From an uncultured Bacteroidales bacterium (lineage in GTDB: Bacteria; Bacteroidota; Bacteroidia; Bacteroidales; WCHB1-69): DNA of 64,000 bases. The stretch covers positions 41,442 to 105,441 of the forward strand of contig OMYJ01000015.1 in assembly GCA_900315245.1 (NCBI GenBank), in the 5' to 3' direction. Of the stretch, positions 1 through 64,000 are shown piece after piece. The position numbers and the translations under genes are program-made. The notes under the pieces are model-generated. The model saw only the letters and a program-made list of their open reading frames with translations. It ran no database searches and had not been told where the DNA came from. Numbering within the stretch: the stretch's first letter is position 1; each line of letters starts with the position of its first letter.

Positions 1-2
1 GG

Positions 3-1418
3 ATATTTGACACTGATGTACAGCTGGTTAAGTATAAAGTCCTGAAGGAGGTTATCCGCCGTGCCTACGAGGGTGGCTTGGAGGACGCTTACATGGAAGT
101 CCCCAAGCTTCTCAGTCCCGGCCCGAAAGCGGAGACCCGCTGCTGCATCTACAAGGAACGCGCCATTTTGCAGGACCGGATCAAGATGGCGATGGGCGGC
201 GACAAAGAGAACCCCAACGTGATCGAGGTCATCGACAGCGCCTGCGACGAATGCCCCATTGACGGGATCTATGTGACCCCCGCCTGTCGCGGATGCATGG
301 TGCACAGCTGCAAGGAGGTTTGCCCGAAGGATGCCATCACCATCGTGAACCACAAGGCAACGGTGGATAAGGACAAATGTATCGAATGTGGCAAATGCAC
401 GCAGGCATGTCCCTATTCGGCCATCATCCTCCAGCACCGTCCCTGCATGGTGAGTTGCCCGGTGAAGGCGATTTCGATAGACGAGAACCGGAAGGCCGCC
501 ATCGACAACAACAAGTGCATCTCCTGCGGGGCCTGCGTCTATAAATGCCCGTTCGGTGCCATTTCCGACAAGTCGCTGGTGTTGGATATCATCGACATCT
601 TAAAAAAATCGGAGAACAACACGAAATACAAGGTTTATGCGGTCATCGCGCCCGCTATCGTGAGTCAGTGCCGCTTCGGACGGGTCACGCAGGTGGTCAC
701 GGCCATCCGCAAATTAGGATTCCATCATGTGGTGGAGGCCGCCCTCGGCGCGGACATCACGCTTTACCGCGAGGCCAAGGAGTGGGAGGAGAAGAAACTG
801 CTCACCACGTCGTGTTGTCCGTCGTTCGTCTCCTTCGTGGAGAAGAATTTCCCGGAACTGACGCAGTACATCTCCAGTTCGGTGTCGCCCATGGTGGAAA
901 CGGCACGTCTGATCAAACGTTCCGACCCCACGGCGAAGATCGTCTTCATCGGACCGTGTACCTCCAAGAAGTTGGAGTACCGATTGGAAAAGACAGGTGG
1001 CGCCATCGACTGTGTGATGTCGTTCGAGGAGTTGCAGGCCTTTTTGGACGCACGCGGCATTGACACCACCCAGATGGAGGATTCAGAGCTGAACAACGCC
1101 TCCTACTACGGCCGTATCTTCGCCAAGTCGGGCGGCATCGCCCACGGCGTCGCCGATGTGGCGGAGGCGATGGGCGTGCAAGGGGTGAAGCCGATTGCCA
1201 TGAACGGCATCGCGGAATGCAAGGCCGCGCTGACCCGGCTGAAGTTCAACAAGGCCACCGAAAACTTCTTCGAAGGGATGGCCTGCAATGGCGGATGCCT
1301 CAACGGCCCCGTCTGCATCACCCACAGCCCGCGCAACATCGTGGATGTCGATAAATACGGCAACGAGGCGCGCGAGAAGACCATTTTCAACTCCGTGAAG
1401 CTGCTCGAAAATTTCTGA
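3..1418 (+). CDS. Monomeric [FeFe]-hydrogenase with N-terminal 4Fe-4S ferredoxin domains (group B-like), 5'-partial
   Basis: H-cluster motifs TSCCPSF (L1), GPCTSKKLE (L2) and EGMACNGGCLNG (L3); several CxxCxxCxxxCP motifs. The frame is open from base 3 (IFDTDVQLVKYKVLKEV...), so the true start lies upstream of the window. Confidence 0.85.
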   Translation: MFDTDVQLVKYKVLKEVIRRAYEGGLEDAYMEVPKLLSPGPKAETRCCIYKERAILQDRIKMAMGGDKENPNVIEVIDSACDECPIDGIYVTPACRGCMVHSCKEVCPKDAITIVNHKATVDKDKCIECGKCTQACPYSAIILQHRPCMVSCPVKAISIDENRKAAIDNNKCISCGACVYKCPFGAISDKSLVLDIIDILKKSENNTKYKVYAVIAPAIVSQCRFGRVTQVVTAIRKLGFHHVVEAALGADITLYREAKEWEEKKLLTTSCCPSFVSFVEKNFPELTQYISSSVSPMVETARLIKRSDPTAKIVFIGPCTSKKLEYRLEKTGGAIDCVMSFEELQAFLDARGIDTTQMEDSELNNASYYGRIFAKSGGIAHGVADVAEAMGVQGVKPIAMNGIAECKAALTRLKFNKATENFFEGMACNGGCLNGPVCITHSPRNIVDVDKYGNEAREKTIFNSVKLLENF

Positions 1419-1461
1419 TTATAATCACGTCCTGAAGGATAGTATAAATCCGATTGATAAA

Positions 1462-1500
1462 GGAAAAGCGCGGGAACTCCAAAAGTTTCCGCGCTTTTCC
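1462..1500. terminator. Probable bidirectional intrinsic terminator
   Basis: GGAAAAGCGCGGGAACT-ccaaa-AGTTTCCGCGCTTTTCC inverted repeat between convergent genes. Confidence 0.75.
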
Positions 1501-1526
1501 GCATTTTCCGCGAATGTTTCCGCAAT

Positions 1527-3632
1527 CTATTTCAGATTCGTGTCGAACCAATCGATGAAGTTGCGGTGCCAGAGGAGACTGTTCTGCGGTTTCAGCACCC
1601 AGTGGGTCTCGTCCGGGAAGTAGAGGTAACGGCTGGGAATGTGGCGCATCTGTGCGGCGTTGTAGGCCGCCATGCCCTCGGAAGCCACGATACGGAAGTC
1701 GAACTCGCTGTGAATCACACAAATCGGGGTATTCCACTTGTCGACAAACAGGTGCGGGGAGTTCGCATAGCTCTTCTTGACCTGCGGGTTGTTCCAATCC
1801 CAGTAAGGACCGCCGATGTCCCAGTTGTCGAACCACATCTCTTCAGTCTCTAAATATTGCTGTTCGAAATTGAACATGCCGTTGTGTGCCAGGAAAGCTT
1901 TGAAACGACGGCCGTCATTGTAGCCCTTCACGTCGTGGTTGTGGCCGGCAAGCCAATAGACGCTATAGCCGCCGAAGCTGGCACCGCACGCGCCAAGCCG
2001 CTCCTTGTCAATCTGTTTCACGCTGTCAGCGAAGAAGTCCGCCGCCCGCATGTAGTCTTGCATACATAAGCCGCCGTAGTCGCCGCTGATCTCCTCGGTC
2101 CACGCTTGGCCGAAGCCCACGGTGCCGCGACGGTTGGGCGCGATGATGAAGTACTCTGCGCCGCTCATCACCATGAAGTTCCAGCGCGTGCTCCAGAACT
2201 GGCCCACCTCGGATTGCGGACCGCCTTCACAGTAGAGCAGTGCCGGATAGGTCTTCGTGCTGTCGTAGTTGTACGGATAAATCAGCCACGTGAGCATGTC
2301 CTTGCCATCGACCGTCTTGATCCAGTGCTCCTCGACCTTACCCATACGCACCTGCGAGAGGATGTCGTCGTTAATTGAGGAAATCTTCTTGCCTTCGCCC
2401 TTGTTGTCGGTCAGGTTATAGACGTAAATTTCTGACGGATACTGCATGGACACTTGGTCGGCGTAGAGTTTGCCGTTGACCAGCTCAAAGCTGTGGACGT
2501 CGTGATAACCGTAGGAAATCTGGCGGAACTCTTTGGTCTCGCGGTTGCAGGCGAAGATCTGGTCGGTGCCGCGGTAATAGACCACGCCGAGAATCTCCTT
2601 GTCGTCGTCGGTCCAGCTGATGCCAGTGAAATAGTAGTCGAAGTTCTCGGACATGTTGGTGCGCTCGCCCGTGGTGAGGTCCATCACCATCAGGCGGATA
2701 AGATCGCTCTCGTAGCCGTCGCGCTCCATGCTCTCCCATGCGATGTATTTGCCGTTGTGGCTGAACACGGGGTTCTGGTCGTAGCCCATGATGCCTTCGC
2801 TGAGGTTTTTGGTCGTTTTCTTCTCAATATCGTAGAGGAAAATGTCACTGTTCGTGGAGTGCGCGTAGTCATAGCCGGTCTTTTTGCGGCAGGTGTAGGC
2901 GATTTTCTTGCTGTCGGGGCTGTAGTTGTATTGCTCGATACCGCCCCACGGGCGCATCGGACACTCGAAGGTACTGTCGATGAGGCAGACGGCGTGCTCC
3001 ACATCCACCTTGTCGCCGAATTCAGCGAGGAAGATCTGCGGGTATTCATCCACCCAGTTGTCCCAGTGGCGGTACATGAGGTCCTCGTTGATGCGTCCGG
3101 TGGTCTTGTCGAGGCCGGCGTAGAGTTTGTCGAGGTGGCCGGGGCGCGTCACGGGTTTGGTGGTGATGAAGACGATGGACTTGCCGTCGGGGGCGAGTTT
3201 GAAGCCCTCGAAGCCGCGCTCATGGGTGGCGATCTCCTTCTCGCGGCCGTTCTTCACGGTCATGGAGATGATGTGGTTGTCGCGGCAGAAGAGCAGTGTC
3301 TCGTCATCGTCCCACACGAGGTTGAACTCGGAGGCGGCTGTGGTGGTGAGGCGCGAGACGTTCTTGCCTTCGGAGGTCATGAGGTAGATCTCGGCGTTGC
3401 CTTTGTTCTGCTCCATGTCGTAGTAGGTCACGATGTAGGCGATTTGGGAGCCGTCGGGGGAGACGGCCTTTTCGGTCATCTTGCCCAACGCCCACATCAC
3501 CTCGGGGGTGAAACGGCCGTCCTGGACCTGGATTTCAGGTTTGCCGATGACCTTCTCATCGGACGTTTCCTGCTTTTTCGTGCAGGCACAAATCAGTGCC
3601 AGCAAAGCAATTGCGATAAAAATTTTCTTCAT
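1527..3632 (-). CDS. S9 family serine peptidase (prolyl oligopeptidase/acylaminoacyl peptidase-like) lipoprotein
   Basis: Start moved to MKKIFIAIALLALICAC (lipobox); beta-propeller-like N-terminal part; GASFGG nucleophile; DFRI and ETHW catalytic Asp/His context. Confidence 0.85.
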   Translation of the reverse strand: MKKIFIAIALLALICACTKKQETSDEKVIGKPEIQVQDGRFTPEVMWALGKMTEKAVSPDGSQIAYIVTYYDMEQNKGNAEIYLMTSEGKNVSRLTTTAASEFNLVWDDDETLLFCRDNHIISMTVKNGREKEIATHERGFEGFKLAPDGKSIVFITTKPVTRPGHLDKLYAGLDKTTGRINEDLMYRHWDNWVDEYPQIFLAEFGDKVDVEHAVCLIDSTFECPMRPWGGIEQYNYSPDSKKIAYTCRKKTGYDYAHSTNSDIFLYDIEKKTTKNLSEGIMGYDQNPVFSHNGKYIAWESMERDGYESDLIRLMVMDLTTGERTNMSENFDYYFTGISWTDDDKEILGVVYYRGTDQIFACNRETKEFRQISYGYHDVHSFELVNGKLYADQVSMQYPSEIYVYNLTDNKGEGKKISSINDDILSQVRMGKVEEHWIKTVDGKDMLTWLIYPYNYDSTKTYPALLYCEGGPQSEVGQFWSTRWNFMVMSGAEYFIIAPNRRGTVGFGQAWTEEISGDYGGLCMQDYMRAADFFADSVKQIDKERLGACGASFGGYSVYWLAGHNHDVKGYNDGRRFKAFLAHNGMFNFEQQYLETEEMWFDNWDIGGPYWDWNNPQVKKSYANSPHLFVDKWNTPICVIHSEFDFRIVASEGMAAYNAAQMRHIPSRYLYFPDETHWVLKPQNSLLWHRNFIDWFDTNLK

Positions 3633-3645
3633 AATGGTAATAAAA

Positions 3646-5463
3646 TTATTTTTTAAGACTATAATTTTTCGTCCATTTGTATAAGTCGAAGGAAATGCCG
3701 AGAGAATGGTAGCCGTCATAGCGGTAAAAGATGCGGGATGAGAGATTGTCCTTCTCGTTCCATTGGAATTCAGCGCCCAATTCAAACAGGAAATTGGCAG
3801 CGTCGAAGTATGAAAATCTTTGTTTGGGGTCTATGTTTTTGGCAACACGCACGTTAAACATGTTGACGGAAGTCCCGAGTCCCATAAAAAGAGCCCAGTG
3901 TTGGGTCTTGCGGGACAAAGGCAAATAACCCCTGACAATAGGTTCCCAATTAAGGTAGAATTCTTTGTATGCATATTCCACAGCGAAATTCATCAGGCTG
4001 AACTCAACGCATTTCCATCTTTTGGATAGGCCCCCAATTCTGAATCCGACGGATTCCGCCCCGTAAATATCTACAAAGAAGCGGGTTGTTTTCCAGGTCC
4101 TTTCGGAAGATTCAAAATAGTCGTCCCAAATGCCGCGGTAGCCGCGCACGTTCTGCCGGATGTTGAGCGTGTCTTGTATCCCCATGGCCGAAAAGACAAT
4201 GTCGGACTCCCTGATTTTCAATCCGTTGTTGTCGGAAAGTGTCAATGTCAGCAGACTGTCTTTCGGGGAAGCTTCCGCCGTGATCCAATTCTCGTCGTTG
4301 GAAAGTATGCGGTATTCCCAGTTCTGGACATTCGAATGCAGCTTCACTTTCATTTCGCCTTTGTTCCCTTTAAGGAAAACCGAACGGAAATGCGGTCTCA
4401 CACTGTTCACACTCCGTTCACCGCTTGCGGACGGCAGTGATATCTTGTCGATTTTAGGTTCGGCTCCGTGTTGTTCCACCGAAATGGTTTTGCTTTGTCT
4501 TTCATAAGTGGTGACCACCTCGAATGTTGCAGCTCTGCGTTCTGCCCAAGGATTCGCCTCACATTGAATGTCAATGACATCCCCTGATGAAGTTACTTTC
4601 AGCCACGGACAATTGTTTTTCACTTTCCAGGTATCATTGCAACTAACTTTCAGCATGTTGTTTTTGCCCCCGGCAGCATCGAAAGTGATTGCTGAATCAG
4701 AAGCGCCAATGACATTTAGATACGTGTCACCTTCAAATTGCATCACCTGAATGGTTTGGCTGGCTTTTTTCCCTGAAAAAGTAATAGTTGCGTTTCTTTT
4801 CGAAACAAGATCGTTCGGTGGGCAGACCACTGTCAGCGCGTCGTCTTGCCGGTTCAGCTGAAGCCAGTTCGCATCAGTGCTGTAGCTCCATCTGAAATTG
4901 GCATTGATGATCACGGTTTCTTGTCCGCCGCTTCCCGCGAATGCGAGGATGTCTGACATAACAGTCAGTTGCTCGTCCGCTTCGTGTTGAATGACAGTGA
5001 ATTCCTGTGTGGCGCCCTTGTCGGATGTCAGTTGTATGGTTCCTATCCGGATTTCCGCATTGGGATTAACGCTGGCATTGAATTCCGCTCTTTTCTCTTC
5101 CACAATGACACTTGATACTTCCAGCCATTCCGGCACTTGAGACACAGACCAGGAAGCAGGGGCTTTTTTCAGTTCCATTACCAGCGTTCCACCCTCTTTC
5201 CCGCATTCCACTATGGATTGTTCCAGAAGAAAAGCCGCATTTCTGCCGGTGGTTTTCTTCTCGCACTCCTTTAATTCCGTGATGACATTTCCGTCATAAT
5301 CCCCACAATCGGCCAATACTTTTTTATACCATTCAACGGCGTTTTTGAAATCATTTTTGGCTTTATAGTTTCGAGCTGCTTTCAAGTTCGGGTCACAATC
5401 TTGAGCGTATGTGGCAAAAAAGCAACAGCAAAAAAGAAATGCGAAGTAGATACGATGCTTCAT
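3646..5463 (-). CDS. Secreted BACON-repeat protein with TPR-like N-terminus and beta-strand-rich C-terminus
   Basis: Signal peptide; repeated W-x(3-6)-WL...V..N...R...I.....V.Q units typical of BACON domains. Confidence 0.6.
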   Translation of the reverse strand: MKHRIYFAFLFCCCFFATYAQDCDPNLKAARNYKAKNDFKNAVEWYKKVLADCGDYDGNVITELKECEKKTTGRNAAFLLEQSIVECGKEGGTLVMELKKAPASWSVSQVPEWLEVSSVIVEEKRAEFNASVNPNAEIRIGTIQLTSDKGATQEFTVIQHEADEQLTVMSDILAFAGSGGQETVIINANFRWSYSTDANWLQLNRQDDALTVVCPPNDLVSKRNATITFSGKKASQTIQVMQFEGDTYLNVIGASDSAITFDAAGGKNNMLKVSCNDTWKVKNNCPWLKVTSSGDVIDIQCEANPWAERRAATFEVVTTYERQSKTISVEQHGAEPKIDKISLPSASGERSVNSVRPHFRSVFLKGNKGEMKVKLHSNVQNWEYRILSNDENWITAEASPKDSLLTLTLSDNNGLKIRESDIVFSAMGIQDTLNIRQNVRGYRGIWDDYFESSERTWKTTRFFVDIYGAESVGFRIGGLSKRWKCVEFSLMNFAVEYAYKEFYLNWEPIVRGYLPLSRKTQHWALFMGLGTSVNMFNVRVAKNIDPKQRFSYFDAANFLFELGAEFQWNEKDNLSSRIFYRYDGYHSLGISFDLYKWTKNYSLKK

Positions 5464-5616
5464 ATTATTTCATTGTCTGAACAAATTAGTTGGTCTTGCA
5501 TTCTGAAATAGCGATTTGTGATTTTACAGAACAACGAGGCAAAAATACAAAATAATCTGTTGTCGTGCAATAAAATCAAAAACGAAAAAAACGTATTTTC
5601 GCGGCGGAAATTGAAC

Positions 5617-7110
5617 ATGGAGAAACAGATAGTGATAATAGGGGGAGGCATCGGCGGACTGTTCACGGCCGCGCTGCTGGGCATGGAAGGTCGCAAAGTG
5701 ACTGTCCTGGAGCGGAGTTCACACATTGGCGGGGGACTTCAGTCGTTCAGCCGGAATGGTGTGACTTTCGACGCGGGCATGCACGTGGTGGGAGGACTTC
5801 AGCCTGGCGGCTCTCTCAACCGCATCTGCCGCTATCTCGGAATCCTTGACCAACTGCACTATCGTCAGGTGGATGCGGATTGCGGGGATGAGGTGGTCTG
5901 TTTTGAAGATGGGATGACCTACCGCATTCCGCAGGGTAGGGAACCGTTCACGAAATATTTCCAGCAGCTTTTCCCTGAAGAAAAAGAGAACATCCAACGT
6001 TATGTGGATCACCTCTTTGCACTGGCCGACCAGGTTGGTTTTTTCTTCCTCCGTCCAGGCAGTGGTTCAACCCAAAGCAGTGATGAGGCATTTTACCAGC
6101 CATCCGCACAGTTCATTGCCCGTTATGTTCGCAACCCGAAGTTACGCAGTCTGTTAGCTTATTTGAGCCCTTTGGCTGGCGGGGATGCGGGATATACCCC
6201 CGCCTATGTCTTCGCTCTGATCAACTACTTGTATATCAATGCTCATTCCCGTTTTGAAGGACCGGCGGAACAGCTGGCGGATGCTTTGGTGTCGAAAATC
6301 AGGGAGTTGGGGGGAGAAGTGCTGTCTGATACCGAGGTGACAGCCATCCATTTGGAAGATGGCCGGGTGCGGTCGCTGACCACTGCCGACGGCCGGACGT
6401 TCACTCCTGAATGTGTGGTCTCCTCTATTCACCCGCAATCGTTGCTGAATATCGTCGATGGTCAGATTTTCACAAAGGCCTCCCGTAATCGTCTGGCAAC
6501 GGCTCCGAACAATTACTCGGCTTTTTGTGTCTATGCTGTGCTCAAAGAAGGGACGTTCCCGTACCTCAATCATCCTTGTTATTGTTGGGACAGTTATGAC
6601 AAGGTGTGGCAGTTCGGCAAATACGATCAGGAGAATTGGCCGCAGAATTTTGTCTATTTCACCCCGTGCGAACGAAATCAGGGACCTTATGCCCGCGCCT
6701 TGCAGGTGATCGTTTTCTCGCCCTTCTCTATGTGCGAGCAATGGGCAGACACCACCGTGGGTAAACGGGGTGCCGATTATGAAGCTTGGAAATCAAAGCA
6801 TACAGATCTGATTCTGAATAAGATAGAAAAGTACAGACCTGGATTCCGGAATTGTGTGAAACAGGTATATGCCGCAACGCCGTTGACGGTTCGCGACTAT
6901 TATGACGAGCCGGAAGGTTCGCTCTACGGTCTGCTCAAGGATAGTCGCAGCCCGTTTTCCGGTTATCTCCCAATTCGCACAAAAGCCGAAAACCTGTTTA
7001 TGACAGGCCAGAATGTCTATCTCCACGGATGCTGCGGAGTGCCACTCACCGCGGTGATGACGGCTGAGGCGGTGATCGGGGAAACGGACGGGATTGTCCG
7101 AAAAATGTAG
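5617..7110 (+). CDS. NAD(P)/FAD-dependent oxidoreductase, phytoene desaturase/retinol saturase-like (aryl polyene/flexirubin cluster type)
   Basis: IIGGGIGG dinucleotide-binding motif, GGGLQSF..NG..FDAGMH and C-terminal NLFMTGQ...HG..GV; start moved to MEKQIV. Confidence 0.8.
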   Translation: MEKQIVIIGGGIGGLFTAALLGMEGRKVTVLERSSHIGGGLQSFSRNGVTFDAGMHVVGGLQPGGSLNRICRYLGILDQLHYRQVDADCGDEVVCFEDGMTYRIPQGREPFTKYFQQLFPEEKENIQRYVDHLFALADQVGFFFLRPGSGSTQSSDEAFYQPSAQFIARYVRNPKLRSLLAYLSPLAGGDAGYTPAYVFALINYLYINAHSRFEGPAEQLADALVSKIRELGGEVLSDTEVTAIHLEDGRVRSLTTADGRTFTPECVVSSIHPQSLLNIVDGQIFTKASRNRLATAPNNYSAFCVYAVLKEGTFPYLNHPCYCWDSYDKVWQFGKYDQENWPQNFVYFTPCERNQGPYARALQVIVFSPFSMCEQWADTTVGKRGADYEAWKSKHTDLILNKIEKYRPGFRNCVKQVYAATPLTVRDYYDEPEGSLYGLLKDSRSPFSGYLPIRTKAENLFMTGQNVYLHGCCGVPLTAVMTAEAVIGETDGIVRKM

Positions 7111-7138
7111 AATGTAGAATGAAGAATGTAGAATGTAG
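7104..7138. repeat. Heptamer tandem repeat AATG(T/A)AG x5 at a gene junction
   Basis: Read directly; the first unit contains the upstream TAG stop and the array contains the ATG of the next ORF. Confidence 0.9.
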
Positions 7139-7910
7139 AATAGTGATTGTGACATGCGTGATGTTGCTGGTGAACAGTGTTTTCGCGCAGAAGTTGACGG
7201 AGTTTTTGCCGGAGAAGCACTCCGATACCGCTGTGGTGGTCTGTCCAGGCGGCAGCTATTATTGGTTGGCGAGAAAGTCGGAGGGCCGGGATGTCGCGTT
7301 GTGGCTGAATAAGAACGGCTATGCCGCCTATGTGTTGGAATATCCGGTTTCGGGCTGGTGGTCGTGGTTCACCCACATCCGCCGTTCCTGTTGCACGCAA
7401 TATCCCGCACAGCTTGAGGCGCTCGAAGATGCGTTAAAAACCGTTAAATTGAAAGGTTATCGAACAGTCGGGGCAATGGGCTTTTCCGCCGGCGGACATT
7501 TGGTGATGAGCGGGGCGGTTTTCCTTCCCGACAGCACCGCGCCCGATTTCGTGGCCCCCATATACCCGGTGATCACCATGCGCGAGCCATACGTGCACAA
7601 GCGCTCCCGCCGCGGACTCATGGGAGAACGTCGCCAACACAACCCCGTGATGTGGGACTCTTTGTCGTTGGAACTCCACGCCGGTCAGGTGCGCTGTCCT
7701 GTATTCCTGCTCAGCTGCGATGACGATCCCACCGTTGATTGGCCTAATGCCCAGATGATGGCTGATTCGCTGGCGGCCAAAGGCAAACCGTGTCATATTC
7801 TCCGGCCAAAAACAGGCGGACACGGTTTCGGGGTGAGTTCCGAGAAGATGGCGGGAAAGGAATGCGCAGTTTGGCCCGAAGAGTTCCTGAAATGGTTGCG
7901 CGGTTCATAA
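7119..7910 (+). CDS. Alpha/beta hydrolase (esterase/lipase-like)
   Basis: VVCPGGSY oxyanion region, GFSAGG nucleophile, DDPTV and GGHGFG. The start is uncertain because the ATG lies inside the repeat. Confidence 0.75.
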   Translation: MKNVECRIVIVTCVMLLVNSVFAQKLTEFLPEKHSDTAVVVCPGGSYYWLARKSEGRDVALWLNKNGYAAYVLEYPVSGWWSWFTHIRRSCCTQYPAQLEALEDALKTVKLKGYRTVGAMGFSAGGHLVMSGAVFLPDSTAPDFVAPIYPVITMREPYVHKRSRRGLMGERRQHNPVMWDSLSLELHAGQVRCPVFLLSCDDDPTVDWPNAQMMADSLAAKGKPCHILRPKTGGHGFGVSSEKMAGKECAVWPEEFLKWLRGS

Positions 7911-7945
7911 TAAATGTTAATTTTGCCGCCGTTTTTCAAAAGATT

Positions 7946-9298
7946 ATGATTGACAAAAAGAAGGATATAGAGTTCGCTTCCCCTGAGGAGATCAAGGCGT
8001 TCCAGGAGGCGAAATTGCGTGATGCGTTGGCCTGTTTGCAGCACAATTCCCGCTACTACCAGCGTATGTTCGAGCGCTACCGCATCAACATCAATAAAAT
8101 CCGCACTGTTGAAGATCTTGTGAATATCCCTTTCACCGAGAAAAAAGACCTTCAACTCTTTAATGAGGACTTCCTTTGTGTGCCGAAGGAGAAGGTGATT
8201 GACTATATCACCACGAGCGGCACGCTGAGCGATCCCGTGACCTTCTGCTGCACCGAAAAGGATCTCCAACGCTTGGCATATAATGAGAAGAAGAGTTTCG
8301 AATGTGCTGGTTTACAGCCTGGTAATATCCTCCAGTTGATGGTCACCCTCGACAAGCGGTTTATGGCAGGACTGGCCTATTTTCTTGGATTGCGCGAACT
8401 TGGCGCGTCTGTCATCCGTGTGGGCAACGGCATCCCTGAACTGCAGTGGGACACCATCCAGCGCATCAAGCCCGACAGTATCATGTGCGTGCCGTCGTTC
8501 ATCCCGAGACTAATTCAATATGCTGAGGATCATGGAATTGACTACCAGAATTCCAGTATCCGTAAGATTATTGGAATAGGGGAGAGCCTGCGCAACCAAG
8601 ACTTTTCGCTCAACCTTCTTGGCGAACAGATCAAGTCGAAATGGGATGTGGAGCTTTACGCCACCTATTCCTCCACCGAGATGGGTGCGACATTCAGCGA
8701 GTGCGAGTACGGTGTGGGTGGTCACGTGCATCCAGAACTTATCATTGTGGAGATCATCGGCGAGGACAACCTGCCTGTGCCTGATGGCGAGACTGGCGAG
8801 GTGGTGGTCACGACTCTCGGGGTGGAGGGCATGCCGCTCTTGCGCTTCCGCACGGGCGATATGTGCGCGAAAATCACCGAGCAATGTCGCTGTGGCCGAA
8901 ACAGTTATCGTCTCACTCCGTTGGTGGGCCGCAAGAACAATATGATCAAGCTGAAGGGCACTACGCTGTATCCGCCCGCGCTGATGGATGTACTTAACAA
9001 CACCCCGTTTGTTCAGAATTACGTCATCTATGTGCAGGATTCGCAGCAGGGCACCGACGAGGTGGTCGTGAAGGTGGGGCTGAAATCGGAGGTTATAGAA
9101 CAGAACACACGCTTTAAGAACCATCCCGAGGAGATTGTCAACGAATTGAAAAACCGCTTCAGGGCGCATGTGCGTGTGGCTCCTATTGTAACGGTGGAGC
9201 CTGTTGAGGAGATACAGCGCATCAATTTCCCACCCAGCGCGCGGAAGCCCGTGAAGTTCGTGGATTTGCGGGCGAGGGTTCAGAATGTGGGGCGATGA
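7946..9298 (+). CDS. Phenylacetate-CoA ligase-like (PaaK/AMP-binding) aryl-CoA ligase
   Basis: TTSGTLSDP P-loop, YSSTEMG, RFRTGD and GRKNNMIKLKGTTLYP; start moved to MIDKKK. Confidence 0.85.
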   Translation: MIDKKKDIEFASPEEIKAFQEAKLRDALACLQHNSRYYQRMFERYRININKIRTVEDLVNIPFTEKKDLQLFNEDFLCVPKEKVIDYITTSGTLSDPVTFCCTEKDLQRLAYNEKKSFECAGLQPGNILQLMVTLDKRFMAGLAYFLGLRELGASVIRVGNGIPELQWDTIQRIKPDSIMCVPSFIPRLIQYAEDHGIDYQNSSIRKIIGIGESLRNQDFSLNLLGEQIKSKWDVELYATYSSTEMGATFSECEYGVGGHVHPELIIVEIIGEDNLPVPDGETGEVVVTTLGVEGMPLLRFRTGDMCAKITEQCRCGRNSYRLTPLVGRKNNMIKLKGTTLYPPALMDVLNNTPFVQNYVIYVQDSQQGTDEVVVKVGLKSEVIEQNTRFKNHPEEIVNELKNRFRAHVRVAPIVTVEPVEEIQRINFPPSARKPVKFVDLRARVQNVGR

Positions 9299-9366
9299 GT
9301 CGGGACAGGGTGTGAAAGAGTAATGCAAAAAAATCGTATCTTCGCGGCCGTAAATTCGAAAAACTG

Positions 9367-10893
9367 ATGAATCCCATTTTTACCCTCAAGGATGTTGAAA
9401 AAATCGTTTACGGTGAAAAAAAGATAGCCTTTTCCGACCTTCCGATGGACAAGGTGGCGGAATGCTACGATTTTCTGAAGGATTTCAGCGCGGACAAGAT
9501 TATCTACGGCATCAACACCGGTTTCGGGCCGATGGCGCAATGGCGAGTTGATGACAACCATCTTACCGCTTTGCAATACAACATCATACGCAGCCACTCC
9601 ACAGGTGCGGGCGAACCGCTGCCCGACGAGTGCGTGAAAGCAGCCATGGTGGCCCGCCTCGGAACATTCCTTCAAGCCCGCTCCGGGGTGCATCCCGACT
9701 TGGTGAAGCTGCTCGTGGAGATGATCAATCGCGACATTCTCCCGATGATTCCCTGTCACGGCAGTGTGGGGGCCAGCGGCGACCTTGTGCAGCTGGCGCA
9801 CCTCGCTCTTGCAATGATCGGGGAGGGACGCGTCCACTATCACGGAGAGTGGCGACCCGCGGCGGAAGTGCTGAAAGAGAATGGGTTAGAACCGTTCAAG
9901 ATCCATATTCGCGAAGGCCTCTCCATCACCAACGGTACCGGCGTGATGACCGGAGTGGCGATGGTCAACCAGTTCCAGGCTGAGCAACTTCTCGATTGGG
10001 CGACGCTTGCCGCCGTGATGATGAACGAGATTGCCGGCTCCTTCGATGACTTGATGGCAGAGCCCCTCAATGCGGTGCGCCGCCACGAGGGACAGCAGAT
10101 TATCGCAGCCCGTATGCGCACGCTCGCCCGCGATAGCCAATGTCTGCAACAACGTGAACACCAGCTCTATAACGGAAACCATACCGAAACAACCTTCGAC
10201 CATAAGGTGCAGCCTTACTACTCGTTGCGTTGCGTGCCGCAAATCCTTGGCCCGATATATGAAACGCTAACCAATTGCCGTCGTGTGCTTGAGGAGGAGG
10301 TCAATTCCGCTTGCGACAACCCGATTGTCGATCCGGAGACCCGCAACGTCTATCACGGAGGCAACTTCCATGGCGACTACATCTCGCTGGAGCAAGACAA
10401 GGTGAAGATTGCGATGGTGCGTTTGGTGATGACTGCCGAGCGGCAGCTCAACTACCTTTTCCATGACCGCATCAACGGCATCCTGCCGCCGTTCCTCAAT
10501 ATGGGCACGCTGGGCTTGAACTACGGAATGCAGGCCTGCCAGTTCACTGCCACCTCCACCACAGCCGAATGCCAGACGTTGGCTATGCCCAACTACGTGC
10601 ATAGCATCCCGAACAACAATGATAATCAGGATATTGTGAGCATGGGTACCAACACTGCACTGCTCACCCGCAAGGTGATAGAAAATGTATGGCAGGTGCT
10701 GTCTATCCAGTATATAGCCCTCGCCCAAGCTGTTGACTGTCTGAATATTGCCGACAAACTTGCACCGATTTCACGGCAGGTCTATCGCCAGATCCGCGAA
10801 ATCTGTCCGGTGTTTGTGGAAGACACTCCGTTTTACGAAGACTTTCGTAATGTGGAGGCATTCTTGCGGAAACAACAGCTGAAACTGTATTAA
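9367..10893 (+). CDS. Aromatic amino acid ammonia-lyase (MIO), Bacteroidetes tyrosine ammonia-lyase-like
   Basis: YGINTGFG, GASGD (MIO), YSLRCVPQILG, GGNFHG and NQDIVSMG; by recall closely resembles the Flavobacterium flexirubin-pathway TAL. Confidence 0.85.
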   Translation: MNPIFTLKDVEKIVYGEKKIAFSDLPMDKVAECYDFLKDFSADKIIYGINTGFGPMAQWRVDDNHLTALQYNIIRSHSTGAGEPLPDECVKAAMVARLGTFLQARSGVHPDLVKLLVEMINRDILPMIPCHGSVGASGDLVQLAHLALAMIGEGRVHYHGEWRPAAEVLKENGLEPFKIHIREGLSITNGTGVMTGVAMVNQFQAEQLLDWATLAAVMMNEIAGSFDDLMAEPLNAVRRHEGQQIIAARMRTLARDSQCLQQREHQLYNGNHTETTFDHKVQPYYSLRCVPQILGPIYETLTNCRRVLEEEVNSACDNPIVDPETRNVYHGGNFHGDYISLEQDKVKIAMVRLVMTAERQLNYLFHDRINGILPPFLNMGTLGLNYGMQACQFTATSTTAECQTLAMPNYVHSIPNNNDNQDIVSMGTNTALLTRKVIENVWQVLSIQYIALAQAVDCLNIADKLAPISRQVYRQIREICPVFVEDTPFYEDFRNVEAFLRKQQLKLY

Positions 10894-10947
10894 GTCAATA
10901 GAATATCGTCAGGACAAGGCGCTGCAAAATTTAACAGGCGATGTGGC

Positions 10948-13059
10948 TCACGCGTAACTGTGCATCCCTCCAAGCAGAAAATTCACCCCGAAATAAGTGA
11001 TCAACACGCTCAGAAAGGCCAAAATGCCGTAGATGTGGAAAAACATCGGTTTCTGGAACGATTTCCAGACCGAGTTGTGCAACGGGGCGGCGTAAACCAG
11101 CAGGGTGATGAGCGCCCACACCTCTTTCGGATCCCACGACCAGTAGTTACCCCACGAGATGTTGGCCCACACCGCACCGATGAATATACCCGCGGCGAGC
11201 AGCGCGACGGCAGGGTAGAGCATGATCGTGCTTATGTCGCGCAAACGCTCCAGATATGCTTTGTTTTCGGGTTGCGTTATCCGCACGACCACCGCGCTGA
11301 TGCCGTTCAACATGACGAAGAACAGCAGTGCGTAGGCAATCATGATGACCGTGACGTGCAGGCTGAGCAGCGGCGATGTGAGTACTGGCATCAGGTGGGT
11401 GACCGGCGGGTTGGAGCCACCCATCATCTGCACCAGCAACGCAAAACCGGTCATCAGCAGTCCGGCAGGCAAAGCCATTTCGTATTTCCGTGCCATAATC
11501 AGCGTGATGATGCAGATGCTCAAGGCCAGGAGGTTCATGGAGTCGAAGCTGCCGGCCATCGGCACGTGTCCGCCAGCAATCCATCTCAGGATGAATACCA
11601 CAGCCAAGAAGAGACAAAGCAGTGACATCCAGCAGGTTGCGATAATACGGACGGGTTTGTGGAGCTTTCTTCCTTTTCCGAGGCAGATTAACGCCATCGC
11701 GAAACATATTAGTCCAAGGGTGATGGTCACCATGGCGAGCCATCGACCGGCCGAGAGACGGTTGTAGAGTCGCTCGGCACGATATTGCACCTTGGATTGT
11801 ACTTGTCCGAGGGCGTGCTTTTCCTGATAGATTTTGGTTTTTTCGAAGACTTCATTCAGCTCGTCGAAATTGCCCGTTACGGCATATTCTTTGCAAAGAC
11901 TCATCTGTTTACGGATGAAAAGGTACTCGTCATCAGGAATGTCCAAAGGTAGCTCGTCATTTTGGGAATACCAGGTCACTTGTCCGGCGCTGTCGGCATG
12001 GGGGAAGGTTTTCAGCAGTTGGGTGTTTTGCAACATGTTGATAATCTGCTTTTTCTCCTCGGCTTCGCGAATTTTGTTCCGTTTCAGGTCGCGCTCAATT
12101 CTGGGCGTCGGCTCGTTTTGCCATTCGTCGGTGTAGAAGAGCCAGCCGCTGAAGACCTGCTCCGGGGTGTATCCTTTGTAACGGGCACTGCCGTACAGCT
12201 TGGTGGTGAAGTCTTTGGCGAGGGTCTGCAGCGGGCAGACGCGGCCTTTGTACATCACGTACATCTGTCCCATCTTGTCGGCGCTCTCCCTCGGCAGGAC
12301 ACTCGGCTTGTCGGCGGCTCGTGCGGGCTGGGCGGCGCACAGCGTCACGAGGACCAGCAGCGCGGCGGCCTTGCCGGCGGTATTCCGCAAGAGTGTCCGG
12401 AACTGTCCGTTTCGCTCGACGAACAGCCCGATCAGGGCGATGAACAGCAGGATGTAGCCCGCGTATGTCACCCCGACGCCCCAGGGGTCGTGCGCGACGG
12501 ACAACACGGAGTTGCCTTCCTCGTCGTAGTCGCTCTGGTAAAAGCGGTAGTGGCGATGTTTCAGGATGTTGTTCATCGAGATTTTTGCGTCTGAGACTGT
12601 GCCGTTGTCGGAAATTTGTAGATAGCTCACGAAATCCATCGGCGTGCGGGTGCCTGGGTAGGTTTCCACCTCAAAACGGTTGAGGGTGAGCGAGAAGGGG
12701 AGTTTCGCATCGCGGGTGTCGCTGTGTTTGTCAATGGAGAAGCTGCTGACGGGTTTCCCAGGCGAAAGGGTCATCTCGCCGTGTTGTCCGGTGGTCATCG
12801 TTAGCAAGGCACCGAGCAGGATGAGCAGCACGGAGGAGTGCAGGGTACAGATGACTGGCCGTTGCCAGCTTTTGCGCGTGATCATCATGACCAGCATTCC
12901 GATGGCCAGCAATGCCCATAGGGCCACGAACCACCAGCTGCCATAGACGTGGTTCAGTGCGTATTCGTTGCCGTGGAATTTCTCCACGACGGAGCCCGCC
13001 GCCATTGCGACGATCAGGGTGATGAGGAGGGAGGAGAGGAGGTGACGGAGGGGTTTCAT
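10948..13059 (-). CDS. ccsA: Cytochrome c biogenesis protein, fused ResB/CcsB-CcsA type
   Basis: WWD-domain motif WANISWGNYWSWDPKEVWALIT, multiple TM segments, and an N-terminal ResB-like part (FYQSDYD, HDPWG). Confidence 0.85.
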   Translation of the reverse strand: MKPLRHLLSSLLITLIVAMAAGSVVEKFHGNEYALNHVYGSWWFVALWALLAIGMLVMMITRKSWQRPVICTLHSSVLLILLGALLTMTTGQHGEMTLSPGKPVSSFSIDKHSDTRDAKLPFSLTLNRFEVETYPGTRTPMDFVSYLQISDNGTVSDAKISMNNILKHRHYRFYQSDYDEEGNSVLSVAHDPWGVGVTYAGYILLFIALIGLFVERNGQFRTLLRNTAGKAAALLVLVTLCAAQPARAADKPSVLPRESADKMGQMYVMYKGRVCPLQTLAKDFTTKLYGSARYKGYTPEQVFSGWLFYTDEWQNEPTPRIERDLKRNKIREAEEKKQIINMLQNTQLLKTFPHADSAGQVTWYSQNDELPLDIPDDEYLFIRKQMSLCKEYAVTGNFDELNEVFEKTKIYQEKHALGQVQSKVQYRAERLYNRLSAGRWLAMVTITLGLICFAMALICLGKGRKLHKPVRIIATCWMSLLCLFLAVVFILRWIAGGHVPMAGSFDSMNLLALSICIITLIMARKYEMALPAGLLMTGFALLVQMMGGSNPPVTHLMPVLTSPLLSLHVTVIMIAYALLFFVMLNGISAVVVRITQPENKAYLERLRDISTIMLYPAVALLAAGIFIGAVWANISWGNYWSWDPKEVWALITLLVYAAPLHNSVWKSFQKPMFFHIYGILAFLSVLITYFGVNFLLGGMHSYA

Positions 13060-13061
13060 CT

Positions 13062-13176
<115 letters not shown>

Positions 13177-13193
13177 GAAAAAATAGGAAAAAT

Positions 13194-13221
13194 GTAGAGA
13201 CGCAATGCATTGCGTCTCTAC
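13194..13221. repeat. GTAG-type REP-like perfect palindrome
   Basis: GTAGAGACGCAATGCATTGCGTCTCTAC equals its own reverse complement. Confidence 0.85.
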
Positions 13222-13272
13222 GGTGATACTAACCTTGGGCTTCAATAACCAATAACCAACAACCCATAACCA

Positions 13273-14829
13273 TTAAATAGCATTAATGAACTTCACCACT
13301 GCGTCGCGGTCTTCTTTGCTGAGGTTACGGAATTTCTCGACGGTCCAGCGGGCGTCGCTTTGGGCGCTGCCGTGCCACATGATGGCCTCGATGACGTTGC
13401 GGGCGCGGCAGTCATGCAGACGGTCGCTGGAGCCGGTGCAGATGGCGGAGAGGCCGCGGCCCCAAAGCGGGGTGGTTCGGCACCAGCCCGTGCGGATGTC
13501 GTTCTTCATGCAAAGACGGTGCTGCACCATGTCGGTGTAAGGCCATATCTTCTGGTTGGGATAACGCGGCAGACGGCTGTCCCCCGTGGTGAAGAAGCCG
13601 TTGGGGTCGGTGAAGCGGTCGGGACCGGTGGTCCAGCTGGGACGGTGACAGGTGGCGCATCCGATTTCGCGGAAGATCTTGCGGCCCTTCTGCACCTCCT
13701 CGTCTTTGAGGTTACGGGCGGCGGGCACGGCCAAACCGCGGTGCCACACCATCAGGTTCACGTAATCGTCGTTGCTCATCTCAGCAGGCAGACTCTTGCC
13801 CATCAGATAGTTGTAGATGTCGGTCTCGGGATTGCCCGTGACATTGTATTCAGGGAAATAGGTGTAGAATTCGGCTTGCACCTGCGGGTCTTGCGAAGCC
13901 ACGCGGGCGTAGGTCTCGGTCATGTAGTGGTAGCGGCGGTCGCCACGGGTCACGTTGGTGATGTTCCAGATGGCGTTGGCGCCCGGACCGTCTTGCAGCG
14001 GACCGCGGGAGCAGGCGTAGGTGAAGCGCTTCGGATGGTTGGTCTTACCGTAAAGTCCTGTGGGTGCCCAGTCTGTGCCGGCCCACATCGCGGGGTTCAG
14101 GTTCGCGCCAGCCATCGATTCACGCAGGTATTGCGCCTTCAGCGAGTCGTCGGGGATGGCATCCAACAGTCCGGTACCATAGATGCCGATGGTTGATTCC
14201 AGGCGCACAATCTCGCTGCCGTATGGGATTTGCACTCCGTTGGATTCCAATGGGACGTAGTACGCCGAAGCGGGAATGTAAACTTCGGGATAAATCAGAC
14301 TGTAAGTCTCGCCGTCGGGGAAGCGGTTGCCCCATTCATCCACGTAGTCTAACCAGCTGATTTGGATTTGGCTCTCGTCAATGGGTGCCTTGAAGGGCGG
14401 CACGGCTTTGGTCTGCGGCATGCCCGTGAGCGAACTCACGTAGTTGTCGTTCTGGTCGGTGACCACCAGCAGGTAGCCGTTGCCCCAGTCACTGGCGGCA
14501 TAGCGGTCCATGCGTTTGCCATGGCCGTAGCCCGGGTGACAGGCGATGCAGGAGCTGCGGATGTAGAGCGGCCCCAGTCCATTGAACGGCGGCGTGTTGA
14601 TGTTGAAATCGCGCTCGAAGAGGTACTCGCCGTACTTGAACGCGGCGATGTCGGTGACCGCTGGGGCGGGGTCCTCGTAGGCGGACGACGAACTGTTGAA
14701 CGTTGTTCCCAGTTTTCCTCCGGCGTAAGTCTCTTCCTCAATCCAAGACATTTCGCCGTTTTCGGGTCTGTGGCAGCCCGCAAATAAGAATAATCCCAAA
14801 ATAATAATGATTGTCGTTATTTTTTCCAT
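13273..14829 (-). CDS. Di-heme oxidoreductase family (DUF1111-like) lipoprotein
   Basis: Two CxxCH heme motifs (CIACH, CATCH), GLGP, RTTPLWG and a lipobox (LFAGC). Confidence 0.8.
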   Translation of the reverse strand: MEKITTIIIILGLFLFAGCHRPENGEMSWIEEETYAGGKLGTTFNSSSSAYEDPAPAVTDIAAFKYGEYLFERDFNINTPPFNGLGPLYIRSSCIACHPGYGHGKRMDRYAASDWGNGYLLVVTDQNDNYVSSLTGMPQTKAVPPFKAPIDESQIQISWLDYVDEWGNRFPDGETYSLIYPEVYIPASAYYVPLESNGVQIPYGSEIVRLESTIGIYGTGLLDAIPDDSLKAQYLRESMAGANLNPAMWAGTDWAPTGLYGKTNHPKRFTYACSRGPLQDGPGANAIWNITNVTRGDRRYHYMTETYARVASQDPQVQAEFYTYFPEYNVTGNPETDIYNYLMGKSLPAEMSNDDYVNLMVWHRGLAVPAARNLKDEEVQKGRKIFREIGCATCHRPSWTTGPDRFTDPNGFFTTGDSRLPRYPNQKIWPYTDMVQHRLCMKNDIRTGWCRTTPLWGRGLSAICTGSSDRLHDCRARNVIEAIMWHGSAQSDARWTVEKFRNLSKEDRDAVVKFINAI

Positions 14830-14861
14830 AATTCAGCATTCATAATTCAACATTCATAATT
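14827..14861. repeat. Heptamer repeat CA(T/G/A)(A/C)ATT x5 filling the whole intergenic gap
   Basis: CATAATT CAGCATT CATAATT CAACATT CATAATT runs from the downstream start codon to the upstream stop codon. Confidence 0.85.
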
Positions 14862-16005
14862 ATTCCTCGTATGTTCTCAACGCATCATTCACCTTGGAGA
14901 GCACATCATCAAGGTTCTGGCAAGCCTCGATGGCTTCCCCATTAGCGGGGTTGGTGTAGTTCTGCACAAACGGGCGAGGCATGGCGTTGATCTTCTCCAA
15001 AGCGGTGTTTATGGCTTCTTCCACTTCGTTGTCGAGACCTTTGTCCATCTTCTTGACATAGGCGTGCAGGGAGAGCTTGTCATTGCGCTGGCCTTCGATG
15101 CCGCCGTAGTAGGCGTTCTGGATGCTGAGGATGTTATCGTAGAAGTCCTCAATGGATTTCTGGCTGTAAGGAGACTCGATGTAGTTGGCGTCTTCGCCGT
15201 TGTAGGGTTTGCCGATTTTGGAGGTGCCCACCTCGTCGGCGATGGTCTTGCAGCCATCGACGATGGCCATGAGGCCGCTCACGGAGCTGGCGTAGGTACT
15301 GCCGGGGTTGCCGGCCTTCTTGAGGTTGTCACCGTAGCTGTAGCTGCCTCCATTGACGGTGCTGTTGAGCTCCAGTTCCTCGACTTTGTCGCGGTGCGAC
15401 TTCGGAGCGGCGTCCCCGATCCAGCTCACCTCGAGCTGGAAGCAGCGGTTGCGCAGGTCGCCGGCCACGGCCACGGCATAGACCATCTGCGTCTCGGTGA
15501 TTTCGCTGGCATTGCGCACTTGCCCGTTATGGAAGAGGATGTACTCGATGCCGTGGAATCCGAGCAGGGCGTTGCCGAGCTGCTCGCCAGCTACCACATC
15601 ACCGTCCTCACCGGCCAAAACGGCCAGCATGTTCGGACTGCTCATCAGGTTGTTGAAGGCGTCCACGTCCAACGGCCATGAGTCGATGTGCGGGTCGATG
15701 CCGAAGTCGTTGGCGGCTCCGAAGAGGAAGGCTTCGCTCTTCTCCCACCAGGCGCGGGCGTTCAGGAAGGTCTCGCACACCTTGTTCAGGTCGCTCTGCG
15801 AATGGCTGTTCTGGAAGGTCTTCAACTCGTTGACCAGTTGGTCGGCGTAGTTGGCCAGGTTGGTGTACGTGGGCGCTACGGTGTGGTCCACATATTGTTC
15901 GATGACGGCGGCCTGCTTCTCGTTGACCAGCTCGCCGTTGTTGTGATTGCATCCCACGCTCAGGAATGCGATTGCCACCATGGTGGCGATGATTGATTTT
16001 TTCAT
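14860..16005 (-). CDS. Imelysin-like (peptidase M75/IrpA) iron-regulated lipoprotein
   Basis: Lipobox; GFHGIEYILF (GxHxxE) motif; IDSWP; ESPYS. Confidence 0.85.
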   Translation of the reverse strand: MKKSIIATMVAIAFLSVGCNHNNGELVNEKQAAVIEQYVDHTVAPTYTNLANYADQLVNELKTFQNSHSQSDLNKVCETFLNARAWWEKSEAFLFGAANDFGIDPHIDSWPLDVDAFNNLMSSPNMLAVLAGEDGDVVAGEQLGNALLGFHGIEYILFHNGQVRNASEITETQMVYAVAVAGDLRNRCFQLEVSWIGDAAPKSHRDKVEELELNSTVNGGSYSYGDNLKKAGNPGSTYASSVSGLMAIVDGCKTIADEVGTSKIGKPYNGEDANYIESPYSQKSIEDFYDNILSIQNAYYGGIEGQRNDKLSLHAYVKKMDKGLDNEVEEAINTALEKINAMPRPFVQNYTNPANGEAIEACQNLDDVLSKVNDALRTYEE

Positions 16006-16043
16006 ATTGTATTTGTTTTAGTTTGTTACTTGTTTCTTGTTTT

Positions 16044-16094
16044 CCAGGGTTCACTGCGTTCACCCTGGGTTAGCATAGATCGGGCTTTCAGCCC
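16044..16094. repeat. REP-like double hairpin (CCAGGG...CCCTGG + GGGCT-ttc-AGCCC)
   Basis: Two short inverted repeats in the intergenic gap. Confidence 0.55.
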
Positions 16095-16162
16095 TCTTTG
16101 GAATGATGATCAATATGTAGGAGTCATCCGTTCATTCATAATTCAGCATTCATAATTCAGCA

Positions 16163-17509
16163 TTACCCCTTCTTGTGGAACTCCTTGCTGAACATTCCAG
16201 CCCAAGTGATGCCGAGGGCGCACCAGGGCTCGGGGTTGTACTGCTCTTTCAGCAGCCGCACGCCGCCTTCGGCCTTGATGATGATCTCCTTGATGGGACT
16301 GTAGTTGAGGCCGCCGCTCACGCAATGACGGTCGCTCCAAGCGTAGTCGGTCATGTTGTGGCCGGGAATGTAGGAGTCGTAGTATTCGTAACGGGCGAAG
16401 ACGTAGAGCTTGTGACGGTCCATCTTCGGGTTTTTGTGATGATGGAAGACGTCGTAGCCGATCTCGCCGCCCGCGCTCCAAGCCGCCTGTCCTACAAGAG
16501 TCTGCGGGTAAGGAGCTTGCGAGCTGTGGGGTAGGGTGGAGTTATAGACGGAAATCAGCTCGCAGTCGCTGAGGTGGCCGTAGAGACCGCTGCCGCGCAG
16601 CACGAATCCGCCGGTCTTGTAGCTGAAGTCTAAACCGCCGATGACCACCGTGCCGCGCACGTCTGCGTAACGCGAGGAGCTCTCGTCGGTGATGATGTCG
16701 TTGCGGAAGGTGTTGCCCACGAAGCCGCTGACGCCGATGTGCAGACCTTTGACGCTGTAGTTATCGACACGGGCGGCCACGGCCAACTTGTTGGCGACGC
16801 GGAACTCGTAAGGAGAGGCGGAACCGTCGTGCGCCCAGCCGGAAACGCTGAACATGCTGGAGTTGAGCGACGGGATGAGCATCACGTCGTAACGCCAGCC
16901 CTTGATGCGGCCCCACACCTCGATGCCGGTCTCGTGCCATGTGCAGGGAAGGATGGTGTTCTCGCCCTCGGGACGATAGACCCCGAAGAACTCGTTGGGC
17001 AGGTGGGCGTTGTTGGTCCCCCCGACCGGCACGACGATGTGACCGGCGCGGATGTTCATCTTCCCGTCCCAGAAGGCCTTCTGTAACCAGAACTGCTCCA
17101 GGGCGACCTCGCCGCCGCGCTCGATCTCCTTCTCGAACTCGCCGGTCTCCTCTGCCTCCACCTCCACGGCCGACTCGGTGCCGCCGTGCTCGAACTCAAT
17201 CTCCGTGTTGAAGCTCCAGCCGTGACCGAAATCATAACCTAACATGATGACGGCGTGCGGCAAATCCACGCGCCCGTGACCTTTGGAGTCGGCATAGTTG
17301 GCTGCGTGGGAGTAACGGAAAACGTTGTCGCTGAAGAAATTGTATTTATAGACGGCCTCGCCGTAACCACCAATGGTGAGCGTGCCGAGCGATTTTCCTT
17401 TGCTGGCCGACGATTCCTTGATGTTCGCCGTGTCATTCTGCTGAGCCACAACTGTCTGTAGCGCAAATAATAATAAAACCGAAAGGGTAAATGATAGCCT
17501 TTTATACAT
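16163..17509 (-). CDS. Outer-membrane porin (OprO/P-like) of imelysin iron-uptake operons
   Basis: Signal peptide; GGYGEAVY, LGYDF..GWSFNTEIEFEHGG and LEQFW motifs; amphipathic beta-strands. Confidence 0.7.
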   Translation of the reverse strand: MYKRLSFTLSVLLLFALQTVVAQQNDTANIKESSASKGKSLGTLTIGGYGEAVYKYNFFSDNVFRYSHAANYADSKGHGRVDLPHAVIMLGYDFGHGWSFNTEIEFEHGGTESAVEVEAEETGEFEKEIERGGEVALEQFWLQKAFWDGKMNIRAGHIVVPVGGTNNAHLPNEFFGVYRPEGENTILPCTWHETGIEVWGRIKGWRYDVMLIPSLNSSMFSVSGWAHDGSASPYEFRVANKLAVAARVDNYSVKGLHIGVSGFVGNTFRNDIITDESSSRYADVRGTVVIGGLDFSYKTGGFVLRGSGLYGHLSDCELISVYNSTLPHSSQAPYPQTLVGQAAWSAGGEIGYDVFHHHKNPKMDRHKLYVFARYEYYDSYIPGHNMTDYAWSDRHCVSGGLNYSPIKEIIIKAEGGVRLLKEQYNPEPWCALGITWAGMFSKEFHKKG

Positions 17510-17721
17510 AACGTATCTTTTGATGTCGCAAAAGTGTTAAAACCACCACGATGGCAACATCACCAAAAATGGTGATATTTTGCCGGAATGTTAATAAGAA
17601 ATAAGTATAGGCAACTCACTCAACTTTTTTCGTATTTTTGCCGCCTGAAAATAATCCTAGAGACATCCCGTTTGGGACAAGAACTCTGATATTTTAGGAA
17701 ACATTAATTTTGAATTGTAAT

Positions 17722-18450
17722 ATGAAATACGCATTAATAACCGGAGGCTCCCGCGGCATCGGACGAGCTGTGGCCATGCGCCTTTCCCGCGACGGGATGC
17801 CCGTCATCGTCAATTATGTGAGCAACGATGCCGCTGCTGAAGAGACGAAGCAAATGATTGAGAATCAAGGTGGTGTGTGCGAATTGCTGAAGTTTGACAT
17901 CGCCGATGCAGTAGCCGTTGATGCCGCGTTGCAGCAGTGGGAGGAGTCGCACCCCGATGACTATATCGCTGTTTTGGTCAACAACGCGGGCACGCGCCGC
18001 GACAATCTGATGATCATGATGGGCGACGACGACTGGCACAGTGTCATTGACACGCCGTTGAACGGCTTTTTCTACATCACGCGCCGCTTGGTGCGGACGA
18101 TGATCCAGAAGCGTGACGGCCGTATCGTCAACATGGCTTCGCTTTCTGGTCTTAAGGGTGTCCCCGGACAGACCAACTACAGTGCCGCCAAGGCCGCCAT
18201 CATCGGTGCGACCAAGGCGTTGGCACAGGAGGTCGCCAAGCGCAAAGTGACGGTCAACGCTGTGGCTCCCGGTTTCATTGCCACCGACATGACTGCGAAT
18301 TTAGACGAGGCCACGTTGAGCAAGATGATTCCGGCGCAGCGTTTCGGCACCCCCGACGAGGTGGCCGCCGCTGTCGCTTTCCTCGCCTCGCCAGATGCTT
18401 CGTACATCACGGGGCAGGTGATTCAGGTGAACGGAGGACTATACAGTTAG
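17722..18450 (+). CDS. fabG: 3-oxoacyl-ACP reductase
   Basis: TGGSRGIG, NNAG, YSAAK and NAVAPGFIATDMT. Confidence 0.9.
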   Translation: MKYALITGGSRGIGRAVAMRLSRDGMPVIVNYVSNDAAAEETKQMIENQGGVCELLKFDIADAVAVDAALQQWEESHPDDYIAVLVNNAGTRRDNLMIMMGDDDWHSVIDTPLNGFFYITRRLVRTMIQKRDGRIVNMASLSGLKGVPGQTNYSAAKAAIIGATKALAQEVAKRKVTVNAVAPGFIATDMTANLDEATLSKMIPAQRFGTPDEVAAAVAFLASPDASYITGQVIQVNGGLYS

Positions 18451-18614
18451 TAGTTAGCAGTTAGCAGTTAAAAGATAACGGGACTTCCTCCATAATTATG
18501 AAATTTCTTCCTTGAGCAGCCCCGTCAGGGGCAAAAGCTCGGTAGAGGTTCGGATGGTGATGAAATTGCAATGAAATGACGATGAATGAAACGATGAAAA
18601 ACGATGAATGTGAT

Positions 18615-19862
18615 ATGATGAAGGTTAAACGTGTAGTTATCACCGGAATGGGAATATGGTCGTGTATCGGCACGACGAAAGAAGAAGTGGCTGAATCATT
18701 GCGCGCAGGACGTGTGGGCATCGGCAACGATCCCGACAGATTAGCCTACGGTTATCAGTCTGATCTTACGGGTATTGTGCCTGAACCAGAGTTGAGGCCG
18801 TTGTTACACAGACGATTGCGGGCCGGATTGTCGCAGGAGGCGGCTTACGCCTTCATGGCCTCCAAGGAAGCCTTTGAACAGGCGGGCATGGATGAGGAAT
18901 ACCTTCTTCGCAACGAAGTGGGTGTCATCTTCGGCAACGACTCCTCCTCGAAGCCGGTGATTGAGACGGACCGGATGCTGGTGCAGCGTCCTGACACGGC
19001 ACTGTTAGGCTCTGGACTCATCTTCCAGTCAATGAATTCCACAGTGAACATGAACCTGAGCAGCATTTTCCACTTGCGTGGTGTCAACTTCACGGTGAGT
19101 GCAGCGTGCGCCAGTGGCAGTCACTCAGTGGGTCTTGGCTATCTGCTCATCAAGCAGGGATTACAGGATACGGTGCTGTGTGGCGGCGCCCAGGAGGTCA
19201 ATCAATTCGCGATGGCCTCTTTTGACGCGTTGGGGGCTTTCTCCAAGAGGGTCGGGGAACCGTTGCGTGCGGCGCGACCTTTTGACCGCGACCGTGACGG
19301 ACTTGTACCCAGCGGCGGCGCGGCTGCTTTAGTGCTGGAAGATTATGACCACGCGGTGCAGCGTGGCGCGGCCATCCTCGCGGAGGTCGCTGGCTACGGA
19401 TTCTCCTCCAACGGCGGAGGCATCTCGCAACCTTCCGATGACGGCAGTTACACTGCCATGATGCGGGCCATGGAGATGGCGGGTGTCACCTCGTCTGACA
19501 TTGACTACGTGAACGCCCACGCCACGGGCACACCCCAGGGCGACACTTTCGAAGCCCTCGCATTAGACCGCATCTTCCACGGACAACGCGCCCTCATCAG
19601 CTCCACCAAAGGTATGACGGGGCATGAGTGTTGGATGGCCGGCGCCAGCGAGCTCGTTTATTGCACCCTCATGATGCAGCACGGTTTTGTGGCTCCGAAT
19701 GTCAATTTCGAGAATCCCGACGAGGCTTCCGCCCCGCTGAACATCGCCACGAAAACCGTGGAGATGCCGCTGAACATCGTCCTCAGCAACAGCTTCGGCT
19801 TCGGAGGAACGAACTCGGCGGTGCTCCTTCGTAGGGGCGAATTCCTTCGTAAGGGCGAATAA
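18615..19862 (+). CDS. Beta-ketoacyl-ACP synthase (KAS I/II-like, aryl polyene type)
   Basis: Catalytic SAACASG, NAHATGT and KGMTGHE; SNSFGFGG. Confidence 0.9.
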   Translation: MMKVKRVVITGMGIWSCIGTTKEEVAESLRAGRVGIGNDPDRLAYGYQSDLTGIVPEPELRPLLHRRLRAGLSQEAAYAFMASKEAFEQAGMDEEYLLRNEVGVIFGNDSSSKPVIETDRMLVQRPDTALLGSGLIFQSMNSTVNMNLSSIFHLRGVNFTVSAACASGSHSVGLGYLLIKQGLQDTVLCGGAQEVNQFAMASFDALGAFSKRVGEPLRAARPFDRDRDGLVPSGGAAALVLEDYDHAVQRGAAILAEVAGYGFSSNGGGISQPSDDGSYTAMMRAMEMAGVTSSDIDYVNAHATGTPQGDTFEALALDRIFHGQRALISSTKGMTGHECWMAGASELVYCTLMMQHGFVAPNVNFENPDEASAPLNIATKTVEMPLNIVLSNSFGFGGTNSAVLLRRGEFLRKGE

Positions 19863-19876
19863 TTATTCGCCCCTAC
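19831..19876. repeat. GTAG-type REP with partial duplication overlapping the KS 3' end
   Basis: GTAAGGGCGAATAATTATTCGCCCCTAC (19849-19876), preceded by an 18-bp duplicate containing GTAGGGGCGAAT. Confidence 0.75.
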
Positions 19877-19937
19877 TTCTAACCCTTTAACCTTTTAACC
19901 TCCTAACCCTTTAACCTTCAAATCCCTTAAACCAATA

Positions 19938-21026
19938 ATGAATTTAAACGACAACTTAAAAAAACAATACACAAACGACAAGATGAGTGCAGTTGAGGCG
20001 CAGCGGCTCGCTCAGATTTACGCTTTCGGGCCGATGACGTTCCAGACAGCCAGACTGATGGTGAAATGGGGCATTTTCGAGATGCTGGAGACGCCCATGA
20101 CCCCAGAAGAAGTCGCCGAGAAGGCAGGCATCTCCCTCTATGCCGCGAACTGTCTCTTGGAATCGTCATTGACGATGAACACTGTGATTGTCGATCCCGA
20201 GACAGGCCGTTATTCGCTGGCCAAGACCGGTTGGTTCCTGCTCCACGATGAATCTACCCGCGTGAATTTGGACTTCAACCACGATGTCAACTACCAAGGA
20301 ATGTTTTATCTGGAAGAGGCTCTTCGTGAGGGAAAACCTGCCGGATTGAAATGTCTGGGCGACTGGCCGACGGTGTATGAGGGACTTTCCACGCTTCCCG
20401 AGCAGGCGCAGAAGAGCTGGTTCGCTTTTGACCATTTTTACAGCGATGGCTCTTTCGAACAGGCGTTGCAACTGGTGTTTTCCCGTCCGACAAAGCATCT
20501 GATGGATGTGGGAGGCAACACTGGCCGTTGGGCGATGCAGTGTGTGCGCTACAATCCTGATGTGGAGGTCACCATCGTGGATCTGCCGCAGCAGATAGAG
20601 ATGATGCGTGAGCAGACAGCCGGACAATCTGGTGCCGACCGGATTTTTGGGTATGCCGCTAATATGCTGGACGACAACTGCAAACTTCCATCTGAACCCG
20701 CTTTCGACGCCATTTGGATGAGCCAGTTCCTCGACTGTTTCAGCGAACCGCAGATCTTGAGCATTTTGCGTCGCGCCGCTTCCGTGATGACTGCTGGCAC
20801 GCGTCTATACATTATGGAGACCTTATGGGATCGTCAGCGTTTCGACACTGCGGCCTTGTGTCTCGCCCAAACCAGCCTCTACTTTACGGCTATCGCTAAT
20901 GGTAACAGCAAGATGTATCATTCCGACGATCTTGTCCGCCTTGTCCGCGAGGCCGGTTTGGAGGTGGAAGCTATTCACGATTTCCTCGGATTGGGCCATT
21001 CTGTTTTGGAATGCATCATTCGATAG
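19938..21026 (+). CDS. Class I SAM-dependent O-methyltransferase with N-terminal dimerisation domain
   Basis: LMDVGGNTG, VDLP and AIWMSQFLDCF; typical of aryl polyene/flexirubin clusters. Confidence 0.8.
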   Translation: MNLNDNLKKQYTNDKMSAVEAQRLAQIYAFGPMTFQTARLMVKWGIFEMLETPMTPEEVAEKAGISLYAANCLLESSLTMNTVIVDPETGRYSLAKTGWFLLHDESTRVNLDFNHDVNYQGMFYLEEALREGKPAGLKCLGDWPTVYEGLSTLPEQAQKSWFAFDHFYSDGSFEQALQLVFSRPTKHLMDVGGNTGRWAMQCVRYNPDVEVTIVDLPQQIEMMREQTAGQSGADRIFGYAANMLDDNCKLPSEPAFDAIWMSQFLDCFSEPQILSILRRAASVMTAGTRLYIMETLWDRQRFDTAALCLAQTSLYFTAIANGNSKMYHSDDLVRLVREAGLEVEAIHDFLGLGHSVLECIIR

Positions 21027-21132
21027 AAAAGGAATTTTTTGTATCTTTGCCAACTTGTTATAACCTCTTAAGTCTAATATCTTCTGACCTCATATCTCAC
21101 TAACCCATAACCCATAACCTATAACCATTATA

Positions 21133-22188
21133 ATGGAAAAACGTTTTTGGAACGAATATCAGAAAGAAATTGCCGACGATCACTTCTTCTATGAAAGAAG
21201 TTGCATCCGGCAGACCTTCTTCCCTGGCTCGGAGGCGACCTTCCTGAACATCATGCGCAATGATTTGGGGAAGGACATTTATGACTCCTCCCACCAGCAT
21301 ACTTGTACGGGAATTGGTTACCACTCCGATGTGGTGCCGTTTGAAACGACCATGACCATCGTGGCGCGGCTTTTCTCGTTGATGACCGAACGTGGATACA
21401 AGAACTATGTTCCCTCGTGTGTCACCTCTTTCGGTGTGATGACCGAATTGATGGAGAAATGGAAGGAGCAACCCGAAATCTTGGAGAAAGCCCGCGAGTA
21501 TCTCAAAAAAGCTACTGGTCGGACGTTCGAGCTTCCCGAGAACATTGTGCATCCGTCGGATTTGATCTTCAAGTTCCGTTTCGAGTTGAAGGAGAAGATG
21601 AAGTACCAGTTGATTAACCGTTTTACGGGCAAGCCGTTGCGCGGGGTGGAACACATCGGTTGCCACTACGCCAAGATATTCCCGAAACACGGCATCGGCA
21701 ATGCGGAATTCCCCTACGTGCTGGCTGGTATGATCGAGGCTTGGGGTGGCGAGGTGGTAGATTACCCTGAACGCCGTCACTGCTGCGGTTTCGGCTTCCG
21801 CCAGTATCTTGTGCAGGAAAACCGCGGCTACTCTATTGCCAACTCCAAGAAGAAATTCGAGTCGATGGAGCCCTACGAGCCCGATTTCATCGTGGCCAAC
21901 TGTCCCGGTTGCGCCATGTTCCTTGACAAATGGCAATACACCATCGCCGAGATGGAGCATAAAACATACGACAAAGAGGGCTATGGCATCCCGGTGCTCA
22001 CCTACGAGGAATTGGCCGGACTGCTTTTGGGCTACGATCCATGGGTGATGGGCATGCAGCTCCATCAGGTGCAGTGCGAACGCCTCCTCGATAAAATCGG
22101 TGTCGCCTACAACCCCGACGACAAATACCGCGGCGCCTCCGGCAAAATTCTCCGCGCTCCCGAGAAACCCGAGGTTCTGAAAGTTTAG
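21133..22188 (+). CDS. Heterodisulfide reductase subunit B-like (CCG domain) protein
   Basis: HTCTG, VEHIGCH, HCCGFG and ANCPGC. Confidence 0.75.
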   Translation: MEKRFWNEYQKEIADDHFFYERSCIRQTFFPGSEATFLNIMRNDLGKDIYDSSHQHTCTGIGYHSDVVPFETTMTIVARLFSLMTERGYKNYVPSCVTSFGVMTELMEKWKEQPEILEKAREYLKKATGRTFELPENIVHPSDLIFKFRFELKEKMKYQLINRFTGKPLRGVEHIGCHYAKIFPKHGIGNAEFPYVLAGMIEAWGGEVVDYPERRHCCGFGFRQYLVQENRGYSIANSKKKFESMEPYEPDFIVANCPGCAMFLDKWQYTIAEMEHKTYDKEGYGIPVLTYEELAGLLLGYDPWVMGMQLHQVQCERLLDKIGVAYNPDDKYRGASGKILRAPEKPEVLKV

Positions 22189-22281
22189 AATTAAGAGTTA
22201 AAAGTTAAGAGTTAAGTTCGCGTTAGAGATATAACTATTAACTAGTATCTATTAATTCTTAACTGATTGATATACTGAAAA

Positions 22282-23307
22282 ATGAATCATATTATGAATA
22301 TAGCTGTAATAGGCGCCGGCCCGGCCGGTATTGAAGCCGCCTCCGTGCTGGCGAATAATCATCAAGTGACCCTCTTCGAGAAAGAGGAAAAACCGTTGTG
22401 CAACATCCGTGACAAGGCCTTCCTGTTCCCGGATTTCAGCTCTGCGGACGAACTGGCCGACAAACTGGAAGCCAAGCTCTCGCACGAGAACATCACTCTC
22501 AAGGCAAACTGCGCCGTGACTGCCATGAACCGCACCGGCGAACAGTGGACGCTGACCACCGCCGACGGAGAGACAGCGACTTTCGACAAAGTGCTGTTGG
22601 CCACAGGCTACAGAGTCTTCGATGCGCATCAGAAAGAGGAACTCGGCTACGGCATTTACAAAGGTGTGATCACTTCCATTGAGATGGAGAAAATGATCAA
22701 GGAAAACCAGATCCGCAACAATATGGACGAGGTGCCGAAGCAGATTGTCTTCCTGCAGTGCGTGGGCTCCCGCGATGAAAAGTCGGGCAACAATTACTGC
22801 TCGAAAGTCTGTTGCGTGACTGCTGTGAAGCAGGCTATCGAGATCAAGAAACAGCATCCCGAGACGGATGTCTATATCTTTTACATGGACTTGCGCATGT
22901 GGGGACAGGGCTTTGAGGAGATGTACCGCGAGGCACAGGAGAAATACGGCGTGAATTTCGTGCGCGGCAGGATTTCCGAGGCAGCCTCCACTTTCGACAA
23001 CCGCGTGCAGATCAAGGCCGAGGACACCCTCATGGGCAACCCGATGACGATGAATGCCGATCTTCTGGTTCTGATGGTGGGCATGTGCGCTTCCGAAGGT
23101 ACCGCCACGCTGTCCAAATGCGCCGGCATCGACGGCCTCTACCGTTTCGCTCAGAGCCGTTCGCCGCACATCGAAGACAACCTCACTTCCCAACCTGGAT
23201 TGTATGTCGCCGGTTCCTGCAAACGCCCGATGTGCATTGAAGACACGATTCAAGACGCGAGAGCGGCAGCCTTGGCGATTCTTGACGATGATACGATGAT
23301 GCGATGA
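22282..23307 (+). CDS. Heterodisulfide reductase subunit A-like FAD/FeS protein (short form)
   Basis: VIGAGPAG; LQCVGSRD...YCSKVCC; FYMDLR; VAGSCKRP. Confidence 0.8.
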   Translation: MNHIMNIAVIGAGPAGIEAASVLANNHQVTLFEKEEKPLCNIRDKAFLFPDFSSADELADKLEAKLSHENITLKANCAVTAMNRTGEQWTLTTADGETATFDKVLLATGYRVFDAHQKEELGYGIYKGVITSIEMEKMIKENQIRNNMDEVPKQIVFLQCVGSRDEKSGNNYCSKVCCVTAVKQAIEIKKQHPETDVYIFYMDLRMWGQGFEEMYREAQEKYGVNFVRGRISEAASTFDNRVQIKAEDTLMGNPMTMNADLLVLMVGMCASEGTATLSKCAGIDGLYRFAQSRSPHIEDNLTSQPGLYVAGSCKRPMCIEDTIQDARAAALAILDDDTMMR

Positions 23308-23363
23308 AACGATGAAGGGCGATGAAAAAGCCAACAGCTAAAAGCTAATAGCTAATAGCCAAA

Positions 23364-24506
23364 ATGAAAATGAATATGAGAAGATTATTAGTAATACTTA
23401 CGTTTATATGTTTATGTGTCGTTAGCAAAGCACAGACAAACTACACCTTCATCTCCCATCACAATGTGGTGAAGGATGCTTACAATTTTTGGGTTTCGGT
23501 ACCGGACACTTACGAAGAACAGAAGGGAGAGATTCCGGTGGTATTGTTTCTGCATGGTGCAAGTCTGTGCGGCAATGACCTGAACCGTGTGCGCAAATAC
23601 GGTTGTTTGGATGCCATTAGCATGGGTCGTGACATCAATGCCATCATCATCGCCCCGCAGAATCCTGGCGGTGCGTGGAACTCCATGAAAGTGCTGAACA
23701 TTCTGAACTGGGTGACGAATCAATATGCGGTGGATACAAACCGTATCTACTTGATAGGCATGAGCTTGGGCGGCTTTGGGACGATTGAGTTCCTGGCAAA
23801 CCACGGTGAAAAGATAGCTGCTTCGATGGAATTATGCGGCGGCACTATTCGTAAAGACCTTTGTAAACTGAATCAGGTGCCGTTATGGATTATCCATGGT
23901 ACTGCCGACAAGGCCGTGCCCGTTTCCCGCGCAACGGAAATCCAAGAGGCCATGAGAAAGTGCGGCAGCACCGACCTTTTGCGGCTCGACAAGTGGGCGG
24001 GAGTCAACCACGGGGCGTTGGCTCGCTTGTTCTATTTGAAAGCAACCTACGACTGGCTGTTTTCACACTCCAAGGCCGACAACCCGCGCCAAGTCAACAA
24101 GGACATAAAGCTGAAGAGCAGCGACATGGCGGATGCTTACAAGGACATCAATCGCGGTTCCAATGTCATTACGGTGCAAAAATACAGCCGTAAGCAGCAG
24201 GACACCAACGATATGCGCCGAACTGACGATGGTGATGACGACGAGGTGGTCTCCAACAAGGATACAGGGCAATCTGACGTGAAATCGGAGGCACCGGCCA
24301 ATAACAAAGCAGTCGAGAAACCAGCCCATCAGCCCCAGCCCGCCACAAAGCCCGCCTCCTCGGCTAAATATCACACCGTCAAACAGGGCGACACACTCTA
24401 CGCTATCGCCAAGAAATACCACACCACGGTCGATAAAATCTGCAAACTCAACAAAATCAAGGAAACCACTATATTGCAAATCGGTCGTAAACTCCGCGTG
24501 AAATGA
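23364..24506 (+). CDS. Secreted alpha/beta hydrolase fused to a C-terminal LysM domain
   Basis: FLHG, GMSLGG and IIHGTAD; low-complexity linker; YHTVKQGDTLYAIAKKY LysM. Confidence 0.8.
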   Translation: MKMNMRRLLVILTFICLCVVSKAQTNYTFISHHNVVKDAYNFWVSVPDTYEEQKGEIPVVLFLHGASLCGNDLNRVRKYGCLDAISMGRDINAIIIAPQNPGGAWNSMKVLNILNWVTNQYAVDTNRIYLIGMSLGGFGTIEFLANHGEKIAASMELCGGTIRKDLCKLNQVPLWIIHGTADKAVPVSRATEIQEAMRKCGSTDLLRLDKWAGVNHGALARLFYLKATYDWLFSHSKADNPRQVNKDIKLKSSDMADAYKDINRGSNVITVQKYSRKQQDTNDMRRTDDGDDDEVVSNKDTGQSDVKSEAPANNKAVEKPAHQPQPATKPASSAKYHTVKQGDTLYAIAKKYHTTVDKICKLNKIKETTILQIGRKLRVK

Positions 24507-24531
24507 CCTTCTAACCATTTAACCTTTATAC

Positions 24532-25755
24532 ATGAACGAAAACATAAACAATGTCAAGCGCCGTTTCGGCATTATTGGATTTGATCCCGCTTTGGATCAC
24601 GTTATAGACGTGGCTATGCAAGTGGCGGTGACTGATTTGTCGGTGTTGGTGACCGGCGAGAGTGGCTCCGGCAAGGAGTCGGTGCCGAAGATCATCCACG
24701 CCTATTCGCCGCGCAAGACAAAAACGTACATTGCGGTGAACTGCGGTGCAATTCCCGAAGGCACTATCGATTCGGAGCTTTTTGGACACGAGAAGGGCGC
24801 TTTCACGGGAGCCGTGGATTCCCGCAAGGGCTACTTCGAAGAAGCCAACGGCGGCACCTTGTTTCTGGATGAGGTCGCTGACCTGCCGCTCTCCACGCAG
24901 GTGCGACTGTTGCGTGTGCTGGAGACGGGCGAGTACATTCGTGTGGGCTCCTCCAAGGTGATGAAGACCGATGTCCGCGTGGTGGCTGCCACCAATGTCA
25001 ACATCGCCGACCGCATCGCCAAGGGCAAGTTCCGTGAGGATCTGTACTACCGTCTCAACTCGGTGCCGATCCGCGTGCCCGCGCTGCGCGAGCGTCCCGG
25101 TGACATCTATCCGCTGTTCGTCAAGTTCGCCGCCGACTTCTCCGACAAGTATCACGTCCCGACCATCTCGCTCACAGAAGATGCTCAATCAATGTTGCGT
25201 GCTTACCGTTGGCCGGGCAATGTCCGCCAGCTCAAGAACGTAACGGAACAGGTGTCTCTCATCGAGAAAGAGCGGCTTATCACGCCCGAAATGTTGAAAC
25301 CTTATCTGACGGGTCCCGTCGGCTCGAATCTGCCGGCTGTGATGCCTTCGGATACGGAGCGACAGGACAATATTCAACGGGAAATTGTTTTTAAGTTCAT
25401 TGCCGAGTTGCAACGCGAAGTGCAGGAACTGAAATCCACGGTGTCGCAGCTAACACAGAATCCCCAGATGTACGTACATGGTTCGCATCCTCACCATGTT
25501 CTTCCCGATAATACGATGCAGGTTGATGGTCAGTATCCCATGGTGACCACCCACGAGCACCATGGCACAGAACCAGAACAGTATGATGACTCTGAAGTCA
25601 TTGAGGAAACTTCGGACTACTCCATGGAAGGCCTTGAAAAACAGGCGATTGTCGCCGCCCTCAAGCGCAACCACGACAACCGTAAGCTTGCCGCTAAAGA
25701 GTTGGGTATCTCGGAACGGACGCTGTATCGGAAAATCAAGGAATACGGAATCTGA
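24532..25755 (+). CDS. Sigma-54-interacting AAA+ transcriptional regulator
   Basis: GESGSGKE, GAFTGA, FLDEV, WPGNVRQL and a C-terminal Fis-type HTH. Confidence 0.9.
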   Translation: MNENINNVKRRFGIIGFDPALDHVIDVAMQVAVTDLSVLVTGESGSGKESVPKIIHAYSPRKTKTYIAVNCGAIPEGTIDSELFGHEKGAFTGAVDSRKGYFEEANGGTLFLDEVADLPLSTQVRLLRVLETGEYIRVGSSKVMKTDVRVVAATNVNIADRIAKGKFREDLYYRLNSVPIRVPALRERPGDIYPLFVKFAADFSDKYHVPTISLTEDAQSMLRAYRWPGNVRQLKNVTEQVSLIEKERLITPEMLKPYLTGPVGSNLPAVMPSDTERQDNIQREIVFKFIAELQREVQELKSTVSQLTQNPQMYVHGSHPHHVLPDNTMQVDGQYPMVTTHEHHGTEPEQYDDSEVIEETSDYSMEGLEKQAIVAALKRNHDNRKLAAKELGISERTLYRKIKEYGI

Positions 25756-25812
25756 ATAATGGTTATAGGTTATAGGTTATTGAAGCTGATGAATCGGAAA
25801 GGCGATGAGACG

Positions 25813-26322
25813 ATGAATAAACGAATTATATATTGTATTGTGATTGCATTTGCGGTGATTTTGTCCAGTTGTCGCATGTCCGTTTCGTTGACGGGTGGCA
25901 CGGTGGATCCGCGGGCTAAGACCGTGGCAATCACGACATTCCCGAACAATGCGTCATTGGTGAATCCGACGTTGAGCCAGAGCTTCACGACGGCGTTGAA
26001 GGACAAAATCCAGGCGCAGACCCCGCTGACGATTGTCAACACTGATGGAGACTATACGATTGAGGGTGAGATTACTAATTATTCTGTGAATCCGGTGGCC
26101 ATTCAAGGCAACGATACACCCGCTATGAACCGCCTGACCATCACGGTGCGGGTGCGTTTCTATAACAAATTCGATGAGAAACAGAATTTTGAACAATCGT
26201 TCTCAAGATATGCGGACTATTACAGTTCCCAGAACCTGAGCAGTGTGGAATCCGGCTTGGTGACGGATATTTCCGATGCCCTTACGGATGACATATTCAA
26301 CAAGGCGTTTGTGAACTGGTGA
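25813..26322 (+). CDS. LptE family lipoprotein
   Basis: Lipobox ILSSC; RLTITVRVRF..FEQSFSRY pattern; conserved position after the sigma54 activator in Bacteroidales. Confidence 0.75.
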   Translation: MNKRIIYCIVIAFAVILSSCRMSVSLTGGTVDPRAKTVAITTFPNNASLVNPTLSQSFTTALKDKIQAQTPLTIVNTDGDYTIEGEITNYSVNPVAIQGNDTPAMNRLTITVRVRFYNKFDEKQNFEQSFSRYADYYSSQNLSSVESGLVTDISDALTDDIFNKAFVNW

Positions 26323-26330
26323 TATATTCT

Positions 26331-28193
26331 TCAGTCTTCATTCTTCATTGAAAACACCTTTATCACCCATGCGTTTTCCAGTTCGTCCAATTTCTTTGGG
26401 TCGATGCCGGAGAAGTCGATGGTAACGGTTCCCTTCTTGTCCTGCTTCCATTTCAACATGTTGTATTTCACTCCTTTGTGTCCTTGAAAATCCACCTCGT
26501 CTTCCGTGCCCAGGAGGATCATTTCCGACTTGGGATTCAGTTTGGGCATGTTTTTGATGACTAATGGCACGAGTTGGCTCGGACGCTCGAACTCGATGAT
26601 GTAGAGGTTGTCGCCCTTGGTGGTGAAGCAGCGGGTGGTTTTCTCCCAGAAGACATTGCCGTCCCAGTCTGCTTTCAAAAGGGACGCTTTTTCTCCGTCT
26701 TTGTAACAGAATAACGATGCGGAAGCTTCCAAATCTTTTTCTTTATAAAAGACTATCACGAGAACACTGTCGCCCTTATGCAACGGACCTTGTGCGAAAT
26801 TCTTTTTTACAGAAAGTTCTTTGCCTATATGGAGCAGTTGGAACGAGGGCTCGCCATTGACACTCAAATACACGGTCATACTGTCATCGGCGGTAGCAAA
26901 AATCGTATAGGTTCCATCTTCCTCCACTTGGAAACTTCCTGTCCACAATATCGAAAAATTGTCAGTGCTCACGCCGCGCATCGGAGCGTTGCGCACCCAA
27001 TCAAAGTTGATGGTTTCCGAGGGCGGCAGTTTCGCTGAGGTTTGCTCGCGCTGGCAAGGAATTTCGTAGGGGCGTGTGCTATAAATCGCTTCGCCGTTGA
27101 TTTTCAGCCAGTTGCCAAGACTTCTTAGTCGTTCTTGCTGGATGAGCGGGATGGTGCCGTCGGCATTGGGACCTACGTTGAGGGTCATGCCGCCACCGTG
27201 CGCCACCAACTCCACGAAATGCTGGATCAACTCCTTGTCGGTCATGTAGTTGTCCAAGTCCTCGTTGCGGTTCAATCCGAAGCTGCGACCGAAACCACGG
27301 CATTCGGCCCAGGGAACCTCTGTGTTGGTGATCCCCGCACTGTACTCAGGGGTCAGGAAGCCGTGTTTCGTGCCGTTGCCCCAGCGGTTGTTCACGATAG
27401 CGTCGGGCCCCACGGTGTTGTAGTACCAACTGATGAGATACGGCGAACGAAGCTGATCCGCCGTGTTGTTCCAGTCACCATCGGAGAAGAGAAGGTCGGG
27501 CTTGTAGCGCTCCACCAACTCCTTGAACTGCGGTACCATGTAGTCATTCACGTAGTCGCCAATGGAGTCATCGGGATCCTCCATCCAGATATGTAGCGGA
27601 TTCGACCATTCGGGTAGCGAGTAGTAGAACCCCATGCGTAGCCCTGCCTCGCGGACGGACTCGTTGAGTTCCTCCACGATGTTGCGCTTGGGACCGCTCA
27701 CCACGCTGTTCCATTCGGGCTGGTATTCGCTGTCCCACAGACAATATCCGTCGTGATGCTTGGTAACCAGCACTACATATTGCGCTCCGGCCTCCTTGAA
27801 CATCTTCGCCCATTCATCAGGGTTCCAAAGTTCTGCATGCCAATACTTTGTGAGCTCCTTGTATTGATCGAAAACCGGTTTTGTGGTGTCAGCGTAGTAG
27901 TTCATGATGCGCATCCGTTCGGGCACCTTCTGCATCAGTCCGCGGTAGAACCACTCGCCGTAGCCCTCTTTCGAGGCGTAAGCGGGCACTGAATAGAGAC
28001 CCCAGTGGATGAAGATGCCGAGCTTTGCGTCCTGAAACCATTGGGGATAGCCGCGCTTGTTGAGGGACTCCCATGTGGGCTGCACGAATTTGCCTGTGAG
28101 GTCTATGATGGTCGGCTCTCCGTCGGATCTGGGACATTGCGCCGTTGCAGACAGCGACAATAGTGTGATGAGCAATATGGTTAATCGTTTCAT
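26331..28193 (-). CDS. GH29 alpha-L-fucosidase with PA14-like domain
   Basis: WFQDAKLGIFIHWG, TKHHDG, LFSDGD and VNNRW; PA14-like DNFSILWTG..GTYTIFATADD segment. Confidence 0.85.
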   Translation of the reverse strand: MKRLTILLITLLSLSATAQCPRSDGEPTIIDLTGKFVQPTWESLNKRGYPQWFQDAKLGIFIHWGLYSVPAYASKEGYGEWFYRGLMQKVPERMRIMNYYADTTKPVFDQYKELTKYWHAELWNPDEWAKMFKEAGAQYVVLVTKHHDGYCLWDSEYQPEWNSVVSGPKRNIVEELNESVREAGLRMGFYYSLPEWSNPLHIWMEDPDDSIGDYVNDYMVPQFKELVERYKPDLLFSDGDWNNTADQLRSPYLISWYYNTVGPDAIVNNRWGNGTKHGFLTPEYSAGITNTEVPWAECRGFGRSFGLNRNEDLDNYMTDKELIQHFVELVAHGGGMTLNVGPNADGTIPLIQQERLRSLGNWLKINGEAIYSTRPYEIPCQREQTSAKLPPSETINFDWVRNAPMRGVSTDNFSILWTGSFQVEEDGTYTIFATADDSMTVYLSVNGEPSFQLLHIGKELSVKKNFAQGPLHKGDSVLVIVFYKEKDLEASASLFCYKDGEKASLLKADWDGNVFWEKTTRCFTTKGDNLYIIEFERPSQLVPLVIKNMPKLNPKSEMILLGTEDEVDFQGHKGVKYNMLKWKQDKKGTVTIDFSGIDPKKLDELENAWVIKVFSMKNED

Positions 28194-28340
28194 TACGAAA
28201 ATTATATTGAAAGTGCGAAAGTACATAATTTTTGTATTCGGAATTTGTTTACTTTTGCCATAATACGTTTAAGATTTTTCTATAACTGTATGATTCAGTC
28301 GGATAGCGTTTTATATAAATTCTTTGAGATAATGATAAAA

Positions 28341-29144
28341 ATGAGAAAACCTGTTTGTCTTTTGATTGCCGCGATGCTGATCTGCGGTGCGGTTGCTGTT
28401 TCTTGCAAAAGCAAGAAAAACGTGGAAATCAAACCCGTGAAGGGTGTGTTGGAAAACCCCATTGGTTCCCTGAAAGCCCCTGAAATCGTGGAAGCCACGA
28501 TAAATCGGCATGTGCTTGACAGCTGCTATGAGAGTATTTTGAAAGATACCGTGTCCAATGTAAGCGTGTGGAGTTTGATTCGCGGTGTTGGCGACCAGTC
28601 CACTGAAGGCTTCGGCCTTGTGGTGGTCAACAAAGGTTATGCGACGGCCTTCCCCGATTTCCGTCATGGAAACAACCCTTCTGCCCGTTATGATTCCGTT
28701 TCGGGCGACCTTTGGCTCACTGGCGGAGTGATGGAGGGTACCGGCGTGCTTGTCGAACGTCCCTGCTTGTTGCGCTTCCGCGAGAAAGGCAATGCCTACC
28801 TCGCTGCGGCCATCGACCCTTACGAAATGCAGCAGGCACTCTGTAAGGAATTGTCGTATTCTGTTGACGGAGAGAATATTACCTTGTATAATGGCGATAA
28901 AGAGTTGGTTACGGTGACAAACACCATAAAGGACATGGGTGACTTTTACGATGATGTTGTGTGGATCGGCGAGCAGCTGACCTACGACGTCAGTGGTGAA
29001 AACATCTACGTACACGTGGTTCCCGGCGTGAACTTCGTGACCGGCAAGGTGCTGCATTACGACGACATGCCCACCATCTCCGCCCTCGTCACCCTCACCG
29101 ACGGCGGCGGCTTCACGCTGTCAGATGTGAAAGTTGAAAATTGA
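28341..29144 (+). CDS. Hypothetical lipoprotein
   Basis: Lipobox (VAVSC); open frame with coding-like composition; no family recognised. Confidence 0.6.
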   Translation: MRKPVCLLIAAMLICGAVAVSCKSKKNVEIKPVKGVLENPIGSLKAPEIVEATINRHVLDSCYESILKDTVSNVSVWSLIRGVGDQSTEGFGLVVVNKGYATAFPDFRHGNNPSARYDSVSGDLWLTGGVMEGTGVLVERPCLLRFREKGNAYLAAAIDPYEMQQALCKELSYSVDGENITLYNGDKELVTVTNTIKDMGDFYDDVVWIGEQLTYDVSGENIYVHVVPGVNFVTGKVLHYDDMPTISALVTLTDGGGFTLSDVKVEN

Positions 29145-29203
29145 GACGTAAGACTTAAGACTTAAGACTTGAGACTTGAGACTTAAGACTTGAGACTTGA
29201 AAC
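29141..29203. repeat. Heptamer repeat TT(A/G)AGAC x9
   Basis: Read directly; begins at the TGA stop and is followed by CATCGTTT-type octamer repeats (about 29241-29296). Confidence 0.9.
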
Positions 29204-29281
29204 TAAACCGGGTATCGGCAACATGTCGGTACCCGTTTTTCATCGTTTCATCGTTTCATCGTTTTTCATCGCCTCATCGTA

Positions 29282-31360
<2,079 letters not shown>

Positions 31361-31439
31361 TCAACCGACTTACATCTTGTTTTTGGGCTTTGACCCCAGC
31401 CGCGGTCTGACGGCAACCCCAAAGCCCCCCTTCTATCGG

Positions 31440-31580
31440 GCTTTTGTCCCTGTTGGGACATTGCGATGCATGTTACTGGTAGGGGACATCGGTACGATTC
31501 CCGAATAGCCTCGGTAGGGGCGACCGCTCGGTAGAAACGGATGTCCCTGCGGATTCCCTCGTCCCGATAGGGACGGCACA
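31440..31580. repeat. Composite REP-like element
   Basis: TGTCCC-tgtt-GGGACA, CGTCCC-gata-GGGACG and CTCGGTAG motifs also seen near 18516 and in the 43-53 kb modules. Confidence 0.5.
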
Positions 31581-31665
31581 GAAAAAACATGCAAATCAAA
31601 AAAAACGGTGGACAAGGAGGATTACAGGCTTGCGGTGTAATGAGGGCGGAATAGGATTGATGTTC

Positions 31666-32223
31666 TTACCCCTTCATCGCCAAAAAGGCAGTGGCGTCCT
31701 CCAACAGTTCCTTGTCAGTGAAATATTCCATCTTTGACAATTCTTCCATGTTGTTTTTAATCAGCATACACGCTGTATTATACAAGTCTTTGTGTTGTTC
31801 CCAGAAATCCGCATTTATTTGTAAAACGCTATTAAGCAGGTCTCCGTCGTAAAAATCGCCTGAAACCTTGATGTCGTGCTGAAGTATTTCAAACACTTTT
31901 GGCAGGATGATGTCCAATCCGGTCTTTTGTCCAACTAAATATCGGTAATCTTCCACCGTCCACCGTCGGGCTTGCGTGTGGTACAGGTAATACATGTGCT
32001 GGACGACGGAAGAATCGTCGTAAGGGATTTCGTCTCGCCACTCCTCCTGAAGCAGGTCGGAAAGCGTTTGGGAGAAAAAGTTGCGGTCTTCTTTCAGAAT
32101 GTGCTGAACGTATTCGATGTCGGCATCGGTCACCTCGGAACGTCCAATAGGGACAGGAGATTTGGTTCGCTCGGCGTGAATCTCTTCCGTGACGTATCGA
32201 GGTGTCTTCTTTAGCTTTTTCAT
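31666..32223 (-). CDS. CdiI-like (contact-dependent inhibition immunity) protein with N-terminal extension
   Basis: WTVEDYRYLVGQKTGLDIILP...GDFYDGDLLNSVL....FW matches the recalled CdiI_3 consensus (lt.edlRllIgQ.igl...P..GdfY.GDLL). Confidence 0.65.
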   Translation of the reverse strand: MKKLKKTPRYVTEEIHAERTKSPVPIGRSEVTDADIEYVQHILKEDRNFFSQTLSDLLQEEWRDEIPYDDSSVVQHMYYLYHTQARRWTVEDYRYLVGQKTGLDIILPKVFEILQHDIKVSGDFYDGDLLNSVLQINADFWEQHKDLYNTACMLIKNNMEELSKMEYFTDKELLEDATAFLAMKG

Positions 32224-32307
32224 ATTTTGGATTGCAATTTACTCTTTTTCTATGCACAAAATATTAAAAGTTTGTGGCTGGTCAAAGCAATTATGAGCAT
32301 TTTTTTT

Positions 32308-32586
32308 CTATTTCCCAAACAAATCAGCATGAGTGCCCGTGTCTAATAGGTATAGTACGCAGGTGTCGTCAATAATTTGGTATATCAACAACCAGTCGGA
32401 CTGTATGTGGCATTCCCGAAATCCTTTCAGATCGCCCGTAAGGCCATGATCTTTGTGTTTTTTGTCAAGTTTCTTTCCTTCTGCTAATGTTTTTACCACA
32501 TTGTTCAGGATTTTTACGTCCAATCCTCGTTTTACTGCCAGTTTGTAGGATTTTTTATATCTGTTAGAGTATTCAATGCTATACAT
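32308..32586 (-). CDS. yafQ: YafQ-family (RelE superfamily) mRNA interferase toxin
   Basis: YKKSYK...DHGLTG...FRECHIQSDWLLIY...GTHADLF. Confidence 0.85.
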   Translation of the reverse strand: MYSIEYSNRYKKSYKLAVKRGLDVKILNNVVKTLAEGKKLDKKHKDHGLTGDLKGFRECHIQSDWLLIYQIIDDTCVLYLLDTGTHADLFGK

Positions 32587-32588
32587 GG

Positions 32589-32783
32589 TTATTCGTTTAT
32601 TTTCTTCAGGTAGTCGTCAAAGTCTTTGCATTTTGTGGTGTTGCCAGTCTTGTAGTCTGCAATAGCTTCACTGAGAGATCCCTTTTTGGGTGTTTCCACG
32701 ATAATCCCAAGACCTTTCAAAAACAGCAAAAGTTGTTTTCCGAAAGTTGTTCTTTCATTGATATTGATAGTATAAGTTGCCAT
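32589..32783 (-). CDS. Probable antitoxin partner of YafQ
   Basis: 64 aa, 2 bp upstream of the toxin; EAIADYKTGN....DFDDYL C-terminus typical of Bacteroidetes antitoxins. Confidence 0.7.
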   Translation of the reverse strand: MATYTININERTTFGKQLLLFLKGLGIIVETPKKGSLSEAIADYKTGNTTKCKDFDDYLKKINE

Positions 32784-32887
32784 AATTGTTTCCTTCTTTA
32801 TTAACGCTGCAAAGATACGTTTTTTTCATTTTCCTGTCCACGTCCGTAAATTGTGTACTTTTGCACTTAAAATGTTCATCGATTCTT

Positions 32888-35251
32888 ATGTCCAAACACC
32901 CCCTCTTTCTCGCCGTTATCCTGCTGATTCTCAGTTTTTCCGCTTTTGCGCAACATACACCGTGCAAGGTGACCGGAAAGGTGGTAGGTGAGAAGAACTT
33001 CGAAATGCCCTACGTTTCCGTGTATGCCTCGCAACAGGACAGCGTGGTGGCGGGCACCCTCACCGACCAAAATGGACAGTTTTCGCTGAAAGTGCCCCGG
33101 TTGCCGAATACTTATACCTTGACTGTGATTTACATGGGCTATAAATCAAAACATCTTGATTTTACAGCAGATAAGAGCGAGGTCGCTTTGGGGAATATTC
33201 CAATGGAGGCCACATCGCAGGTGCTGGAAGAGGTGAACATTTCGGCGAGGGATGGCGGACAAACAATCGTCACTGCCGAACACACTACCATAATGCCCAC
33301 GGATGCCACGACTATGATGACCGGCACCGTCGCGGACCTCCTGCGCCAGCAGTCCTCCGTGACCGTTGACCCCGATGGCAATGTCTCCATCCGCGGTAAC
33401 GGCAATGTGCTGCTGCTCCTCGACGGGGTGCCCACGAATCTCGGTTCCATCAACGCAATACCCTCCTCCAACGTGGCGAGCATTGACATCATCACAAATC
33501 CGAGTGCCAGCTACGACGCCGAGGGCACGGGCGGCATCATCAACATCGTCACCAAGAAGGACGGGAAGAAAGGCCTCAGCGGGATGGCGGCGGTCAACTA
33601 CGGCTTCAATCACTTCACCAACGGCAGCCTCGCGCTGAATTACACCCGCAACAAGTTCGCCCTGCGCTTCAACTACCAGGTGAAATACGAGGACGACCTC
33701 AACAACGGCTACCTATACCGCTATTACCGCACCACCGGCGACAGCCTCAGCCAGCAAATCCACGCCCTGCGGACGGTCTTCAACAACAACATCGCCCTTG
33801 GATTCACTATCAAGCCCGATATGCGGAACAAGATCGACGCCGACTTCCGGCTCATCTTGCCTCGCTTCAACACCGTGCAGGATCTTTCCAACGATTGGCT
33901 CCACAACGGCATCCTGTCGCACGAGAACCGCTGCAGCGACGTGACCTGGAACCGCGAGAACCTCGACGGCACACTGGCTTACTGGCACGCCATCCGTCCC
34001 GGGAAGCTCACCTTCTCTGTCAAGGCGAACGTCTCCAAAATCTGGGGCCACCGCCCGTCGTACTATTTCTTGGAGGGCGATTCGGTCAGCAAGTCGGTGT
34101 CGGGTGGAAGTCCGCTGCTCACCTCTGCACAGACAGACTGGAAATTCATCGAGAAATACGGATTTTGGGATGCGGGAGTGAAGTTCTCTTACCGCCAGAA
34201 CGACATCTACCACAACTTCTTCGTGCGCGACAGTCTCGGTTGGGACTACTCCCATCAGTTTAGCAACGACCTGCTACACAGGGAGTACGTGCCCGCCGCC
34301 TACGTGCAGTTCACCTCTACGGAGTGGCGCGACCGTTTCACCTGGAGCGCCGGTCTCCGTGCCGAATACAGCCGCACGCATTTGCATAGTGAGAAAGAGC
34401 TGTTGGACGAGTGGTCGCAGCATTTCTTCCTCGGGCCTTCGCTGTCGTTCAAGTACAAGATTTCCAAAAAGCACAGTCTGTCGCTGGCCTATTCGCGGCG
34501 CATCACGCGGCCCACGTATCCGCAGCTTAACCCCTACATGAGCATGATCGACCCGCACAACTTCGAGCAGGGCAACATGCACCTCCAGCCCGAGACCGCT
34601 GACAACGCGGAGCTGCTCTACCAGTTCAAGGTGTCGAAATGGGCTGTGAATGTCGGGTTGTATGCCAACTACATCCACAACTACATCACGCAGGTGGCGC
34701 GTTTCGAGGGCGACATTCTGCTGATGACCTACATCAACGCCACCTCGCAGACCAAGGCGGGATTAGACCTGAGCGTGAAGGCCGACCCGTGGAAATGGAT
34801 GACGGCGACGCTCGGCACGAACACTTACTACCTCCGTTCGGTAGGCAACATCGACGAGTGGGACATTTCGAACAGCGGCTGGGTCAACAACAGCAACGTG
34901 CGGTTAGATTTCCGCCCGATCAAGGGGATGAACATCAATCTGCAGTATTTCCTGAATACGCCGCAGTACTATCCGCAGTTCACCACGCGCCTCTCGCACT
35001 ACCTGAACATCGGCATCAGCCAGAAGTTCCTGAAGGGCGCGCTCACGGTCTCCGCGCAGCTCACGGACGTCTTCAACACCCGCAAATGGGAGATCTTCGC
35101 CGACAACCAGTACTATCAGTTAGACAACATGTTGCATGGCAAGAGCCGGATGTTCTGGTTAGGCGTGAGCTACAACTTCAACGCCTACAAGAAGGCCGGT
35201 GCGGGCAAGGTTGAAGGGGAAGACAGGAGCAAGATCCGGACGGGGGTGTAA
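32888..35251 (+). CDS. TonB-dependent receptor-like outer-membrane beta-barrel protein
   Basis: Carboxypeptidase-regulatory-like N-domain, plug motif (IDIITNPSASYDAEGTGGIINI) and terminal FWLGVSYNF. Confidence 0.85.
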   Translation: MSKHPLFLAVILLILSFSAFAQHTPCKVTGKVVGEKNFEMPYVSVYASQQDSVVAGTLTDQNGQFSLKVPRLPNTYTLTVIYMGYKSKHLDFTADKSEVALGNIPMEATSQVLEEVNISARDGGQTIVTAEHTTIMPTDATTMMTGTVADLLRQQSSVTVDPDGNVSIRGNGNVLLLLDGVPTNLGSINAIPSSNVASIDIITNPSASYDAEGTGGIINIVTKKDGKKGLSGMAAVNYGFNHFTNGSLALNYTRNKFALRFNYQVKYEDDLNNGYLYRYYRTTGDSLSQQIHALRTVFNNNIALGFTIKPDMRNKIDADFRLILPRFNTVQDLSNDWLHNGILSHENRCSDVTWNRENLDGTLAYWHAIRPGKLTFSVKANVSKIWGHRPSYYFLEGDSVSKSVSGGSPLLTSAQTDWKFIEKYGFWDAGVKFSYRQNDIYHNFFVRDSLGWDYSHQFSNDLLHREYVPAAYVQFTSTEWRDRFTWSAGLRAEYSRTHLHSEKELLDEWSQHFFLGPSLSFKYKISKKHSLSLAYSRRITRPTYPQLNPYMSMIDPHNFEQGNMHLQPETADNAELLYQFKVSKWAVNVGLYANYIHNYITQVARFEGDILLMTYINATSQTKAGLDLSVKADPWKWMTATLGTNTYYLRSVGNIDEWDISNSGWVNNSNVRLDFRPIKGMNINLQYFLNTPQYYPQFTTRLSHYLNIGISQKFLKGALTVSAQLTDVFNTRKWEIFADNQYYQLDNMLHGKSRMFWLGVSYNFNAYKKAGAGKVEGEDRSKIRTGV

Positions 35252-35336
35252 AGTAATTCATCATCATGCTATATTTATCTGCGTAAGTCTGCGAGTTCTG
35301 CGGGAGAAAATGTGCCCGCTGAACCCGCGGAATCAA

Positions 35337-35771
35337 TCACATCAGAATCAGGCACGCGATTTGCCACCGGTCGGGGATGAAGTCGAAGTAATAGACCGGC
35401 GCGCCCCAGCGGTCTTTTAGCCGCAGGGTTTGTCCGTCGAGGTAGTAGAGCGGTGTGCCCCAGCGGTCTTTCTGCCGGATGGTCAGTCCGTCGAAGTAGA
35501 GTAGGGGGTCGCCCCAACGGTCCTTCAGCCGCACGGTCTGTCCGTCCATGTATATCAGAGGTTGTCCCCATCGGTCTTTAAGTCGCACCTGCTGCAAGGC
35601 GGCATCGTACCAAAGCAGCTGCTCGCCCCAGCGGTCCTTCATCCGGATGGTGTTCTCCTGCATATAGTACAGCTTCGCGCCCCATTTGTCCTTCTGATAG
35701 ACGGTCTGGGCGCGGGACGCGACGGTTATTGTGAGGACGATGATGCAAAATAGGATAAACTCTTTTTTCAT
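35337..35771 (-). CDS. Secreted 18-aa beta-hairpin repeat protein
   Basis: Signal peptide followed by six KD(K/R)WG-containing repeats. Confidence 0.7.
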   Translation of the reverse strand: MKKEFILFCIIVLTITVASRAQTVYQKDKWGAKLYYMQENTIRMKDRWGEQLLWYDAALQQVRLKDRWGQPLIYMDGQTVRLKDRWGDPLLYFDGLTIRQKDRWGTPLYYLDGQTLRLKDRWGAPVYYFDFIPDRWQIACLILM

Positions 35772-35797
35772 GTGGCAAAGATACGTTTTTTGGGGAC

Positions 35798-35927
35798 GAC
35801 AACTGGGATGTTTTTTTTGTACGACAACCTGGACAACGTGGGACAACTTTTTTTCATAATGTTGTCCAGAGCTGTCCAAGTTGTCGTTCTATTTCTAATT
35901 ATATTGTCCAAAGTTGTCATAGTTGTC
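35798..35927. repeat. GACAAC x4 / GTTGTC x4 inverted repeat cluster
   Basis: GACAAC at 35798, 35823, 35832 and 35842; GTTGTC at 35861, 35880, 35913 and 35922. Confidence 0.7.
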
Positions 35928-35931
35928 GTCC

Positions 35932-36426
35932 CTACAACAGTTGCATCGCGATTTTCGCGCAGGCCTCTGCGTCGGCCAACGCGTGGTGGTGGTTGGTCAT
36001 CGGGCAGCCGCAAGCCTCGGCCACGGTGTGCAGCTGGTGGTTGGGCAACCGCCGTCCAAAATGACGCCGCGAAGCCCGGCAGGTGCAAAGGAACTGGTAG
36101 TCGGGGTAGTCCATCTGATAGACGCGGAACACGGCCTTGAGGCAACCCTCGTCAAAAGGACTGTTGTGCGCCACGAGGGGCAGTCCTGCGATGAGCGGCT
36201 CGATCTGTCGCCACACCACGGGGAATATGGGTGCATCATCGGTGTCTTCGTGCGAGAGTCCGTGTACCTCCTGGCAGAACCAGGCGTAATAGTCGGGTTC
36301 GGGATGGATGAGCGAGTAGAACGTGTCGGTGATGACGCCGCCGCGCACCACCACCACGCCCACGCTGCAGACGCTGCTGCGCTGCCCGTTGGCGGTTTCG
36401 AAATCTATGGCGGCAAAGTCGGTCAT
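35932..36426 (-). CDS. DEDDh 3'-5' exonuclease (Pol III epsilon-like)
   Basis: IDFETAN, AHNSPFD and HHALADA. Confidence 0.9.
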   Translation of the reverse strand: MTDFAAIDFETANGQRSSVCSVGVVVVRGGVITDTFYSLIHPEPDYYAWFCQEVHGLSHEDTDDAPIFPVVWRQIEPLIAGLPLVAHNSPFDEGCLKAVFRVYQMDYPDYQFLCTCRASRRHFGRRLPNHQLHTVAEACGCPMTNHHHALADAEACAKIAMQLL

Positions 36427-37676
36427 ACTATTGTTTGTTTATGATTAAAAGCACCAGTCATCACCTCCATTTCATCTTTGGGAATGTGATGATGGGCTGC
36501 AATGGTTTGCCAGTGGGATACGACTTCTTGCGTTTTTTCCATGATGGATATTGCGGTGGATTTTGTTAAACCCGCGAAAGGAGCCACCTCCAAAGCTAAC
36601 GTAAAGTCGAGGGCATTGTCGTTCTCGTTGATGTTAAGGCTGAGCCCTGTGCCATAATTTTGCGGATTGAGGTCGTATGCGGGCGACAGCGTCCAGCCCT
36701 GCGGCGTAAGGAGAAAACCGTGATTGCGTAGATGATCGTCGCAATTGGACACCGCGATGTTGAATACGATCCGCCGCCAAAGTTCCAGAAGATTGTCCTG
36801 TACATGACAGCAGTTCCGGCTAATCCAGTCAAACAGTTCCAGATAGCTGCATCCGTCTGTCGCTCCGTCAGCATACCCCAGCATGGTCATGGCGGAAGTA
36901 AAATGGATGCGGCGATTGCGGATGTCACGGTCAAAGCGGCGAGTCATGAAAGTGGCATGTCTCCCAGACAGCGTGCGTACTTGAAATGGAGCCACCCGAA
37001 TGCCGCATTGCTGCGCCAGACTCATGGTCACCGCCTCCCATGCACCGACATTGGTCTTGTCGTTCCGACTCGGGAACTTTGCAATCCACAGATGATCGTC
37101 GGCATCCCGTACATTGGCCTTGGGACGTGCACCTCCGAGTGAGGATCCCGGTGCCAACAGCATCACAAGCCATTTGTTGACATCTTTGTCTTCATCCGTT
37201 TCTATATGGTTTACCGCCATTTCCAGCTCTCTCAAAGAGGAAAATGGTGGCGTTGAAAAGCGAGCGTCATTGTCCAAAAAATCTCCATCGGGTGAACTTT
37301 TCATACGCAAGGCCCCTATGCGGCATTCATCGAACACCCCTAACAGATAGTCGCTTTCCTGTAAATGTTTGCGAATTCGATTCTCGTCTCGGGCGCGGAT
37401 GCCTTCCCGTCTGTCCAGCAATACGCGTCCCCAACGGTCGGGTGACGAGTCCAAAAAGATGCCGAAATTGTTTTTATCGTCTGGAAGATATTGTTTGCCG
37501 GAATAGAGCTGTAGGTCGGGGTCAAGCAATTTCCCTTGATGACGGGTCAGCCATTCGTCAGCGAAAGAGAACGAAAAGACCTCCTTTCCTCTCAAGGCCT
37601 GTGCCGAGAGAACCCCTACCAGTAAAGGCCGTTCCGTGTATGCGTCGTCGAAATAGATGTAGATGTCTTTATTCAT
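36423..37676 (-). CDS. hipA: HipA-family kinase toxin
   Basis: N-terminal couple_hipA-like region, SLGGARPKA, IAKFPS, RRFDR and NCDDHLRNHGF. Confidence 0.85.
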   Translation of the reverse strand: MNKDIYIYFDDAYTERPLLVGVLSAQALRGKEVFSFSFADEWLTRHQGKLLDPDLQLYSGKQYLPDDKNNFGIFLDSSPDRWGRVLLDRREGIRARDENRIRKHLQESDYLLGVFDECRIGALRMKSSPDGDFLDNDARFSTPPFSSLRELEMAVNHIETDEDKDVNKWLVMLLAPGSSLGGARPKANVRDADDHLWIAKFPSRNDKTNVGAWEAVTMSLAQQCGIRVAPFQVRTLSGRHATFMTRRFDRDIRNRRIHFTSAMTMLGYADGATDGCSYLELFDWISRNCCHVQDNLLELWRRIVFNIAVSNCDDHLRNHGFLLTPQGWTLSPAYDLNPQNYGTGLSLNINENDNALDFTLALEVAPFAGLTKSTAISIMEKTQEVVSHWQTIAAHHHIPKDEMEVMTGAFNHKQTIV

Positions 37677-37998
37677 GTTGCGGCATGTTTGCTGTTTTGA
37701 TTTTGGTGCTGCGGCGGCGCACGGTCAAACCGGCATCCTGAATCTTGCGGCCGAGCACATCATCCTTGGCAAGGAGCAAGAGATCGTTATGGAGTCCCAA
37801 CACTATGAGTACGCGAAAATAGGAGCCCAAGGAGACACCTTCGTCGCCGTGTTCGATCTTGATGACGGTGTTGCGTGAAATGCCGGCTCTTTCGGCCACC
37901 TGTTCCGTGGAATAGTCACGGCGCAGTCTCGCCAATCGGATATTTTCCCCCAAAGTGTCCAGCATTCTCTTATATTTGGGCAAAAGCGGTCTTTTCAT
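37669..37998 (-). CDS. XRE HTH antitoxin (HipB-like)
   Basis: LGENIRLARLRR...VAERAGISRNTVIKIEHG; overlaps the hipA start. Confidence 0.85.
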   Translation of the reverse strand: MKRPLLPKYKRMLDTLGENIRLARLRRDYSTEQVAERAGISRNTVIKIEHGDEGVSLGSYFRVLIVLGLHNDLLLLAKDDVLGRKIQDAGLTVRRRSTKIKTANMPQHE

Positions 37999-38150
37999 GA
38001 TCCTTCTTTTATAATGTTCAAAATAATGCGCAAAAATACAAAATTTTGTTGAATATTATGCACGTTATTTGTTTTATTTAAGACAGGCAAATGGATGGTT
38101 CCATCAATATGCTTTTATTTGCCAATGGATGCTCTATGCAACAATGATGG

Positions 38151-38663
38151 TTACGCTATCGGGTCCCCGCAGTACTTCCGCCGCAGGCATTTCGTGCAGT
38201 GCAGTCCCATCCAGACCTCGTCGAACTGTTGCATGGCCTGGCGCACTAATTCGGGTTCGTCGGTGAGGATGCCCGCCTCGAAGTTGCGGGTGTTGGCCCC
38301 CTTCATCCCGATGCCCGCACCGGTGAGGTTCGCGCTGCCGAAATAGACCGCGCTGCCGTCGAAGACCAGCATCTTGAAGTGGACCCGGGGACAGAGCACC
38401 CGTTCCAATCCTTTCGCCAACGACGGGTACTTGTCGAAGTCCTCGCGGAAGGCTGGTCCCGGCTCCTTGGCGTGGATGAGGCGCACCTCCACGCCCTTGC
38501 GTACTAACTGCGCCAAAACCGCGAGGAACGGCAGCGTGCCGTCCCCGACTTTCACGTAGAGGTCTTTAATGTCCGCCGTGCCAATCCACAGCGACTTCCT
38601 GACGGAGGCCACGCGGGAGAGGACGAGGTTGTAGTGGTCGGTATTGGAGATGTAGGTGAGCAT
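38151..38663 (-). CDS. Single-domain phospholipase D/nuclease family protein
   Basis: HFKMLVFD (HxKxxxxD) and SANLT...RNFEAG; start moved to MLTYIS. Confidence 0.8.
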   Translation of the reverse strand: MLTYISNTDHYNLVLSRVASVRKSLWIGTADIKDLYVKVGDGTLPFLAVLAQLVRKGVEVRLIHAKEPGPAFREDFDKYPSLAKGLERVLCPRVHFKMLVFDGSAVYFGSANLTGAGIGMKGANTRNFEAGILTDEPELVRQAMQQFDEVWMGLHCTKCLRRKYCGDPIA

Positions 38664-38674
38664 AATGCAAAATC

Positions 38675-39802
38675 TCAAAGTCGTTCTAACCAATGCGAAA
38701 AGAAAACATCGTTGACCGTATATTCAGTACGGTGAAGGGAGGTCTCTGCATTCAACAATCCTTTTTCGCACAAAGAATCGGCGAGGCGTTGTACGGAGGA
38801 CGGGGTTCCGATTTTATGTTTTCTCAAAAAATCGCCGGCGGTAATTTGTGTGACTTTACCCTCTTTGGCGATAGAGATGAGAAACCGCCACTGTTTTTCG
38901 GTTAGCATCTGGCGATATTGGAGGTACACAGCCTCCCCTTGCTGTAGCAACTGGGCGCAGGCATTTTTCACTTCGTCAAGCCCTATATTGATGGCACCGT
39001 TGTTATAAATTGTGTGACAAAGTTGCTGGGTGTAATAGGTGTGCCTGTGAGTCCATTCAAGTATAAAATCCGCCGCTTCGGGCTGAATGTTGCGATTCCT
39101 TTTATTAAAAAGATTGACAATGAAAGCCTTGTATTTTTCTATAGGGATTTTGTCAAGGGCCAAGAAGGCGGTACTGGAGTAAAACGGTTTGCGTTCATTG
39201 GTGAAAATGTCGGCCATTATGTGTTTTTTACTGCCGCAAAAGACAAAGGTGATGTTCTTTGTTTGTTGTATATAGGTGCGCAGCAGTGCCTCCATATTTT
39301 GTTCCGGGTATTCGCGGATTTGCTGGAACTCGTCAATAGCCATCACGATGGGGGTGTTTTGGCCGTCCAAAAACTCGAACAGGCCACGCAGGGTGTGCTC
39401 TTTTTCGTGGGTTGTCTGGTAGGAAATCTGCAGTTGTGGCTCGCCCGTAATGGGATCAAATGAAATCTGCGGACGGAGCGCCTTGATGAAAATCATAAGC
39501 TTGTCCAATAGGGAGCTTTTGGGACGAAAAGCCCGCATAGCCGCTTCCGCCATCATCTTGATGAAATCGTCCAAACTTTGGGAGGCGAAAATATCCATAT
39601 AGATAGTCTGGATATCGGGATGTGTGGATGACAGTTCGTCAAACAGCCGCAGAATCAGTCCGGTTTTGCCGATGCGTCTTTGCGAGATAAGGGTGGTGTC
39701 GGTGTGGCCGGTGGCGTTGCGAAGCAGTTGTTGGAGTTCTTCTTCGCGGTCGCAGAACAATTCCTTTGCTTCGTACGATTTGATAATGAATGGGTTATCC
39801 AT
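38675..39802 (-). CDS. ATP-binding protein (archaeal-ATPase/STAND-like AAA with C-terminal wHTH)
   Basis: FCDREEE, SQRRIGKT (Walker A), IDEFQ (Walker B) and GSKKH. Confidence 0.8.
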   Translation of the reverse strand: MDNPFIIKSYEAKELFCDREEELQQLLRNATGHTDTTLISQRRIGKTGLILRLFDELSSTHPDIQTIYMDIFASQSLDDFIKMMAEAAMRAFRPKSSLLDKLMIFIKALRPQISFDPITGEPQLQISYQTTHEKEHTLRGLFEFLDGQNTPIVMAIDEFQQIREYPEQNMEALLRTYIQQTKNITFVFCGSKKHIMADIFTNERKPFYSSTAFLALDKIPIEKYKAFIVNLFNKRNRNIQPEAADFILEWTHRHTYYTQQLCHTIYNNGAINIGLDEVKNACAQLLQQGEAVYLQYRQMLTEKQWRFLISIAKEGKVTQITAGDFLRKHKIGTPSSVQRLADSLCEKGLLNAETSLHRTEYTVNDVFFSHWLERL

Positions 39803-39968
39803 GACGGTTTGTTTTATAACGGCTGCAAAGATACACAATTTTCTTCGATTACGCAAAATGCGTAACGCAAAATGTGTAAAATGTTTTTTGGCAAATCTAC
39901 TCCTCGAAACTCATCAGCCCGCCGATGATTTTTTCCTTTTACCGCCTATTCTTATCCCTCAAACTCAC

Positions 39969-40037
39969 CTATATTCCCGCCAGCGGATACCCCCAATCAC
40001 TCTCCATCTCCCGCAAGATTTCGCGGAAGACGGCGGG
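39969..40037 (-). pseudogene. 3' stump of ADP-ribosylglycohydrolase gene
   Basis: Translates to PAVFREILREMESDWGYPLAGI*, similar to PETFRKILQEMKGRFRYPLGDL* of 55489..56298. Confidence 0.55.
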
Positions 40038-40095
40038 TGGGCGGGGACGGTGGGGGCTACTGTGGTGTCTCTTTGAGACGCTCAGTTTCTACCAT

Positions 40096-40419
40096 TTAAT
40101 CCCACAAATTCCTGAAATACTTGCAGAACAAGGTGATACCCTCCGAAAATGTTTTGGTCTCCTCTTCTGAGAGGCAATCCGTGTATTTCATTAGCTCGAA
40201 GGCGTCAATCATTTTCTGAATGGTGGCGTTCCACTCGCGTATGTCCTTAAAACCGCCAGGATGTCCGTGTTTGTCCAAATCCCTAAATGTGACGAGACGC
40301 GGGGCAATCAGACGGGCTAACGTGTCCTTCGTGTTCCACACCTCTTCAATCGGGTAGTCATGTTTGTGGCTCCAGTGCTCGCTGTCGGAAGTGTTTTTCC
40401 TCTTTGAATTCTTTTTCAT
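40096..40419 (-). CDS. Hypothetical protein, phage-like family
   Basis: TLARLIAPRL..FR......PG....EWNATIQKMIDAFE...EGITLFCKYFRNLWD resembles a recalled phage hypothetical family. Confidence 0.55.
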   Translation of the reverse strand: MKKNSKRKNTSDSEHWSHKHDYPIEEVWNTKDTLARLIAPRLVTFRDLDKHGHPGGFKDIREWNATIQKMIDAFELMKYTDCLSEEETKTFSEGITLFCKYFRNLWD

Positions 40420-40431
40420 TCTTTTTCGCTG

Positions 40432-40941
40432 TTATTGATTCCCTTTAACAATCCCCGCAATCTTCCCATCCATCCTGTTCAGGAACTCCCCGAACGGTAT
40501 GTTTGGGTCCGCGTGTTCCAGTTTCTCCTGATAATCAACCATATGGAAGTGGTCCACCACGTTCCCGAACCAGGAGTCCTCAATGATGGGAGACTTTTGC
40601 CCAGATGCGGGCGGCAGCACCTTGATGACGTGGACGGTAAGGCCTTTGTGATGGTTTTTGCACCATGTCAGGTTGACTCCGACGGCCAAACATTTCAAAT
40701 ATAATGCCGAGTATCCTCCTTTCGGGGAGATGATCATTTTGCCGGGCGAGTCCCACACCAGCAGCCACACCTCCAACGGCGGGTCGTAGTCGCCGTCCTC
40801 CTGACAGTACAGATATTGCTGCACGAAATCTTGGTCTGACATCCATTCTGTGGTGATGTCATCCGCGAAATGTGCCAGAACGCCTCTTTTACATTGTTCG
40901 GCGTTGAAGCCGATGGGGATGATAATGGTTTTGGTGGTCAT
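40432..40941 (-). CDS. Hypothetical protein
   Basis: ATG 20 nt below the boxed promoter; no family recognised. Confidence 0.6.
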   Translation of the reverse strand: MTTKTIIIPIGFNAEQCKRGVLAHFADDITTEWMSDQDFVQQYLYCQEDGDYDPPLEVWLLVWDSPGKMIISPKGGYSALYLKCLAVGVNLTWCKNHHKGLTVHVIKVLPPASGQKSPIIEDSWFGNVVDHFHMVDYQEKLEHADPNIPFGEFLNRMDGKIAGIVKGNQ

Positions 40942-40960
40942 AATCTTTGTTGTTTTTGAT

Positions 40961-40998
40961 GCGGCAAAGATAACACGGGACTGTGCCAATTCGTGGCA
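40961..40998 (-). promoter_or_regulatory. -7 promoter + palindromic operator (copy 1)
   Basis: Plus strand: GCGGCAAAGATAACACGGGACTG TGCCA ATTCG TGGCA. Confidence 0.75.
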
Positions 40999-41128
40999 TT
41001 GTGGTGCCCGCAGACCTACGGCCTGCCTGTGAAAGTGAACAGTGAATAGTGATCAGTGAACAGGGACTTTACGCGACAAGGCGCCCTGTCAGGAGTGCAG
41101 GGGGAGGGTATGAAAAGGGTTAAGGGTT

Positions 41129-41371
41129 TCACCCCGCGGAAAACCGCAAGGGGGATTTCCTGCTACCATTGCCGCCATACAAGATGGTAATCGGGGCGAA
41201 ATCCAGAGACTCGAGGCAGTGGTCTGACAGAACGCCAAAGGGGTAATTGCCCAAGACGTCCTTGTGGAAACAGGATTCCTCCAAAGAGGCCGGATCATAA
41301 TGGTAATAGTCAATCAGGACCTTGTCCTCTTGTTCAAAAGTGGGGAATTTGAATGATTCGAGATAGATCAT
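41129..41371 (-). pseudogene. 5' stump of a predicted ABC-type ATPase (COG3910-like), broken at Walker A
   Basis: MIYLESF...YPF..L....LDFAPITILYGGNGS then runs into a repeat element. Confidence 0.65.
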
Positions 41372-41416
41372 ATGGGGGGATTGGAGGTGGAGAAGAGGGA
41401 AAGAGAAAAATGGAGA

Positions 41417-42031
41417 TTATTCGCAAATCTTGTTTTGACAATTGTCGCAACACTTTTTGTCCGATTCTTCAGGATACGCTTGAGTGATGAGGCAATCGAG
41501 GTAGTGGAACAACTTTTGGATATCTATTTTCCTTGATTCATTTAAACAATTGACAACTTCAAAGTAATTGGTGTTCGCTGATGTGTCTCCACCATTTTCT
41601 TTTTTGATTTTTGGGCTCTCCAAGTTTTCAGTTATCAAGCAGATAGTGTTATTCCCAAAGTACCTGAATAAATGATTTTTATACATCATATCTGTCCACA
41701 ATCCACGATAATACACCTGTCCATATATCTCTATTTTTTCATCTCCCCAAGCTTGAGGAACGCATACTTCTATTTCGCTGATTTTGCTGACGACATTGTT
41801 AAATTTGTTTCTCACGACGTTTCCAACTTGAAATACATACCCGTTATTAGGTTCACTTTCCCTTCTTTCATATGTAGTCAACACATTAGGGCAATTAGGC
41901 CAATCTAATAACCAGACATCATTCGTTTTGATTGATTCTAAAATATTCTTAAGGTCTGTACATAAAACTAAATCTATCTTATTATTAGCCATATAGTTAT
42001 TTTTATTTTCTAAAAATGTTTTCTTCATCAC
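41417..42031 (-). CDS. Hypothetical protein (AT-rich)
   Basis: 204-codon open frame; start may be 41992 (MANNK). Confidence 0.5.
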   Translation of the reverse strand: MMKKTFLENKNNYMANNKIDLVLCTDLKNILESIKTNDVWLLDWPNCPNVLTTYERRESEPNNGYVFQVGNVVRNKFNNVVSKISEIEVCVPQAWGDEKIEIYGQVYYRGLWTDMMYKNHLFRYFGNNTICLITENLESPKIKKENGGDTSANTNYFEVVNCLNESRKIDIQKLFHYLDCLITQAYPEESDKKCCDNCQNKICE

Positions 42032-42064
42032 AAAATTGTAACTTATTCAAAGTGATTATTTTAT

Positions 42065-42292
42065 CTACACCGCCCCAAGCTTTGCATTTTCGTCCTTTTC
42101 AATCATCTCAATGCACTTTTCGATGTCGGTGATAATTCCTTTCATAAAGTCGATTTTCTCCTTTTTTGTGTAGCCTTGTACGGTAAATGGAAACTTGGAT
42201 GTGTCAAATTGATATGCTAGGAGTTCGCGGATGGAAAATTCTATTATTTCATCGTTTAAAAAGGCGAATAAATCATCATTAAAGCCATTCAT
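42065..42292 (-). CDS. Small acidic hypothetical protein (paralogue of 51572..51787)
   Basis: EFSIRELL...EKIDFMKGIITDIEKCIE versus EFTIGELI...EKIGFLKELIADIEECIE. Confidence 0.6.
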   Translation of the reverse strand: MNGFNDDLFAFLNDEIIEFSIRELLAYQFDTSKFPFTVQGYTKKEKIDFMKGIITDIEKCIEMIEKDENAKLGAV

Positions 42293-42302
42293 AAATATTT
42301 CT

Positions 42303-42331
42303 CTGGTACGTGTCGGGCGCAACTGTTGGTG
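42303..42331 (-). promoter_or_regulatory. Conserved 29-nt 5' leader (copy 1, promoter-less)
   Basis: Sense CACCAACAGTTGCGCCCGACACGTACCAG, 10 nt above the ATG. Confidence 0.6.
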
Positions 42332-42352
42332 TTCCCTATTTTACGAAACTTA

Positions 42353-43426
42353 CTATGGTAGCTCTTTTCGCATTTCCTCTAATTTGTTGATTCTATTGAG
42401 GATGATGTCGCCAATATCTGTGTGTTTGTGGAGGTAATCACCAAGAAGGCGGCCTACCACGTCGTTAACATAGTCGTGAATGGTCTGCCCTTCGGGCTGC
42501 ATCATTTCAGAACCGAGGCGGGTTTGCGCTCCTGTTTCATAAAGTGGTTCTTGCACCTTGATAGAGATGACGGCAGAAACAGCGTTGCAGATATCGTCTG
42601 TTTCATACCACTTGCCGAAATAAGTGCGGATTGTCATGGCCAATGCGTTGCGGAAGGCATTTTGGTGTGTGCCACCTCGCGGCGTATAATGTTTGTTGAC
42701 AAAAGAATAAAATTCCTCTCCACAATTTCGAGTGGTGTGAGTGAATACAAACTCAAACTTTTCGTCTTGAAGGTGAATCGGCGCGTAAAGCATCTCCTCC
42801 CGTTTCGTCTTATGGCAAAGGAGGTCGTACAAACCGTTCTTGGAAAGGATCTTCTGTCCATTGTAGTTGATGGCGAAACCTTTGTTTAAGCAAGCATAGT
42901 TCCGCAATGTGTTGGCAATGCGCTGTGACAACCACTGGTATTTACCGAGAAGGCTGTCATCGAGTGTGAAGGAGATGGAAGTGCCGGAACGCTGGTTGCT
43001 TACTTCTACGGAGGATTCTCCGATGAGCTTACCGTAGGAAAACTCGACCGTCTTCGTCTTCCCGTCCCGGAAACTCTGTATCTTGAAGTGGCTTGATAGG
43101 GCGTTGGTTAGCATGAGAGCCCAACAACCTTCATTTGGGTTTAAATTTGTCACACGGCACATCAGCTTATCAAATGGCATACCACATCCATAGTCGCGCA
43201 CGTTCACTACATTGTCTTTGATGGTCACATCGATGTTTTGGCTATGTCCCTGTTCGGATTGTTCAACAGAGTTGTTAATTACCGCTTTCAAAAGTTCATG
43301 GATAGCATCATTTCGTGAGTCGCTATCTCCTATTCGCCTGCCAAGGAAAAAACCAGGGCGTGAGCGGACATGCTCATACCAGATTGTCCTGATGTCGTCA
43401 TCATTGTTTTTGTCACGTTTTTCCAT
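42353..43426 (-). CDS. Truncated, degenerate ParE/GyrB N-terminal (GHKL + transducer) homologue
   Basis: EHVRSRPG, VRDYG.G.P, NALS, SFVN..YT..GGTH..AFR and SIKVQEP; ends at RKEL before TOPRIM. Confidence 0.8.
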   Translation of the reverse strand: MEKRDKNNDDDIRTIWYEHVRSRPGFFLGRRIGDSDSRNDAIHELLKAVINNSVEQSEQGHSQNIDVTIKDNVVNVRDYGCGMPFDKLMCRVTNLNPNEGCWALMLTNALSSHFKIQSFRDGKTKTVEFSYGKLIGESSVEVSNQRSGTSISFTLDDSLLGKYQWLSQRIANTLRNYACLNKGFAINYNGQKILSKNGLYDLLCHKTKREEMLYAPIHLQDEKFEFVFTHTTRNCGEEFYSFVNKHYTPRGGTHQNAFRNALAMTIRTYFGKWYETDDICNAVSAVISIKVQEPLYETGAQTRLGSEMMQPEGQTIHDYVNDVVGRLLGDYLHKHTDIGDIILNRINKLEEMRKELP

Positions 43427-43462
43427 AGTTTTGTCGAATTTGATGAATGGATTTAATTTCTG

Positions 43463-43500
43463 GCGGCAAAGATAGTGCGTAACTGTGCCGATTCGTGGCA
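43463..43500 (-). promoter_or_regulatory. -7 promoter + palindromic operator (copy 2)
   Basis: Plus strand: GCGGCAAAGATAGTGCGTAACTG TGCCG ATTCG TGGCA. Confidence 0.75.
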
Positions 43501-43606
43501 TACCCAACCCCGACCGATTCAAAGGCCTGTCCATTGGTAGTGAGCAGTGGGATCTTAAAGCGAAAACACACCGTCAGGGGTGCAGGGCCTGGTAGAATGT
43601 AGTTGT

Positions 43607-43863
43607 TTACGTCTCTGCATTCTCCATGGCTGGCGCATTGCTTTGCCTTATGTGGTGGAGGTGTATCAGTTCGTCGCACATGGCAATTTTTTCTTCCAAA
43701 TCAGTCGGTTTTCCAAATCTTCAATTTCACCTTCACAGTCATACATTCTGACAGACCAGCGTTCCCTGATGGTGATAATTTCTTCGATCCGCTCCTTTAT
43801 GAGGTCGGTCTGTTCCTCAAAGGAGAGGTTTTTCAGGTCTTTTTTGAATTGTATAATGTTCAT
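43607..43863 (-). pseudogene. Small coiled-coil-like ORF, frameshifted relative to the copy at 52680..52874
   Basis: Near-identical DNA to 52680..52874 but with 62 extra nt, so the DLEEKIAMCDELIHL tail is out of frame. Confidence 0.55.
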
Positions 43864-43974
43864 ATTATCGTTTGTTTTGTTTTGCTTTTACTCTGTTGAA
43901 CGCTTTTCGGGAACGCATCTAATGTCTCCAATCCATAACAGTGGCAGAGCTCGTGCTGATGCAGGCGAAAACCT

Positions 43975-44607
43975 CTACCAGTCCGGCTCAAACTCCCAGT
44001 CCACCGGCTTCCCGTTCAGGTCGAAAACCTGGCACGTGTCGCACCCACCAACCTTATAGGCACCCGAGTCCACCAATGTGTTGGGAACATATACTTCTTT
44101 GAGAAGATGGGCTTCCTCAAGGCACCACGTATCAACACCTTTTATACATTTAGGTAGCCTGATGGATGTGAGGCGTTCTGAAAAATACTCTCTCAAGCCC
44201 TCCCCGATATATTCAACAAAAGAATATTCGTCCTCAACGTCAACCATATCGGGTAAGTCAATGTGTCCGGACAGTTGGTGCATCTCCTCACCCCAGAATA
44301 ATTGTACGACATTGTCATAACTGTAGATTTCCAGCGTGTTGTTATGGTTTGCAGCGTAGATGGATCGTTCACTTTTTTCGGAAGGGAAGAATTTTTGGAT
44401 ATAACAGCCCGTGTACGCATCAAGATCCTCGGAAACGTATCGTACACCCAGCAGTTGCTCTTCCGGATAGGGTTGTTCTTTGCCGTTTACGGACAATACC
44501 AAACGGTCGGGCTGCAATTTTGATATGCACCCGCCAATTGTCCCATCTGGAATCTCAATTTCCACAAAGTCCCCGACCTGCAGGTTTTCGTTAATGTACT
44601 TCAACAT
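43975..44607 (-). CDS. Sm/SH3-like barrel + BspA-type LRR hypothetical protein (paralogue A)
   Basis: MLKYINENLQVGD start; LPD.V......V.YIG...LTSIRLP...L.EVYVP LRR_5-like segment. Confidence 0.65.
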   Translation of the reverse strand: MLKYINENLQVGDFVEIEIPDGTIGGCISKLQPDRLVLSVNGKEQPYPEEQLLGVRYVSEDLDAYTGCYIQKFFPSEKSERSIYAANHNNTLEIYSYDNVVQLFWGEEMHQLSGHIDLPDMVDVEDEYSFVEYIGEGLREYFSERLTSIRLPKCIKGVDTWCLEEAHLLKEVYVPNTLVDSGAYKVGGCDTCQVFDLNGKPVDWEFEPDW

Positions 44608-44625
44608 ATCTTTGCTATTTTTAAT

Positions 44626-44663
44626 GCGGCGAAGATAACACGGGACTGTGCCAATCTGTGGCA
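44626..44663 (-). promoter_or_regulatory. -7 promoter + palindromic operator (copy 3)
   Basis: Plus strand: GCGGCGAAGATAACACGGGACTG TGCCA ATCTG TGGCA. Confidence 0.75.
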
Positions 44664-44866
44664 TAGCTGCGATGCCCGCAGACCTACGGCCTGCCAGCGC
44701 ACCGCCAGCTGTCTTTGGGAAACACGTCCCGCCAGCAACAATACCCCGTTAGGGGTGCAGGGCTTGGTAGAATGGGGCGAGCACGGGGGAATGCGCACGC
44801 CGTCAGGTGTGCGGGGAGAGGTGTGGAAAGGAGGTGAGGGGTTCACCCCGTGGAAAACCGCGAGGA

Positions 44867-44908
44867 GGATTTCCCGCTGCCGTTGCCGCCATACAGGATG
44901 GTGATGGG
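44867..44908 (-). pseudogene. Walker A stump of the COG3910-like ATPase
   Basis: Translates to PITILYGGNGSGKS, followed by the same repeat junction as at about 41150. Confidence 0.55.
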
Positions 44909-44961
44909 GGGTGACATCCAAGTAATGGACAAAGGAAGAAATCGGTGTGCCGAATATTTGC

Positions 44962-47133
44962 TTATAATATGTCAATGAGCTTTTTTATGATATCGATTAT
45001 TGTTTCCTTATCCATGTCGGTTTTTTCGTATCGTTCCCCGTTCCACTGGAGTTTAAATACAGAGGGTAAATCTCCAAATGTGTTTTCTGTATGACCTTTA
45101 CGCCGGAAAAGATTGATAGAATATTTGTCATCGCCTGTGTGCCAAGCAGCAATTGCCCAACCAGAATGTGCTTTGTTTTCATCAATGACGGCACATGTGT
45201 TATCGTATGAATAAAACCTTAGATCTTTGTCAGGGAGAAGAATTATCTTTTTTAGTTCCAGATATAATCTATAAGATTTCAAATTCGCATGTTCACCACT
45301 TGCTCTATCTCCCTTAATTAATGTCCAACCCAAATCATCTCCCCACCACTGAATCTTTTTCTGTTCACAATATTTGAGTAGTTCGGGTATCTCTACAAAC
45401 TCATCGAAATCTTTTCCCGAAGAATTGTTCTTAATCATTTGGTATTGGGCTGCGTAGATGTCATTAATATCCAATTCATCCAAAAATGATTTGAATTTAT
45501 CAACATTATCATTTATAAGCGCCTTCCAGTCTTCATAATCCCAAGCAAAACTCCAATTAGTGTACCCCTTAAATTTTCTGGGATAATCCTTCAAATCGCG
45601 AGTCAGCAAAGCCCTGCGGGTTACATCAAGTTCCTCATATTCCAAATCATCATGGAACACTTTATCAAATTTGACACGATAAATTTTGAATAAATTATAA
45701 TCAAACTCGCCATCTGTTATTGCCCATTCAATCATAGGAAGTATTTCTCCACACCATAATTTATATCCTTCTTCCTTCCAGAAAGACTCTTCTATTTCAT
45801 CTCGATTTTCTGCATTTCGGTAGATTTCTAATTTTGTTTTCGTTTCTTCAGTCAGTAAGGACTTTTTTACACTTTCTAATTCTAAAATCGAACATATGTC
45901 TGCATTGGGCATTTTTTTGATAACTCTGATTGCCTCGGGCAAAACCTCGGATATTGCTTTTGTTACATTTGGTACAAGTGCAAGATTCCTAAAAAACATC
46001 TTTACCCGCCTTATTTTTCTAACTGTCGCATTAGGAAATCGATTGATGTACTCAAGCACTGGCAAAAAACTGAACCATACAACCTGCGAGTTGCCATCTA
46101 TATCAGGAAATAACCAATTTTTATTATTGGGGAATACTGCATCTTTCTCACAAAACAAACGTTTAGAAACAATCTCAAAATAGTTATCTATTTTATCAAA
46201 TTCAATGTTCTCTAAATCAAACTTGTATGTTCCATCTTTCTGAATTCGCTTGAATTCATTGCTTTCTGCATCTAAATTTAACAACATTATCCATCGGAAG
46301 AATTCTTTTAATCCATTGTCGGCTGTATCATTCGTGCCTCTGTTCTTCCAAAAGAATTGTTCCCATTGTTCCCATTTTTGAGCACATTCATCTTGCTTCT
46401 CCTTTGCTTGTCGACCAATGAGTAATGGTTTTAAGTTCTGTGTTGCCGACAATGGCTCACCAGTAGTATTGATAACAACAAATGTTTCTTCTCCTTTTGT
46501 ACGATTTTCCATGTCATAATAAAGGAATGAGAGGTTTTCGATAATATATTTCCCAAACGATGCACAATCAATACTTTTCTCATTGATTATAGTTTCAATC
46601 ATTTCCATTGCCGCAATCATACTCTGAATGCTTGGATCTAAATCGTAATCTTTGAAGTACCACGACTGCCGTTTGATATCAGAAACAGCAATATCCTTGT
46701 TTTCAATGAAAAAGAATCTGGTCAAGTCACTTAAAAAATAAAGCGAACTTTCTCTTATGGCATATTGCAAATAAGGTTCCCAATCGTCATTCTCTTCTGT
46801 TTCAGAAATCAACAAACGCCTGAAAGCATCGTCGGCTTTCCTGTTGAGCATTCCGAGTAGCAAAAACAATGTCGTGATTCGCTGTTGTCCATCGCAAAGC
46901 TGAATGTGTCCAAGTGGAGCTTCGTAGCCGTATAAAAGCCCCAAATTCAGTTCTTTGTCTTGATTATCGGTAATGTTTTCGATAAATCTTTCAACAAGAT
47001 TTTTGCCATCTTTATCAAATGTTGTTCCCCAGCAATAATCCCGTTGCAAATCAGGTATGATGATTTTGTCGTCTTTCGAAAACAAATCTGTCAGTTTGTA
47101 GGCTTCTCCTGTTGATAACTTATTGTATTCCAT
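44962..47133 (-). CDS. DUF262 (GmrS/ParB-Srx-like) domain protein
   Basis: IPDLQRDYCW, CDGQQRITTL and FVVINTTGEPLS. Confidence 0.8.
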   Translation of the reverse strand: MEYNKLSTGEAYKLTDLFSKDDKIIIPDLQRDYCWGTTFDKDGKNLVERFIENITDNQDKELNLGLLYGYEAPLGHIQLCDGQQRITTLFLLLGMLNRKADDAFRRLLISETEENDDWEPYLQYAIRESSLYFLSDLTRFFFIENKDIAVSDIKRQSWYFKDYDLDPSIQSMIAAMEMIETIINEKSIDCASFGKYIIENLSFLYYDMENRTKGEETFVVINTTGEPLSATQNLKPLLIGRQAKEKQDECAQKWEQWEQFFWKNRGTNDTADNGLKEFFRWIMLLNLDAESNEFKRIQKDGTYKFDLENIEFDKIDNYFEIVSKRLFCEKDAVFPNNKNWLFPDIDGNSQVVWFSFLPVLEYINRFPNATVRKIRRVKMFFRNLALVPNVTKAISEVLPEAIRVIKKMPNADICSILELESVKKSLLTEETKTKLEIYRNAENRDEIEESFWKEEGYKLWCGEILPMIEWAITDGEFDYNLFKIYRVKFDKVFHDDLEYEELDVTRRALLTRDLKDYPRKFKGYTNWSFAWDYEDWKALINDNVDKFKSFLDELDINDIYAAQYQMIKNNSSGKDFDEFVEIPELLKYCEQKKIQWWGDDLGWTLIKGDRASGEHANLKSYRLYLELKKIILLPDKDLRFYSYDNTCAVIDENKAHSGWAIAAWHTGDDKYSINLFRRKGHTENTFGDLPSVFKLQWNGERYEKTDMDKETIIDIIKKLIDIL

Positions 47134-48841
47134 AATATTCTTTAATTTCGTTGATGAATTTATTTTTGTTTTCTATAATTTCATTGATGCTCCACTCTTT
47201 TTTTGCAAAGACGGAAATGGTGTGCAACAGATGACGGCTTCTGAAAGGCTTTTCTGCATCAACATTGAAATAAATTGATTTTTTGTCATCAAAAGATTTC
47301 GCTCCAAATCCAGAGTTCTCGTTTTTATATAGCAACACAAGATTGCCTATACAATGTTCATTGCCATTCCCTTCAAAATTGGCTTCGTCAATTAGTCCTT
47401 CTGTGTCTAATTCTTCAATTTCAACACCATCACCTCTAATGTATCTATTCCCCTCATCGATGGTTTCAATTTTATAGAACTTTGATTTTGGATAGATATG
47501 TTCCAAAGATCTTTCCTTCCAAATACTGAAATCAAATTTTCTGCCCAATTTGGAATCTTCCTCAATATTTCGTCTCAACAACTGCATAAAAGCATAAGAA
47601 TTATCTTCATTGTATAGATTGTTACTACACAAGGATTTATACATTTCGCCTTTAGCATTTTCAATAGCTTCACTGTTGTTTTCTACAATTATTGTATGCG
47701 AAAGACCTAGAAAAACAAGCTTGAAGTACTCTTCAATGTCTTTTTCTTCGTTAGTAGCAAAGTACCATTCTACAAAACGTTCTCTGTCTTCCTTTCCGTG
47801 TAAAGTAAGTATCGCTCCTATTTTGTTGTGAAGCTTGTTGGAATCGCTGATGCTATTGAACACATCTTCAAATTTTTTCTGCAAATGGCGCAAATCGTAA
47901 AAAACATTTTTTGCCAACTTTTCGTTATTGTCGCCACGCAACAATTTATCTCTAAAAACTTCAAAATATTTACCTCCCTTATCAATTTTGCCTCCTTTTG
48001 ATTTAAGATACGTCTTTACGAGAAGGCCCATAACACTTTTCTCTGTATGATAAAAAGTTGCTACTTCTGGTTGATTCCACCAGTAAAGCCATTTGTCCCA
48101 TTCCCGCGCATATTTGCTACGTAAAAGGTTCTGTTCCCAATGAACGGATTCAACCTCTTTGACTTTATGAAAAATGGATTCCAACAATTCATTGCTGGAA
48201 ATATTATTAAAGCTAAATGTATTCTCCGCAGAAACCAAACGTAACATTTCGGCTTTTATGATTTCCTCTGTTTTCATATCAGCCTTGCTGCCATTCATCA
48301 TAGAGAAAACCAAAGTGGCTTTGTCTTCAGGAATGGTAATGTATAAGAACTTTACATTGTCAAGTATTTTGTTAATATCCCAATCCTTTGCTTTGTCAAT
48401 AATTAATCTGACACTCTTTTTAAAATAATATATGTCTTGAAACTCTTCTTGTTGATTATCAGCGCACAAATCCTTTAACTCTTCGTTGGTTTTCCCCCTT
48501 AAAGATTTGAGAAATTCATCCGATTTAGTCCTAACGGGATAATTCAAATTAATATCACCTTGATACCCCAAACAGGTTAACAACAAATAGAAGAATGTGG
48601 TTCTTTGCTGTCCGTCAATGAGAATTATTTCCTTTTCATTTTCTGTAACAGTAATACCTTGCATGAACAATTCGGTATCGTTATCCAAACTGTTTTGAAT
48701 GCTTTCCAAAACATATTCAACGGAATTTTTTTCCGAATCTCTTGATTTTCCCCAAATGTATCCACGCTGATAATTGGGGATGACAAAAACTTTCTGCTTA
48801 TCTAAGAATTGTCTGAGTGTTATTGTCGCATTTTTACTCAT
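47120..48841 (-). CDS. DUF262 + DUF1524 (HNH) GmrSD-like restriction endonuclease
   Basis: IPNYQRGYIW, IDGQQR, FSMMNG; SLEHIYPK and IGNLVLL...NS.FG.KSF..KK. Confidence 0.8.
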   Translation of the reverse strand: MSKNATITLRQFLDKQKVFVIPNYQRGYIWGKSRDSEKNSVEYVLESIQNSLDNDTELFMQGITVTENEKEIILIDGQQRTTFFYLLLTCLGYQGDINLNYPVRTKSDEFLKSLRGKTNEELKDLCADNQQEEFQDIYYFKKSVRLIIDKAKDWDINKILDNVKFLYITIPEDKATLVFSMMNGSKADMKTEEIIKAEMLRLVSAENTFSFNNISSNELLESIFHKVKEVESVHWEQNLLRSKYAREWDKWLYWWNQPEVATFYHTEKSVMGLLVKTYLKSKGGKIDKGGKYFEVFRDKLLRGDNNEKLAKNVFYDLRHLQKKFEDVFNSISDSNKLHNKIGAILTLHGKEDRERFVEWYFATNEEKDIEEYFKLVFLGLSHTIIVENNSEAIENAKGEMYKSLCSNNLYNEDNSYAFMQLLRRNIEEDSKLGRKFDFSIWKERSLEHIYPKSKFYKIETIDEGNRYIRGDGVEIEELDTEGLIDEANFEGNGNEHCIGNLVLLYKNENSGFGAKSFDDKKSIYFNVDAEKPFRSRHLLHTISVFAKKEWSINEIIENKNKFINEIKEYYGIQ

Positions 48842-48927
48842 ATTTTAAATTTTATATAACTCAAAGCGTTTTACTTACTTAATTGATCTTTCTGCCGAAG
48901 TCCATTAAACAGAATCCGAAGAAAACG

Positions 48928-48944
48928 ACCCCGCAAAACTACAA
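48928..48944 (-). promoter_or_regulatory. Second-class promoter element (copy 1)
   Basis: ACCCCGCAAAACTACAA = sense TTG-TAGTTTTG-CGGGGT (TAnnTTTG), identical at 51544 and 55445. Confidence 0.6.
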
Positions 48945-48971
48945 TTTTCCCCTTTCCCCTCCACCTCTTTC

Positions 48972-49156
48972 CTAAAATCTCCCAACGTCCCCCCGAGCCT
49001 TCCCCTCATCTCCCGCAATATCTCGCGGAAGGTCTCCGGCAGGCGTTGCCACATCTCCTTTACGATCTCTTCGGGGATCTCCTTGTAGTGCGCTTCGGCG
49101 AGGCCGCCGGTGATGCAGGCGAGCGTGTCGCTGTCGCCGCCGAGCGAGACGGCCAA
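48972..49156 (-). pseudogene. 3' stump of ADP-ribosylglycohydrolase gene
   Basis: LAVSLGGDSDTLACITGGLAEAHYKEIPEEI...LPETFREILREM, near-identical to the C-terminus of 55489..56298. Confidence 0.8.
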
Positions 49157-49370
49157 GTGGACGGCGGGGCGGTGTCGCCGAAGCCTGCTCTTGTGAGACG
49201 GGGATTCCGCTCGCTCACTGCGTTCGCGGCGGAATGGTGCGCTGCCGAAGGAGTCCAAAGGGAAAAGATGGGCGGCGGGAGGCTGGGGACAACTGCGTCT
49301 CGCAGTTGTTGACATACATCTGCGGGGACGCAGATGCCTCCATGGCCGCCCATCTTGTGCGCGGCGTTCA

Positions 49371-49655
49371 TCAGCCGTTCCTTTTCTTTCCTACCTTGTC
49401 CCAATGGTCCTCGAATCGATTCATGGTGGCTTCTCCGAAACCGTTGCTTTTAACATCCTCCTTGAAATTCCGGATTTTCCTGCGGAATTTCCGGATGGCA
49501 ACGAGTATCGGAATTCCGAAGAAGATAAAAACGATTACAATCACGAAGATATTTTCGGCCAACGTGTTGGATGGCGCTTTTGTGGTTTCTGCATACGCGG
49601 CGAGATTGCCGATGCCTAACAAAATCGCCAGAACAATGTTTTTAATATTTTTCAT
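49371..49655 (-). CDS. Small membrane protein
   Basis: Signal-like N-terminus plus one TM segment followed by a basic cluster (RKFRRK). Confidence 0.55.
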   Translation of the reverse strand: MKNIKNIVLAILLGIGNLAAYAETTKAPSNTLAENIFVIVIVFIFFGIPILVAIRKFRRKIRNFKEDVKSNGFGEATMNRFEDHWDKVGKKRNG

Positions 49656-49682
49656 AATACTGATATTTTTTGATGAAACATG

Positions 49683-49916
49683 TTAACTTCTTCTGATCCA
49701 GGATTCTCCGTTGTTAGAGGAGAAGAACAACCCGTTTTCGGTGGTGGCAATCAGTTCGGTGCCGTTGACTACTAAGTCGAGAAACTCGCCTGTGTTGGCG
49801 GCTCCTGCACAGCGGGTCATCCAGGAGCCGCCGTTGTTGGTGGAGACATCCAGTCTCTGTTTGTTCTTGGGGCAGATGCGGATCATCTCCCCGTCTTTGA
49901 CAATCAATTGTGGCAT
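49683..49916 (-). CDS. 77-aa Asp-box/BNR-like repeat protein
   Basis: Two S.NNG.SW motifs (STNNGGSW, SSNNGESW); ATG just below the leader. Confidence 0.65.
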   Translation of the reverse strand: MPQLIVKDGEMIRICPKNKQRLDVSTNNGGSWMTRCAGAANTGEFLDLVVNGTELIATTENGLFFSSNNGESWIRRS

Positions 49917-49927
49917 AATCCATAACC

Positions 49928-50006
49928 CTGGTACGTGTCGGGCGCAACTGTTGGTGAATACTAAAGTTGCGGCAAAGATAAATCCCGACTGTGCGAGTGC
50001 GTGGCA
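49928..50006 (-). promoter_or_regulatory. 29-nt leader (49928-49956) + -7 promoter/operator (49969-50006; operator copy 4)
   Basis: Plus strand: GCGGCAAAGATAAATCCCGACTG TGCGA GTGCG TGGCA. Confidence 0.7.
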
Positions 50007-50292
50007 TAACCAGCCCCGGCAGACCCAAAGGCCTGCCAATTGGCAAGTGATCAGTGAACAGTGAAGAGTGTGATAAGTGATCAGTGGGATCTTAAAGCGA
50101 AAACACCCCGTTAGGGGTGCAGGGCTTGGTAGAATGAGGCGAGCACGGGGGGCGCACGCCGTAGGTGTGCGGGGAGAAAAGGATTAAGGGTTTCACTCCG
50201 AGAAAAACGCAAGGTTCAATAGCAGAGGTTTAGTGGGAGGAGTCGGAGATGAGGGAGGTATGAGAGTTTAAGTCGCATAACCCAATAAATTT

Positions 50293-51489
50293 CTAAAGAC
50301 AATTTTGTTCTTTAGAAATGAATTCTATACATTTTTCCACGATATTCTTAAAGCATCTAATAACCTCAATGTGATTGTTATACTCGGCTGGAGAACCAAA
50401 ATATGTCCAAACACCTGTATGGTTGTGACTTTTGAGCAGGTTAGAAGATAAATATTTGCCAAGAGGAGTGTTTTGGAAATCTTTCCACTCTTCTTGTGCA
50501 ACGCTATTATAGTCATATTGAACTTGGCAATACAATTTACTATCTTGTGCAATAACAACTGTAATCATTTTGTTGTTATAAGGTAGAGAAAGAGCGGCAT
50601 AACATTTATTCTCTTCGGAAACATCATTAACAATGTTGTTTTTTAACAATTCTTCTTTTGTTTGATTGAGGACTTTTGAAATGTAATTTCTTGCAAGATT
50701 GTCTGTGGTTAGTTGTATTGTTTTTATCGTATTTGTTAGATTCGATAGCGCTTCTATACACTCTAGTTCATTTTTGTTTGTTTCTAAATCAAGGTGATTC
50801 TTAATGGTTTTTTCCAGATTCATATTCATTGACTTTTGAATGGTTCGTAATAAAAATAATCCTTCAAGGTAATCGATATATTGTTGTATCGCGCTTTGTA
50901 GAAAACAATCTTTAAGACGAACTGACGGCAAAACACTTCCTTTTAACCAGGGCAATATGTCGTTCTTGAAAGAAAGATTCACATATCTATTAGTAAACTC
51001 GTTTTCGTATTCTCCCCATGTTTGATGGTCAGGTTCTTTTCCATCGGATGAAAGATATATGATATAAATGTCTTGTTTTTTATAAGATTGTTTGTTAGTT
51101 TTTTCGATATATCTGAACAATTGAGCATCTTGATCAGCAGCATTATATATTTTATTCTCAAAAATGATTGCGTATCCAGTATCTCTAACCCACAAATCAA
51201 TTCGTTCTTCTTCTTGCGTGATTCTCGGATTTTTAATTGTAATATTTGAAAATCCGCAATCATCTTTACCATTACGCCAAATGATGTAGTTGAGGAGTGA
51301 CTGAAAGATTTCATATTCACCTTTCTCGTTGACAAAACTTAACAATCGGAAAAGAATTCTGCTGTGCCCATTTTCATTGATATGCAATTCATCTATAAGG
51401 TTGATGTGGTAAGGCATCCGGAGTTTTTCCGCCTCATACTGACGACTGAACTTATCAATAAAATTTAATAGTTCATTATATTGGTTCAT
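50293..51489 (-). CDS. PD-(D/E)XK nuclease family protein (PDDEXK_4-like)
   Basis: ENGHSRIL..LL, RIDLW....AIIFENKI..A.DQ..QL.RY. Confidence 0.8.
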   Translation of the reverse strand: MNQYNELLNFIDKFSRQYEAEKLRMPYHINLIDELHINENGHSRILFRLLSFVNEKGEYEIFQSLLNYIIWRNGKDDCGFSNITIKNPRITQEEERIDLWVRDTGYAIIFENKIYNAADQDAQLFRYIEKTNKQSYKKQDIYIIYLSSDGKEPDHQTWGEYENEFTNRYVNLSFKNDILPWLKGSVLPSVRLKDCFLQSAIQQYIDYLEGLFLLRTIQKSMNMNLEKTIKNHLDLETNKNELECIEALSNLTNTIKTIQLTTDNLARNYISKVLNQTKEELLKNNIVNDVSEENKCYAALSLPYNNKMITVVIAQDSKLYCQVQYDYNSVAQEEWKDFQNTPLGKYLSSNLLKSHNHTGVWTYFGSPAEYNNHIEVIRCFKNIVEKCIEFISKEQNCL

Positions 51490-51543
51490 TTGATTTGTAA
51501 TTTTTCAGTCTTTAATTCTGATGAAAAAAATAACGATTTTTTT

Positions 51544-51560
51544 ACCCCGCAAAACTACAA
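51544..51560 (-). promoter_or_regulatory. Second-class promoter element (copy 2)
   Basis: ACCCCGCAAAACTACAA, 54 nt above the nuclease ATG. Confidence 0.6.
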
Positions 51561-51571
51561 AAATATCCCTT

Positions 51572-51787
51572 TCACCCTTCAATAAATTCCTCCTCTTTCT
51601 CCACCCTTTCAATGCACTCCTCGATGTCGGCGATCAGTTCTTTCAAGAATCCTATTTTCTCGGACTTGTTTGGGAAATTTTCGGGGTGTGCTTCAAATTC
51701 ACTCTCGATCAGTTCACCAATTGTGAACTCCCATCCTAAATCTTCCTCATTTGGGGCAACATAAAAATAATAATCGTTCATATTCAT
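51572..51787 (-). CDS. Small acidic hypothetical protein (paralogue of 42065..42292)
   Basis: ATG directly below the leader; shared C-terminal helix motif. Confidence 0.6.
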   Translation of the reverse strand: MNMNDYYFYVAPNEEDLGWEFTIGELIESEFEAHPENFPNKSEKIGFLKELIADIEECIERVEKEEEFIEG

Positions 51788-51792
51788 TATCC

Positions 51793-51871
51793 CTGGTACG
51801 TGTCGGGCGCAACTTTTGGTGAATACTAATGATGCGGCAAAGGTAAATCCCGACTGTGCCAGTGCGTGGCA
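51793..51871 (-). promoter_or_regulatory. 29-nt leader (51793-51821) + -7 promoter/operator (51834-51871; operator copy 5)
   Basis: Plus strand: GCGGCAAAGGTAAATCCCGACTG TGCCA GTGCG TGGCA. Confidence 0.75.
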
Positions 51872-51879
51872 GAGTATGA

Positions 51880-52509
51880 TCAATACCAATCCTTCTCCAG
51901 TTCCCAATTGAGTAGTTGCCCTTGCATATCGCGCAGCTCGCAGCAGGTGCAGCCGCCAACCTTGTAACTGCCGAGATCTTGGACTGTCGAGGGCAGATAA
52001 ACGGCTTCCAGTCGGTTGCAATCCTTAAATGCATAAACCTCAACATTTTTCGTAAAAAAAGGAAGCTTGACGGATTTGATAGTGTTTGGGAAAGGGCCCC
52101 ATAAACCAACACCCTCAACAGCATATAGTATCTCATCATATTCCACCCAATCGGGTAAAAGCAGATCTTCCCCCAGTTCGTTGGTATTATCTGTGGGATT
52201 CACAGACAAGACTCCATCAAAAAAATCGAAGTATAGCCTTTGATTATAATCTAATCCGAAAAATGAATCCGGATGTTTTTCGTATGGGTAGACCTTCGTG
52301 AGATATAGAGGGAACAGACAGATGTCATCATCCTCGATGTATTGCAATCCGGTGATGTCATCTTCAGCAAACCGGACGGTTCTCCCCTCGCAAGACAATG
52401 CCAAATTCTCATCGTCCAGTTCCGTAACAACACCCTGACAAACTCCGGCTTTTGATTCTACAGTGATATAGTCCCCGACCTGCAGGTTCTCGTTAATGTA
52501 CTTCAACAT
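51880..52509 (-). CDS. Sm/SH3-like barrel + BspA-type LRR hypothetical protein (paralogue B)
   Basis: MLKYINENLQVGD start; IKSVKLP..TKNVEVYAFKDCNRLEAVYLPSTV LRR_5-like segment; YKVGGC..C. Confidence 0.65.
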   Translation of the reverse strand: MLKYINENLQVGDYITVESKAGVCQGVVTELDDENLALSCEGRTVRFAEDDITGLQYIEDDDICLFPLYLTKVYPYEKHPDSFFGLDYNQRLYFDFFDGVLSVNPTDNTNELGEDLLLPDWVEYDEILYAVEGVGLWGPFPNTIKSVKLPFFTKNVEVYAFKDCNRLEAVYLPSTVQDLGSYKVGGCTCCELRDMQGQLLNWELEKDWY

Positions 52510-52527
52510 ATCTTTGTCGTTTTTGAT

Positions 52528-52565
52528 GCGGCAAAGATAGTGCGGGAGTGTGCCGATTCGTGGCA
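52528..52565 (-). promoter_or_regulatory. -7 promoter + palindromic operator (copy 6)
   Basis: Plus strand: GCGGCAAAGATAGTGCGGGAGTG TGCCG ATTCG TGGCA. Confidence 0.75.
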
Positions 52566-52679
52566 TTGTGGTGCCCGCAGACCTACGGCCTGCCAGCGCA
52601 CCGCCAGCTGTAATTGGGAAGCATGACCCGCCGGCCGCCGCACCCGTCAGGGGTGCAGGGTTTGGTGGAATGTAGCTGT

Positions 52680-52874
52680 TTACGTCTCTGCATTCTCCAT
52701 GGCTGGCGCATTGCTTTGCCTTATGTGGTGGAGGTGTATCAGTTCGTCGCACATGGCAATTTTTTCTTCCAAATCCCTGATGGTGATAATTTCGTCGATC
52801 CGCTCCTTTATGATGTCGGTCTGTTCCTCAAAGGAGAGGTTTTTCAGGTCTTTTTTGAATTGTAAAATATTCAT
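52680..52874 (-). CDS. 64-aa coiled-coil-like hypothetical protein
   Basis: Intact frame; duplicate at 43607..43863. Confidence 0.5.
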   Translation of the reverse strand: MNILQFKKDLKNLSFEEQTDIIKERIDEIITIRDLEEKIAMCDELIHLHHIRQSNAPAMENAET

Positions 52875-52950
52875 ATTATCGTTTGTTTTGCTTTTACTCT
52901 CTGTTGAACGCTTTTCTGTGGCGAGGTCTGATGTTAAGGCAAAATTCCAT

Positions 52951-53007
52951 CAAGGCCTTGTCCTCTTGTTCAAAAGTGGGGAATTTGAATGATTCGAGAT
53001 AGATCAT
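52951..53007 (-). pseudogene. Extreme 5' stump of the COG3910-like ATPase
   Basis: MIYLESFKFPTFEQEDKAL, near-identical DNA to 41315-41371. Confidence 0.7.
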
Positions 53008-53021
53008 AGTCGTTTGTTTTT

Positions 53022-53059
53022 GCGGCAAAGATAACACGGGACTGTGCCAATCTGTGGCA
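53022..53059 (-). promoter_or_regulatory. -7 promoter + palindromic operator (copy 7)
   Basis: Plus strand: GCGGCAAAGATAACACGGGACTG TGCCA ATCTG TGGCA. Confidence 0.75.
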
Positions 53060-53189
53060 TAGCCGCGATGCCCGGCAGACCTACGGCTTGTCAGCAGAAA
53101 GTGAATAGTGATCAGTGAAATTTACGCGCGACAAGGCACGCCGTCAGGTGTGCGGGGAAAGGGATTTGTGAATTACATCGATAGAAACA

Positions 53190-53873
53190 TTACAAAAAGA
53201 TTGAAATTTGGGATAACACTTGTTCAGCACTACAATCATAGTTTCTAATACTATCAACAGCAATCCTTAACCCTAATAACTGTAATTGACATTTTTCACG
53301 GGTGTTCACACACATTTCCTTGATTTTATCTTTGTCCAATACAAATCCACTTAGCAAAAGTTCTGAAAATGCTTTTCTTACGATTACTGTATCAGTCTCT
53401 CCAAATACTATGCCCGTAAGAATGGATTTCATGATTTCAACGATGCGATAATCAGTATCATTAATTTCAATCTTCTTCAGTGCACTTTTGGCAATTTCAT
53501 TCAGAACAATAGAGAATTCTTCTGATTTCGGATCATATCCAACAGTTTCTTCTTCATTTGTGGATATATGTAATGAGGTATCATCAAAATTTGAATTATC
53601 CAATCCGAATTTCAAACAAATTGAAAAGATAGACGCATCTATCTGATCGAATAGACTTTCCATTCTATTCAAAGTATTCTGCTCACTCTCATCTGGTTCC
53701 CTGCCATCGTTGATGAAATCCACATATTTGACTAATTCATCCTCTAGTGGGGGCAACTCTTCAGATTTAATCTTGTCAATTTGTTCCTGCAAATTGCTTA
53801 AGTCTATATCAGAAAGTTGTTTGAGACTTTCCAAACGATCGGCAAGCGATTCCAATTTATTGATGAGTTCCAT
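53190..53873 (-). CDS. Acidic helical hypothetical protein (AT-rich)
   Basis: 227-codon open frame; no family recognised. Confidence 0.55.
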   Translation of the reverse strand: MELINKLESLADRLESLKQLSDIDLSNLQEQIDKIKSEELPPLEDELVKYVDFINDGREPDESEQNTLNRMESLFDQIDASIFSICLKFGLDNSNFDDTSLHISTNEEETVGYDPKSEEFSIVLNEIAKSALKKIEINDTDYRIVEIMKSILTGIVFGETDTVIVRKAFSELLLSGFVLDKDKIKEMCVNTREKCQLQLLGLRIAVDSIRNYDCSAEQVLSQISIFL

Positions 53874-53973
53874 TTTTCAAATTATTTATGAAAATAGTTT
53901 CTATGTGTCTATTTTGCTGCTGAAAAGACAGTATGAGACCGAATCAGTTTTTGGCAGAGTGTATATTAATCTG

Positions 53974-55356
53974 TTATTTTTGTTGTTGTTTGCAACACAA
54001 ATCGATTAATTCTTGATAAATCAACAACTTTTCAACCAATGCATCAAGATCAACAATTGTGTTTCCAAACAGATATTCAGGATCAACAATTGCTATCGTC
54101 ATATAAACTCCTGCACCAAATTTGGTAGGTTTTGAGATTTCCAAGTGATTTCTTTCTTTTGCTATTGATAATAATCGTTTATGAATTTCCCATCGTACAT
54201 CTGAACGATTTCTGTCGCCCTCATAATATATTTTGAAGCAAAGTTTTTTTTCTTCAAATTGAAGGTACATTTCGCCATCTATAATGGGAATGAAATGCCA
54301 CCATGCACCTAAAAATCCTCCTGATGGATTGGCCACATAATCCCAAGAAGTTAAAGAAAGACGAGTCTCTAATTCCTTATAAAAGCCCTGCCATGCATAC
54401 CAGTTCCATTCAGATACAGGTAGATTTCTAAAACTTTGCGTAGCTTTTTCAATTTCTTTTAGATGGGATATGTAATTTGTGAGCAAAACATTATTTCCAC
54501 TATATTTGTCAAGACAATCTATGATATCAGAACGAGATACTGTCCTATATCCTTTTTCCTCTATAACTTTTAATTTAGATAAAGGTTCATTACCAGTTTT
54601 TATGTACGCAAAAAACAACAGGTCCCGCTTACCTTTGTATTCGTTTTTGACAATACTTTTGTATCTCTCAAGCTGATTGTCATGAATGGAGGTGTTTGTC
54701 TTGTCTTCAATAATGAGAATAGTATTGTCGTTGATTTCCGCCTTTATATCAATGCTTTGCCACTGTCTCTCAACGTGTACTCTTTTAATAGAAAATTCGG
54801 GATCCCCTAATAGAATTTTGACAAAAGAACAAGCAACAGTATATAATGAAATGTCACTGTTTTTGAATTCAGGAGTTGACCATTGTATCAACCAGGAAAA
54901 CATCGCATCTTGACTTAATTCGGAAGTGGCAAATGAAAAAATGTTCGGAGAGTTTTCGTTTGACAAAGAAAGAGTTGACGATTCAAGCATTCTACCTAAC
55001 TCTTGTAATTTTGGAGCATATAGCACCATGTTTTCACTCAAATAGTCTCTTAAAGAATTTAAACTATTATCGTCTTGAGTAAATTCTTCAAGACTGCTTT
55101 GTTTTTTGTTTATTACAGAAACTAACAGTGTGGCTAGATCCAACACCCTCCACAGAGGGATTTCTTCGCTTTGGCGTGACCAACGTTCGCCATTACAGGC
55201 CCATCGCCAAATTTTAGCAGAATAGTCTTCTGCATTCCAAGTTGCATGTCCTATTGAAATGAATTTTGCATCGCCAGCATTAGCATCTTTATTTTCATAA
55301 TCAACAGTGATAACAGGTTTATGGCTAAGCCACGATGGTGCTTTTTTATTCTCCAT
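53974..55356 (-). CDS. DUF6530-like domain fused to a PD-(D/E)XK nuclease
   Basis: N-terminal P.WLSHKP...AK..S.G.A.WN...SAKIWR...WSRQSEE.PL.RVLDLA; C-terminal SELSQDA...IDI...IIEDK. Confidence 0.65.
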   Translation of the reverse strand: MENKKAPSWLSHKPVITVDYENKDANAGDAKFISIGHATWNAEDYSAKIWRWACNGERWSRQSEEIPLWRVLDLATLLVSVINKKQSSLEEFTQDDNSLNSLRDYLSENMVLYAPKLQELGRMLESSTLSLSNENSPNIFSFATSELSQDAMFSWLIQWSTPEFKNSDISLYTVACSFVKILLGDPEFSIKRVHVERQWQSIDIKAEINDNTILIIEDKTNTSIHDNQLERYKSIVKNEYKGKRDLLFFAYIKTGNEPLSKLKVIEEKGYRTVSRSDIIDCLDKYSGNNVLLTNYISHLKEIEKATQSFRNLPVSEWNWYAWQGFYKELETRLSLTSWDYVANPSGGFLGAWWHFIPIIDGEMYLQFEEKKLCFKIYYEGDRNRSDVRWEIHKRLLSIAKERNHLEISKPTKFGAGVYMTIAIVDPEYLFGNTIVDLDALVEKLLIYQELIDLCCKQQQK

Positions 55357-55444
55357 TATTTTAGGTTTAAGAACAGTTCGATTTTATAACTTGTTTTTAT
55401 TATTTTTTTTGCTCCAAAGCCGAAAACGGTCCTCCCCAAAAACA

Positions 55445-55461
55445 ACCCCGCAAAACTACAA
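55445..55461 (-). promoter_or_regulatory. Second-class promoter element (copy 3)
   Basis: ACCCCGCAAAACTACAA upstream of the nuclease fusion gene. Confidence 0.6.
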
Positions 55462-55488
55462 CTTTTCCCTTTCCCCTCCACCTCCTTC

Positions 55489-56298
55489 CTACAAATCTCC
55501 CAACGGATACCTGAACCTCCCCTTCATCTCCTGCAATATCTTGCGGAAGGTTTCCGGGAGGCGGGACCACATTTGGCGGGCGATCTCTTCGGGGATTTCT
55601 TTGTAGTAGGCTTCGGCGATGCCGCCGGTGATGCAGGCGAGGGTGTCGCTGTCGCCGCCGAGCGAGACGGCCAGGCGGATGGCACTCTCGAAATCCGTGC
55701 TGTCGAGGAAGGCGATGATGGCTTCCGGCACCGTGCCCTGACAACTCTCCTGAAACGTGTACCCGGGACGGATCTCCTCGCAGGTGCGGCTCAGGTCGTA
55801 GCCGAAACGCGTTTCCACATACTCCTTGATCTCCGCTTTGGTCTTGCCGGTCCTGCCCAGGAAGATGGCTGCGGCCACGGCCTGCGCCCCCTTGATGCCC
55901 TCCGGGTGGTCGTGGGTGATGGCGGCCGAGATCTCCGCCACCCGCAAGGTCTCCTCCAGCGTGCCGAACGCCCGGCCCACGGCACTCACCCGCATCGCCG
56001 AGCCGTTGCCCCATGAGTTGTAGGGCACTCGCTCGCGCCCGCTGAACAGCCACCGGTAGAACGACCCGCCGTAGCCGCCGAGGGGGTTGGGATATTCGTG
56101 TGCAAAGCGCACCATCGAGGCCTCCAACTCCTTGTGGGTGTGGTGCTCGTCGCGCAACAGCCAGTCGGCCACCGCAAAACTCATAATGGAATCATCAGTG
56201 AATTCACTTCTCTCCGAAAACAGAGGGAAATCGGTAGTCTTGATGTTGTCGAATTCGTATATCGATCCGACGGTGTCTCCTATTATTGCTCCTAACAT
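55489..56298 (-). CDS. ADP-ribosylglycohydrolase (DraG/ARH family)
   Basis: GAIIGDTVGS, FTDDS, GNGSAMR, THDHPEG and GGDSDT. Confidence 0.9.
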   Translation of the reverse strand: MLGAIIGDTVGSIYEFDNIKTTDFPLFSERSEFTDDSIMSFAVADWLLRDEHHTHKELEASMVRFAHEYPNPLGGYGGSFYRWLFSGRERVPYNSWGNGSAMRVSAVGRAFGTLEETLRVAEISAAITHDHPEGIKGAQAVAAAIFLGRTGKTKAEIKEYVETRFGYDLSRTCEEIRPGYTFQESCQGTVPEAIIAFLDSTDFESAIRLAVSLGGDSDTLACITGGIAEAYYKEIPEEIARQMWSRLPETFRKILQEMKGRFRYPLGDL

Positions 56299-56507
56299 AG
56301 TGTCTTACTTTTAGTTGTTCTGATCTTTAAAATGAATTTGAAGTGCAAAATTACAATATTTCTCTTTTACTGCCCGGTCCCCCATCATTGCAAAGCGTCA
56401 AGCGGAATCTCCTGCCGCTCGCAATGTTGCGGTTTCTCCTACAGGTATTGTCGGTTTGTTCGCAGAACCAGTTCCCGTCGGTTTTTCTGTTTCTTGAGCA
56501 AATGGTT

Positions 56508-57770
56508 TTATTCGGCGGCTTTGAAATTGAATACGGGTTTGATGATATTCTCCACGCTTACCGTGTCCTGTATGTTGGCAAGAATCTCATCCTTAGGCTT
56601 ATACGCCATAGGGGCTTCATCAAGGGTGTCGTTGGTCACGGTTTCGCTGTAGATGCCTTCCATCGAGCTTTTGAAGTCTTCCATCCGCAGTTCCTTGAAC
56701 GCCTTCGCCCGGCTCATCGCACGCCCCGCCCCGTGCGGCGCTGAGCAGTTCCAGTCGGCGTTGCCTTTGCCGATGCAGATGAGCGAGCCGTCGCGCATGT
56801 TGAGCGGAATGATGCACCGTTCGCCAGCTTTGGCAGAGATGGCACCTTTTCGGATCAGGTTGTCGTCACTGATATAGTTGTGTACGCTTTCAAAAGCACC
56901 GTCAGCAACTCCGCAAGCGGAATGTTTTTCCTCAAGGAAGTCTGTGATCAGGTCGGCAATCAGTCTGCGGTTGAGGCGCGCCCAACGCTGGCAAAGCCGC
57001 ATGTCGTGCAGGTACTCGTTGCGCGGCTCACCCTCCAGATAACAGAGGTCGGGCGGCACAGGCGGGGTCTGCATCTTGAAATCGGAGTGCAGTTTGGCAA
57101 TGGCGGCCTGAATCTCCTTTCTCCGGCCTTGGCTTTTGTATTCCTCTATGATTCGTTTCTGTTGTTCCATCACCTTGTCCCACCCCGAAAGCAGTTTCCG
57201 CGCCTCCTTTTGGTACAGGTCGGCCACCTGTTTGCCCAGGTTGCGGCTTCCCGTGTGAATTACCAGATACCATTTCCCCTGTTCATCGCGGTCGAGCTCA
57301 ATGAAATGGTTGCCACCGCCCAGGGAGCCGATAGATTTATCCAAACGTTTGCTCTCCTTGAGAAGTCTGTAGCTGTACAGCTCACGAATAATGGCTTTGG
57401 CCTCGGAATAGACCTCCATATACTTGTGGGGCAGCGGCAGGTATTGGTCACTGCGGAAGTCGCGCCCCGACGGTATGGCCTTCAGGATGAAGTTGTTGAG
57501 CGCGTGGAAATCAATTGATTCCGGCACTTCGAGCGGTTGCACGAGGATGCCGCAGCCGATGTCAACTCCCACAATGTTGGGGATCACTTTGTCGCCCAAG
57601 TTGCCCGTAAAACCGATCACGCAGCCCGCGCCGGCATGCACATCGGGCATTATACGGATTTTGCAGTCGGCGAACACCTTGACGGAAAGCAGGCGCTGAA
57701 TTTGTTCAAGCGCTAACTCCTCTATGTTGTCCGTGAAGATTTTAGCGTTGTGATTGGGAATGGTTTTCAT
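56508..57770 (-). CDS. rtcB: RtcB RNA 2',3'-cyclic phosphate/5'-OH ligase
   Basis: MPDVHAG.GC.IG, VGVDIGCG, GGGNHFIE, IHTGSR, HNY, RKGA, GAGR.MSR and DEAPMAYK; start moved to MKTIPN. Confidence 0.92.
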   Translation of the reverse strand: MKTIPNHNAKIFTDNIEELALEQIQRLLSVKVFADCKIRIMPDVHAGAGCVIGFTGNLGDKVIPNIVGVDIGCGILVQPLEVPESIDFHALNNFILKAIPSGRDFRSDQYLPLPHKYMEVYSEAKAIIRELYSYRLLKESKRLDKSIGSLGGGNHFIELDRDEQGKWYLVIHTGSRNLGKQVADLYQKEARKLLSGWDKVMEQQKRIIEEYKSQGRRKEIQAAIAKLHSDFKMQTPPVPPDLCYLEGEPRNEYLHDMRLCQRWARLNRRLIADLITDFLEEKHSACGVADGAFESVHNYISDDNLIRKGAISAKAGERCIIPLNMRDGSLICIGKGNADWNCSAPHGAGRAMSRAKAFKELRMEDFKSSMEGIYSETVTNDTLDEAPMAYKPKDEILANIQDTVSVENIIKPVFNFKAAE

Positions 57771-57960
57771 TTTTGAATAGGAATTTGTGCAAAGATAACA
57801 ATTGTTTGATAATGTTGAGCCGGCAAAGATACCCATCTTTTCCATCTGTTCCCTGTGCACGATGCACCATTCCGCAAGACGCGAAGCGTCTGGCGGAATC
57901 TCCGTTTCGCAAGGACGCGGAACAGCATAATATGGAATCCTGATTGCACGATTGCGAAAC

Positions 57961-58659
57961 CTACCTCCAATCATCCACCTCTGCCTCCAAATCCAGATAA
58001 TCCCCTAACGTCCTCCCTGTCGGGATGAGTTCTTCTTCGTCGGTCTCAACCATCACGGTGAGGAAGTCTCGCAAGACATTGCACCCCGCCTCGCCGGTTT
58101 CGGTCGTGAAACAATTCTGCGGGTTGTCCAGGACACCGAAGCAGAACCACGACCACAGGCGGCCGAACACCACTTTCACGGCGAACCAAAGCGCGAACAT
58201 GCCGCAGGTGATCTCTTTAGGGACAACAGGAAGGCCAAATTCCTCGTTTATCAGCTCGCTTAGGGACTTGTCGCTTTGGAGGAACGGCACCTCCTTGGTC
58301 TCGGGATCCATCATGGCGGACAGGCACCGCTCTGACAGATAATGCTTGTTTCGGCTCAGTTGTGCACCCACGTCCACGAAGTTGCCGTATTCATCCTTCT
58401 CGCAACGCAACAGCATCTCAAATACAAAGCCCATTCTTGAAAACTCGTATCTTGGTGCATCCGGATTGGGGTTGATGAATGTCCAGAAGGCTTCAAACTG
58501 AAGTTTTCCCTCCATACAGTTCCACTCGTCAGCGATTTTCTGCTTGTAAACAAGGGTCGTGCAGCTGCAGTTGTTCTCGTGCAGCAGTAAGGCCTTGATG
58601 AGTTTCAGGTCGTTGGTGAAGTCGGATACGGAAGATTTGGTTTCGTCCAGCATGTCCAT
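57961..58659 (-). CDS. Hypothetical protein
   Basis: 232-codon open frame, acidic; no family recognised. Confidence 0.55.
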   Translation of the reverse strand: MDMLDETKSSVSDFTNDLKLIKALLLHENNCSCTTLVYKQKIADEWNCMEGKLQFEAFWTFINPNPDAPRYEFSRMGFVFEMLLRCEKDEYGNFVDVGAQLSRNKHYLSERCLSAMMDPETKEVPFLQSDKSLSELINEEFGLPVVPKEITCGMFALWFAVKVVFGRLWSWFCFGVLDNPQNCFTTETGEAGCNVLRDFLTVMVETDEEELIPTGRTLGDYLDLEAEVDDWR

Positions 58660-58680
58660 TCCTTTTGCAATTTAATTAAA

Positions 58681-58700
58681 GGCGGGAATTTGCTCCCGCC
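58681..58700 (-). terminator. Probable intrinsic terminator
   Basis: Sense GGCGGGA-gcaaat-TCCCGCC followed by TTT, just after the 47-aa ORF. Confidence 0.6.
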
Positions 58701-58707
58701 CTTCGTT

Positions 58708-58851
58708 CTACTTCTTCGGCACGAACACGTAGGTCTTGTTGCCTATCGATTTTGCGGTGCCGCCCATCTTGTGTGCTGCGTTCATCAGTTCGCCGGACGT
58801 GGAGTACGTCTGGCTCATGCCGTTCGGAAAATTTAATGTGTACATCATCAT
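58708..58851 (-). CDS. 47-aa hypothetical protein
   Basis: MMMYTLNFPNGMSQTYST.GELMNAAHKMGG...; flanked by leader and terminator; a stump LMNAAHKMGG recurs at 49345-49374. Confidence 0.6.
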   Translation of the reverse strand: MMMYTLNFPNGMSQTYSTSGELMNAAHKMGGTAKSIGNKTYVFVPKK

Positions 58852-58855
58852 AACC

Positions 58856-58934
58856 CTGATACGTGTCGGGCGCAACTGTTGGTGAATACTGAAAACGCGG
58901 CAAAGATAAGGCAGGGGTGTGCCAGCGCGTGGCA
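58856..58934 (-). promoter_or_regulatory. 29-nt leader (58856-58884) + -7 promoter/operator (58897-58934; operator copy 8)
   Basis: Plus strand: GCGGCAAAGATAAGGCAGGGGTG TGCCA GCGCG TGGCA. Confidence 0.75.
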
Positions 58935-58936
58935 CT

Positions 58937-58964
58937 GTAGAGACGCGCCACGGCACGTCTCTAC
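58937..58964. repeat. GTAG-type REP-like palindrome
   Basis: GTAGAGACG-cgccacggca-CGTCTCTAC, same arms as 13194-13221. Confidence 0.75.
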
Positions 58965-58975
58965 ATGCCACGTCC

Positions 58976-60748
58976 CTACGCCTGGAATCCGATACTTCCC
59001 CCGTTGCACCCGTTCCCGATCTTCTCGTGACGGCACAGCTCCTCGATTTCCGCCAAAGTAGGGCGGGTGCCGTGAAGCACTTCCTCCATCACGACCTTGC
59101 GGACGATGTTGTCGATCTCGCCGCCGGAGAAGTCGAACTTCGTGGCTAACGCCCGGCAATCCTCGTCGGGGAGCCACTCCAACTTGCTCTTCCAGATGCT
59201 CTGCTTGGCCTCCACCGTGGGCTGCCCGAACTCGACCTTGAACAGGAATCGGCGGGCGAAGGCGCTGTCGAGGTTGCCGGTGAGGTTGGTGGTGGCGATG
59301 AGGATGCCGTCGAGCTTCTCCATCTCCTCCAAGATGATGTTCTGGATGGCGTTCTCGGTCTGCGCCACACTGCTGGAGCCGCTGGCATTGTTGATGTTCT
59401 GGCGGCTGCTCAACAGAGCGTCGGCCTCGTTGAAGAGCAGGATGGGTTTCTGCTTCTCCTTCTCGCAAAGTCTGCGGTAGTTGGTGAAGATGCCCTTCAC
59501 GAGTTTCTGACTCTCACCGTACCAGCAGCTCTTTGCCGCGCTGATATCCACGTGGCACACCGCCCGCCCCGTGATGCGTGCAATCTGCATGGCTGTCTCG
59601 GTCTTGCCGGTGCCGGGCAGACCGTAGAACAAGGCGGCAACACCTTTCGGCATTGCCAGTTTCTCTAATTGATTTTGCAGTTCTGAAAATTTCTCTTCCA
59701 AAAGGTTTTCTTTGAGAAGTTCTAACTGCTCGGATTGTTCTTTGTCGTAGAACATGGACTTTTCCGCGATTTTGTCAGGATAAATCAAACTCTGACTGCG
59801 ATTGTCGGTGCTGAAAAGGTCGTAGTCTTCCTCTAAAAACAGCTGCTTACCCTTGTCGGTGAGAACGATGGATGCATCGGAAAACATGCTGCCTTGAGTT
59901 ACCTCAATGAGGCCGGCTTTTTGCAGTTCGTGCTCCCCTTCCTTGAGTTCTTTGGCCACATCGATTCTTAGGCACGTTTCTGCATAAATGTCTTTCAGGG
60001 TACACTCTATGTCGCTTTCACGATCACGAGTGGTGACGAAATCGTCGCAGACTTCGTAAAAAAGTGTGCGAACTTCTACGTCAAAATTCAGTTTGAGGAA
60101 GTTTTTTACAAAAGTGAGATTTTTGTGCTGCTTTTCCAAAGGTCCTATTTGTCTAAAGAGACGCAAGCTGGACACTTTCTCATTCTCCCGGCTTTCGATG
60201 AGATTCGAAACTGCATTTACGAACTTATAACGGTCAAAATCAGGTGCTTTAAGCGTTTTCAAATCCAACTTTTTGTCGTCGAAAATGGCCTCTTTCACCT
60301 GCGGATTAATAATATAGTCGTTTCTTTCACTGAACTGATGTGTCGTTTCAGCCAAAAAGATGCGTTTGCGCACCAGTTCTTCAAAGTCGTTTCTCATCAT
60401 CAGAAACTCCATGCTTTTGATGCCGAAAAACGAACAAATGTTGTCCTTGTCGAAGTCCTTGCGGTCAACATTTTGGGCGAAACCGGCCACGAAGATGGCT
60501 GCCTGTAACGGTGTAACAGCTAAAAAATCAGCAAGCTGTTTGTTTTTCAGTACCACTTGATCCACCATTTCGGATTTGTAACGAGGCTCGTCCGACACAA
60601 ACGATTCTCTTCTTTCACTGCGGCGTCTTGGCCGTTCATATTCCGGTAGTGTGCCCGGTGCAATGGCGTTAATCAATTGCGTTTCAGAGTCTTCCATCTG
60701 TACGGCGAGGAAGCTCAGAATCTGAATAAGGTTGTTTTTTTTCATCAT
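58976..60748 (-). CDS. AAA+ ATPase with large N-terminal region
   Basis: YGLPGTGKT (Walker A), LLFNEAD (Walker B variant), TTNL...LDSAFARRF and C-terminal IGF. Confidence 0.9.
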   Translation of the reverse strand: MMKKNNLIQILSFLAVQMEDSETQLINAIAPGTLPEYERPRRRSERRESFVSDEPRYKSEMVDQVVLKNKQLADFLAVTPLQAAIFVAGFAQNVDRKDFDKDNICSFFGIKSMEFLMMRNDFEELVRKRIFLAETTHQFSERNDYIINPQVKEAIFDDKKLDLKTLKAPDFDRYKFVNAVSNLIESRENEKVSSLRLFRQIGPLEKQHKNLTFVKNFLKLNFDVEVRTLFYEVCDDFVTTRDRESDIECTLKDIYAETCLRIDVAKELKEGEHELQKAGLIEVTQGSMFSDASIVLTDKGKQLFLEEDYDLFSTDNRSQSLIYPDKIAEKSMFYDKEQSEQLELLKENLLEEKFSELQNQLEKLAMPKGVAALFYGLPGTGKTETAMQIARITGRAVCHVDISAAKSCWYGESQKLVKGIFTNYRRLCEKEKQKPILLFNEADALLSSRQNINNASGSSSVAQTENAIQNIILEEMEKLDGILIATTNLTGNLDSAFARRFLFKVEFGQPTVEAKQSIWKSKLEWLPDEDCRALATKFDFSGGEIDNIVRKVVMEEVLHGTRPTLAEIEELCRHEKIGNGCNGGSIGFQA

Positions 60749-60766
60749 AATTACATTAATTTTGAC

Positions 60767-60808
60767 GCTGCAAAAATAAACCACCACTGTGCCATTCCAT
60801 AGCACAGT
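60767..60808 (-). promoter_or_regulatory. -7 promoter + extended operator for the AAA ATPase (operator copy 9)
   Basis: Plus strand: GCTGCAAAAATAAACCACCACTG TGCCA TTCCA TAGCA CAGT; extended palindrome ACTGTGC-N9-GCACAGT. Confidence 0.7.
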
Positions 60809-60853
60809 GAAAAATTCTGAATGAAAAACTTTGGCAACATAATTTTTCAACTC

Positions 60854-60887
60854 TGCCATCAACTTTCATACCATTTGCCTATCTTTG
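60854..60887 (+). promoter_or_regulatory. WYL gene promoter with operator half-site
   Basis: TATCTTTG at 60880-60887; TGCCA at 60854, 26 nt upstream, the same offset as in the nine boxed promoters (second half degenerate, TTTCA). Confidence 0.55.
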
Positions 60888-60913
60888 CCGCGTCGATTTT
60901 AAATCCAACAGTT

Positions 60914-61831
60914 ATGACAAAAGAGCTTATAAGAAAGTATATTTGGCTGATAGACACGGTGAACCAAGCAGGATTCGAGGGAATCACGTTCAGTACAATT
61001 CGTGACAAGTGGAAACGCAACGACTTGCTTTCTGGTGGGGAGGACTACCCCAAACGCTCGTTCCACAACCATGTGGCGGCGGTGCACGAGCTGTTCGGCA
61101 TCGAGATTGCCTGTCACAAAAGCACCAATTCCTACTATATCGCCAACAGTGGCGACCTGAAGGACAGCTCTGGTTTCAAAGGGTGGCTCCTCGATGCGCT
61201 GTCGCTCAACAGCCAACTGGAGGAGAGCAGCCAGCTGAAAGACCGCATCCTCCTGGAGGAGATCCCCTCCGGCAAGGAGTTCTTGCCCACCATCCTGGAG
61301 GCGATGCGCGATAATAAAATGCTGACATTCAGCTATAAACCGTTCTGGGTAGAAGATGACTACGTGTCGAATTTCTACCATGTGGAACCCTACGCGCTGA
61401 AGGTCTTCAAACGTCGGTGGTACCTGTTGGGCAAGTACGGCGACAGTCCGCTGAAAGTCTATGCGCTGGATAGGATGCAGGATATCGACATTGAGTTTGA
61501 GAGCTTCAATCTGCCCGCCGACTTCAACGCGGCAGAGTTCTTCGGCACCTGCTTCGGGGTGATGATGACTGAGGAGGAACCGCAGCTGATCAGGCTGAAG
61601 GTGGACGCCTTCCAGTCGAAATACTTGCGCACGCTGCCGTTGCACCCGTCGCAAGAGGAGGTCGAGCGCACGGAGGACTATTCCATCTTCACCTACTTTC
61701 TCCGTCCCACCTTCGACTTCATCCAAGAGTTGCTCTCGCTCGGCATCACCGCCGAGGTGCTATCTCCCAAGACGTTGCGCAACGAGATCGCCCGCATCGG
61801 CAAGACGGTCTGGAAGCACAACGGAAAGTAA
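60914..61831 (+). CDS. WYL-domain transcriptional regulator (wHTH-WYL-WCX)
   Basis: N-terminal wHTH (KYIWLIDTV...RSFHNH...ELFGIEI), VEPYALKVFKRRWYL..., YALDRM and C-terminal LPLHPSQ...LLSLG...EVLSP..LR. Confidence 0.92.
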   Translation: MTKELIRKYIWLIDTVNQAGFEGITFSTIRDKWKRNDLLSGGEDYPKRSFHNHVAAVHELFGIEIACHKSTNSYYIANSGDLKDSSGFKGWLLDALSLNSQLEESSQLKDRILLEEIPSGKEFLPTILEAMRDNKMLTFSYKPFWVEDDYVSNFYHVEPYALKVFKRRWYLLGKYGDSPLKVYALDRMQDIDIEFESFNLPADFNAAEFFGTCFGVMMTEEEPQLIRLKVDAFQSKYLRTLPLHPSQEEVERTEDYSIFTYFLRPTFDFIQELLSLGITAEVLSPKTLRNEIARIGKTVWKHNGK

Positions 61832-61836
61832 AAAAC

Positions 61837-61870
61837 AGTCCGGCATGGAAACCACCTCCCATGCCGGACT
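61837..61870. terminator. Bidirectional hairpin terminator, followed by AATTAC(A/T) heptamers (61873-61905)
   Basis: AGTCCGGCATGG-N10-CCATGCCGGACT between convergent genes. Confidence 0.75.
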
Positions 61871-61902
61871 ATAATTACAAATTACTAATTACTAATTACA
61901 AA

Positions 61903-64000
61903 TTATTTCAGCCCTCTGTTCTTCAGCAGCGGCTCGATAGACGGCTCCTGCCCGCGGAAAGCGAGGTAGAGATCGTGGACATCGGCGGTGTTGCCGCGCT
62001 CCAGAATGTTGGTGCGGAACGAGGTGGCCGTGGTCGGGTCGAAAATGCCGTGGTCCTTGAAGCACTGATAGGCATCGTTGTCCAGCACCGCCGACCAGGT
62101 GTAGCTGTAGTAGCCCGCGCCGTAGCCGCCGGCGAAGATGTGCTGGAAGTACGGACTTCTGTAACGGGAGATGATGGACGGGATCAGACCGATTTTGGCC
62201 ATCTGCTGCTCCTCGTAATCAGGCAATTGGATGCTGACAGGTGCAGTGACGGTATGGTAGTCCATGTCCAAAATGGAGGCGGCCAAGAGCTCGGTGTTGA
62301 TGAAGCCCTGACCGTAGGTGGCGGCGGCTTCGATCTTCTTGACTAACGCGTCGGGAATCAGCTCGCCGGTCTGGTAGTGGTGGGCATAGACCTTCAACAC
62401 CTCCGGCTCGAAGGCGAAGTGCTCCATAAACTGCGAAGGCATCTCCACGAAGTCGCGCGGGACGTTGGTGCCCGACAGGGTGGGGTAGTGGCAGCGCGAC
62501 AGAATGCTGTGCAAGGCGTGACCGAACTCATGATAGAGGGTCTGCGTCTCGTCGATGTTCAGCATGGAGGGCTTGTCGCCGACAGGTTTCGTGAAGTTGA
62601 AGACCAACGATACGATGGGGATGTGGTTGTTGCCGTCGCGGTCGTAGTATTGCTCGCGGAAGTTGGTCATCCACGCGCCGCTGCGCTTGCTCTCGCGCGG
62701 GAAGAAGTCCATATAGACCACCGCGATGACCTCGTTGTTGTCAATCACCTCGTAGGCCTTCACATCTTTGTGATACACAGGGATTTCCTCGTTTTCGCGG
62801 AAGGTGAGGCCGTAGAGACGCTCGCAGACGTAGAAGAGGCCTTTGCGGGCGGAATCGAGGGCGAGGTATGGACGGATGTCGTCATCGTTGAGGTCGTATT
62901 TCTCTTTGCGAAGCTTCTCCGTGTAATAACGCCAGTCGTAGGGTTGCAGGTCGCCGGAAATGCCGTCTTTGTTCATCATCTTCTGATAAATGGCGGCTTC
63001 CTCCTTTGCTTTGGCAAGGGCGGGCTCCCAAACTTTCATCAGCAGTTCATAGACATTGTCGGCGTTCTTGGCCATGCAGTCGTCCAAGACATAGTTGGCG
63101 TAGTTGTCGTAGCCGAGAATTTGTGCCTTTTCCAGTCGAAGGTTGACGATTTCGTTGATAATCTGTTTGTTGGAATTGTCACCATCCAAGCAACGGGTGG
63201 AGTAAGCCGTCCAGAGTTCCTTGCGCAGTTCGCGGTTCTGGCAGTTTTGGAGGAACGGCTCCATAGAGGGGATGTGTACCGTGAAGGCGTACTTGCCTTT
63301 GGCGTCCTTCATGTCGGCAGCGGCTTCTTTCGCGGCAGCCAACTGTCCCTCTGTCAGTCCTTTGAGGTCTTCTTCGTTATCCACGAACAAAGCGTAGGAG
63401 TTGGTGGCGGCGAGAACGTTGTTGCCGAATTTGAGGGTTAGCGAGGAGAGCTTTTCGTTGATCTCACGGAAGCGGTCCTGTTTGTCAGCGGGCACGTTCG
63501 CGCCACCGCGTTCGAAATCCTTGTAAATGACCTCCAACAGACGTTTTTGCTCTTCGTTGAGGTTTTCTTTGTCACGGTTGTTATAGACCGTTTTGATACG
63601 CTCGAACAGCTTGGCGTTCAGCATGATGTCGTCACCGTGACGGGTGAGCATCGGGAAGATGGTGTCGGAGAGCTTCTCCATTTCCGGGCTGTTCATGCAT
63701 TCGGCAAGGTTCATGAAGACGGCGGACACTTTGGTCAGCAGTTCGCCGCTGTATTCGTACGGGATGATGGTGTTGCCGAAAGTCGGTGCCTCGCTGTTGT
63801 CGCAGATGGCCTGGATGTTCTCCGCTTGCTGGCGCATACCTTCCTGGATAGCAGGTAGATAGTCGGAGGTTTTGATTTCATCGAAAGGCGGAACGCCGTA
63901 AGGGGTGTTCCACTCCTTCATGAAGGGGTTGTTGGCCAGATCGGGATTCTCGGCCGTTTTCTTCTTACACGCACCGCCCAGAACAGCGGTCGCTAACACT
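61903..64000 (-). CDS. dcp: M3 family metallopeptidase (peptidyl-dipeptidase Dcp), lipoprotein, 5'-partial
   Basis: NPFM.EW.TP.G.PPF, KRSGAWM, YHEFGHALH (HExxH), DFVEMPSQ and GYYSY.WS. Confidence 0.9.
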   Translation of the reverse strand, partial: VLATAVLGGACKKKTAENPDLANNPFMKEWNTPYGVPPFDEIKTSDYLPAIQEGMRQQAENIQAICDNSEAPTFGNTIIPYEYSGELLTKVSAVFMNLAECMNSPEMEKLSDTIFPMLTRHGDDIMLNAKLFERIKTVYNNRDKENLNEEQKRLLEVIYKDFERGGANVPADKQDRFREINEKLSSLTLKFGNNVLAATNSYALFVDNEEDLKGLTEGQLAAAKEAAADMKDAKGKYAFTVHIPSMEPFLQNCQNRELRKELWTAYSTRCLDGDNSNKQIINEIVNLRLEKAQILGYDNYANYVLDDCMAKNADNVYELLMKVWEPALAKAKEEAAIYQKMMNKDGISGDLQPYDWRYYTEKLRKEKYDLNDDDIRPYLALDSARKGLFYVCERLYGLTFRENEEIPVYHKDVKAYEVIDNNEVIAVVYMDFFPRESKRSGAWMTNFREQYYDRDGNNHIPIVSLVFNFTKPVGDKPSMLNIDETQTLYHEFGHALHSILSRCHYPTLSGTNVPRDFVEMPSQFMEHFAFEPEVLKVYAHHYQTGELIPDALVKKIEAAATYGQGFINTELLAASILDMDYHTVTAPVSIQLPDYEEQQMAKIGLIPSIISRYRSPYFQHIFAGGYGAGYYSYTWSAVLDNDAYQCFKDHGIFDPTTATSFRTNILERGNTADVHDLYLAFRGQEPSIEPLLKNRGLK

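Follow-up and report, generated by a model that had tools for sequence, protein, structure and literature searches.

A hypervariable, probably WYL-regulated defence island with recurring operator-promoter junctions in an uncultured rumen Bacteroidales bacterium

Genes and junctions of the island

The window analyzed here (i.e., the whole stretch of 64,000 nucleotides from contig OMYJ01000015.1) carries a gene island at a site that is fixed in the chromosome. One edge is a divergent WYL-regulator/AAA-ATPase gene pair, and the other is a DEDDh exonuclease gene, followed by core genes (a TonB receptor gene and ligA). All of the relatives compared are metagenome-assembled genomes (MAGs). The G+C content is 34 to 38% only in the GmrSD, PD-(D/E)XK, and u227 blocks and 45 to 53% in the remainder. 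No immunity-family Pfam matches were found among the island units; a CdiI_3 gene is present outside the array. The genes and gene fragments discussed below are as follows (coordinates are those of the window).

41129-41371, minus: AAA_21 ATPase gene truncated just past Walker A (80 codons), joined to module m1
42353-43426, minus: GyrB/ParE-like ATPase fragment gene with a box promoter (Pfam DNA_gyraseB, HATPase_c)
44962-48841, minus: GmrSD-type type IV restriction gene pair, low G+C (34 to 36%), an inserted cassette without a box
48930-49167, minus: second junction class, i.e., a duplicated ADP-ribosylglycohydrolase (ARH) 3' end plus a TTGTAGTTTTGCGGGG promoter (repeat family D1, alignment)
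55445-55690, and degenerate at 39930-40046: further copies of the second junction class
50293-51489, minus: PD-(D/E)XK nuclease, low-G+C cassette (PADLOC PDC-S26)
52940-53008, minus: first ~23 codons of the AAA_21 ATPase fused to the sm64 upstream region (repeat family D12)
56508-57788, minus: RtcB RNA ligase cassette, with neighbors that differ in almost every genome
57797-57831, minus: RtcB box promoter remnant (-7 box kept, operator replaced by the u232 3' end)
58976-60862, minus: AAA+ ATPase (IetA/TRIP13-like), the conserved head gene divergent from WYL (Pfam AAA; PADLOC IetA)
60767-60808, minus: promoter of this ATPase gene (AAA628), with dyad ACTGTGC-N9-GCACAGT, 7 nt, and TATTTTTGCAGC
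60850-60891, plus: the WYL gene's own promoter, ACTCTGCCA-N5-TTTCATACC, 7 nt, and TATCTTTGCCGC (read directly)
60914-61831, plus: WYL-WCX transcription factor (305 aa), candidate island regulator (Pfam WYL, WCX)

Several of these elements have counterparts elsewhere. The GyrB/ParE-like promoter-gene unit also occurs in the relative G033 and on four metagenome contigs. The AAA_21 ATPase gene is intact in relatives (313 to 314 aa), and the truncated copy matches the 5' part of the complete G019 gene at 87% identity; the metagenome locus L098 likewise holds a truncated copy (71 aa). The joint between the ATPase fragment and m1 looks like the outcome of an illegitimate rather than a homologous event. 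Inserts are flanked by duplicated homology, with three fragments from the 5' end of the ATPase gene and three from the 3' end of the ARH gene.

An earlier note on this DNA had described six junctions built from common parts. These were recovered at the same positions by repeat families (D2 to D18), blastn, and a motif map, which gave the following modules.

m1, GGGTTTCACCCCG..GAAAA: 41124-41142, 44838-44856, 50188-50206
m2 (H2), CACGCC..GGTGTG: 41080-41098, 44795-44812, 50154-50170, 53136-53153
m3 (H3), CACCCC..GGGGTG plus CAGGGCTTGGTAGAATG: 43571-43599, 44746-44774, 50108-50136, 52644-52672
m4, heptamers: 41033-41060, 50045-50065, 53099-53119
m5 (H1), GCAGACC-TAC-GGCCTGC hairpin: 41010-41026, 44678-44694, 50018-50036, 52577-52593, 53074-53091
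m6, boxed promoter (all minus): 40961-40998, 43463-43500, 44626-44663, 49969-50006, 52528-52565, 53022-53059, and two copies that the earlier note had missed, 51834-51871 and 58897-58934

With these two copies included, the junctions (all minus strand) are composed as follows.

J1, 40942-41160: m1, H2-like hairpin, heptamers, H1, box promoter (40961-40998)
J2, 43427-43665: H3, degenerate hairpin, box promoter (43463-43500)
J3, 44626-44961: ATPase Walker-A fragment (44876-44893), m1, H2, H3, H1, box promoter (44626-44663)
J4, 49917-50292, the most complete: m1, H2, H3, heptamers, H1, box promoter (49969-50006), leader (49928-49948)
J5, 51782-51879: box promoter (51834-51871) and leader, without REP hairpins
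J6, 52510-52679: H3, H1, box promoter (52528-52565)
J7, 53009-53189: H2, heptamers, H1, box promoter (53022-53059)
J8, 58852-58975: genome-wide 30-nt palindrome, box promoter (58897-58934), leader (58856-58876)

Contrary to the earlier note, no shuffling of parts is seen within junctions. Their order on the transcribed minus strand is always m1, H2, H3, heptamers, H1, boxed promoter, and sometimes a leader; each junction thus holds a selection of the modules of a single ~330-bp template, in collinear order, and junctions differ only in the presence or absence of modules. H2 and H1 are REP hairpins, while H3 looks like an intrinsic terminator; in J4, H3 is followed by TTTTCGCTTT (50120-50103). 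The heptamers are also a genome-wide microsatellite. The claim that the same genes appear in different order in two blocks was borne out: LRR229 is followed by sm65 in one (44625-43666), whereas sm64 is followed by LRR210 in the other (52874-51880). The small-ORF segment of the two blocks is 96 to 97% identical (repeat families D5 and D6), whereas LRR229 and LRR210 are old paralogues (~33 to 35% amino acid identity).

Repeats are a classical source of chimeric joins, and the assembly is of the metagenome type (21 contigs, 3.05 Mb), so that the repeated junctions and gene fragments might be artefacts of assembly or binning. However, the repeats are at most 330 bp long and 75 to 97% identical and were thus not collapsed. 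Furthermore, joints specific to the window recur in independent assemblies from other samples, i.e., L066 (u232-RtcB, 97.9%), G033 (ATPase-fragment::sm64 fusion, 92.8% identity), L098, and L073, and collinearity with G019 extends over >30 kb in the flanks. We consider an artefact highly improbable.

The boxed operator-promoter and the candidate WYL regulator

The box is a 23-bp dyad (ACTRTGCCA-N5-TGGCACAGT) located 7 bp upstream of the -7 element TATCTTTGCCGC. The 38-nt box pattern has eight matches in the genome, all of them in the island and on the minus strand. Of 36 other congeneric genomes, 17 carry it, each time clustered on one contig, as against none of 24 genomes of other families; a reversed control pattern gave no matches in 61 genomes. 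The island copies are thus far above chance expectation. When 185,579 species were scanned, 29 of the 30 matches were rumen or ruminant Bacteroidales (Bacteroidetes) MAGs; the remaining match lies on a contig labeled Erysipelotrichaceae (RUG087), which is possibly mis-binned. Conservation extends to the positions left free by the search pattern, which make the dyad complete (ACTA ahead of TGCCA; A, G/C, and T/C in succession following TGGCAC). Among housekeeping promoters with the identical -7 box, YNGCAC stands at the place of the box in only 2 of 347.

The 113 distinct box instances precede at least 20 protein families, and the u185, LRR229, and RtcB genes retain the box despite at least four unrelated upstream contexts; relatives carry a full box at the RtcB promoter site. 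The same promoter variant can stand before different genes (44663 before LRR229 and 53059 before the ATPase fragment), and conversely one gene can carry different box variants. Every unit has its own -7 box promoter. The island is best read as a co-oriented stack of independent transcription units in which a specialized promoter opens each class-A unit, with the dyad operator replacing the A-rich upstream region typical of housekeeping promoters. Upstream of each operator lies the 3' region of the preceding unit with its REP-type hairpins, heptamers, and broken-gene remnants.

What the earlier note missed is the dyad-operator character of the box and its recurrence in the promoter of the adjacent WYL gene itself. 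There, ACTGTGCCAY-N4-TTTCAC is found at identical spacing in 11 genomes, among them those with orthologues at 58 to 61% identity and an array-less genome in which WYL abuts the exonuclease gene. The copies in the WYL and AAA ATPase promoters are degenerate, with the same spacing as the island boxes, which fits a BrxR/DriD-type operator. The WYL protein has profile matches to PafBC, DriD, and CapW; its AlphaFold model (pLDDT, 78.5) gave DriD as the best full-length match, then PafBC, CapW, and BrxR. WYL orthologues stand at the island edge in at least 12 congeners. The co-occurrence of WYL and box mostly mirrors the presence or absence of the whole island and does not single out WYL among island genes.

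The locus invites comparison with BrxR/CapW/DriD/PafBC systems, in which a wHTH-WYL-WCX protein at the edge of a defence island adjoins defence genes and a palindromic operator with a 5-bp spacer, one arm of which may degenerate, lies in the promoters of the regulator itself and of neighboring defence genes. Judged from sequence, the same arrangement holds here for the regulator's own and target promoters. Experimentally defined BrxR R-boxes have 9-bp arms and a 5-bp spacer, and one arm is often degenerate (PMC9122601); the geometry of the island box matches. GmrSD-type restriction lies in the same island here, as on pEFER. The island operator differs from BrxR-type operators in its position: it covers the -33 region of a Bacteroidetes-type promoter, joined at a constant distance to the -7 box. 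It also recurs in 10 or more promoters of each island and >100 times across the genus, before at least 20 gene families, compared with one or two boxes in known BrxR islands. We infer that the WYL-WCX protein binds the operator as a dimer. Such binding would place all units, together with the WYL and AAA genes, under a single signal, which by analogy may be ssDNA or damage during phage attack.

The box could instead be recognized by an alternative sigma factor (e.g., as the sigma-54 -24 element), with the island as a sigma-factor regulon. TGGCAC is identical to the sigma-54 -24 hexamer, the genome has an rpoN gene, and a semiconserved GC lies downstream (G, 83%; C, 76%; both in 59 of 95 instances [62%]). 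In E. coli, rtcBA is sigma-54 dependent. However, the GG-N9-GC spacing seen here falls one base short of the GG-N10-GC that sigma-54 requires, and the left arm completes a dyad that would be superfluous for a sigma element. The ordinary -7 box is retained in fixed register, and no Sigma54_activat domain (bEBP) was found among the scanned island proteins. A sigma-factor regulon is thus very unlikely in our estimation, and a WYL operator is preferred.

REP hairpins, recombinases, and rearrangement

The earlier reading of the hairpins as REP-type was upheld by a genome search for a hairpin-flanked RAYT gene: the H1-H3-H2 composite occurs in the same order on both sides of a RAYT (Y1_Tnp) gene at C12:241827-242285. 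As in the REP/BIME and RAYT systems of E. coli and Pseudomonas, the hairpins are short, imperfect, and GC-rich, form mosaics at gene 3' ends, and belong to the same family as those around a single-copy Y1 (HUH) transposase gene; several RAYT/REP families coexist, with four divergent RAYTs in the genome, each with its own flanking repeats. The distribution is interspersed, extragenic, and multicopy (14 H1 pattern matches and 11 H2 sites over six to seven contigs). These are few compared with classical REPs: the family is low copy (~10 loci), and one-third of the copies lie in one island, where 4 of 14 H1 matches and 3 of 11 H2 sites are found versus ~0.1 to 0.2 expected.

This enrichment and the flanking composite would suit mobilization by the RAYT at C12:241827-242285, i.e., cutting and joining of the junction REP hairpins to move REP-bounded cassettes. 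However, the order of the composite and its orientation relative to the genes are constant, so that the REP copies appear to have been copied along with the junctions. Cassette boundaries lie at the operator and at stop codons, not at hairpins, and junctions without any REP hairpins (51782-51879; GyrB-like>RtcB in L065) still bound cassettes. RAYTs are known for spreading REPs but are not known to move genes. RAYT-driven cassette movement is therefore unlikely, and we would give it little weight.

An integron-like or rAID-like system, in which the junction hairpins act as attC analogues for a trans-acting site-specific tyrosine recombinase, would also account for co-oriented cassettes separated by conserved, hairpin-rich repeats and for an order that varies among genomes. 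The rAID-1 arrays of Bacteroidales have been described in like terms, as co-oriented cassettes with conserved repeats (10.1101/471110; PMC12247911). However, the genome has only two tyrosine recombinases (PF00589), both ~295 aa and on other contigs, in ordinary gene neighborhoods without a co-oriented low-G+C array downstream; on size and context, these are probably Xer-type enzymes. Neither here nor in nine relatives does the island contig carry a tyrosine recombinase, and a tblastn search of 0.89 Mb of island loci gave no Xer homologue. On inspection, the hairpins appear as tandem, short perfect stems (6 to 7 bp) with 3- to 5-nt loops, unlike the R''-L''/L'-R' imperfect palindromes of attC (57 to 141 bp). 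In addition, each cassette has its own promoter, and hairpin-less junctions still bound cassettes. Such a system appears improbable to us.

Like chromosomal integrons, the island is a co-oriented cassette stack with similar structured repeats and high turnover among relatives, but it has no integrase and no evident attI or attC architecture. There is no IntI-type recombinase beside the array, and the cassettes are not mostly promoterless ones under a Pc; they carry their own regulated promoters, many in units of two to three genes. It resembles rAID-1 in being a Bacteroidales array of strain-variable content, with some low-G+C genes and with at least two co-oriented genes downstream separated by conserved repetitive intergenic motifs. 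It differs in lacking at its head the 5' XerD-like recombinase of rAID-1 arrays (defined by >44% identity to BF9343_RS08045) and in having operator-bearing promoters. Its genes are mostly of native G+C content, above the ≤41% of rAID-1 over most of the array, and encode nucleases, ATPases, and repair enzymes with no recognizable type VI secretion system (T6SS) immunity proteins. The earlier description of an integron-like, promoter-carrying cassette stack thus holds for the layout and the promoters but not for a site-specific system.

Comparison across MAGs showed that the stack is co-oriented and varies in content and order. Gene order differs in all nine relatives, and blocks end sharply at the box and just past stop codons. 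Cassettes can be much more similar between genomes than the island flanks: RtcB is 99.8% identical at the amino acid level to that of G003, where WYL is 86.5% identical, and its DNA is 99 to 100% identical to that of G029, where WYL is 88% identical. Since the junctions derive from one ~330-bp template and are 75 to 97% alike, they can serve as portable homology, and the most parsimonious mechanism, we infer, is homologous recombination at these sites. Of the two routes that the earlier note had proposed (i.e., homologous or REP/HUH-type recombination), the former is retained. RecA-type recombination between junctions would delete, duplicate, and reorder units, and units from related species would integrate from a circle in the Campbell manner or by double crossover, with no dedicated recombinase involved. 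Breakpoints at the border of a common module would arise whatever the mechanism and do not separate homologous from site-specific exchange. At its shortest, the shared homology (~38 bp, comprising the operator and the -7 box) approaches the minimum length for RecA-dependent exchange.

Defence genes and a possible docking unit

Taken as a whole, the region is best explained, with modest confidence, as the variable core of a genus-specific defence and damage-response island of uncultured rumen Bacteroidales. It is probably WYL regulated and hypervariable through homologous recombination and would be integron-like in layout only. A more speculative possibility, which we hold to be rather unlikely, is that the junction module is a dual-purpose docking unit that combines an operator-promoter and a recombination site in ~40 to 330 bp of conserved sequence, possibly helped by the REP hairpins and a RAYT acting in trans. 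If so, it would give captured genes immediate signal-dependent expression, and circular or linear cassettes would be excised, swapped between species, and reinserted through it. The island would then represent a recombinase-less functional analogue of integrons for defence genes, maintained across a whole genus of rumen Bacteroidales.

Setting and gene content of the island

Judged from its sequence, the locus is best described as a WYL-headed, hypervariable defence island with a common operator-promoter module and REP/BIME-type 3' regions. The window spans C6:41442-105441 of a source genome that comprises 3.05 Mb in 21 contigs, and the promoters of the window have the Bacteroidetes -7 form TAnnTTTG. 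From approximately 35.3 to 61.8 kb, almost all genes lie on the minus strand, and many of them are defence or repair genes.

Annotated genes of the island
36423-37676, minus-strand stretch: HipA
DEDDh exonuclease (PADLOC PDC-S48)
PLD nuclease and ATPase_2 protein
42353-43426: GyrB-like fragment, box promoter
GmrSD type IV restriction genes (two)
PD-(D/E)XK nucleases (two; PDC-S26)
ADP-ribosylglycohydrolase (ARH)
RtcB
AAA ATPase, IetA/TRIP13-like
60914-61831, divergently transcribed: WYL-WCX gene

The G+C content dips to 34 to 38% across the GmrSD, PD-(D/E)XK, and u227 blocks. No Pfam, NCBIfam, or PADLOC match was obtained for the ORFs named here u185, u107, u204, u227, u232, LRR229, u161, and u354 or for the small ORFs. 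Both ends of the island are constant (i.e., WYL/AAA, frequently followed by u232-ARH, at one end, and u185-u107, ATPase2-PLD, and the exonuclease, then a TonB receptor and ligA, at the other). Just beyond the array, between the TonB receptor and ligA, lies a CdiI_3-family contact-dependent-inhibition immunity gene (31666-32223; 41% GC). The GyrB/ParE-like ATPase (42353-43426) is a stand-alone protein without a TOPRIM domain, preceded by the box (i.e., the 38-nt operator-promoter), and could be a decoy or immunity-type protein; this promoter-gene unit is kept in the related genome G033 and in four metagenome contigs. A short ORF directly ahead of HipA (37676-38010; translated sequence GENIRLARLRRDYSTEQVAERAGISRNTV) is read from its translation as putatively HipB/Xre-like. 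The pair occurs in the window and in the related genome G009, and a box-headed DnaB_C-like ATPase takes its place in G003, G019, and G033.

Junction modules and their repeats

The earlier note had described the junctions as shuffled mosaics of a boxed promoter, hairpins, and heptamers. All of its elements were recovered in place (repeat families, blastn, and a motif map), and the boxed promoter was also found in two more junctions (51834-51871 and 58897-58934), with a ninth box present as a remnant ahead of RtcB (57797-57831). The parts are not permuted, however; the motif map of the transcribed strand gives one shared order in every junction.

Order of junction parts on the transcribed strand
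Part 1: ATPase Walker-A fragment
Part 2: m1, TTTTCCGCGGGGTGAAACCC
Part 3: hairpin H2 (CACGCC..GGTGTG)
Part 4: hairpin H3 (CACCCC..GGGGTG) and CATTCTACCA
Part 5: heptamers
Part 6: hairpin H1
Part 7: box with -7 element
Part 8: leader (optional)

The complete set is present at 49917-50292, and the remaining junctions are deletion variants. Since the parts are collinear, we infer that the "mosaic" is a single ancestral intergenic region of ~330 bp, present in many copies that were unequally eroded. The leader core (GTTGCGCCCGACACGWAYCAGGG; minus strand; 42311-42331, 49928-49948, 51793-51813, and 58856-58876) lies 8 to 12 nt ahead of the start codon in at least 7 unrelated small-ORF families (20 distinct instances), at times without an upstream box promoter, and has no Rfam match. 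Two small-ORF copies (43666-43863 and 52680-52874) share 96 to 97% DNA identity around a ~60-nt indel; because relatives encode a protein of 110 aa, both seem to have lost internal sequence or undergone a frameshift.

Elsewhere in the genome, just ten or so loci carry H1 (GCAGACC-loop-GGCCTGC, whose mismatch is conserved), H3, and H2. A genome search for a RAYT gene flanked by the junction hairpins, which the earlier note had proposed, located one on another contig (Y1_Tnp; C12:241827-242285). The three hairpins lie in the same order on both of its sides, and a third H1/H3/H2 composite is found 2 kb upstream. The genome encodes four mutually divergent RAYTs (i.e., RAYT/IS200-like Y1 transposases; the others at C16:153521-154225, C20:26063-26530, and C14:81177-81719), and around each lies a separate family of sequences repeated in the genome. 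Of the 14 matches to the H1 pattern, 4 fall in the island, as do 3 of the 11 H2 sites, where 0.1 to 0.2 would be expected. The (AGTGAWC)n heptamers belong to a microsatellite spread over the whole genome (177 dimer matches, 5 in the island). Short tandem repeats with periods of 6 (1597 arrays) and 7 (1170 arrays; TRF at a permissive threshold), of which 41033-41060 and 50045-50065 are examples in the window, are far more numerous genome-wide than those with periods of 5 or 8. Several different heptamer arrays lie directly upstream of housekeeping promoters. A 28- to 30-nt palindrome, GTAGAGACGTGCCRTGGCGCGTCTCTAC, located ahead of the 58.9-kb box (58935-58966) and present in ~45 copies across most contigs, is a REP-like family separate from H1 to H3. 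The RtcB unit lies between 23-nt direct repeats that share 87% identity (57881-57903 and 56390-56412; GGAGATTCCGCCAGACGCTTCGC and GGAGATTCCGCTTGACGCTTTGC). Hairpins of a related type, GGAGATTCCGCC...GGCGGAATGGTG, are found at 49195-49250 and beside a WYL paralogue (C10:294700-294915).

Scans of the window with Rfam (gathering thresholds) and for tRNA returned nothing; the junction hairpins therefore belong to no known RNA family and are not an att site derived from a tRNA. At two junctions, H3 and the TTTTCGCTTT after it score as an intrinsic terminator when read on the transcribed strand. Since a generic terminator scan yielded 20 matches versus 20.1 expected from shuffles (i.e., no enrichment), a terminator role for H3 is only suggestive.

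The operator-promoter and its candidate regulator

The minus-strand sequence of the box is TGCCAC-N4-TGGCAC-N10-TATCTTTGCCGC. The genome has eight matches, every one in the island and co-oriented, and none to the reversed pattern used as a control. Within the genus, 17 of 36 other genomes carry the box (at most 1 mismatch tolerated), with 1 to 5 co-oriented copies on one contig per genome; it was found in 0 of 24 genomes of other families in the order. Among 185,579 species genomes, 30 box stretches were detected. Bacteroidales (Bacteroidetes) MAGs of rumen or ruminant origin account for 29 of them; the contig with the remaining one was assigned to Erysipelotrichaceae (RUG087) and is possibly mis-binned. 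A metagenome scan added 47 further stretches.

Columns left free in the search pattern are also conserved (ACTA before TGCCA; A, G/C, and T/C after TGGCAC); with these columns included, the element extends to a 23-bp dyad, ACTRTGCCA-N5-TGGCACAGT, and 7 bp separate its right arm from the -7 box. At the dyad's place, 347 other promoters of the genome with the same -7 box type have an A-tract and TG, and just 2 of the 347 have YNGCAC, which argues that the island promoters are a distinct class, with a standard -7 element and a regulator-type dyad replacing the -33 region. A sigma-54 reading of TGGCAC was rejected, given the spacing (GG-N9-GC) and the dyad symmetry, although rpoN is present. By phylogenetic footprinting, u185, LRR229, and RtcB keep the box despite at least 4 unrelated sequence contexts further upstream. 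In total, 113 distinct box instances precede genes of 20 or more protein families. Among these are a DnaB_C-like ATPase, a KaiC/RecA-like ATPase, an intact 313- to 314-aa AAA_21/AAA_15 ATPase, a YgjP-like metallopeptidase, RtcB, the DEDDh exonuclease, and the GyrB-like protein; most of the families are without annotation (u185, u227, u232, the DUF6140 family, and 47-aa and 69- to 81-aa ORFs). Transcription is predicted to start 7 to 10 nt past TATCTTTG at every junction and to terminate at the H3 hairpin.

The promoter of the WYL gene itself (60850-60891) consists of ACTCTGCCA-N5-TTTCATACC, 7 nt, and TATCTTTGCCGC. This arrangement (ACTGTGCCAY-N4-TTTCAC) is invariant across 11 genomes, including orthologues with just 58 to 61% identity; among the 11 is G031, which lacks both the array and the AAA gene and has WYL right next to the exonuclease. 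In the divergent AAA promoter (60767-60808), ACTGTGC-N9-GCACAGT keeps this register relative to the -7 box of that promoter. Experimentally, R-BOX1 and R-BOX2 of BrxR have nine-bp arms and a 5-bp spacer and tolerate one degenerate arm (PMC9122601), as seen in the island dyad. A model of the WYL protein (pLDDT 78.5) gave full-length alignments, the best to DriD, followed by PafBC, CapW, and BrxR, all of which are likewise wHTH-WYL-WCX factors. The BrxR-like operator geometry and the full-length fold matches support the WYL protein as a candidate binder of the dyad. Since its top structural matches are activators, activation would be as plausible as repression. The PDB entries of DriD and CapW are single-stranded DNA-bound. 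Two WYL paralogues are encoded elsewhere in the genome (C10:295001-295891 and C14:207168-208073; 36 to 37% identity), and in the promoter of the C10 paralogue, TGCCAC-N4-AAGCAC lies farther upstream of TATCTTTGCCGC by one turn of the helix.

Reshuffling and exchange of cassettes

Comparison across relatives, as the earlier note had suggested, revealed that the middle of the island differs in nine of nine related genomes and that its ends are fixed; with the transcription unit as the element, it is a shuffled cassette array. Every genome compared is a MAG, and those sharing the box are uncultured rumen or ruminant Bacteroidales, bar the one Erysipelotrichaceae-labelled contig. RtcB illustrates the changing order.

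Gene preceding RtcB in the window, related genomes (G), and metagenome loci (L)
u232: window, L066
GyrB-like gene: G033, L062, L065, L075
sm70: G019
LRR229-sm: G021
PLD gene: G003

Homology blocks between relatives begin at the box and end just past stop codons; an end of shared homology at the operator edge is expected under both site-specific and homologous models. An identical promoter variant, AGATTGGCACAGTCCCGTGT, lies ahead of LRR229 (44663) and an ATPase fragment (53059), and LRR229 has four different promoter variants in other genomes; promoter and gene are sometimes uncoupled. Between G003 and the window, RtcB has 99.8% amino-acid identity and WYL 86.5%; for G029, RtcB DNA is 99 to 100% identical and WYL 88%. 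Since RtcB is far more alike than WYL, these values indicate that some cassettes were exchanged recently between species.

Duplicated gene fragments
41129-41371, about 44876-44920, and 52940-53008: AAA_21 ATPase gene fragments (three)
55445-55690, 48930-49167, and 39930-40046: ARH 3'-end copies with TTGTAGTTTTGCGGGG promoter (three), ahead of low-GC/nuclease units

These ATPase and ARH fragments place duplicated homology on both sides of inserts; single-crossover (Campbell-type) integration of a circle with one homology copy would leave such duplications. The duplicated ARH 3' end and G-rich TTGTAGTTTTGCGGGG promoter form a second junction class, preceding nuclease/ATPase units (i.e., a 460-aa PD-(D/E)XK, the GmrSD pair, and ATPase_2-PLD). 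PDX398, a PD-(D/E)XK gene, has the promoter part alone (51530-51570). ARH fragments occur three in a row in G033 and two in G019. Misassembly is unlikely, as window-specific joints recur in independent assemblies.

The integron-like, promoter-carrying stack proposed earlier holds for the layout and fails for mechanism and membership. Neither the island contig nor its counterparts in nine relatives (both searched) yielded a tyrosine recombinase, and 0.89 Mb of island loci contained no Xer homologue; the recombinase that defines integrons and rAID-1 is therefore absent. Unlike those of integrons, the island cassettes are not promoterless. As for the suggested homologous or REP/HUH-type recombination at the junctions, RAYT-driven movement is unlikely, given that the REP composite is found in one orientation only, cassette boundaries fall off the hairpins, and some junctions are hairpin-free. 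RAYT homologues were absent from the island in all fetched loci, with one weak RAYT-like match in L071 alone. Homologous recombination is the probable route, for which the operator-promoter module and the REP/BIME-type 3' regions would serve as portable homology. What is said here of binding, of activation or repression, of where transcription starts and stops, and of how recombination proceeds is inferred from sequence.

Among known kinds, the island is likened to BrxR/DriD-type regulated islands and REP/RAYT repeats. If WYL binds the dyad, a single island would hold a large one-regulator defence regulon, counting 10 or more promoters in each genome and over 100 instances in the genus. The 38-nt operator-promoter would then be a cheap search handle, the genes behind it in rumen metagenomes being candidates for defence, immunity, or damage repair. 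The locus also illustrates how homology of promoters and REPs can by itself make an array modular in the manner of an integron, which bears on defence-island turnover where bacteria have no obvious mobile-element machinery on site. Its main interest thus lies in the promoter as a discovery handle and in the layout as an example of recombinase-less modularity.

Follow-up and report, generated by a model that had tools for sequence, protein, structure and literature searches.

DriD of Caulobacter crescentus is an ssDNA-activated, homodimeric transcriptional activator of the wHTH-WYL-WCX type that recognizes the site CGxC-N7-GxCG (PMC10853764). In the promoters that DriD controls, which have no -35 element, its site covers the -35 position and keeps a constant distance to the -10 element (PMC13004042), and 68 of 69 DriD homologues have such a site in their own promoter (PMC10853764, PMC13004042). 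The actinobacterial regulators PafBC and SiwR use a -26 element in hybrid promoters that lack a -35 element, a mode described as "sigma adaptation" (PMC8635444, PMC10693628); the targets of SiwR are adjacent genes, and it binds as a homodimer to an imperfect palindrome of 19 bp located between -35 and -10 (PMC10693628). DdaA, from Moraxellaceae, is a WYL activator of DNA-damage and anti-phage genes with the site CGWCA-N5-TGWCG (PMC12392091). BrxR and CapW, the WYL regulators hitherto linked with defence islands, are repressors (PMC9122601, PMC9122589).

The window, by which we mean the whole 64,000-nucleotide stretch of DNA that was analysed, contains an island of about 20 kb whose host is an uncultured rumen Bacteroidales bacterium. 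Bacteroidales dominate gut and rumen communities, and to our knowledge nothing is known of how they switch on defence islands; we found no WYL regulon described for this phylum in the open literature. Ten promoters of the island, including that of a WYL regulator gene, have one palindromic box in common. We propose, with a probability of about 0.5, that the WYL protein binds this box as a homodimer and activates the boxed promoters.

Between 40.9 and 60.8 kb the minus strand contains the motif TGCCA-N5-YGGCACA-N9-TAnnTTYG in seven exact and two one-mismatch copies, the latter at 49992 (TCGCACA) and 60790 (TGCTA), both of which keep the 9-nt spacer to TAnnTTYG. All nine palindromes listed in an earlier, sequence-only reading are present where it placed them. 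Shuffled sequences give an expectation of 0.02 for exact TGTGCCR-N5-TGGCA, of which seven copies are observed. A scan of the whole 3.05-Mb genome for boxes with at most one mismatch and a 9-nt spacer, a check proposed in that reading, returned nine, every one inside the island; spacers of 4-8 and 10-14 nt yielded no box at zero or one mismatch genome-wide, and a spacer of 15 nt a single one-mismatch match. In its fuller form the palindrome reads aCTrTGCCA-N5-TGGCAyAGt, and 9 nt separate it from the Bacteroidetes -7 box TAnnTTTG downstream; it extends from about -38 to -21, and its proximal half-site is close to -25. The tenth box, TGCCATCAACTTTCATA-N9-TATCTTTG, lies in the WYL gene's own promoter (60854..60887, plus strand) and is weakened, the distal half being intact and the proximal half reading TTTCATA. 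Three other island promoters, with -7 boxes at 56353, 55458 and 51557, lack the box, and promoters outside the array have a -7 box and no palindrome, as had been claimed and as we confirm at 31352, 32817 and 39833.

Local duplication contributes to the island copies. Near-identity reaches past the box in two pairs, 40984/52551 and 44649/53045, and a leader of about 45 nt is common to 49992, 51857 and 58920. The earlier argument that invariant spacing reflects selection therefore does not stand within the island alone; it holds once other genomes are counted. Among 152 genomes of the same family, scanned with spacers of 4-14 nt allowed, 58 of 60 matches have the 9-nt spacer, and a reversed control on the same genomes gave no match. 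When palindromes were sought regardless of a -7 box, 97 had one within 40 nt, 95 of them at 9 nt. The 183 distinct boxed promoters contain 159 distinct spacers with a mean pairwise identity of 29%, so that spacer length is conserved and spacer sequence is not. From one genome to another, nothing is kept but the arms of the palindrome, the length of the spacer and the -7 box; flanks and loop, like the spacer sequence, are free. This conservation is two-fold symmetric, the box is used in both directions, and one palindrome may be common to two divergent promoters (G061:C69, G062:C27, G090:C12). The box occurs in several Bacteroidales families, the cultured Prevotella pectinovora P4-76 has an exact one on contig5, and a variant, CCCTGCCA-N5-TGGCAGGG, is found with the same spacing beside paralogous WYL genes in G061 and G062.

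The WYL regulator gene (60914..61831, plus strand) encodes 305 residues, its true start being M32 of a 336-aa ORF. A WYL domain (PF13280, E 2.4e-10) and a C-terminal WCX dimerisation domain (PF25583, E 5.8e-9) both match Pfam above cut-off, and the motif RRWYLLG...YALDRM is invariant across 34 relatives. Pfam returned no HTH match in the protein; an N-terminal winged helix-turn-helix is predicted from the AF2 model (H3-22, H26-35, H47-61 and a beta hairpin at 65-76; pLDDT 76-90). Foldseek ranks DriD first against this model (E 2e-12, full length), then PafBC, CapW and BrxR (E 1e-4 to 1e-7 for CapW/BrxR). DriD structures are also its only sequence matches in the PDB, at an identity of just 16-19%, and the ssDNA-contacting residues of DriD are partly kept: Y170, one basic and one aromatic residue are retained, and R207 aligns with Ala. 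The gene is single at its locus, next to the AAA+ ATPase and dcp; ORFs at 61861-62346 and 62377-63441 were rejected as members of a WYL operon, being shadows of the dcp peptidase gene on the opposite strand.

All other boxed genes of the island lie on the minus strand. The promoter TGCTATGGAATGGCACA-N9-TATTTTTG (60771..60804), inside a longer palindrome CACTGTGC-N9-GCACAGTG, precedes the gene for a 590-aa AAA+ ATPase (58976..60748), which has an orphan N-terminal half and a Pfam AAA match at 3e-21. The promoter at 58901..58934 is that of a 47-aa ORF (58708-58851), a 232-aa ORF (57961-58659) and RtcB (56508-57974); the one at 53026..53059 is followed by a 37-aa ATPase-family remnant (52894-53007) and a 64-aa ORF (52680-52874), and the one at 52532..52565 by a 209-aa LRR-like protein (51880-52509). 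With its shared leader, the promoter at 51838..51871 precedes a 71-aa ORF (51572-51787), after which comes a PD-(D/E)XK_4 gene (50293-51489) with its own, unboxed -7 box. The one-mismatch (TCGCACA) box at 49973..50006, also with the shared leader, stands before a 77-aa mini-protein (49683-49916) in which BNR-repeat-like motifs are seen by eye; past it lie a 94-aa membrane ORF, an ADP-ribosylglycohydrolase fragment and two GmrSD genes (44962-48841). A 210-aa LRR-like paralogue (43975-44607) follows the promoter at 44630..44663, a stand-alone GyrB/ParE-like GHKL ATPase fragment (42353-43426) with three small ORFs to 41129 that at 43467..43500, and a 169-aa protein (40432-40941) with a 107-aa ORF (40096-40419) that at 40965..40998. 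An ADP-ribosylglycohydrolase gene (55489-56298) and a DUF6530 plus PD-(D/E)XK nuclease (53974-55356), both on the minus strand, belong to the island and are not directly boxed, each having its own -7 box without palindrome. Island genes occur in RNA-derived assemblies from four metatranscriptome runs, for which contigs only were used. A depth peak at 58652-58965 was discarded as an expression signal, as it stems from a REP-like hairpin repeated in many organisms.

The genes behind boxes are shuffled between genomes and comprise at least 35 unrelated families. The 169-aa family is the commonest (25 promoters at 21 loci), and its cluster includes longer members with a GxxGxGKT P-loop. Apart from the WYL gene itself, no partner is as constant as the AAA+ ATPase, found in 15 of 40 related loci; it has weak IetA/TRIP13-like matches in PADLOC and an IteA-like NCBIfam match below cut-off. 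Defence-like genes of the array near WYL are two GmrSD genes, PD-(D/E)XK/PDC-S26 and the IetA-like AAA. Boxes that had seemed to lack an ORF in fact precede very short ones, and an Rfam scan downstream of them found nothing relevant. An exact box precedes recA in three other Bacteroidales MAGs; the genome studied here has no box outside the island, and recA is thus not in its regulon. Some boxed genes of distant Bacteroidales, recA and that for a 25-aa peptide among them, have no WYL gene nearby.

In the mechanism that we propose, the 305-aa wHTH-WYL-WCX protein would bind the palindrome as a homodimer in the ten island promoters, its own included. These would be hybrid promoters of the kind used by DriD, PafBC and SiwR, at which the housekeeping RNA polymerase would recognise the -7 box, with a WYL dimer on the palindrome in place of upstream promoter contacts. 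By analogy, the signal is probably single-stranded nucleic acid, which would come from DNA damage or from attack by phage or mobile elements; its binding by the WYL domain would switch on the whole array together, namely the AAA+ ATPase, RtcB, the GmrSD restriction nucleases, the GHKL ATPase fragment and the LRR-like and small proteins. Box and -7 core would form a portable module, such that any gene put behind it becomes part of the regulon, which would explain why cargo changes between genomes.

Given binding, activation rather than repression is reasonably probable. The activator reading draws on the Foldseek ranking of the activators DriD and PafBC above the repressors CapW and BrxR, and on the 35 nt upstream of boxed promoters, where A+T content is 42% against 68% at ordinary promoters of the genome. 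It draws further on the boxed recA genes of three other MAGs, recA being a member of the DriD, PafBC and DdaA regulons, and on the fixed register, since DriD, PafBC and SiwR sites, in promoters that lack a -35, likewise keep an unvarying distance to the core element. The sequence-only reading had placed the palindrome where a -33 TTTG should be, a weak point: only 24 of 341 ordinary promoters of this genome (7%) have TTTG there. Its absence, which extends to TTG and to 8 of 8 boxed promoters, is uninformative, and we do not count it as evidence. A sigma-54 promoter, suggested by the likeness to TGGCAC-N5-TTGC with GG and GC 10 nt apart, was rejected on the distance of about 22 nt between the GG of TGGCAC and the GC of TTTGC and on the two-fold symmetry.

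Boxed promoters have -7 boxes (TATCTTTGCCGC) that match housekeeping ones in quality, and the -33 TTTG is mostly absent genome-wide, so the boxed promoters might fire unaided and be repressed. The WYL protein would then act like BrxR or CapW, blocking RNA polymerase over -38 to -21 until ligand releases it, an account that we consider unlikely yet the strongest competitor. BrxR-family and CapW regulators of defence systems repress through palindromes in their own promoter region (PMC9122601, PMC9122589); the box here and the RNA polymerase footprint overlap, the -7 boxes come close to consensus beside a -33 element that this genome can dispense with, the cargo is defence-like (GmrSD, PD-(D/E)XK/PDC-S26, IetA-like AAA), and a palindrome shared by divergent promoters is a common repressor layout. 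For repression, however, overlap suffices and no helical register is needed, yet 58 of 60 unbiased matches keep exactly 9 nt while the spacer sequence is free. The predicted fold is nearer DriD/PafBC than CapW/BrxR, and the region upstream is G+C-rich, unlike that of ordinary promoters. An activator is thus more likely than a repressor.

That the WYL protein encoded at 60914 reads the box and co-regulates the array, as the sequence-only reading had suggested, is supported by comparative genomics along four independent lines. The promoter of every one of the 30 WYL orthologues (60-100% identity, from 30 genomes) contains the box in the layout seen here, 18-30 nt ahead of the ATG; none of the promoters of the three WYL paralogues in this genome does. 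A WYL orthologue is present in 18 of 26 exact-box genomes and in 29 of 126 others (odds ratio 7.5, p = 1e-5), an enrichment in the former. In 15 genomes boxes and orthologue share a contig, at most about 20 kb apart, with differing genes behind the boxes. In other Bacteroidales families the full box stands directly upstream of WYL genes at 35-45% identity, and all ten distant genomes tested have WYL homologues, with the box again at the WYL promoter in two. No own-promoter box was found for six distant WYL homologues inside operons, so the link between box and WYL gene is clade-specific and does not extend to WYL proteins in general. Boxes with TGTG and with TATG do not correspond to any amino-acid change in the recognition helix, and box and helix show no clean correlation: L045 combines a TATG box with a TGTG-clade helix. 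The box also matches known WYL sites in its GNC-N7-GNC geometry and in its -35/-33 position, as in DriD and PafBC, which supports the WYL protein as its reader (PMC10853764, PMC12392091, PMC13004042, PMC8635444). On these comparative grounds, the protein very probably binds the box.

Eight of the 26 box-bearing genomes have no close orthologue; in most of them the MAG is incomplete or the box is at the end of a contig, yet one, G062, is 98% complete. These genomes, the AAA+ ATPase and 169-aa family as further frequent neighbours, and the distant boxes far from WYL genes (recA, the 25-aa peptide) would fit a box read by another protein, either a host global regulator or an island protein, with the WYL gene as a mere regulon member. 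We think this improbable: the WYL gene is the only one that is always boxed (30/30), no other DNA-binding protein recurs among related loci, the half-site geometry is that of known WYL sites, and the distant genomes have WYL homologues in ten of ten cases, two with the box at the WYL promoter. It is very improbable that the box lacks a binding protein of its own and was just spread, through duplication or recombination, as the copied promoter or junction piece of a cassette array: several modules of the window are near-identical over 60-100 nt, REP-like hairpins and leaders included, and cargo is shuffled, but only arms, spacer length and -7 box survive across genomes, the conservation is two-fold symmetric, and the element spans several Bacteroidales families.

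More tentatively, with the chances leaning slightly against it, the WYL dimer may be the missing upstream contact of the housekeeping sigma factor in a wider, SOS-independent alarm regulon of gut and rumen Bacteroidales, built on a portable "palindrome + 9 nt + -7 box" promoter that genes join or leave by placement. In some lineages it would comprise arrays in which genes for defence, RNA repair and the reversal of toxins are shuffled, and in others recA, an exonuclease and the 25-aa membrane peptide; this peptide may be a DidA- or SidA-like division inhibitor. The element offers a concrete, testable switch, with a 34-nt promoter, one regulator gene and defined targets. Its strict register suggests that activation through a substitute for the -35 contact, known to date from Actinobacteria and Caulobacter, extends to the unusual sigma factor of Bacteroidetes. 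The box marks dozens of uncharacterised gene families as candidates for stress, defence or repair functions and, if inducible, would provide a compact regulated promoter for Bacteroides genetics.

Compared with known systems, the locus resembles those of BrxR and CapW, found beside BREX, CBASS and defence islands, in domain architecture, a self-regulated palindrome and variable defence neighbours (PMC9122601, PMC9122589). It differs from them in its weaker structural matches (E 1e-4 to 1e-7 versus 1e-12) and in that they are known as repressors at one site per locus, whereas here ten promoters have the box in a fixed register. With DdaA it shares a 5-N5-5 palindrome with CA...TG inner ends (CGWCA-N5-TGWCG against TGCCA-N5-TGGCA) and a regulon of repair and defence genes; DdaA sites, however, lie further upstream and not in the -26 layout, according to its authors, and its regulon is genome-wide (PMC12392091). 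As in PafBC and SiwR promoters, a canonical core is combined with a regulator-specific element about 26 nt upstream and no -35, the proximal half-site here being in about the same place (PMC8635444). PafBC, though, is a heterodimer of two paralogous HTH-WYL chains on one half-site, in contrast to the single gene and symmetric site of this locus. DriD is closest: it is the best full-length structural match to the WYL model, its site shares GNC-N7-GNC geometry with the GCC-N7-GGC of the box (PMC10853764), own-promoter sites are the rule for both (68/69 and 30/30), and both sites cover the -35 place at a constant distance to the -10 or -7 element, with no recognisable -35 (PMC10853764, PMC13004042). 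The two differ in sequence (16-19% identity), phylum and promoter type, here that of the Bacteroidetes -7 box; the regulon here is one contiguous defence/repair island from which recA is excluded, and the ssDNA-contact residues are only partly kept. If our proposal is correct, a DriD- or PafBC-like mechanism operates in a phylum with a different promoter grammar.

Seven exact copies of the palindrome TGTGCCR-N5-TGGCA lie on a single strand of the window (40982-58934), where shuffled sequences lead one to expect 0.02. On the minus (sense) strand, each exact copy reads aTGCCAc-N4-YGGCACA, and exactly 9 nt further on comes TAtCTTTGCCGC, which is the Bacteroidetes -7 promoter box; an ATG lies 25-60 nt downstream of the -7 box at these boxed promoters. 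Two further copies, at 49992 and 60790, carry one mismatch each with the same spacing, which accounts for all nine sites claimed in the sequence-only reading. A tenth copy (60854-60887, plus strand) precedes the WYL gene, its distal arm intact and its proximal arm degenerate. That reading had also called for a genome-wide scan. The window is C6:41442-105441 of a 3.05-Mb assembly in 21 contigs, and the whole genome holds nine boxes with at most one mismatch and a 9-nt spacer, every one within the island, the roughly 20-kb array of defence and repair genes. Spacers of 4-8 and 10-14 nt gave no match in the whole genome with 0 or 1 mismatch, and a spacer of 15 nt gave one, with one mismatch. The palindrome is absent from three other array promoters (-7 boxes at 56353, 55458 and 51557). 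The first of these stands upstream of an ADP-ribosylglycohydrolase gene; the other two (minus strand) share a core, GTAGTTTTGCGGGG, and serve the two PD-(D/E)XK nucleases. The closest DNA matches of the window are gut metagenomes of bovine, sheep and goat, which marks its source as an uncultured Bacteroidales MAG from the rumen.

The invariant spacing had been attributed to selection and not only to recent duplication. Some modules of the window are indeed recent copies, with identity extending far past the box, and selection must therefore be tested in other genomes; there the claim holds, although part of the repetition within the window is mere copying. The full pattern gave 58 matches, spread over 26 of 152 genomes from the window's own family, and a reversed control pattern gave none. 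With the spacer freed to 4-14 nt in these genomes, 58 of 60 matches kept 9 nt and two had 12 nt. When palindromes were sought irrespective of a -7 box, 97 had one within 40 nt, at 9 nt in 95. The 183 distinct boxed promoters contain 159 different 9-nt spacers, with a mean pairwise identity of 29%, and 88 different 5-nt loops. Spacer length is thus near-universal while spacers and loops are diverse, so that length is fixed and sequence is free to drift. The consensus, aCTrTGCCA-N5-TGGCAyAGt, has two-fold symmetry across some 23 bp, and four genomes contain one perfect palindrome that has a -7 box 9 nt off on either side (G061:C69:9666-9718; G062:C27:10034-10086; G090:C12:159939-159991; G018:C12 at about 30356), serving divergent genes for the AAA+ ATPase and the 169-aa family. 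A wider scan, in which each prokaryotic species was represented by one genome, yielded at least 117 loci. Nearly all of those listed are from Bacteroidales, among them Muribaculaceae, Prevotellaceae, Rikenellaceae, Paludibacteraceae, Porphyromonadaceae and Cryptobacteroides; the handful from elsewhere are likely chance matches.

We propose, with a probability of roughly 0.85, that the WYL protein binds this box. Its gene encodes 305 aa from a true start at M32, with its own -7 box ahead. In 30 genomes, all 30 WYL orthologues (60-100% identity) have a box at their own promoter, ending 18-30 nt upstream of the ATG, with a good distal arm and a proximal arm weakened to TTTCAyA; none of the three WYL paralogues of the window's genome has one. 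Across genomes, box and orthologue tend to occur together: an orthologue is present in 18 of the 26 box-bearing genomes against 29 of the 126 others (odds ratio 7.5, p = 1e-5), and 15 genomes have both no more than about 20 kb apart, with differing cargo. A close orthologue is absent from eight box-bearing genomes. For most of these, the MAG is incomplete, the box lies at the end of a contig or the WYL gene is a truncated remnant (G051); G062, also an exception, is 98% complete. In other families, a full box stands immediately upstream of WYL genes of only 35-45% identity (loci L104, L128, L140, L148, L153, L156, L161, L169, L202 and L205 of the wider scan). A variant box, CCCTGCCA-N5-TGGCAGGG, again with 9-nt spacing, adjoins WYL paralogues of 37-38% identity in two genomes (G061:C20:18488 and 21065; G062:C16:4153, 9203 and 11785), which suggests paralogue-specific operators built on one common design.

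Given binding, we lean towards activation of the boxed genes by the WYL protein, because the register is invariant, the predicted fold is nearer DriD and PafBC, the DNA upstream of boxed promoters is G+C-rich (42% A+T vs 68% at ordinary promoters), and exact boxes in other Bacteroidales lie ahead of recA, a DnaQ-like exonuclease and a RecA-like ATPase. Exact boxes precede recA in L117, L152 and L165, all Bacteroidales MAGs (Pfam RecA, 1.6e-136 in L117), and the L117 genome has a 43% identical WYL gene whose own promoter carries a two-mismatch box; repair-type genes of this sort also belong to the DriD, PafBC and DdaA regulons. The protein could instead repress these promoters: their -7 boxes are excellent, the -33 element is rare in the window's genome regardless, and BrxR and CapW set a precedent in defence islands.

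Leftwards from the WYL gene (60914-61831, plus strand), every island unit is on the minus strand. First comes an AAA+ ATPase whose N-terminal half is an orphan, then a unit made up of a 47-aa ORF, a 232-aa ORF and RtcB. Next are an ADP-ribosylglycohydrolase, a protein combining DUF6530 with PD-(D/E)XK, a 227-aa ORF, ATPase remnants, an LRR-like protein, and a 71-aa ORF with a PD-(D/E)XK_4 nuclease (PADLOC PDC-S26). Further left, a 77-aa mini-protein, judged by eye to have BNR-repeat-like motifs, is grouped with two GmrSD restriction nucleases. The last units are a paralogue of the LRR-like protein, a GyrB/ParE-like ATPase fragment standing alone (42353-43426) with small ORFs, and a 169-aa protein whose cluster has longer members with a P-loop. 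The GyrB/ParE-like fragment comprises ATPase and transducer without a TOPRIM domain and lies behind a boxed promoter, as does a 94-98% identical copy in G055. On the right, the island is bordered by the convergent housekeeping peptidase gene dcp (peptidyl-dipeptidase Dcp; 61903-63999, minus strand; NCBIfam 8e-187), and two ORFs that follow the WYL gene on the plus strand (61861-63441) were rejected as shadows of dcp. The genes behind boxes in related genomes are varied, with at least 35 unrelated clusters; what stays constant is the presence of the WYL gene, of the AAA+ ATPase and of the 169-aa family. Decayed cassettes also occur: a 37-aa N-terminal stub of a 314-aa ATPase family with its box intact (52894-53007), an ADP-ribosylglycohydrolase fragment (48905-49315) and, at about 32700 of G051:C3, a 66-aa WYL remnant with its own box still ahead.

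Three of the boxed promoters have in common a conserved 5' leader, some 45 nt long (minus strand; 58852-58900, 51788-51837 and 49924-49972; AGTATTCACCAACAGTTGCGCCCGACACGTAyCAGGGwTA) that reaches the ATG of three mutually unrelated small ORFs and may exert control at the level of translation or of RNA. REP-like hairpins, GTAGAGACG...CGTCTCTAC and GCAGGCCGTAGGTCTGC, sit immediately upstream of boxes (58937-58966, and at the boxes at 40998, 44663, 52565 and 53059). Summed metatranscriptome contig depth reaches 150-260 on the first-named hairpin vs about 5 elsewhere, a pile-up that arises because the hairpin is so widespread. Elsewhere, the box stands ahead of a conserved hydrophobic peptide of 25 aa (MWFAIMVFVGLSVEVLSYLTGGEI) with a Shine-Dalgarno-like GGAGGT (L127, L102, L137, L180, L139, L170, L204, L109, L167, L136 and L164), reminiscent of small membrane division inhibitors induced by damage, and at nine loci a second small protein (MNTDNTL...SYxTLxDMI).

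The AF2 model of the WYL protein, of moderate confidence (mean pLDDT 67), places a winged helix at the N-terminus, ahead of the WYL and WCX domains. In the Foldseek ranking, DriD leads (E 2e-12, full length), with PafBC next, then CapW and BrxR; PDB sequence matches are to the DriD C-domain only. Tyr170 of the WYL motif, a basic residue and an aromatic residue match DriD ssDNA contacts, but R207 of DriD aligns with Ala. The DriD dimer binds CGxC-N7-GxCG, with an own-promoter site in 68 of 69 homologues (PMC10853764), and the DdaA site is CGWCA-N5-TGWCG (PMC12392091); TGCCA-N5-TGGCA, equivalent to GCC-N7-GGC, has the same geometry. In hybrid promoters without a -35, PafBC recognises a -26 element (PMC8635444), and the SiwR homodimer occupies a 19-bp palindrome between -35 and -10, with the -26 region required (PMC10693628). 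Assuming a -7 box at about -11 to -4, our box would span about -37 to -21 and have its proximal half-site near -25. Control of damage and defence genes by WYL regulators is already known, and the system is therefore not new in kind. Relative to the literature searched, the novelty lies in the phylum with its -7-type promoter, in a compact array where as many as ten boxed promoters precede interchangeable cargo, and in the single palindrome serving both directions.

Follow-up and report, generated by a model that had tools for sequence, protein, structure and literature searches.

A truncated ParE-like protein from cassette arrays of gut Bacteroidales: sequence evidence for a selected pseudo-enzyme

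The window analysed here, a stretch of 64,000 nucleotides from an uncultured Bacteroidales bacterium, contains a gene that corresponds to only one part of ParE, the B subunit of topoisomerase IV. Its presence raises the question of whether such a fragment is a decaying remnant or a protein maintained by selection, and what it could do in a cell that has its own ParE and GyrB. The gene, referred to as ParE', and the motifs that bear on its activity are located as follows.

42353–43426, minus strand: coding sequence of ParE', 357 aa plus stop, comprising GHKL and transducer domains, with TOPRIM absent.
43259–43288, minus strand: degenerate N-box KAVINNSVEQ, in which Ala stands for the catalytic Glu and the Mg-binding Asn is retained.
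43181–43195, minus strand: G1 box DYGCG (versus DYGRG), with the adenine-binding Asp and the Gly residues retained and Arg replaced by Cys.
43115–43138, minus strand: remnant of the ATP lid, PNEGCWAL, with a deletion of 13–14 residues common to all nine truncated genes described below.
42524–42535, minus strand: former QTK loop, now TGAQ; the Q-to-G and T-to-A changes are fixed in all members, and the Lys position varies.

The encoded protein (P0001) represents the ATP-driven N-terminal half of Bacteroidales ParE. The transducer is recognized by the Pfam model DNA_gyraseB (1.2e-18), and the GHKL domain by HATPase_c with an E-value of 3e-5 and 24.8 bits, under the gathering score. The NCBIfam models for GyrB and ParE score 94–134 bits against cut-offs of 723–900. 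In the Pfam scan, neither the TOPRIM domain (PF01751) nor the C-terminal tail (PF00986) was matched, and an alignment with full-length Bacteroidales ParE places the end of the ORF where the last transducer helix ends. The ORF, Pfam and NCBIfam results agree with the first-pass annotation of this DNA, which had described an intact 357-aa ParE-like ORF ending before TOPRIM, with a well-preserved transducer. Concerning the choice of start codon, an extension of the frame to 43534 merely reads through the promoter box, and the homologue at locus L004 begins with the same Met right behind the preceding gene, at a place where the box is absent.

The phmmer alignment with GyrB from Mycobacterium tuberculosis (PDB code 3zkb) pairs KAVINNSVEQ with EVVDNAVDE and ETGAQTRLG with EGQTKTKLG. 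This alignment and that with Bacteroidales ParE bear out the replacement of the catalytic Glu by Ala, which had been proposed from the sequence, and the latter also displays DYGCG in the place of DYGRG. The Gly-rich ATP lid GGKFNSEAFTNSIGQNGVG, likewise described at first as shortened and replaced, is indeed 13–14 residues shorter in ParE'. Two losses are additional to these earlier observations. The Lys of the QTK loop contacts the gamma-phosphate of ATP in functional B subunits; in the transducer of ParE' this loop has changed from ESQTK to ETGAQ, and across the members from SQTK to TGAQ/H/K. In addition, the alignment with full-length Bacteroidales ParE reveals that the N-terminal strap has lost its conserved Tyr and Ile.

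The AlphaFold2 model of ParE' (pLDDT 83.9, pTM 0.78) matches the 43-kDa ATPase fragments of GyrB and ParE with TM values of 0.77–0.84. Most of the transducer has a pLDDT above 90, and the value falls below 50 at residues 97–100, which form the lid remnant. Each element by which a functional type IIA B subunit is recognized, namely the N-box Glu, the lid, the QTK loop and the TOPRIM domain with its tail, is lost or altered in ParE'. Given that lid, QTK loop and strap residues are lost, along with the catalytic Glu in the clade of the window, ParE' is predicted with confidence to have no ATPase or topoisomerase activity, and an ATP-closed N-gate dimer is probably beyond its reach. By descent, it is a derivative of the B subunit of type IIA topoisomerases.

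A protein search with ParE' retrieved proteins of the same length at 94, 86, 82, 82, 65 and 64% identity, followed by a 617-aa ParE at 58%. The final set consists of nine distinct genes (the window, L004, L005, L009, L010, L015, L012, L013 and L016) that share the start Met and the end EELP(L) before the stop codon, and all carry the lid deletion and the replacement of the QTK loop. Two clades can be told apart among them. In clade A (the window, L004, L005, L009, L010 and L015) the catalytic Glu is missing, as are E50 and R76, and clade B (L012, L013 and L016) retains KEVIDN..E and DYGRG, the catalytic Glu included. The retention of these motifs in clade B implies that the gene was first truncated and deprived of the lid and the QTK loop, and that the ATP site decayed further at a later time. 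No member deviates at the adenine-pocket residues N46, D73, G77, P79 and T165, as numbered in E. coli GyrB.

Values of dN/dS among the nine genes range from 0.19 to 0.43 over dS values of 0.08–1.25 (Nei-Gojobori), with bootstrap upper 95% bounds of at most 0.61, and are thus not close to 1; full-length ParE gives 0.01–0.09 over the same columns. The constraint is unequal between the two domains, with dN/dS of 0.05–0.32 in the transducer and 0.25–0.48 in the GHKL domain. Mean column conservation of the transducer is 0.89 within ParE' and 0.78 in ParE, and four transducer substitutions (R280C, Q299G, T300A and V263A) are fixed in nine of nine members. The first-pass annotation had suggested a selected pseudo-enzyme as opposed to a decaying pseudogene, and this suggestion holds: homologues of the same length exist, dN/dS is low, and the frame has stayed open over dS values above 1, and neither of the outcomes named there as refuting the idea is borne out by the sequences. 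The comparison of these sequences indicates that purifying selection maintains the frame of ParE', and the transducer above all. A further copy at L014, 96% identical, is split by a 2-nt insertion that shifts the frame, implying that ParE' is dispensable in at least one lineage.

In maximum-likelihood trees, the nine genes form one clade (support 99–100) nested on a long stem within Bacteroidales ParE, beside the ParE of L017 and L018. These neighbours come from yak-rumen, buffalo and horse-gut MAGs, and their 617-aa ParE is 54–58% identical to ParE' over the common part; dS between ParE' and relatives of this type is about 2, which is saturated. On this phylogeny, we conclude that one truncation, at the boundary that precedes the TOPRIM domain, gave rise to ParE'. 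With 3.05 Mb and 48.8% GC, the host genome encodes a 611-aa ParE, which shares 46% identity with ParE', as well as a GyrB. Among 401 genomes across the order, the truncated gene is present in the genome of the window only, and it is absent from three genomes of the same genus. A re-run on 151 genomes with a laxer threshold revealed no ParE-like paralogue besides; a second ParE-like match in the genome G053 proved to be its GyrB. A scan of 185,579 species representatives added two carriers only, L015 and L016, and ParE' was found neither in IMG/VR nor in PLSDB, so that carriage by a phage or a plasmid was not found there. With nine loci in very large collections, the distribution and the trees argue firmly that ParE' is a horizontally acquired, rare accessory gene of animal-gut Bacteroidales.

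The surroundings of the gene are those of a cassette array. ParE' lies in an island of about 25 kb (about 35.3–60.9 kb of the window) in which all genes are on the minus strand. The products include HipA, an RNase T-like exonuclease, a PLD nuclease, an ATPase_2 protein, two GmrSD-type proteins, two ADP-ribosylglycohydrolases (ARH), two PD-(D/E)XK proteins, RtcB and an IetA/TRIP13-like AAA ATPase. GC content is mosaic, ranging from 34 to 60% between cassettes, with 46% in ParE', 45% in the island overall and 53–55% in the flanks. No known RNA family was found in the island, ParE' matches no PADLOC model, and in PHROGs it matches generic phage topoisomerase II families only. The elements that delimit the transcription unit are given below.

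60821–61831, plus strand: divergent regulator with WYL and WCX domains, at the head of the array.
43567–43584, minus strand: terminator-like hairpin that closes the cassette preceding ParE', ahead of the box.
43463–43500, minus strand: operator-promoter box, with the palindrome TGCCAC-N4-CGGCAC, N10 and a Bacteroidetes-type -7 element TATCTTTG.
42303–42331, minus strand: conserved 29-nt leader with the core AACAGTTGCGCCCGACACG, beginning 21 nt past the ParE' stop.
42065–42292, minus strand: SAP75, a 75-aa acidic protein (pI 4.5), in frame with ParE' and belonging to an independent cassette family.
41417–42031, minus strand: 204-aa protein without assigned function, in the ParE' unit before the next box; elsewhere it stands beside ParE' only in the close relative L014.
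41129–41371, minus strand: 80-aa remnant of an AAA_21-like ATPase, present at its full 314 aa in L014.
40965–40998, minus strand: following operator-promoter box, at which the ParE' transcription unit ends.

In its general form, the box is 34 nt long and comprises TGCCAC-N4-TGGCAC and, 10 nt on, the -7 motif TAnCTTTG. About ten copies are found in the island and none elsewhere in the host genome; the copy at 43467–43500 stands 40 nt ahead of the ParE' start codon. L005, L009, L010, L014 and L015 have this box in front of ParE' as well, and L016 has a variant of it there. The palindrome, a predicted operator, overlaps the promoter, and the sequence supports the initial proposal that ParE' has an operator of its own. 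The regulator at the head of the array matches WYL (2.4e-10) and WCX (5.8e-9) in Pfam and WYL in PADLOC (1.9e-27); of 41 genomes of the family, 9 encode an orthologue of it (57–66% identity). The presence of this WYL regulator is the one feature that would connect ParE' with the damage response suggested in the first-pass annotation.

The ParE' loci are always box-bearing arrays with GmrSD, McrBC, PLD, PD-(D/E)XK, RtcB, ARH and the IetA-like AAA protein, and they draw on one shuffled pool of cassettes (RtcB, ARH, PLD, RNase T and small proteins). The genes downstream of ParE' vary by locus and encode SAP, RtcB, DUF1835/DUF3658 or a PHP fragment. SAP75 is probably co-transcribed with ParE'. At six of the nine loci, in both clades, the ParE' stop is followed after about 20 nt by the leader and then by an acidic protein of 70–75 aa. 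The SAP gene is found at 37 other metagenomic loci, where the usual layout is box, leader and gene, and none of the 37 has a ParE-like gene within 3.5 kb. An obligate ParE'-SAP pair is thereby ruled out, as SAP normally has its own box and occurs without a ParE-like neighbour, and the linkage of the two looks historical. In the simplest reading, a piece of parE was taken up by a SAP cassette, behind the box and ahead of the leader, and thereby gained a promoter. Microhomology between the pre-TOPRIM region of parE and the 29-nt leader was considered as the capture joint and is not significant (shuffle p 0.007–0.35). The model of SAP75, a beta-hairpin with a long helix (pLDDT 75), has no significant match in the PDB.

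ParE' probably works through binding and not through catalysis. The reading that we prefer, and put forward tentatively, is that it is a harmless target mimic, a putative decoy for a factor that binds the ATPase-transducer region of ParE or GyrB. Truncation before TOPRIM, followed by the loss of the ATP lid, of the QTK loop as the phosphate sensor and of the strap residues with which the partner subunit is clamped, would have produced a protein that soaks up a factor otherwise docking on this region of the cell's own enzymes. Its ligand could be a protein with which a phage takes over the host, a delivered toxin or an inhibitor that mimics DNA, and the loss of the dimerisation elements would keep ParE' from poisoning the host enzyme. 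We favour a decoy because the strongest constraint falls on the ParE-like transducer surface, because the removal of strap, lid and QTK loop fits the binding of a ligand without such poisoning, and because protein ligands directed at ParE and GyrB exist (PMC10886550). These include FicT/VbhT, MfpA, which mimics a T-segment on the GyrB ATPase domain, and the phage protein Igy, all inhibitors acting at the ATPase region of the B subunit (PMC10886550). As identity to the host ParE is just 46%, ParE' need not resemble a surface that is specific to the host. Counted against a decoy are the remodelling of the ATP pocket between the clades (only the clade of the window has lost E42, E50 and R76), the frameshifted L014 copy and the rarity of the gene.

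A decoy has to be weighed against readings in which ParE' acts on the cell itself or on other products of the array. An induced ParE' might bind the host ParE or GyrB, or their DNA substrates, and stop topoisomerase IV or gyrase, with growth arrest as an abortive-infection or damage response. The inducible-looking operator promoter in a WYL-headed array is in keeping with such a dominant-negative brake, as are the dead fragments of oligomeric enzymes alongside it (FtsK without Walker B, DnaB_C), which recall the classical poison-subunit design. However, the strap Tyr and Ile, the ATP lid and the QTK loop needed for a nucleotide-clamped dimer are degenerate in nine of nine members, neither TOPRIM nor a tail is left for ParC binding, and ParE' is merely 46% identical to the host ParE. 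We consider a brake distinctly unlikely, and a decoy fits somewhat better because all three elements of the N-gate clamp are degenerate and the ParC-binding parts are absent. The strong constraint on the transducer, with its higher conservation than in ParE and its four fixed substitutions, would also be expected if the domain had become a DNA- or protein-binding adaptor, or a sensor, for another cassette product or the WYL circuit, with no mimicry of ParE involved. Degenerate GHKL-transducer proteins with structural roles do exist, such as the meiotic TopoVIB-like proteins. Such a neofunctionalised scaffold lacks a conserved neighbour, however, since the downstream genes differ between loci and SAP stands at 37 other loci without a ParE-like gene nearby, and we regard it as possible and rather unlikely.

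The invariant adenine-pocket residues leave room for a protein that sequesters small molecules, with the lid-less GHKL pocket as a sponge for aminocoumarin- or cyclothialidine-type natural products that occupy the ATP site. Inhibitors of this kind are still bound by GyrB24 constructs from which the loop has been deleted, and del Castillo is said to have described in 1991 a truncated, plasmid-borne gyrB affecting coumermycin resistance. Yet the E50–R76 salt bridge that floors the inhibitor site is lost in the clade of the window and R136 in some members, GHKL is the less constrained half, and the transducer is unneeded for drug binding, which makes a sponge highly improbable. Least credible of all is a functionless captured fragment, a pseudogene hitch-hiking with the array. 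The frameshifted copy, the obvious remnants in the arrays and the rarity of the gene are what such a fragment would leave, but dN/dS is well under 1 in every pair, the frame is intact with an identical stop position across dS values up to about 1.2, and constraint is unequal between both domains.

An exhaustive HMMER search for stand-alone ParE-like proteins over 1.84 billion representatives revealed many more of about 350–390 aa, in about 30 further representative clusters. Their first residues correspond to the N-terminus of ParE, their last residues lie no more than about 10 positions from the ParE' boundary, and QTK loops and N-boxes are degenerate in most of them. Two were confirmed as complete genes on their own contigs, and one has relatives of the same length in Prevotellaceae that are annotated just as 'ATP-binding protein'. 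In the tree, 23 of these further proteins form a separate, long-branched clade, others are placed among full-length ParE, and ParE' is nested elsewhere; this placement implies that ParE has been truncated to such a fragment more than once, or that the habit is old. Box-bearing arrays also hold fragments of other essential proteins. A PHP fragment of 327 aa shares 48–50% identity with the host DnaE at its N-terminus. An FtsK fragment (395–399 aa) consists of the alpha-beta motor, 44% identical to the host FtsK, with the membrane and gamma parts absent, and in L016 its Walker B DE has become NL and the arginine finger is lost. DnaB C-domain proteins are 37% identical to the host DnaB. Evident remnants are present as well, such as the 80-aa AAA_21 stub and u170, the tail of a DnaB_C fusion.

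It is conceivable, and on balance unlikely, that the WYL-headed arrays of gut and rumen Bacteroidales are libraries of dead, truncated copies of ParE, the DnaE PHP domain, FtsK and DnaB that are expressed upon alarm as decoys against inhibitors from phages or competitors. Were this so, a decoy library would amount to a strategy of 'target-mimic immunity' not described for bacteria, and the repeated, independent truncation of ParE in other lineages would be its footprint. Type IIA topoisomerases are major targets of antibiotics and toxins. A dead ATPase half kept by selection points to a ligand, be it a phage protein, a toxin or a natural product, that would attack this region in gut Bacteroidales, and ParE' offers a direct bait for fishing it out. 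The DnaE, FtsK and DnaB fragments of the same arrays suggest that mimicry of essential proteins may be a general principle of bacterial immunity. If ParE' were instead a brake, it would represent a new way of switching off topoisomerase IV.

A search of the literature yielded no description of natural stand-alone truncated GyrB or ParE proteins. The closest structural counterparts of ParE' are the 43-kDa GyrB and ParE ATPase constructs made in the laboratory (PDB codes 1EI1, 4URL, 3ZKB and 5J5P), which share its domains, C-terminal boundary and fold. By contrast, ParE' is a natural gene without the catalytic Glu, lid, QTK loop and strap residues and, judging from these losses, is not expected to hydrolyse ATP or to form a dimer when nucleotide is bound. 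The housekeeping ParE of Bacteroidales, nearest in L017 and L018, is its direct ancestor by phylogeny; ParE' differs in the absence of TOPRIM and tail, in a dN/dS 5–10 fold higher, and in its location in mobile cassettes alongside a host ParE and GyrB. The meiotic TopoVIB-like proteins have, as ParE' has, kept a GHKL-transducer scaffold after the loss of the ATP motifs, whereas they belong to family IIB, are eukaryotic and act bound to a Spo11 partner.

The arrays themselves resemble WYL-regulated defence loci of the BrxR/CapW type in their divergent WYL and WCX regulator, defence-type genes and palindromic predicted operators; unlike those loci, the putative operator-promoter is repeated before about ten separate cassettes. 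They also resemble rAID-1, the recombinase-associated immunity-gene arrays of Bacteroidales (Ross et al., bioRxiv 10.1101/471110), in that the genes are co-directional, the intergenic sequences repetitive, the GC content mosaic and the cargo shuffled. The island has the two or more co-directional downstream genes and the repetitive intergenic sequence by which rAID-1 is defined. However, its GC content of 45% (46% in ParE') lies above the 41% that is the upper limit for rAID-1 cargo, and no XerD-like recombinase or integrase was found by Pfam in the main ORFs of the island (35.3 to 62.3 kb; small ORFs are only partly covered). Its head genes are the WYL regulator and an AAA ATPase, where rAID-1 has a XerD-like tyrosine recombinase, and membership in rAID-1 is ruled out on the absence of the recombinase and the GC content. 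The cargo also differs, consisting of T6SS immunity proteins in rAID-1 and mostly of nucleases, ATPases and repair enzymes in the ParE' arrays. Finally, FicT/VbhT, MfpA/Qnr and the phage protein Igy (PMC10886550) represent the class of ligand that a mimic of the ParE or GyrB N-terminal region could titrate, none of them being known from the host or its phages; ParE' differs from them in that it copies the target and is no inhibitor.

Besides ParE' (the truncated ParE that consists of the GHKL and transducer domains and lacks TOPRIM), the arrays bearing the operator-promoter box contain fragments of further essential DNA-handling proteins, each present as a separate gene:

L016:3392-4375; L016:9042-10241; L014:6951-8138; L004:759-2096; L005:4331-5686; L015:12318-13541: DnaE PHP, FtsK motor and DnaB C-domain fragments, at other loci with ParE' copies

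The DnaE PHP domain fragment comprises 327 aa and is 48-50% identical to the host DnaE. The FtsK alpha-beta motor fragment, of 395-399 aa, shares 44% identity with the host FtsK; in the L016 copy, the DE of Walker B is replaced by NL and the Arg finger is gone. Several DnaB C-domain proteins were found, which span 407-451 aa and are 37% identical to the host DnaB.

Two ORFs near ParE' match genes of these other loci:

window 41129-41371: 80-aa ORF, left over from the N-terminus of an AAA_21-like ATPase of 314 aa
window 40432-40944: 170-aa ORF, matching the C-terminal half of the L015 DnaB_C fusion protein (12318-13541)

The full ATPase gene is intact at L014:4952-5896, and the N-terminus of the protein is found again behind the box at window 53026. 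Both ORFs are remnants of cassettes. The L014 copy of ParE' (2892-3967), which is 96% identical, is itself broken into 264 and 94 aa by two extra nucleotides (GT) inserted at nt 775; either the gene has truly become a pseudogene in one lineage, or the assembly is wrong here.

A conserved leader with the core AGTTGCGCCCGACACG, which may act as an RNA element or as a translational signal, stands 5' of small-protein genes:

window 42303-42331; 49928-49956; 51793-51821; 58856-58884: leader copies

The gene that follows it most commonly encodes an acidic protein of 70-75 aa with a pI of about 4.2 and the motif DIEKCIE. Among 37 metagenomic loci of this family (L040-L076), the leader is kept in 29 and the box in 30, the usual order being the box, 58 nt and the leader.

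Just beyond the boxed island, with a TonB-dependent receptor gene in between, lies a gene for a CdiI_3-type contact-dependent-inhibition immunity protein (window 31666-32223). Two more WYL paralogues, each 37% identical to the array's regulator, are encoded in the host genome (C10:294938-295867 and C14:207192-208079) and may head other arrays.

Metagenomes encode numerous further ParE-like proteins that stand alone (P0122-P0271), with lengths of about 350-390 aa and 28-42% identity to ParE':

L036:705-1799; L037:568-1647: stand-alone ParE-like genes

The QTK loop and the N-box are degenerate in most of these proteins, 23 of which form a separate, long-branched clade. An intergenic palindromic motif, (G)GCCACAGCTGTGAC, is present in four tandem copies 3' of the gene for the truncated ParE-like protein P0141 (L036:1950-2010), and this repeat looks like a putative operator. 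The P0122 gene adjoins a gene for an RNase T-like exonuclease, comparable to the cassette at window 35932-36426.
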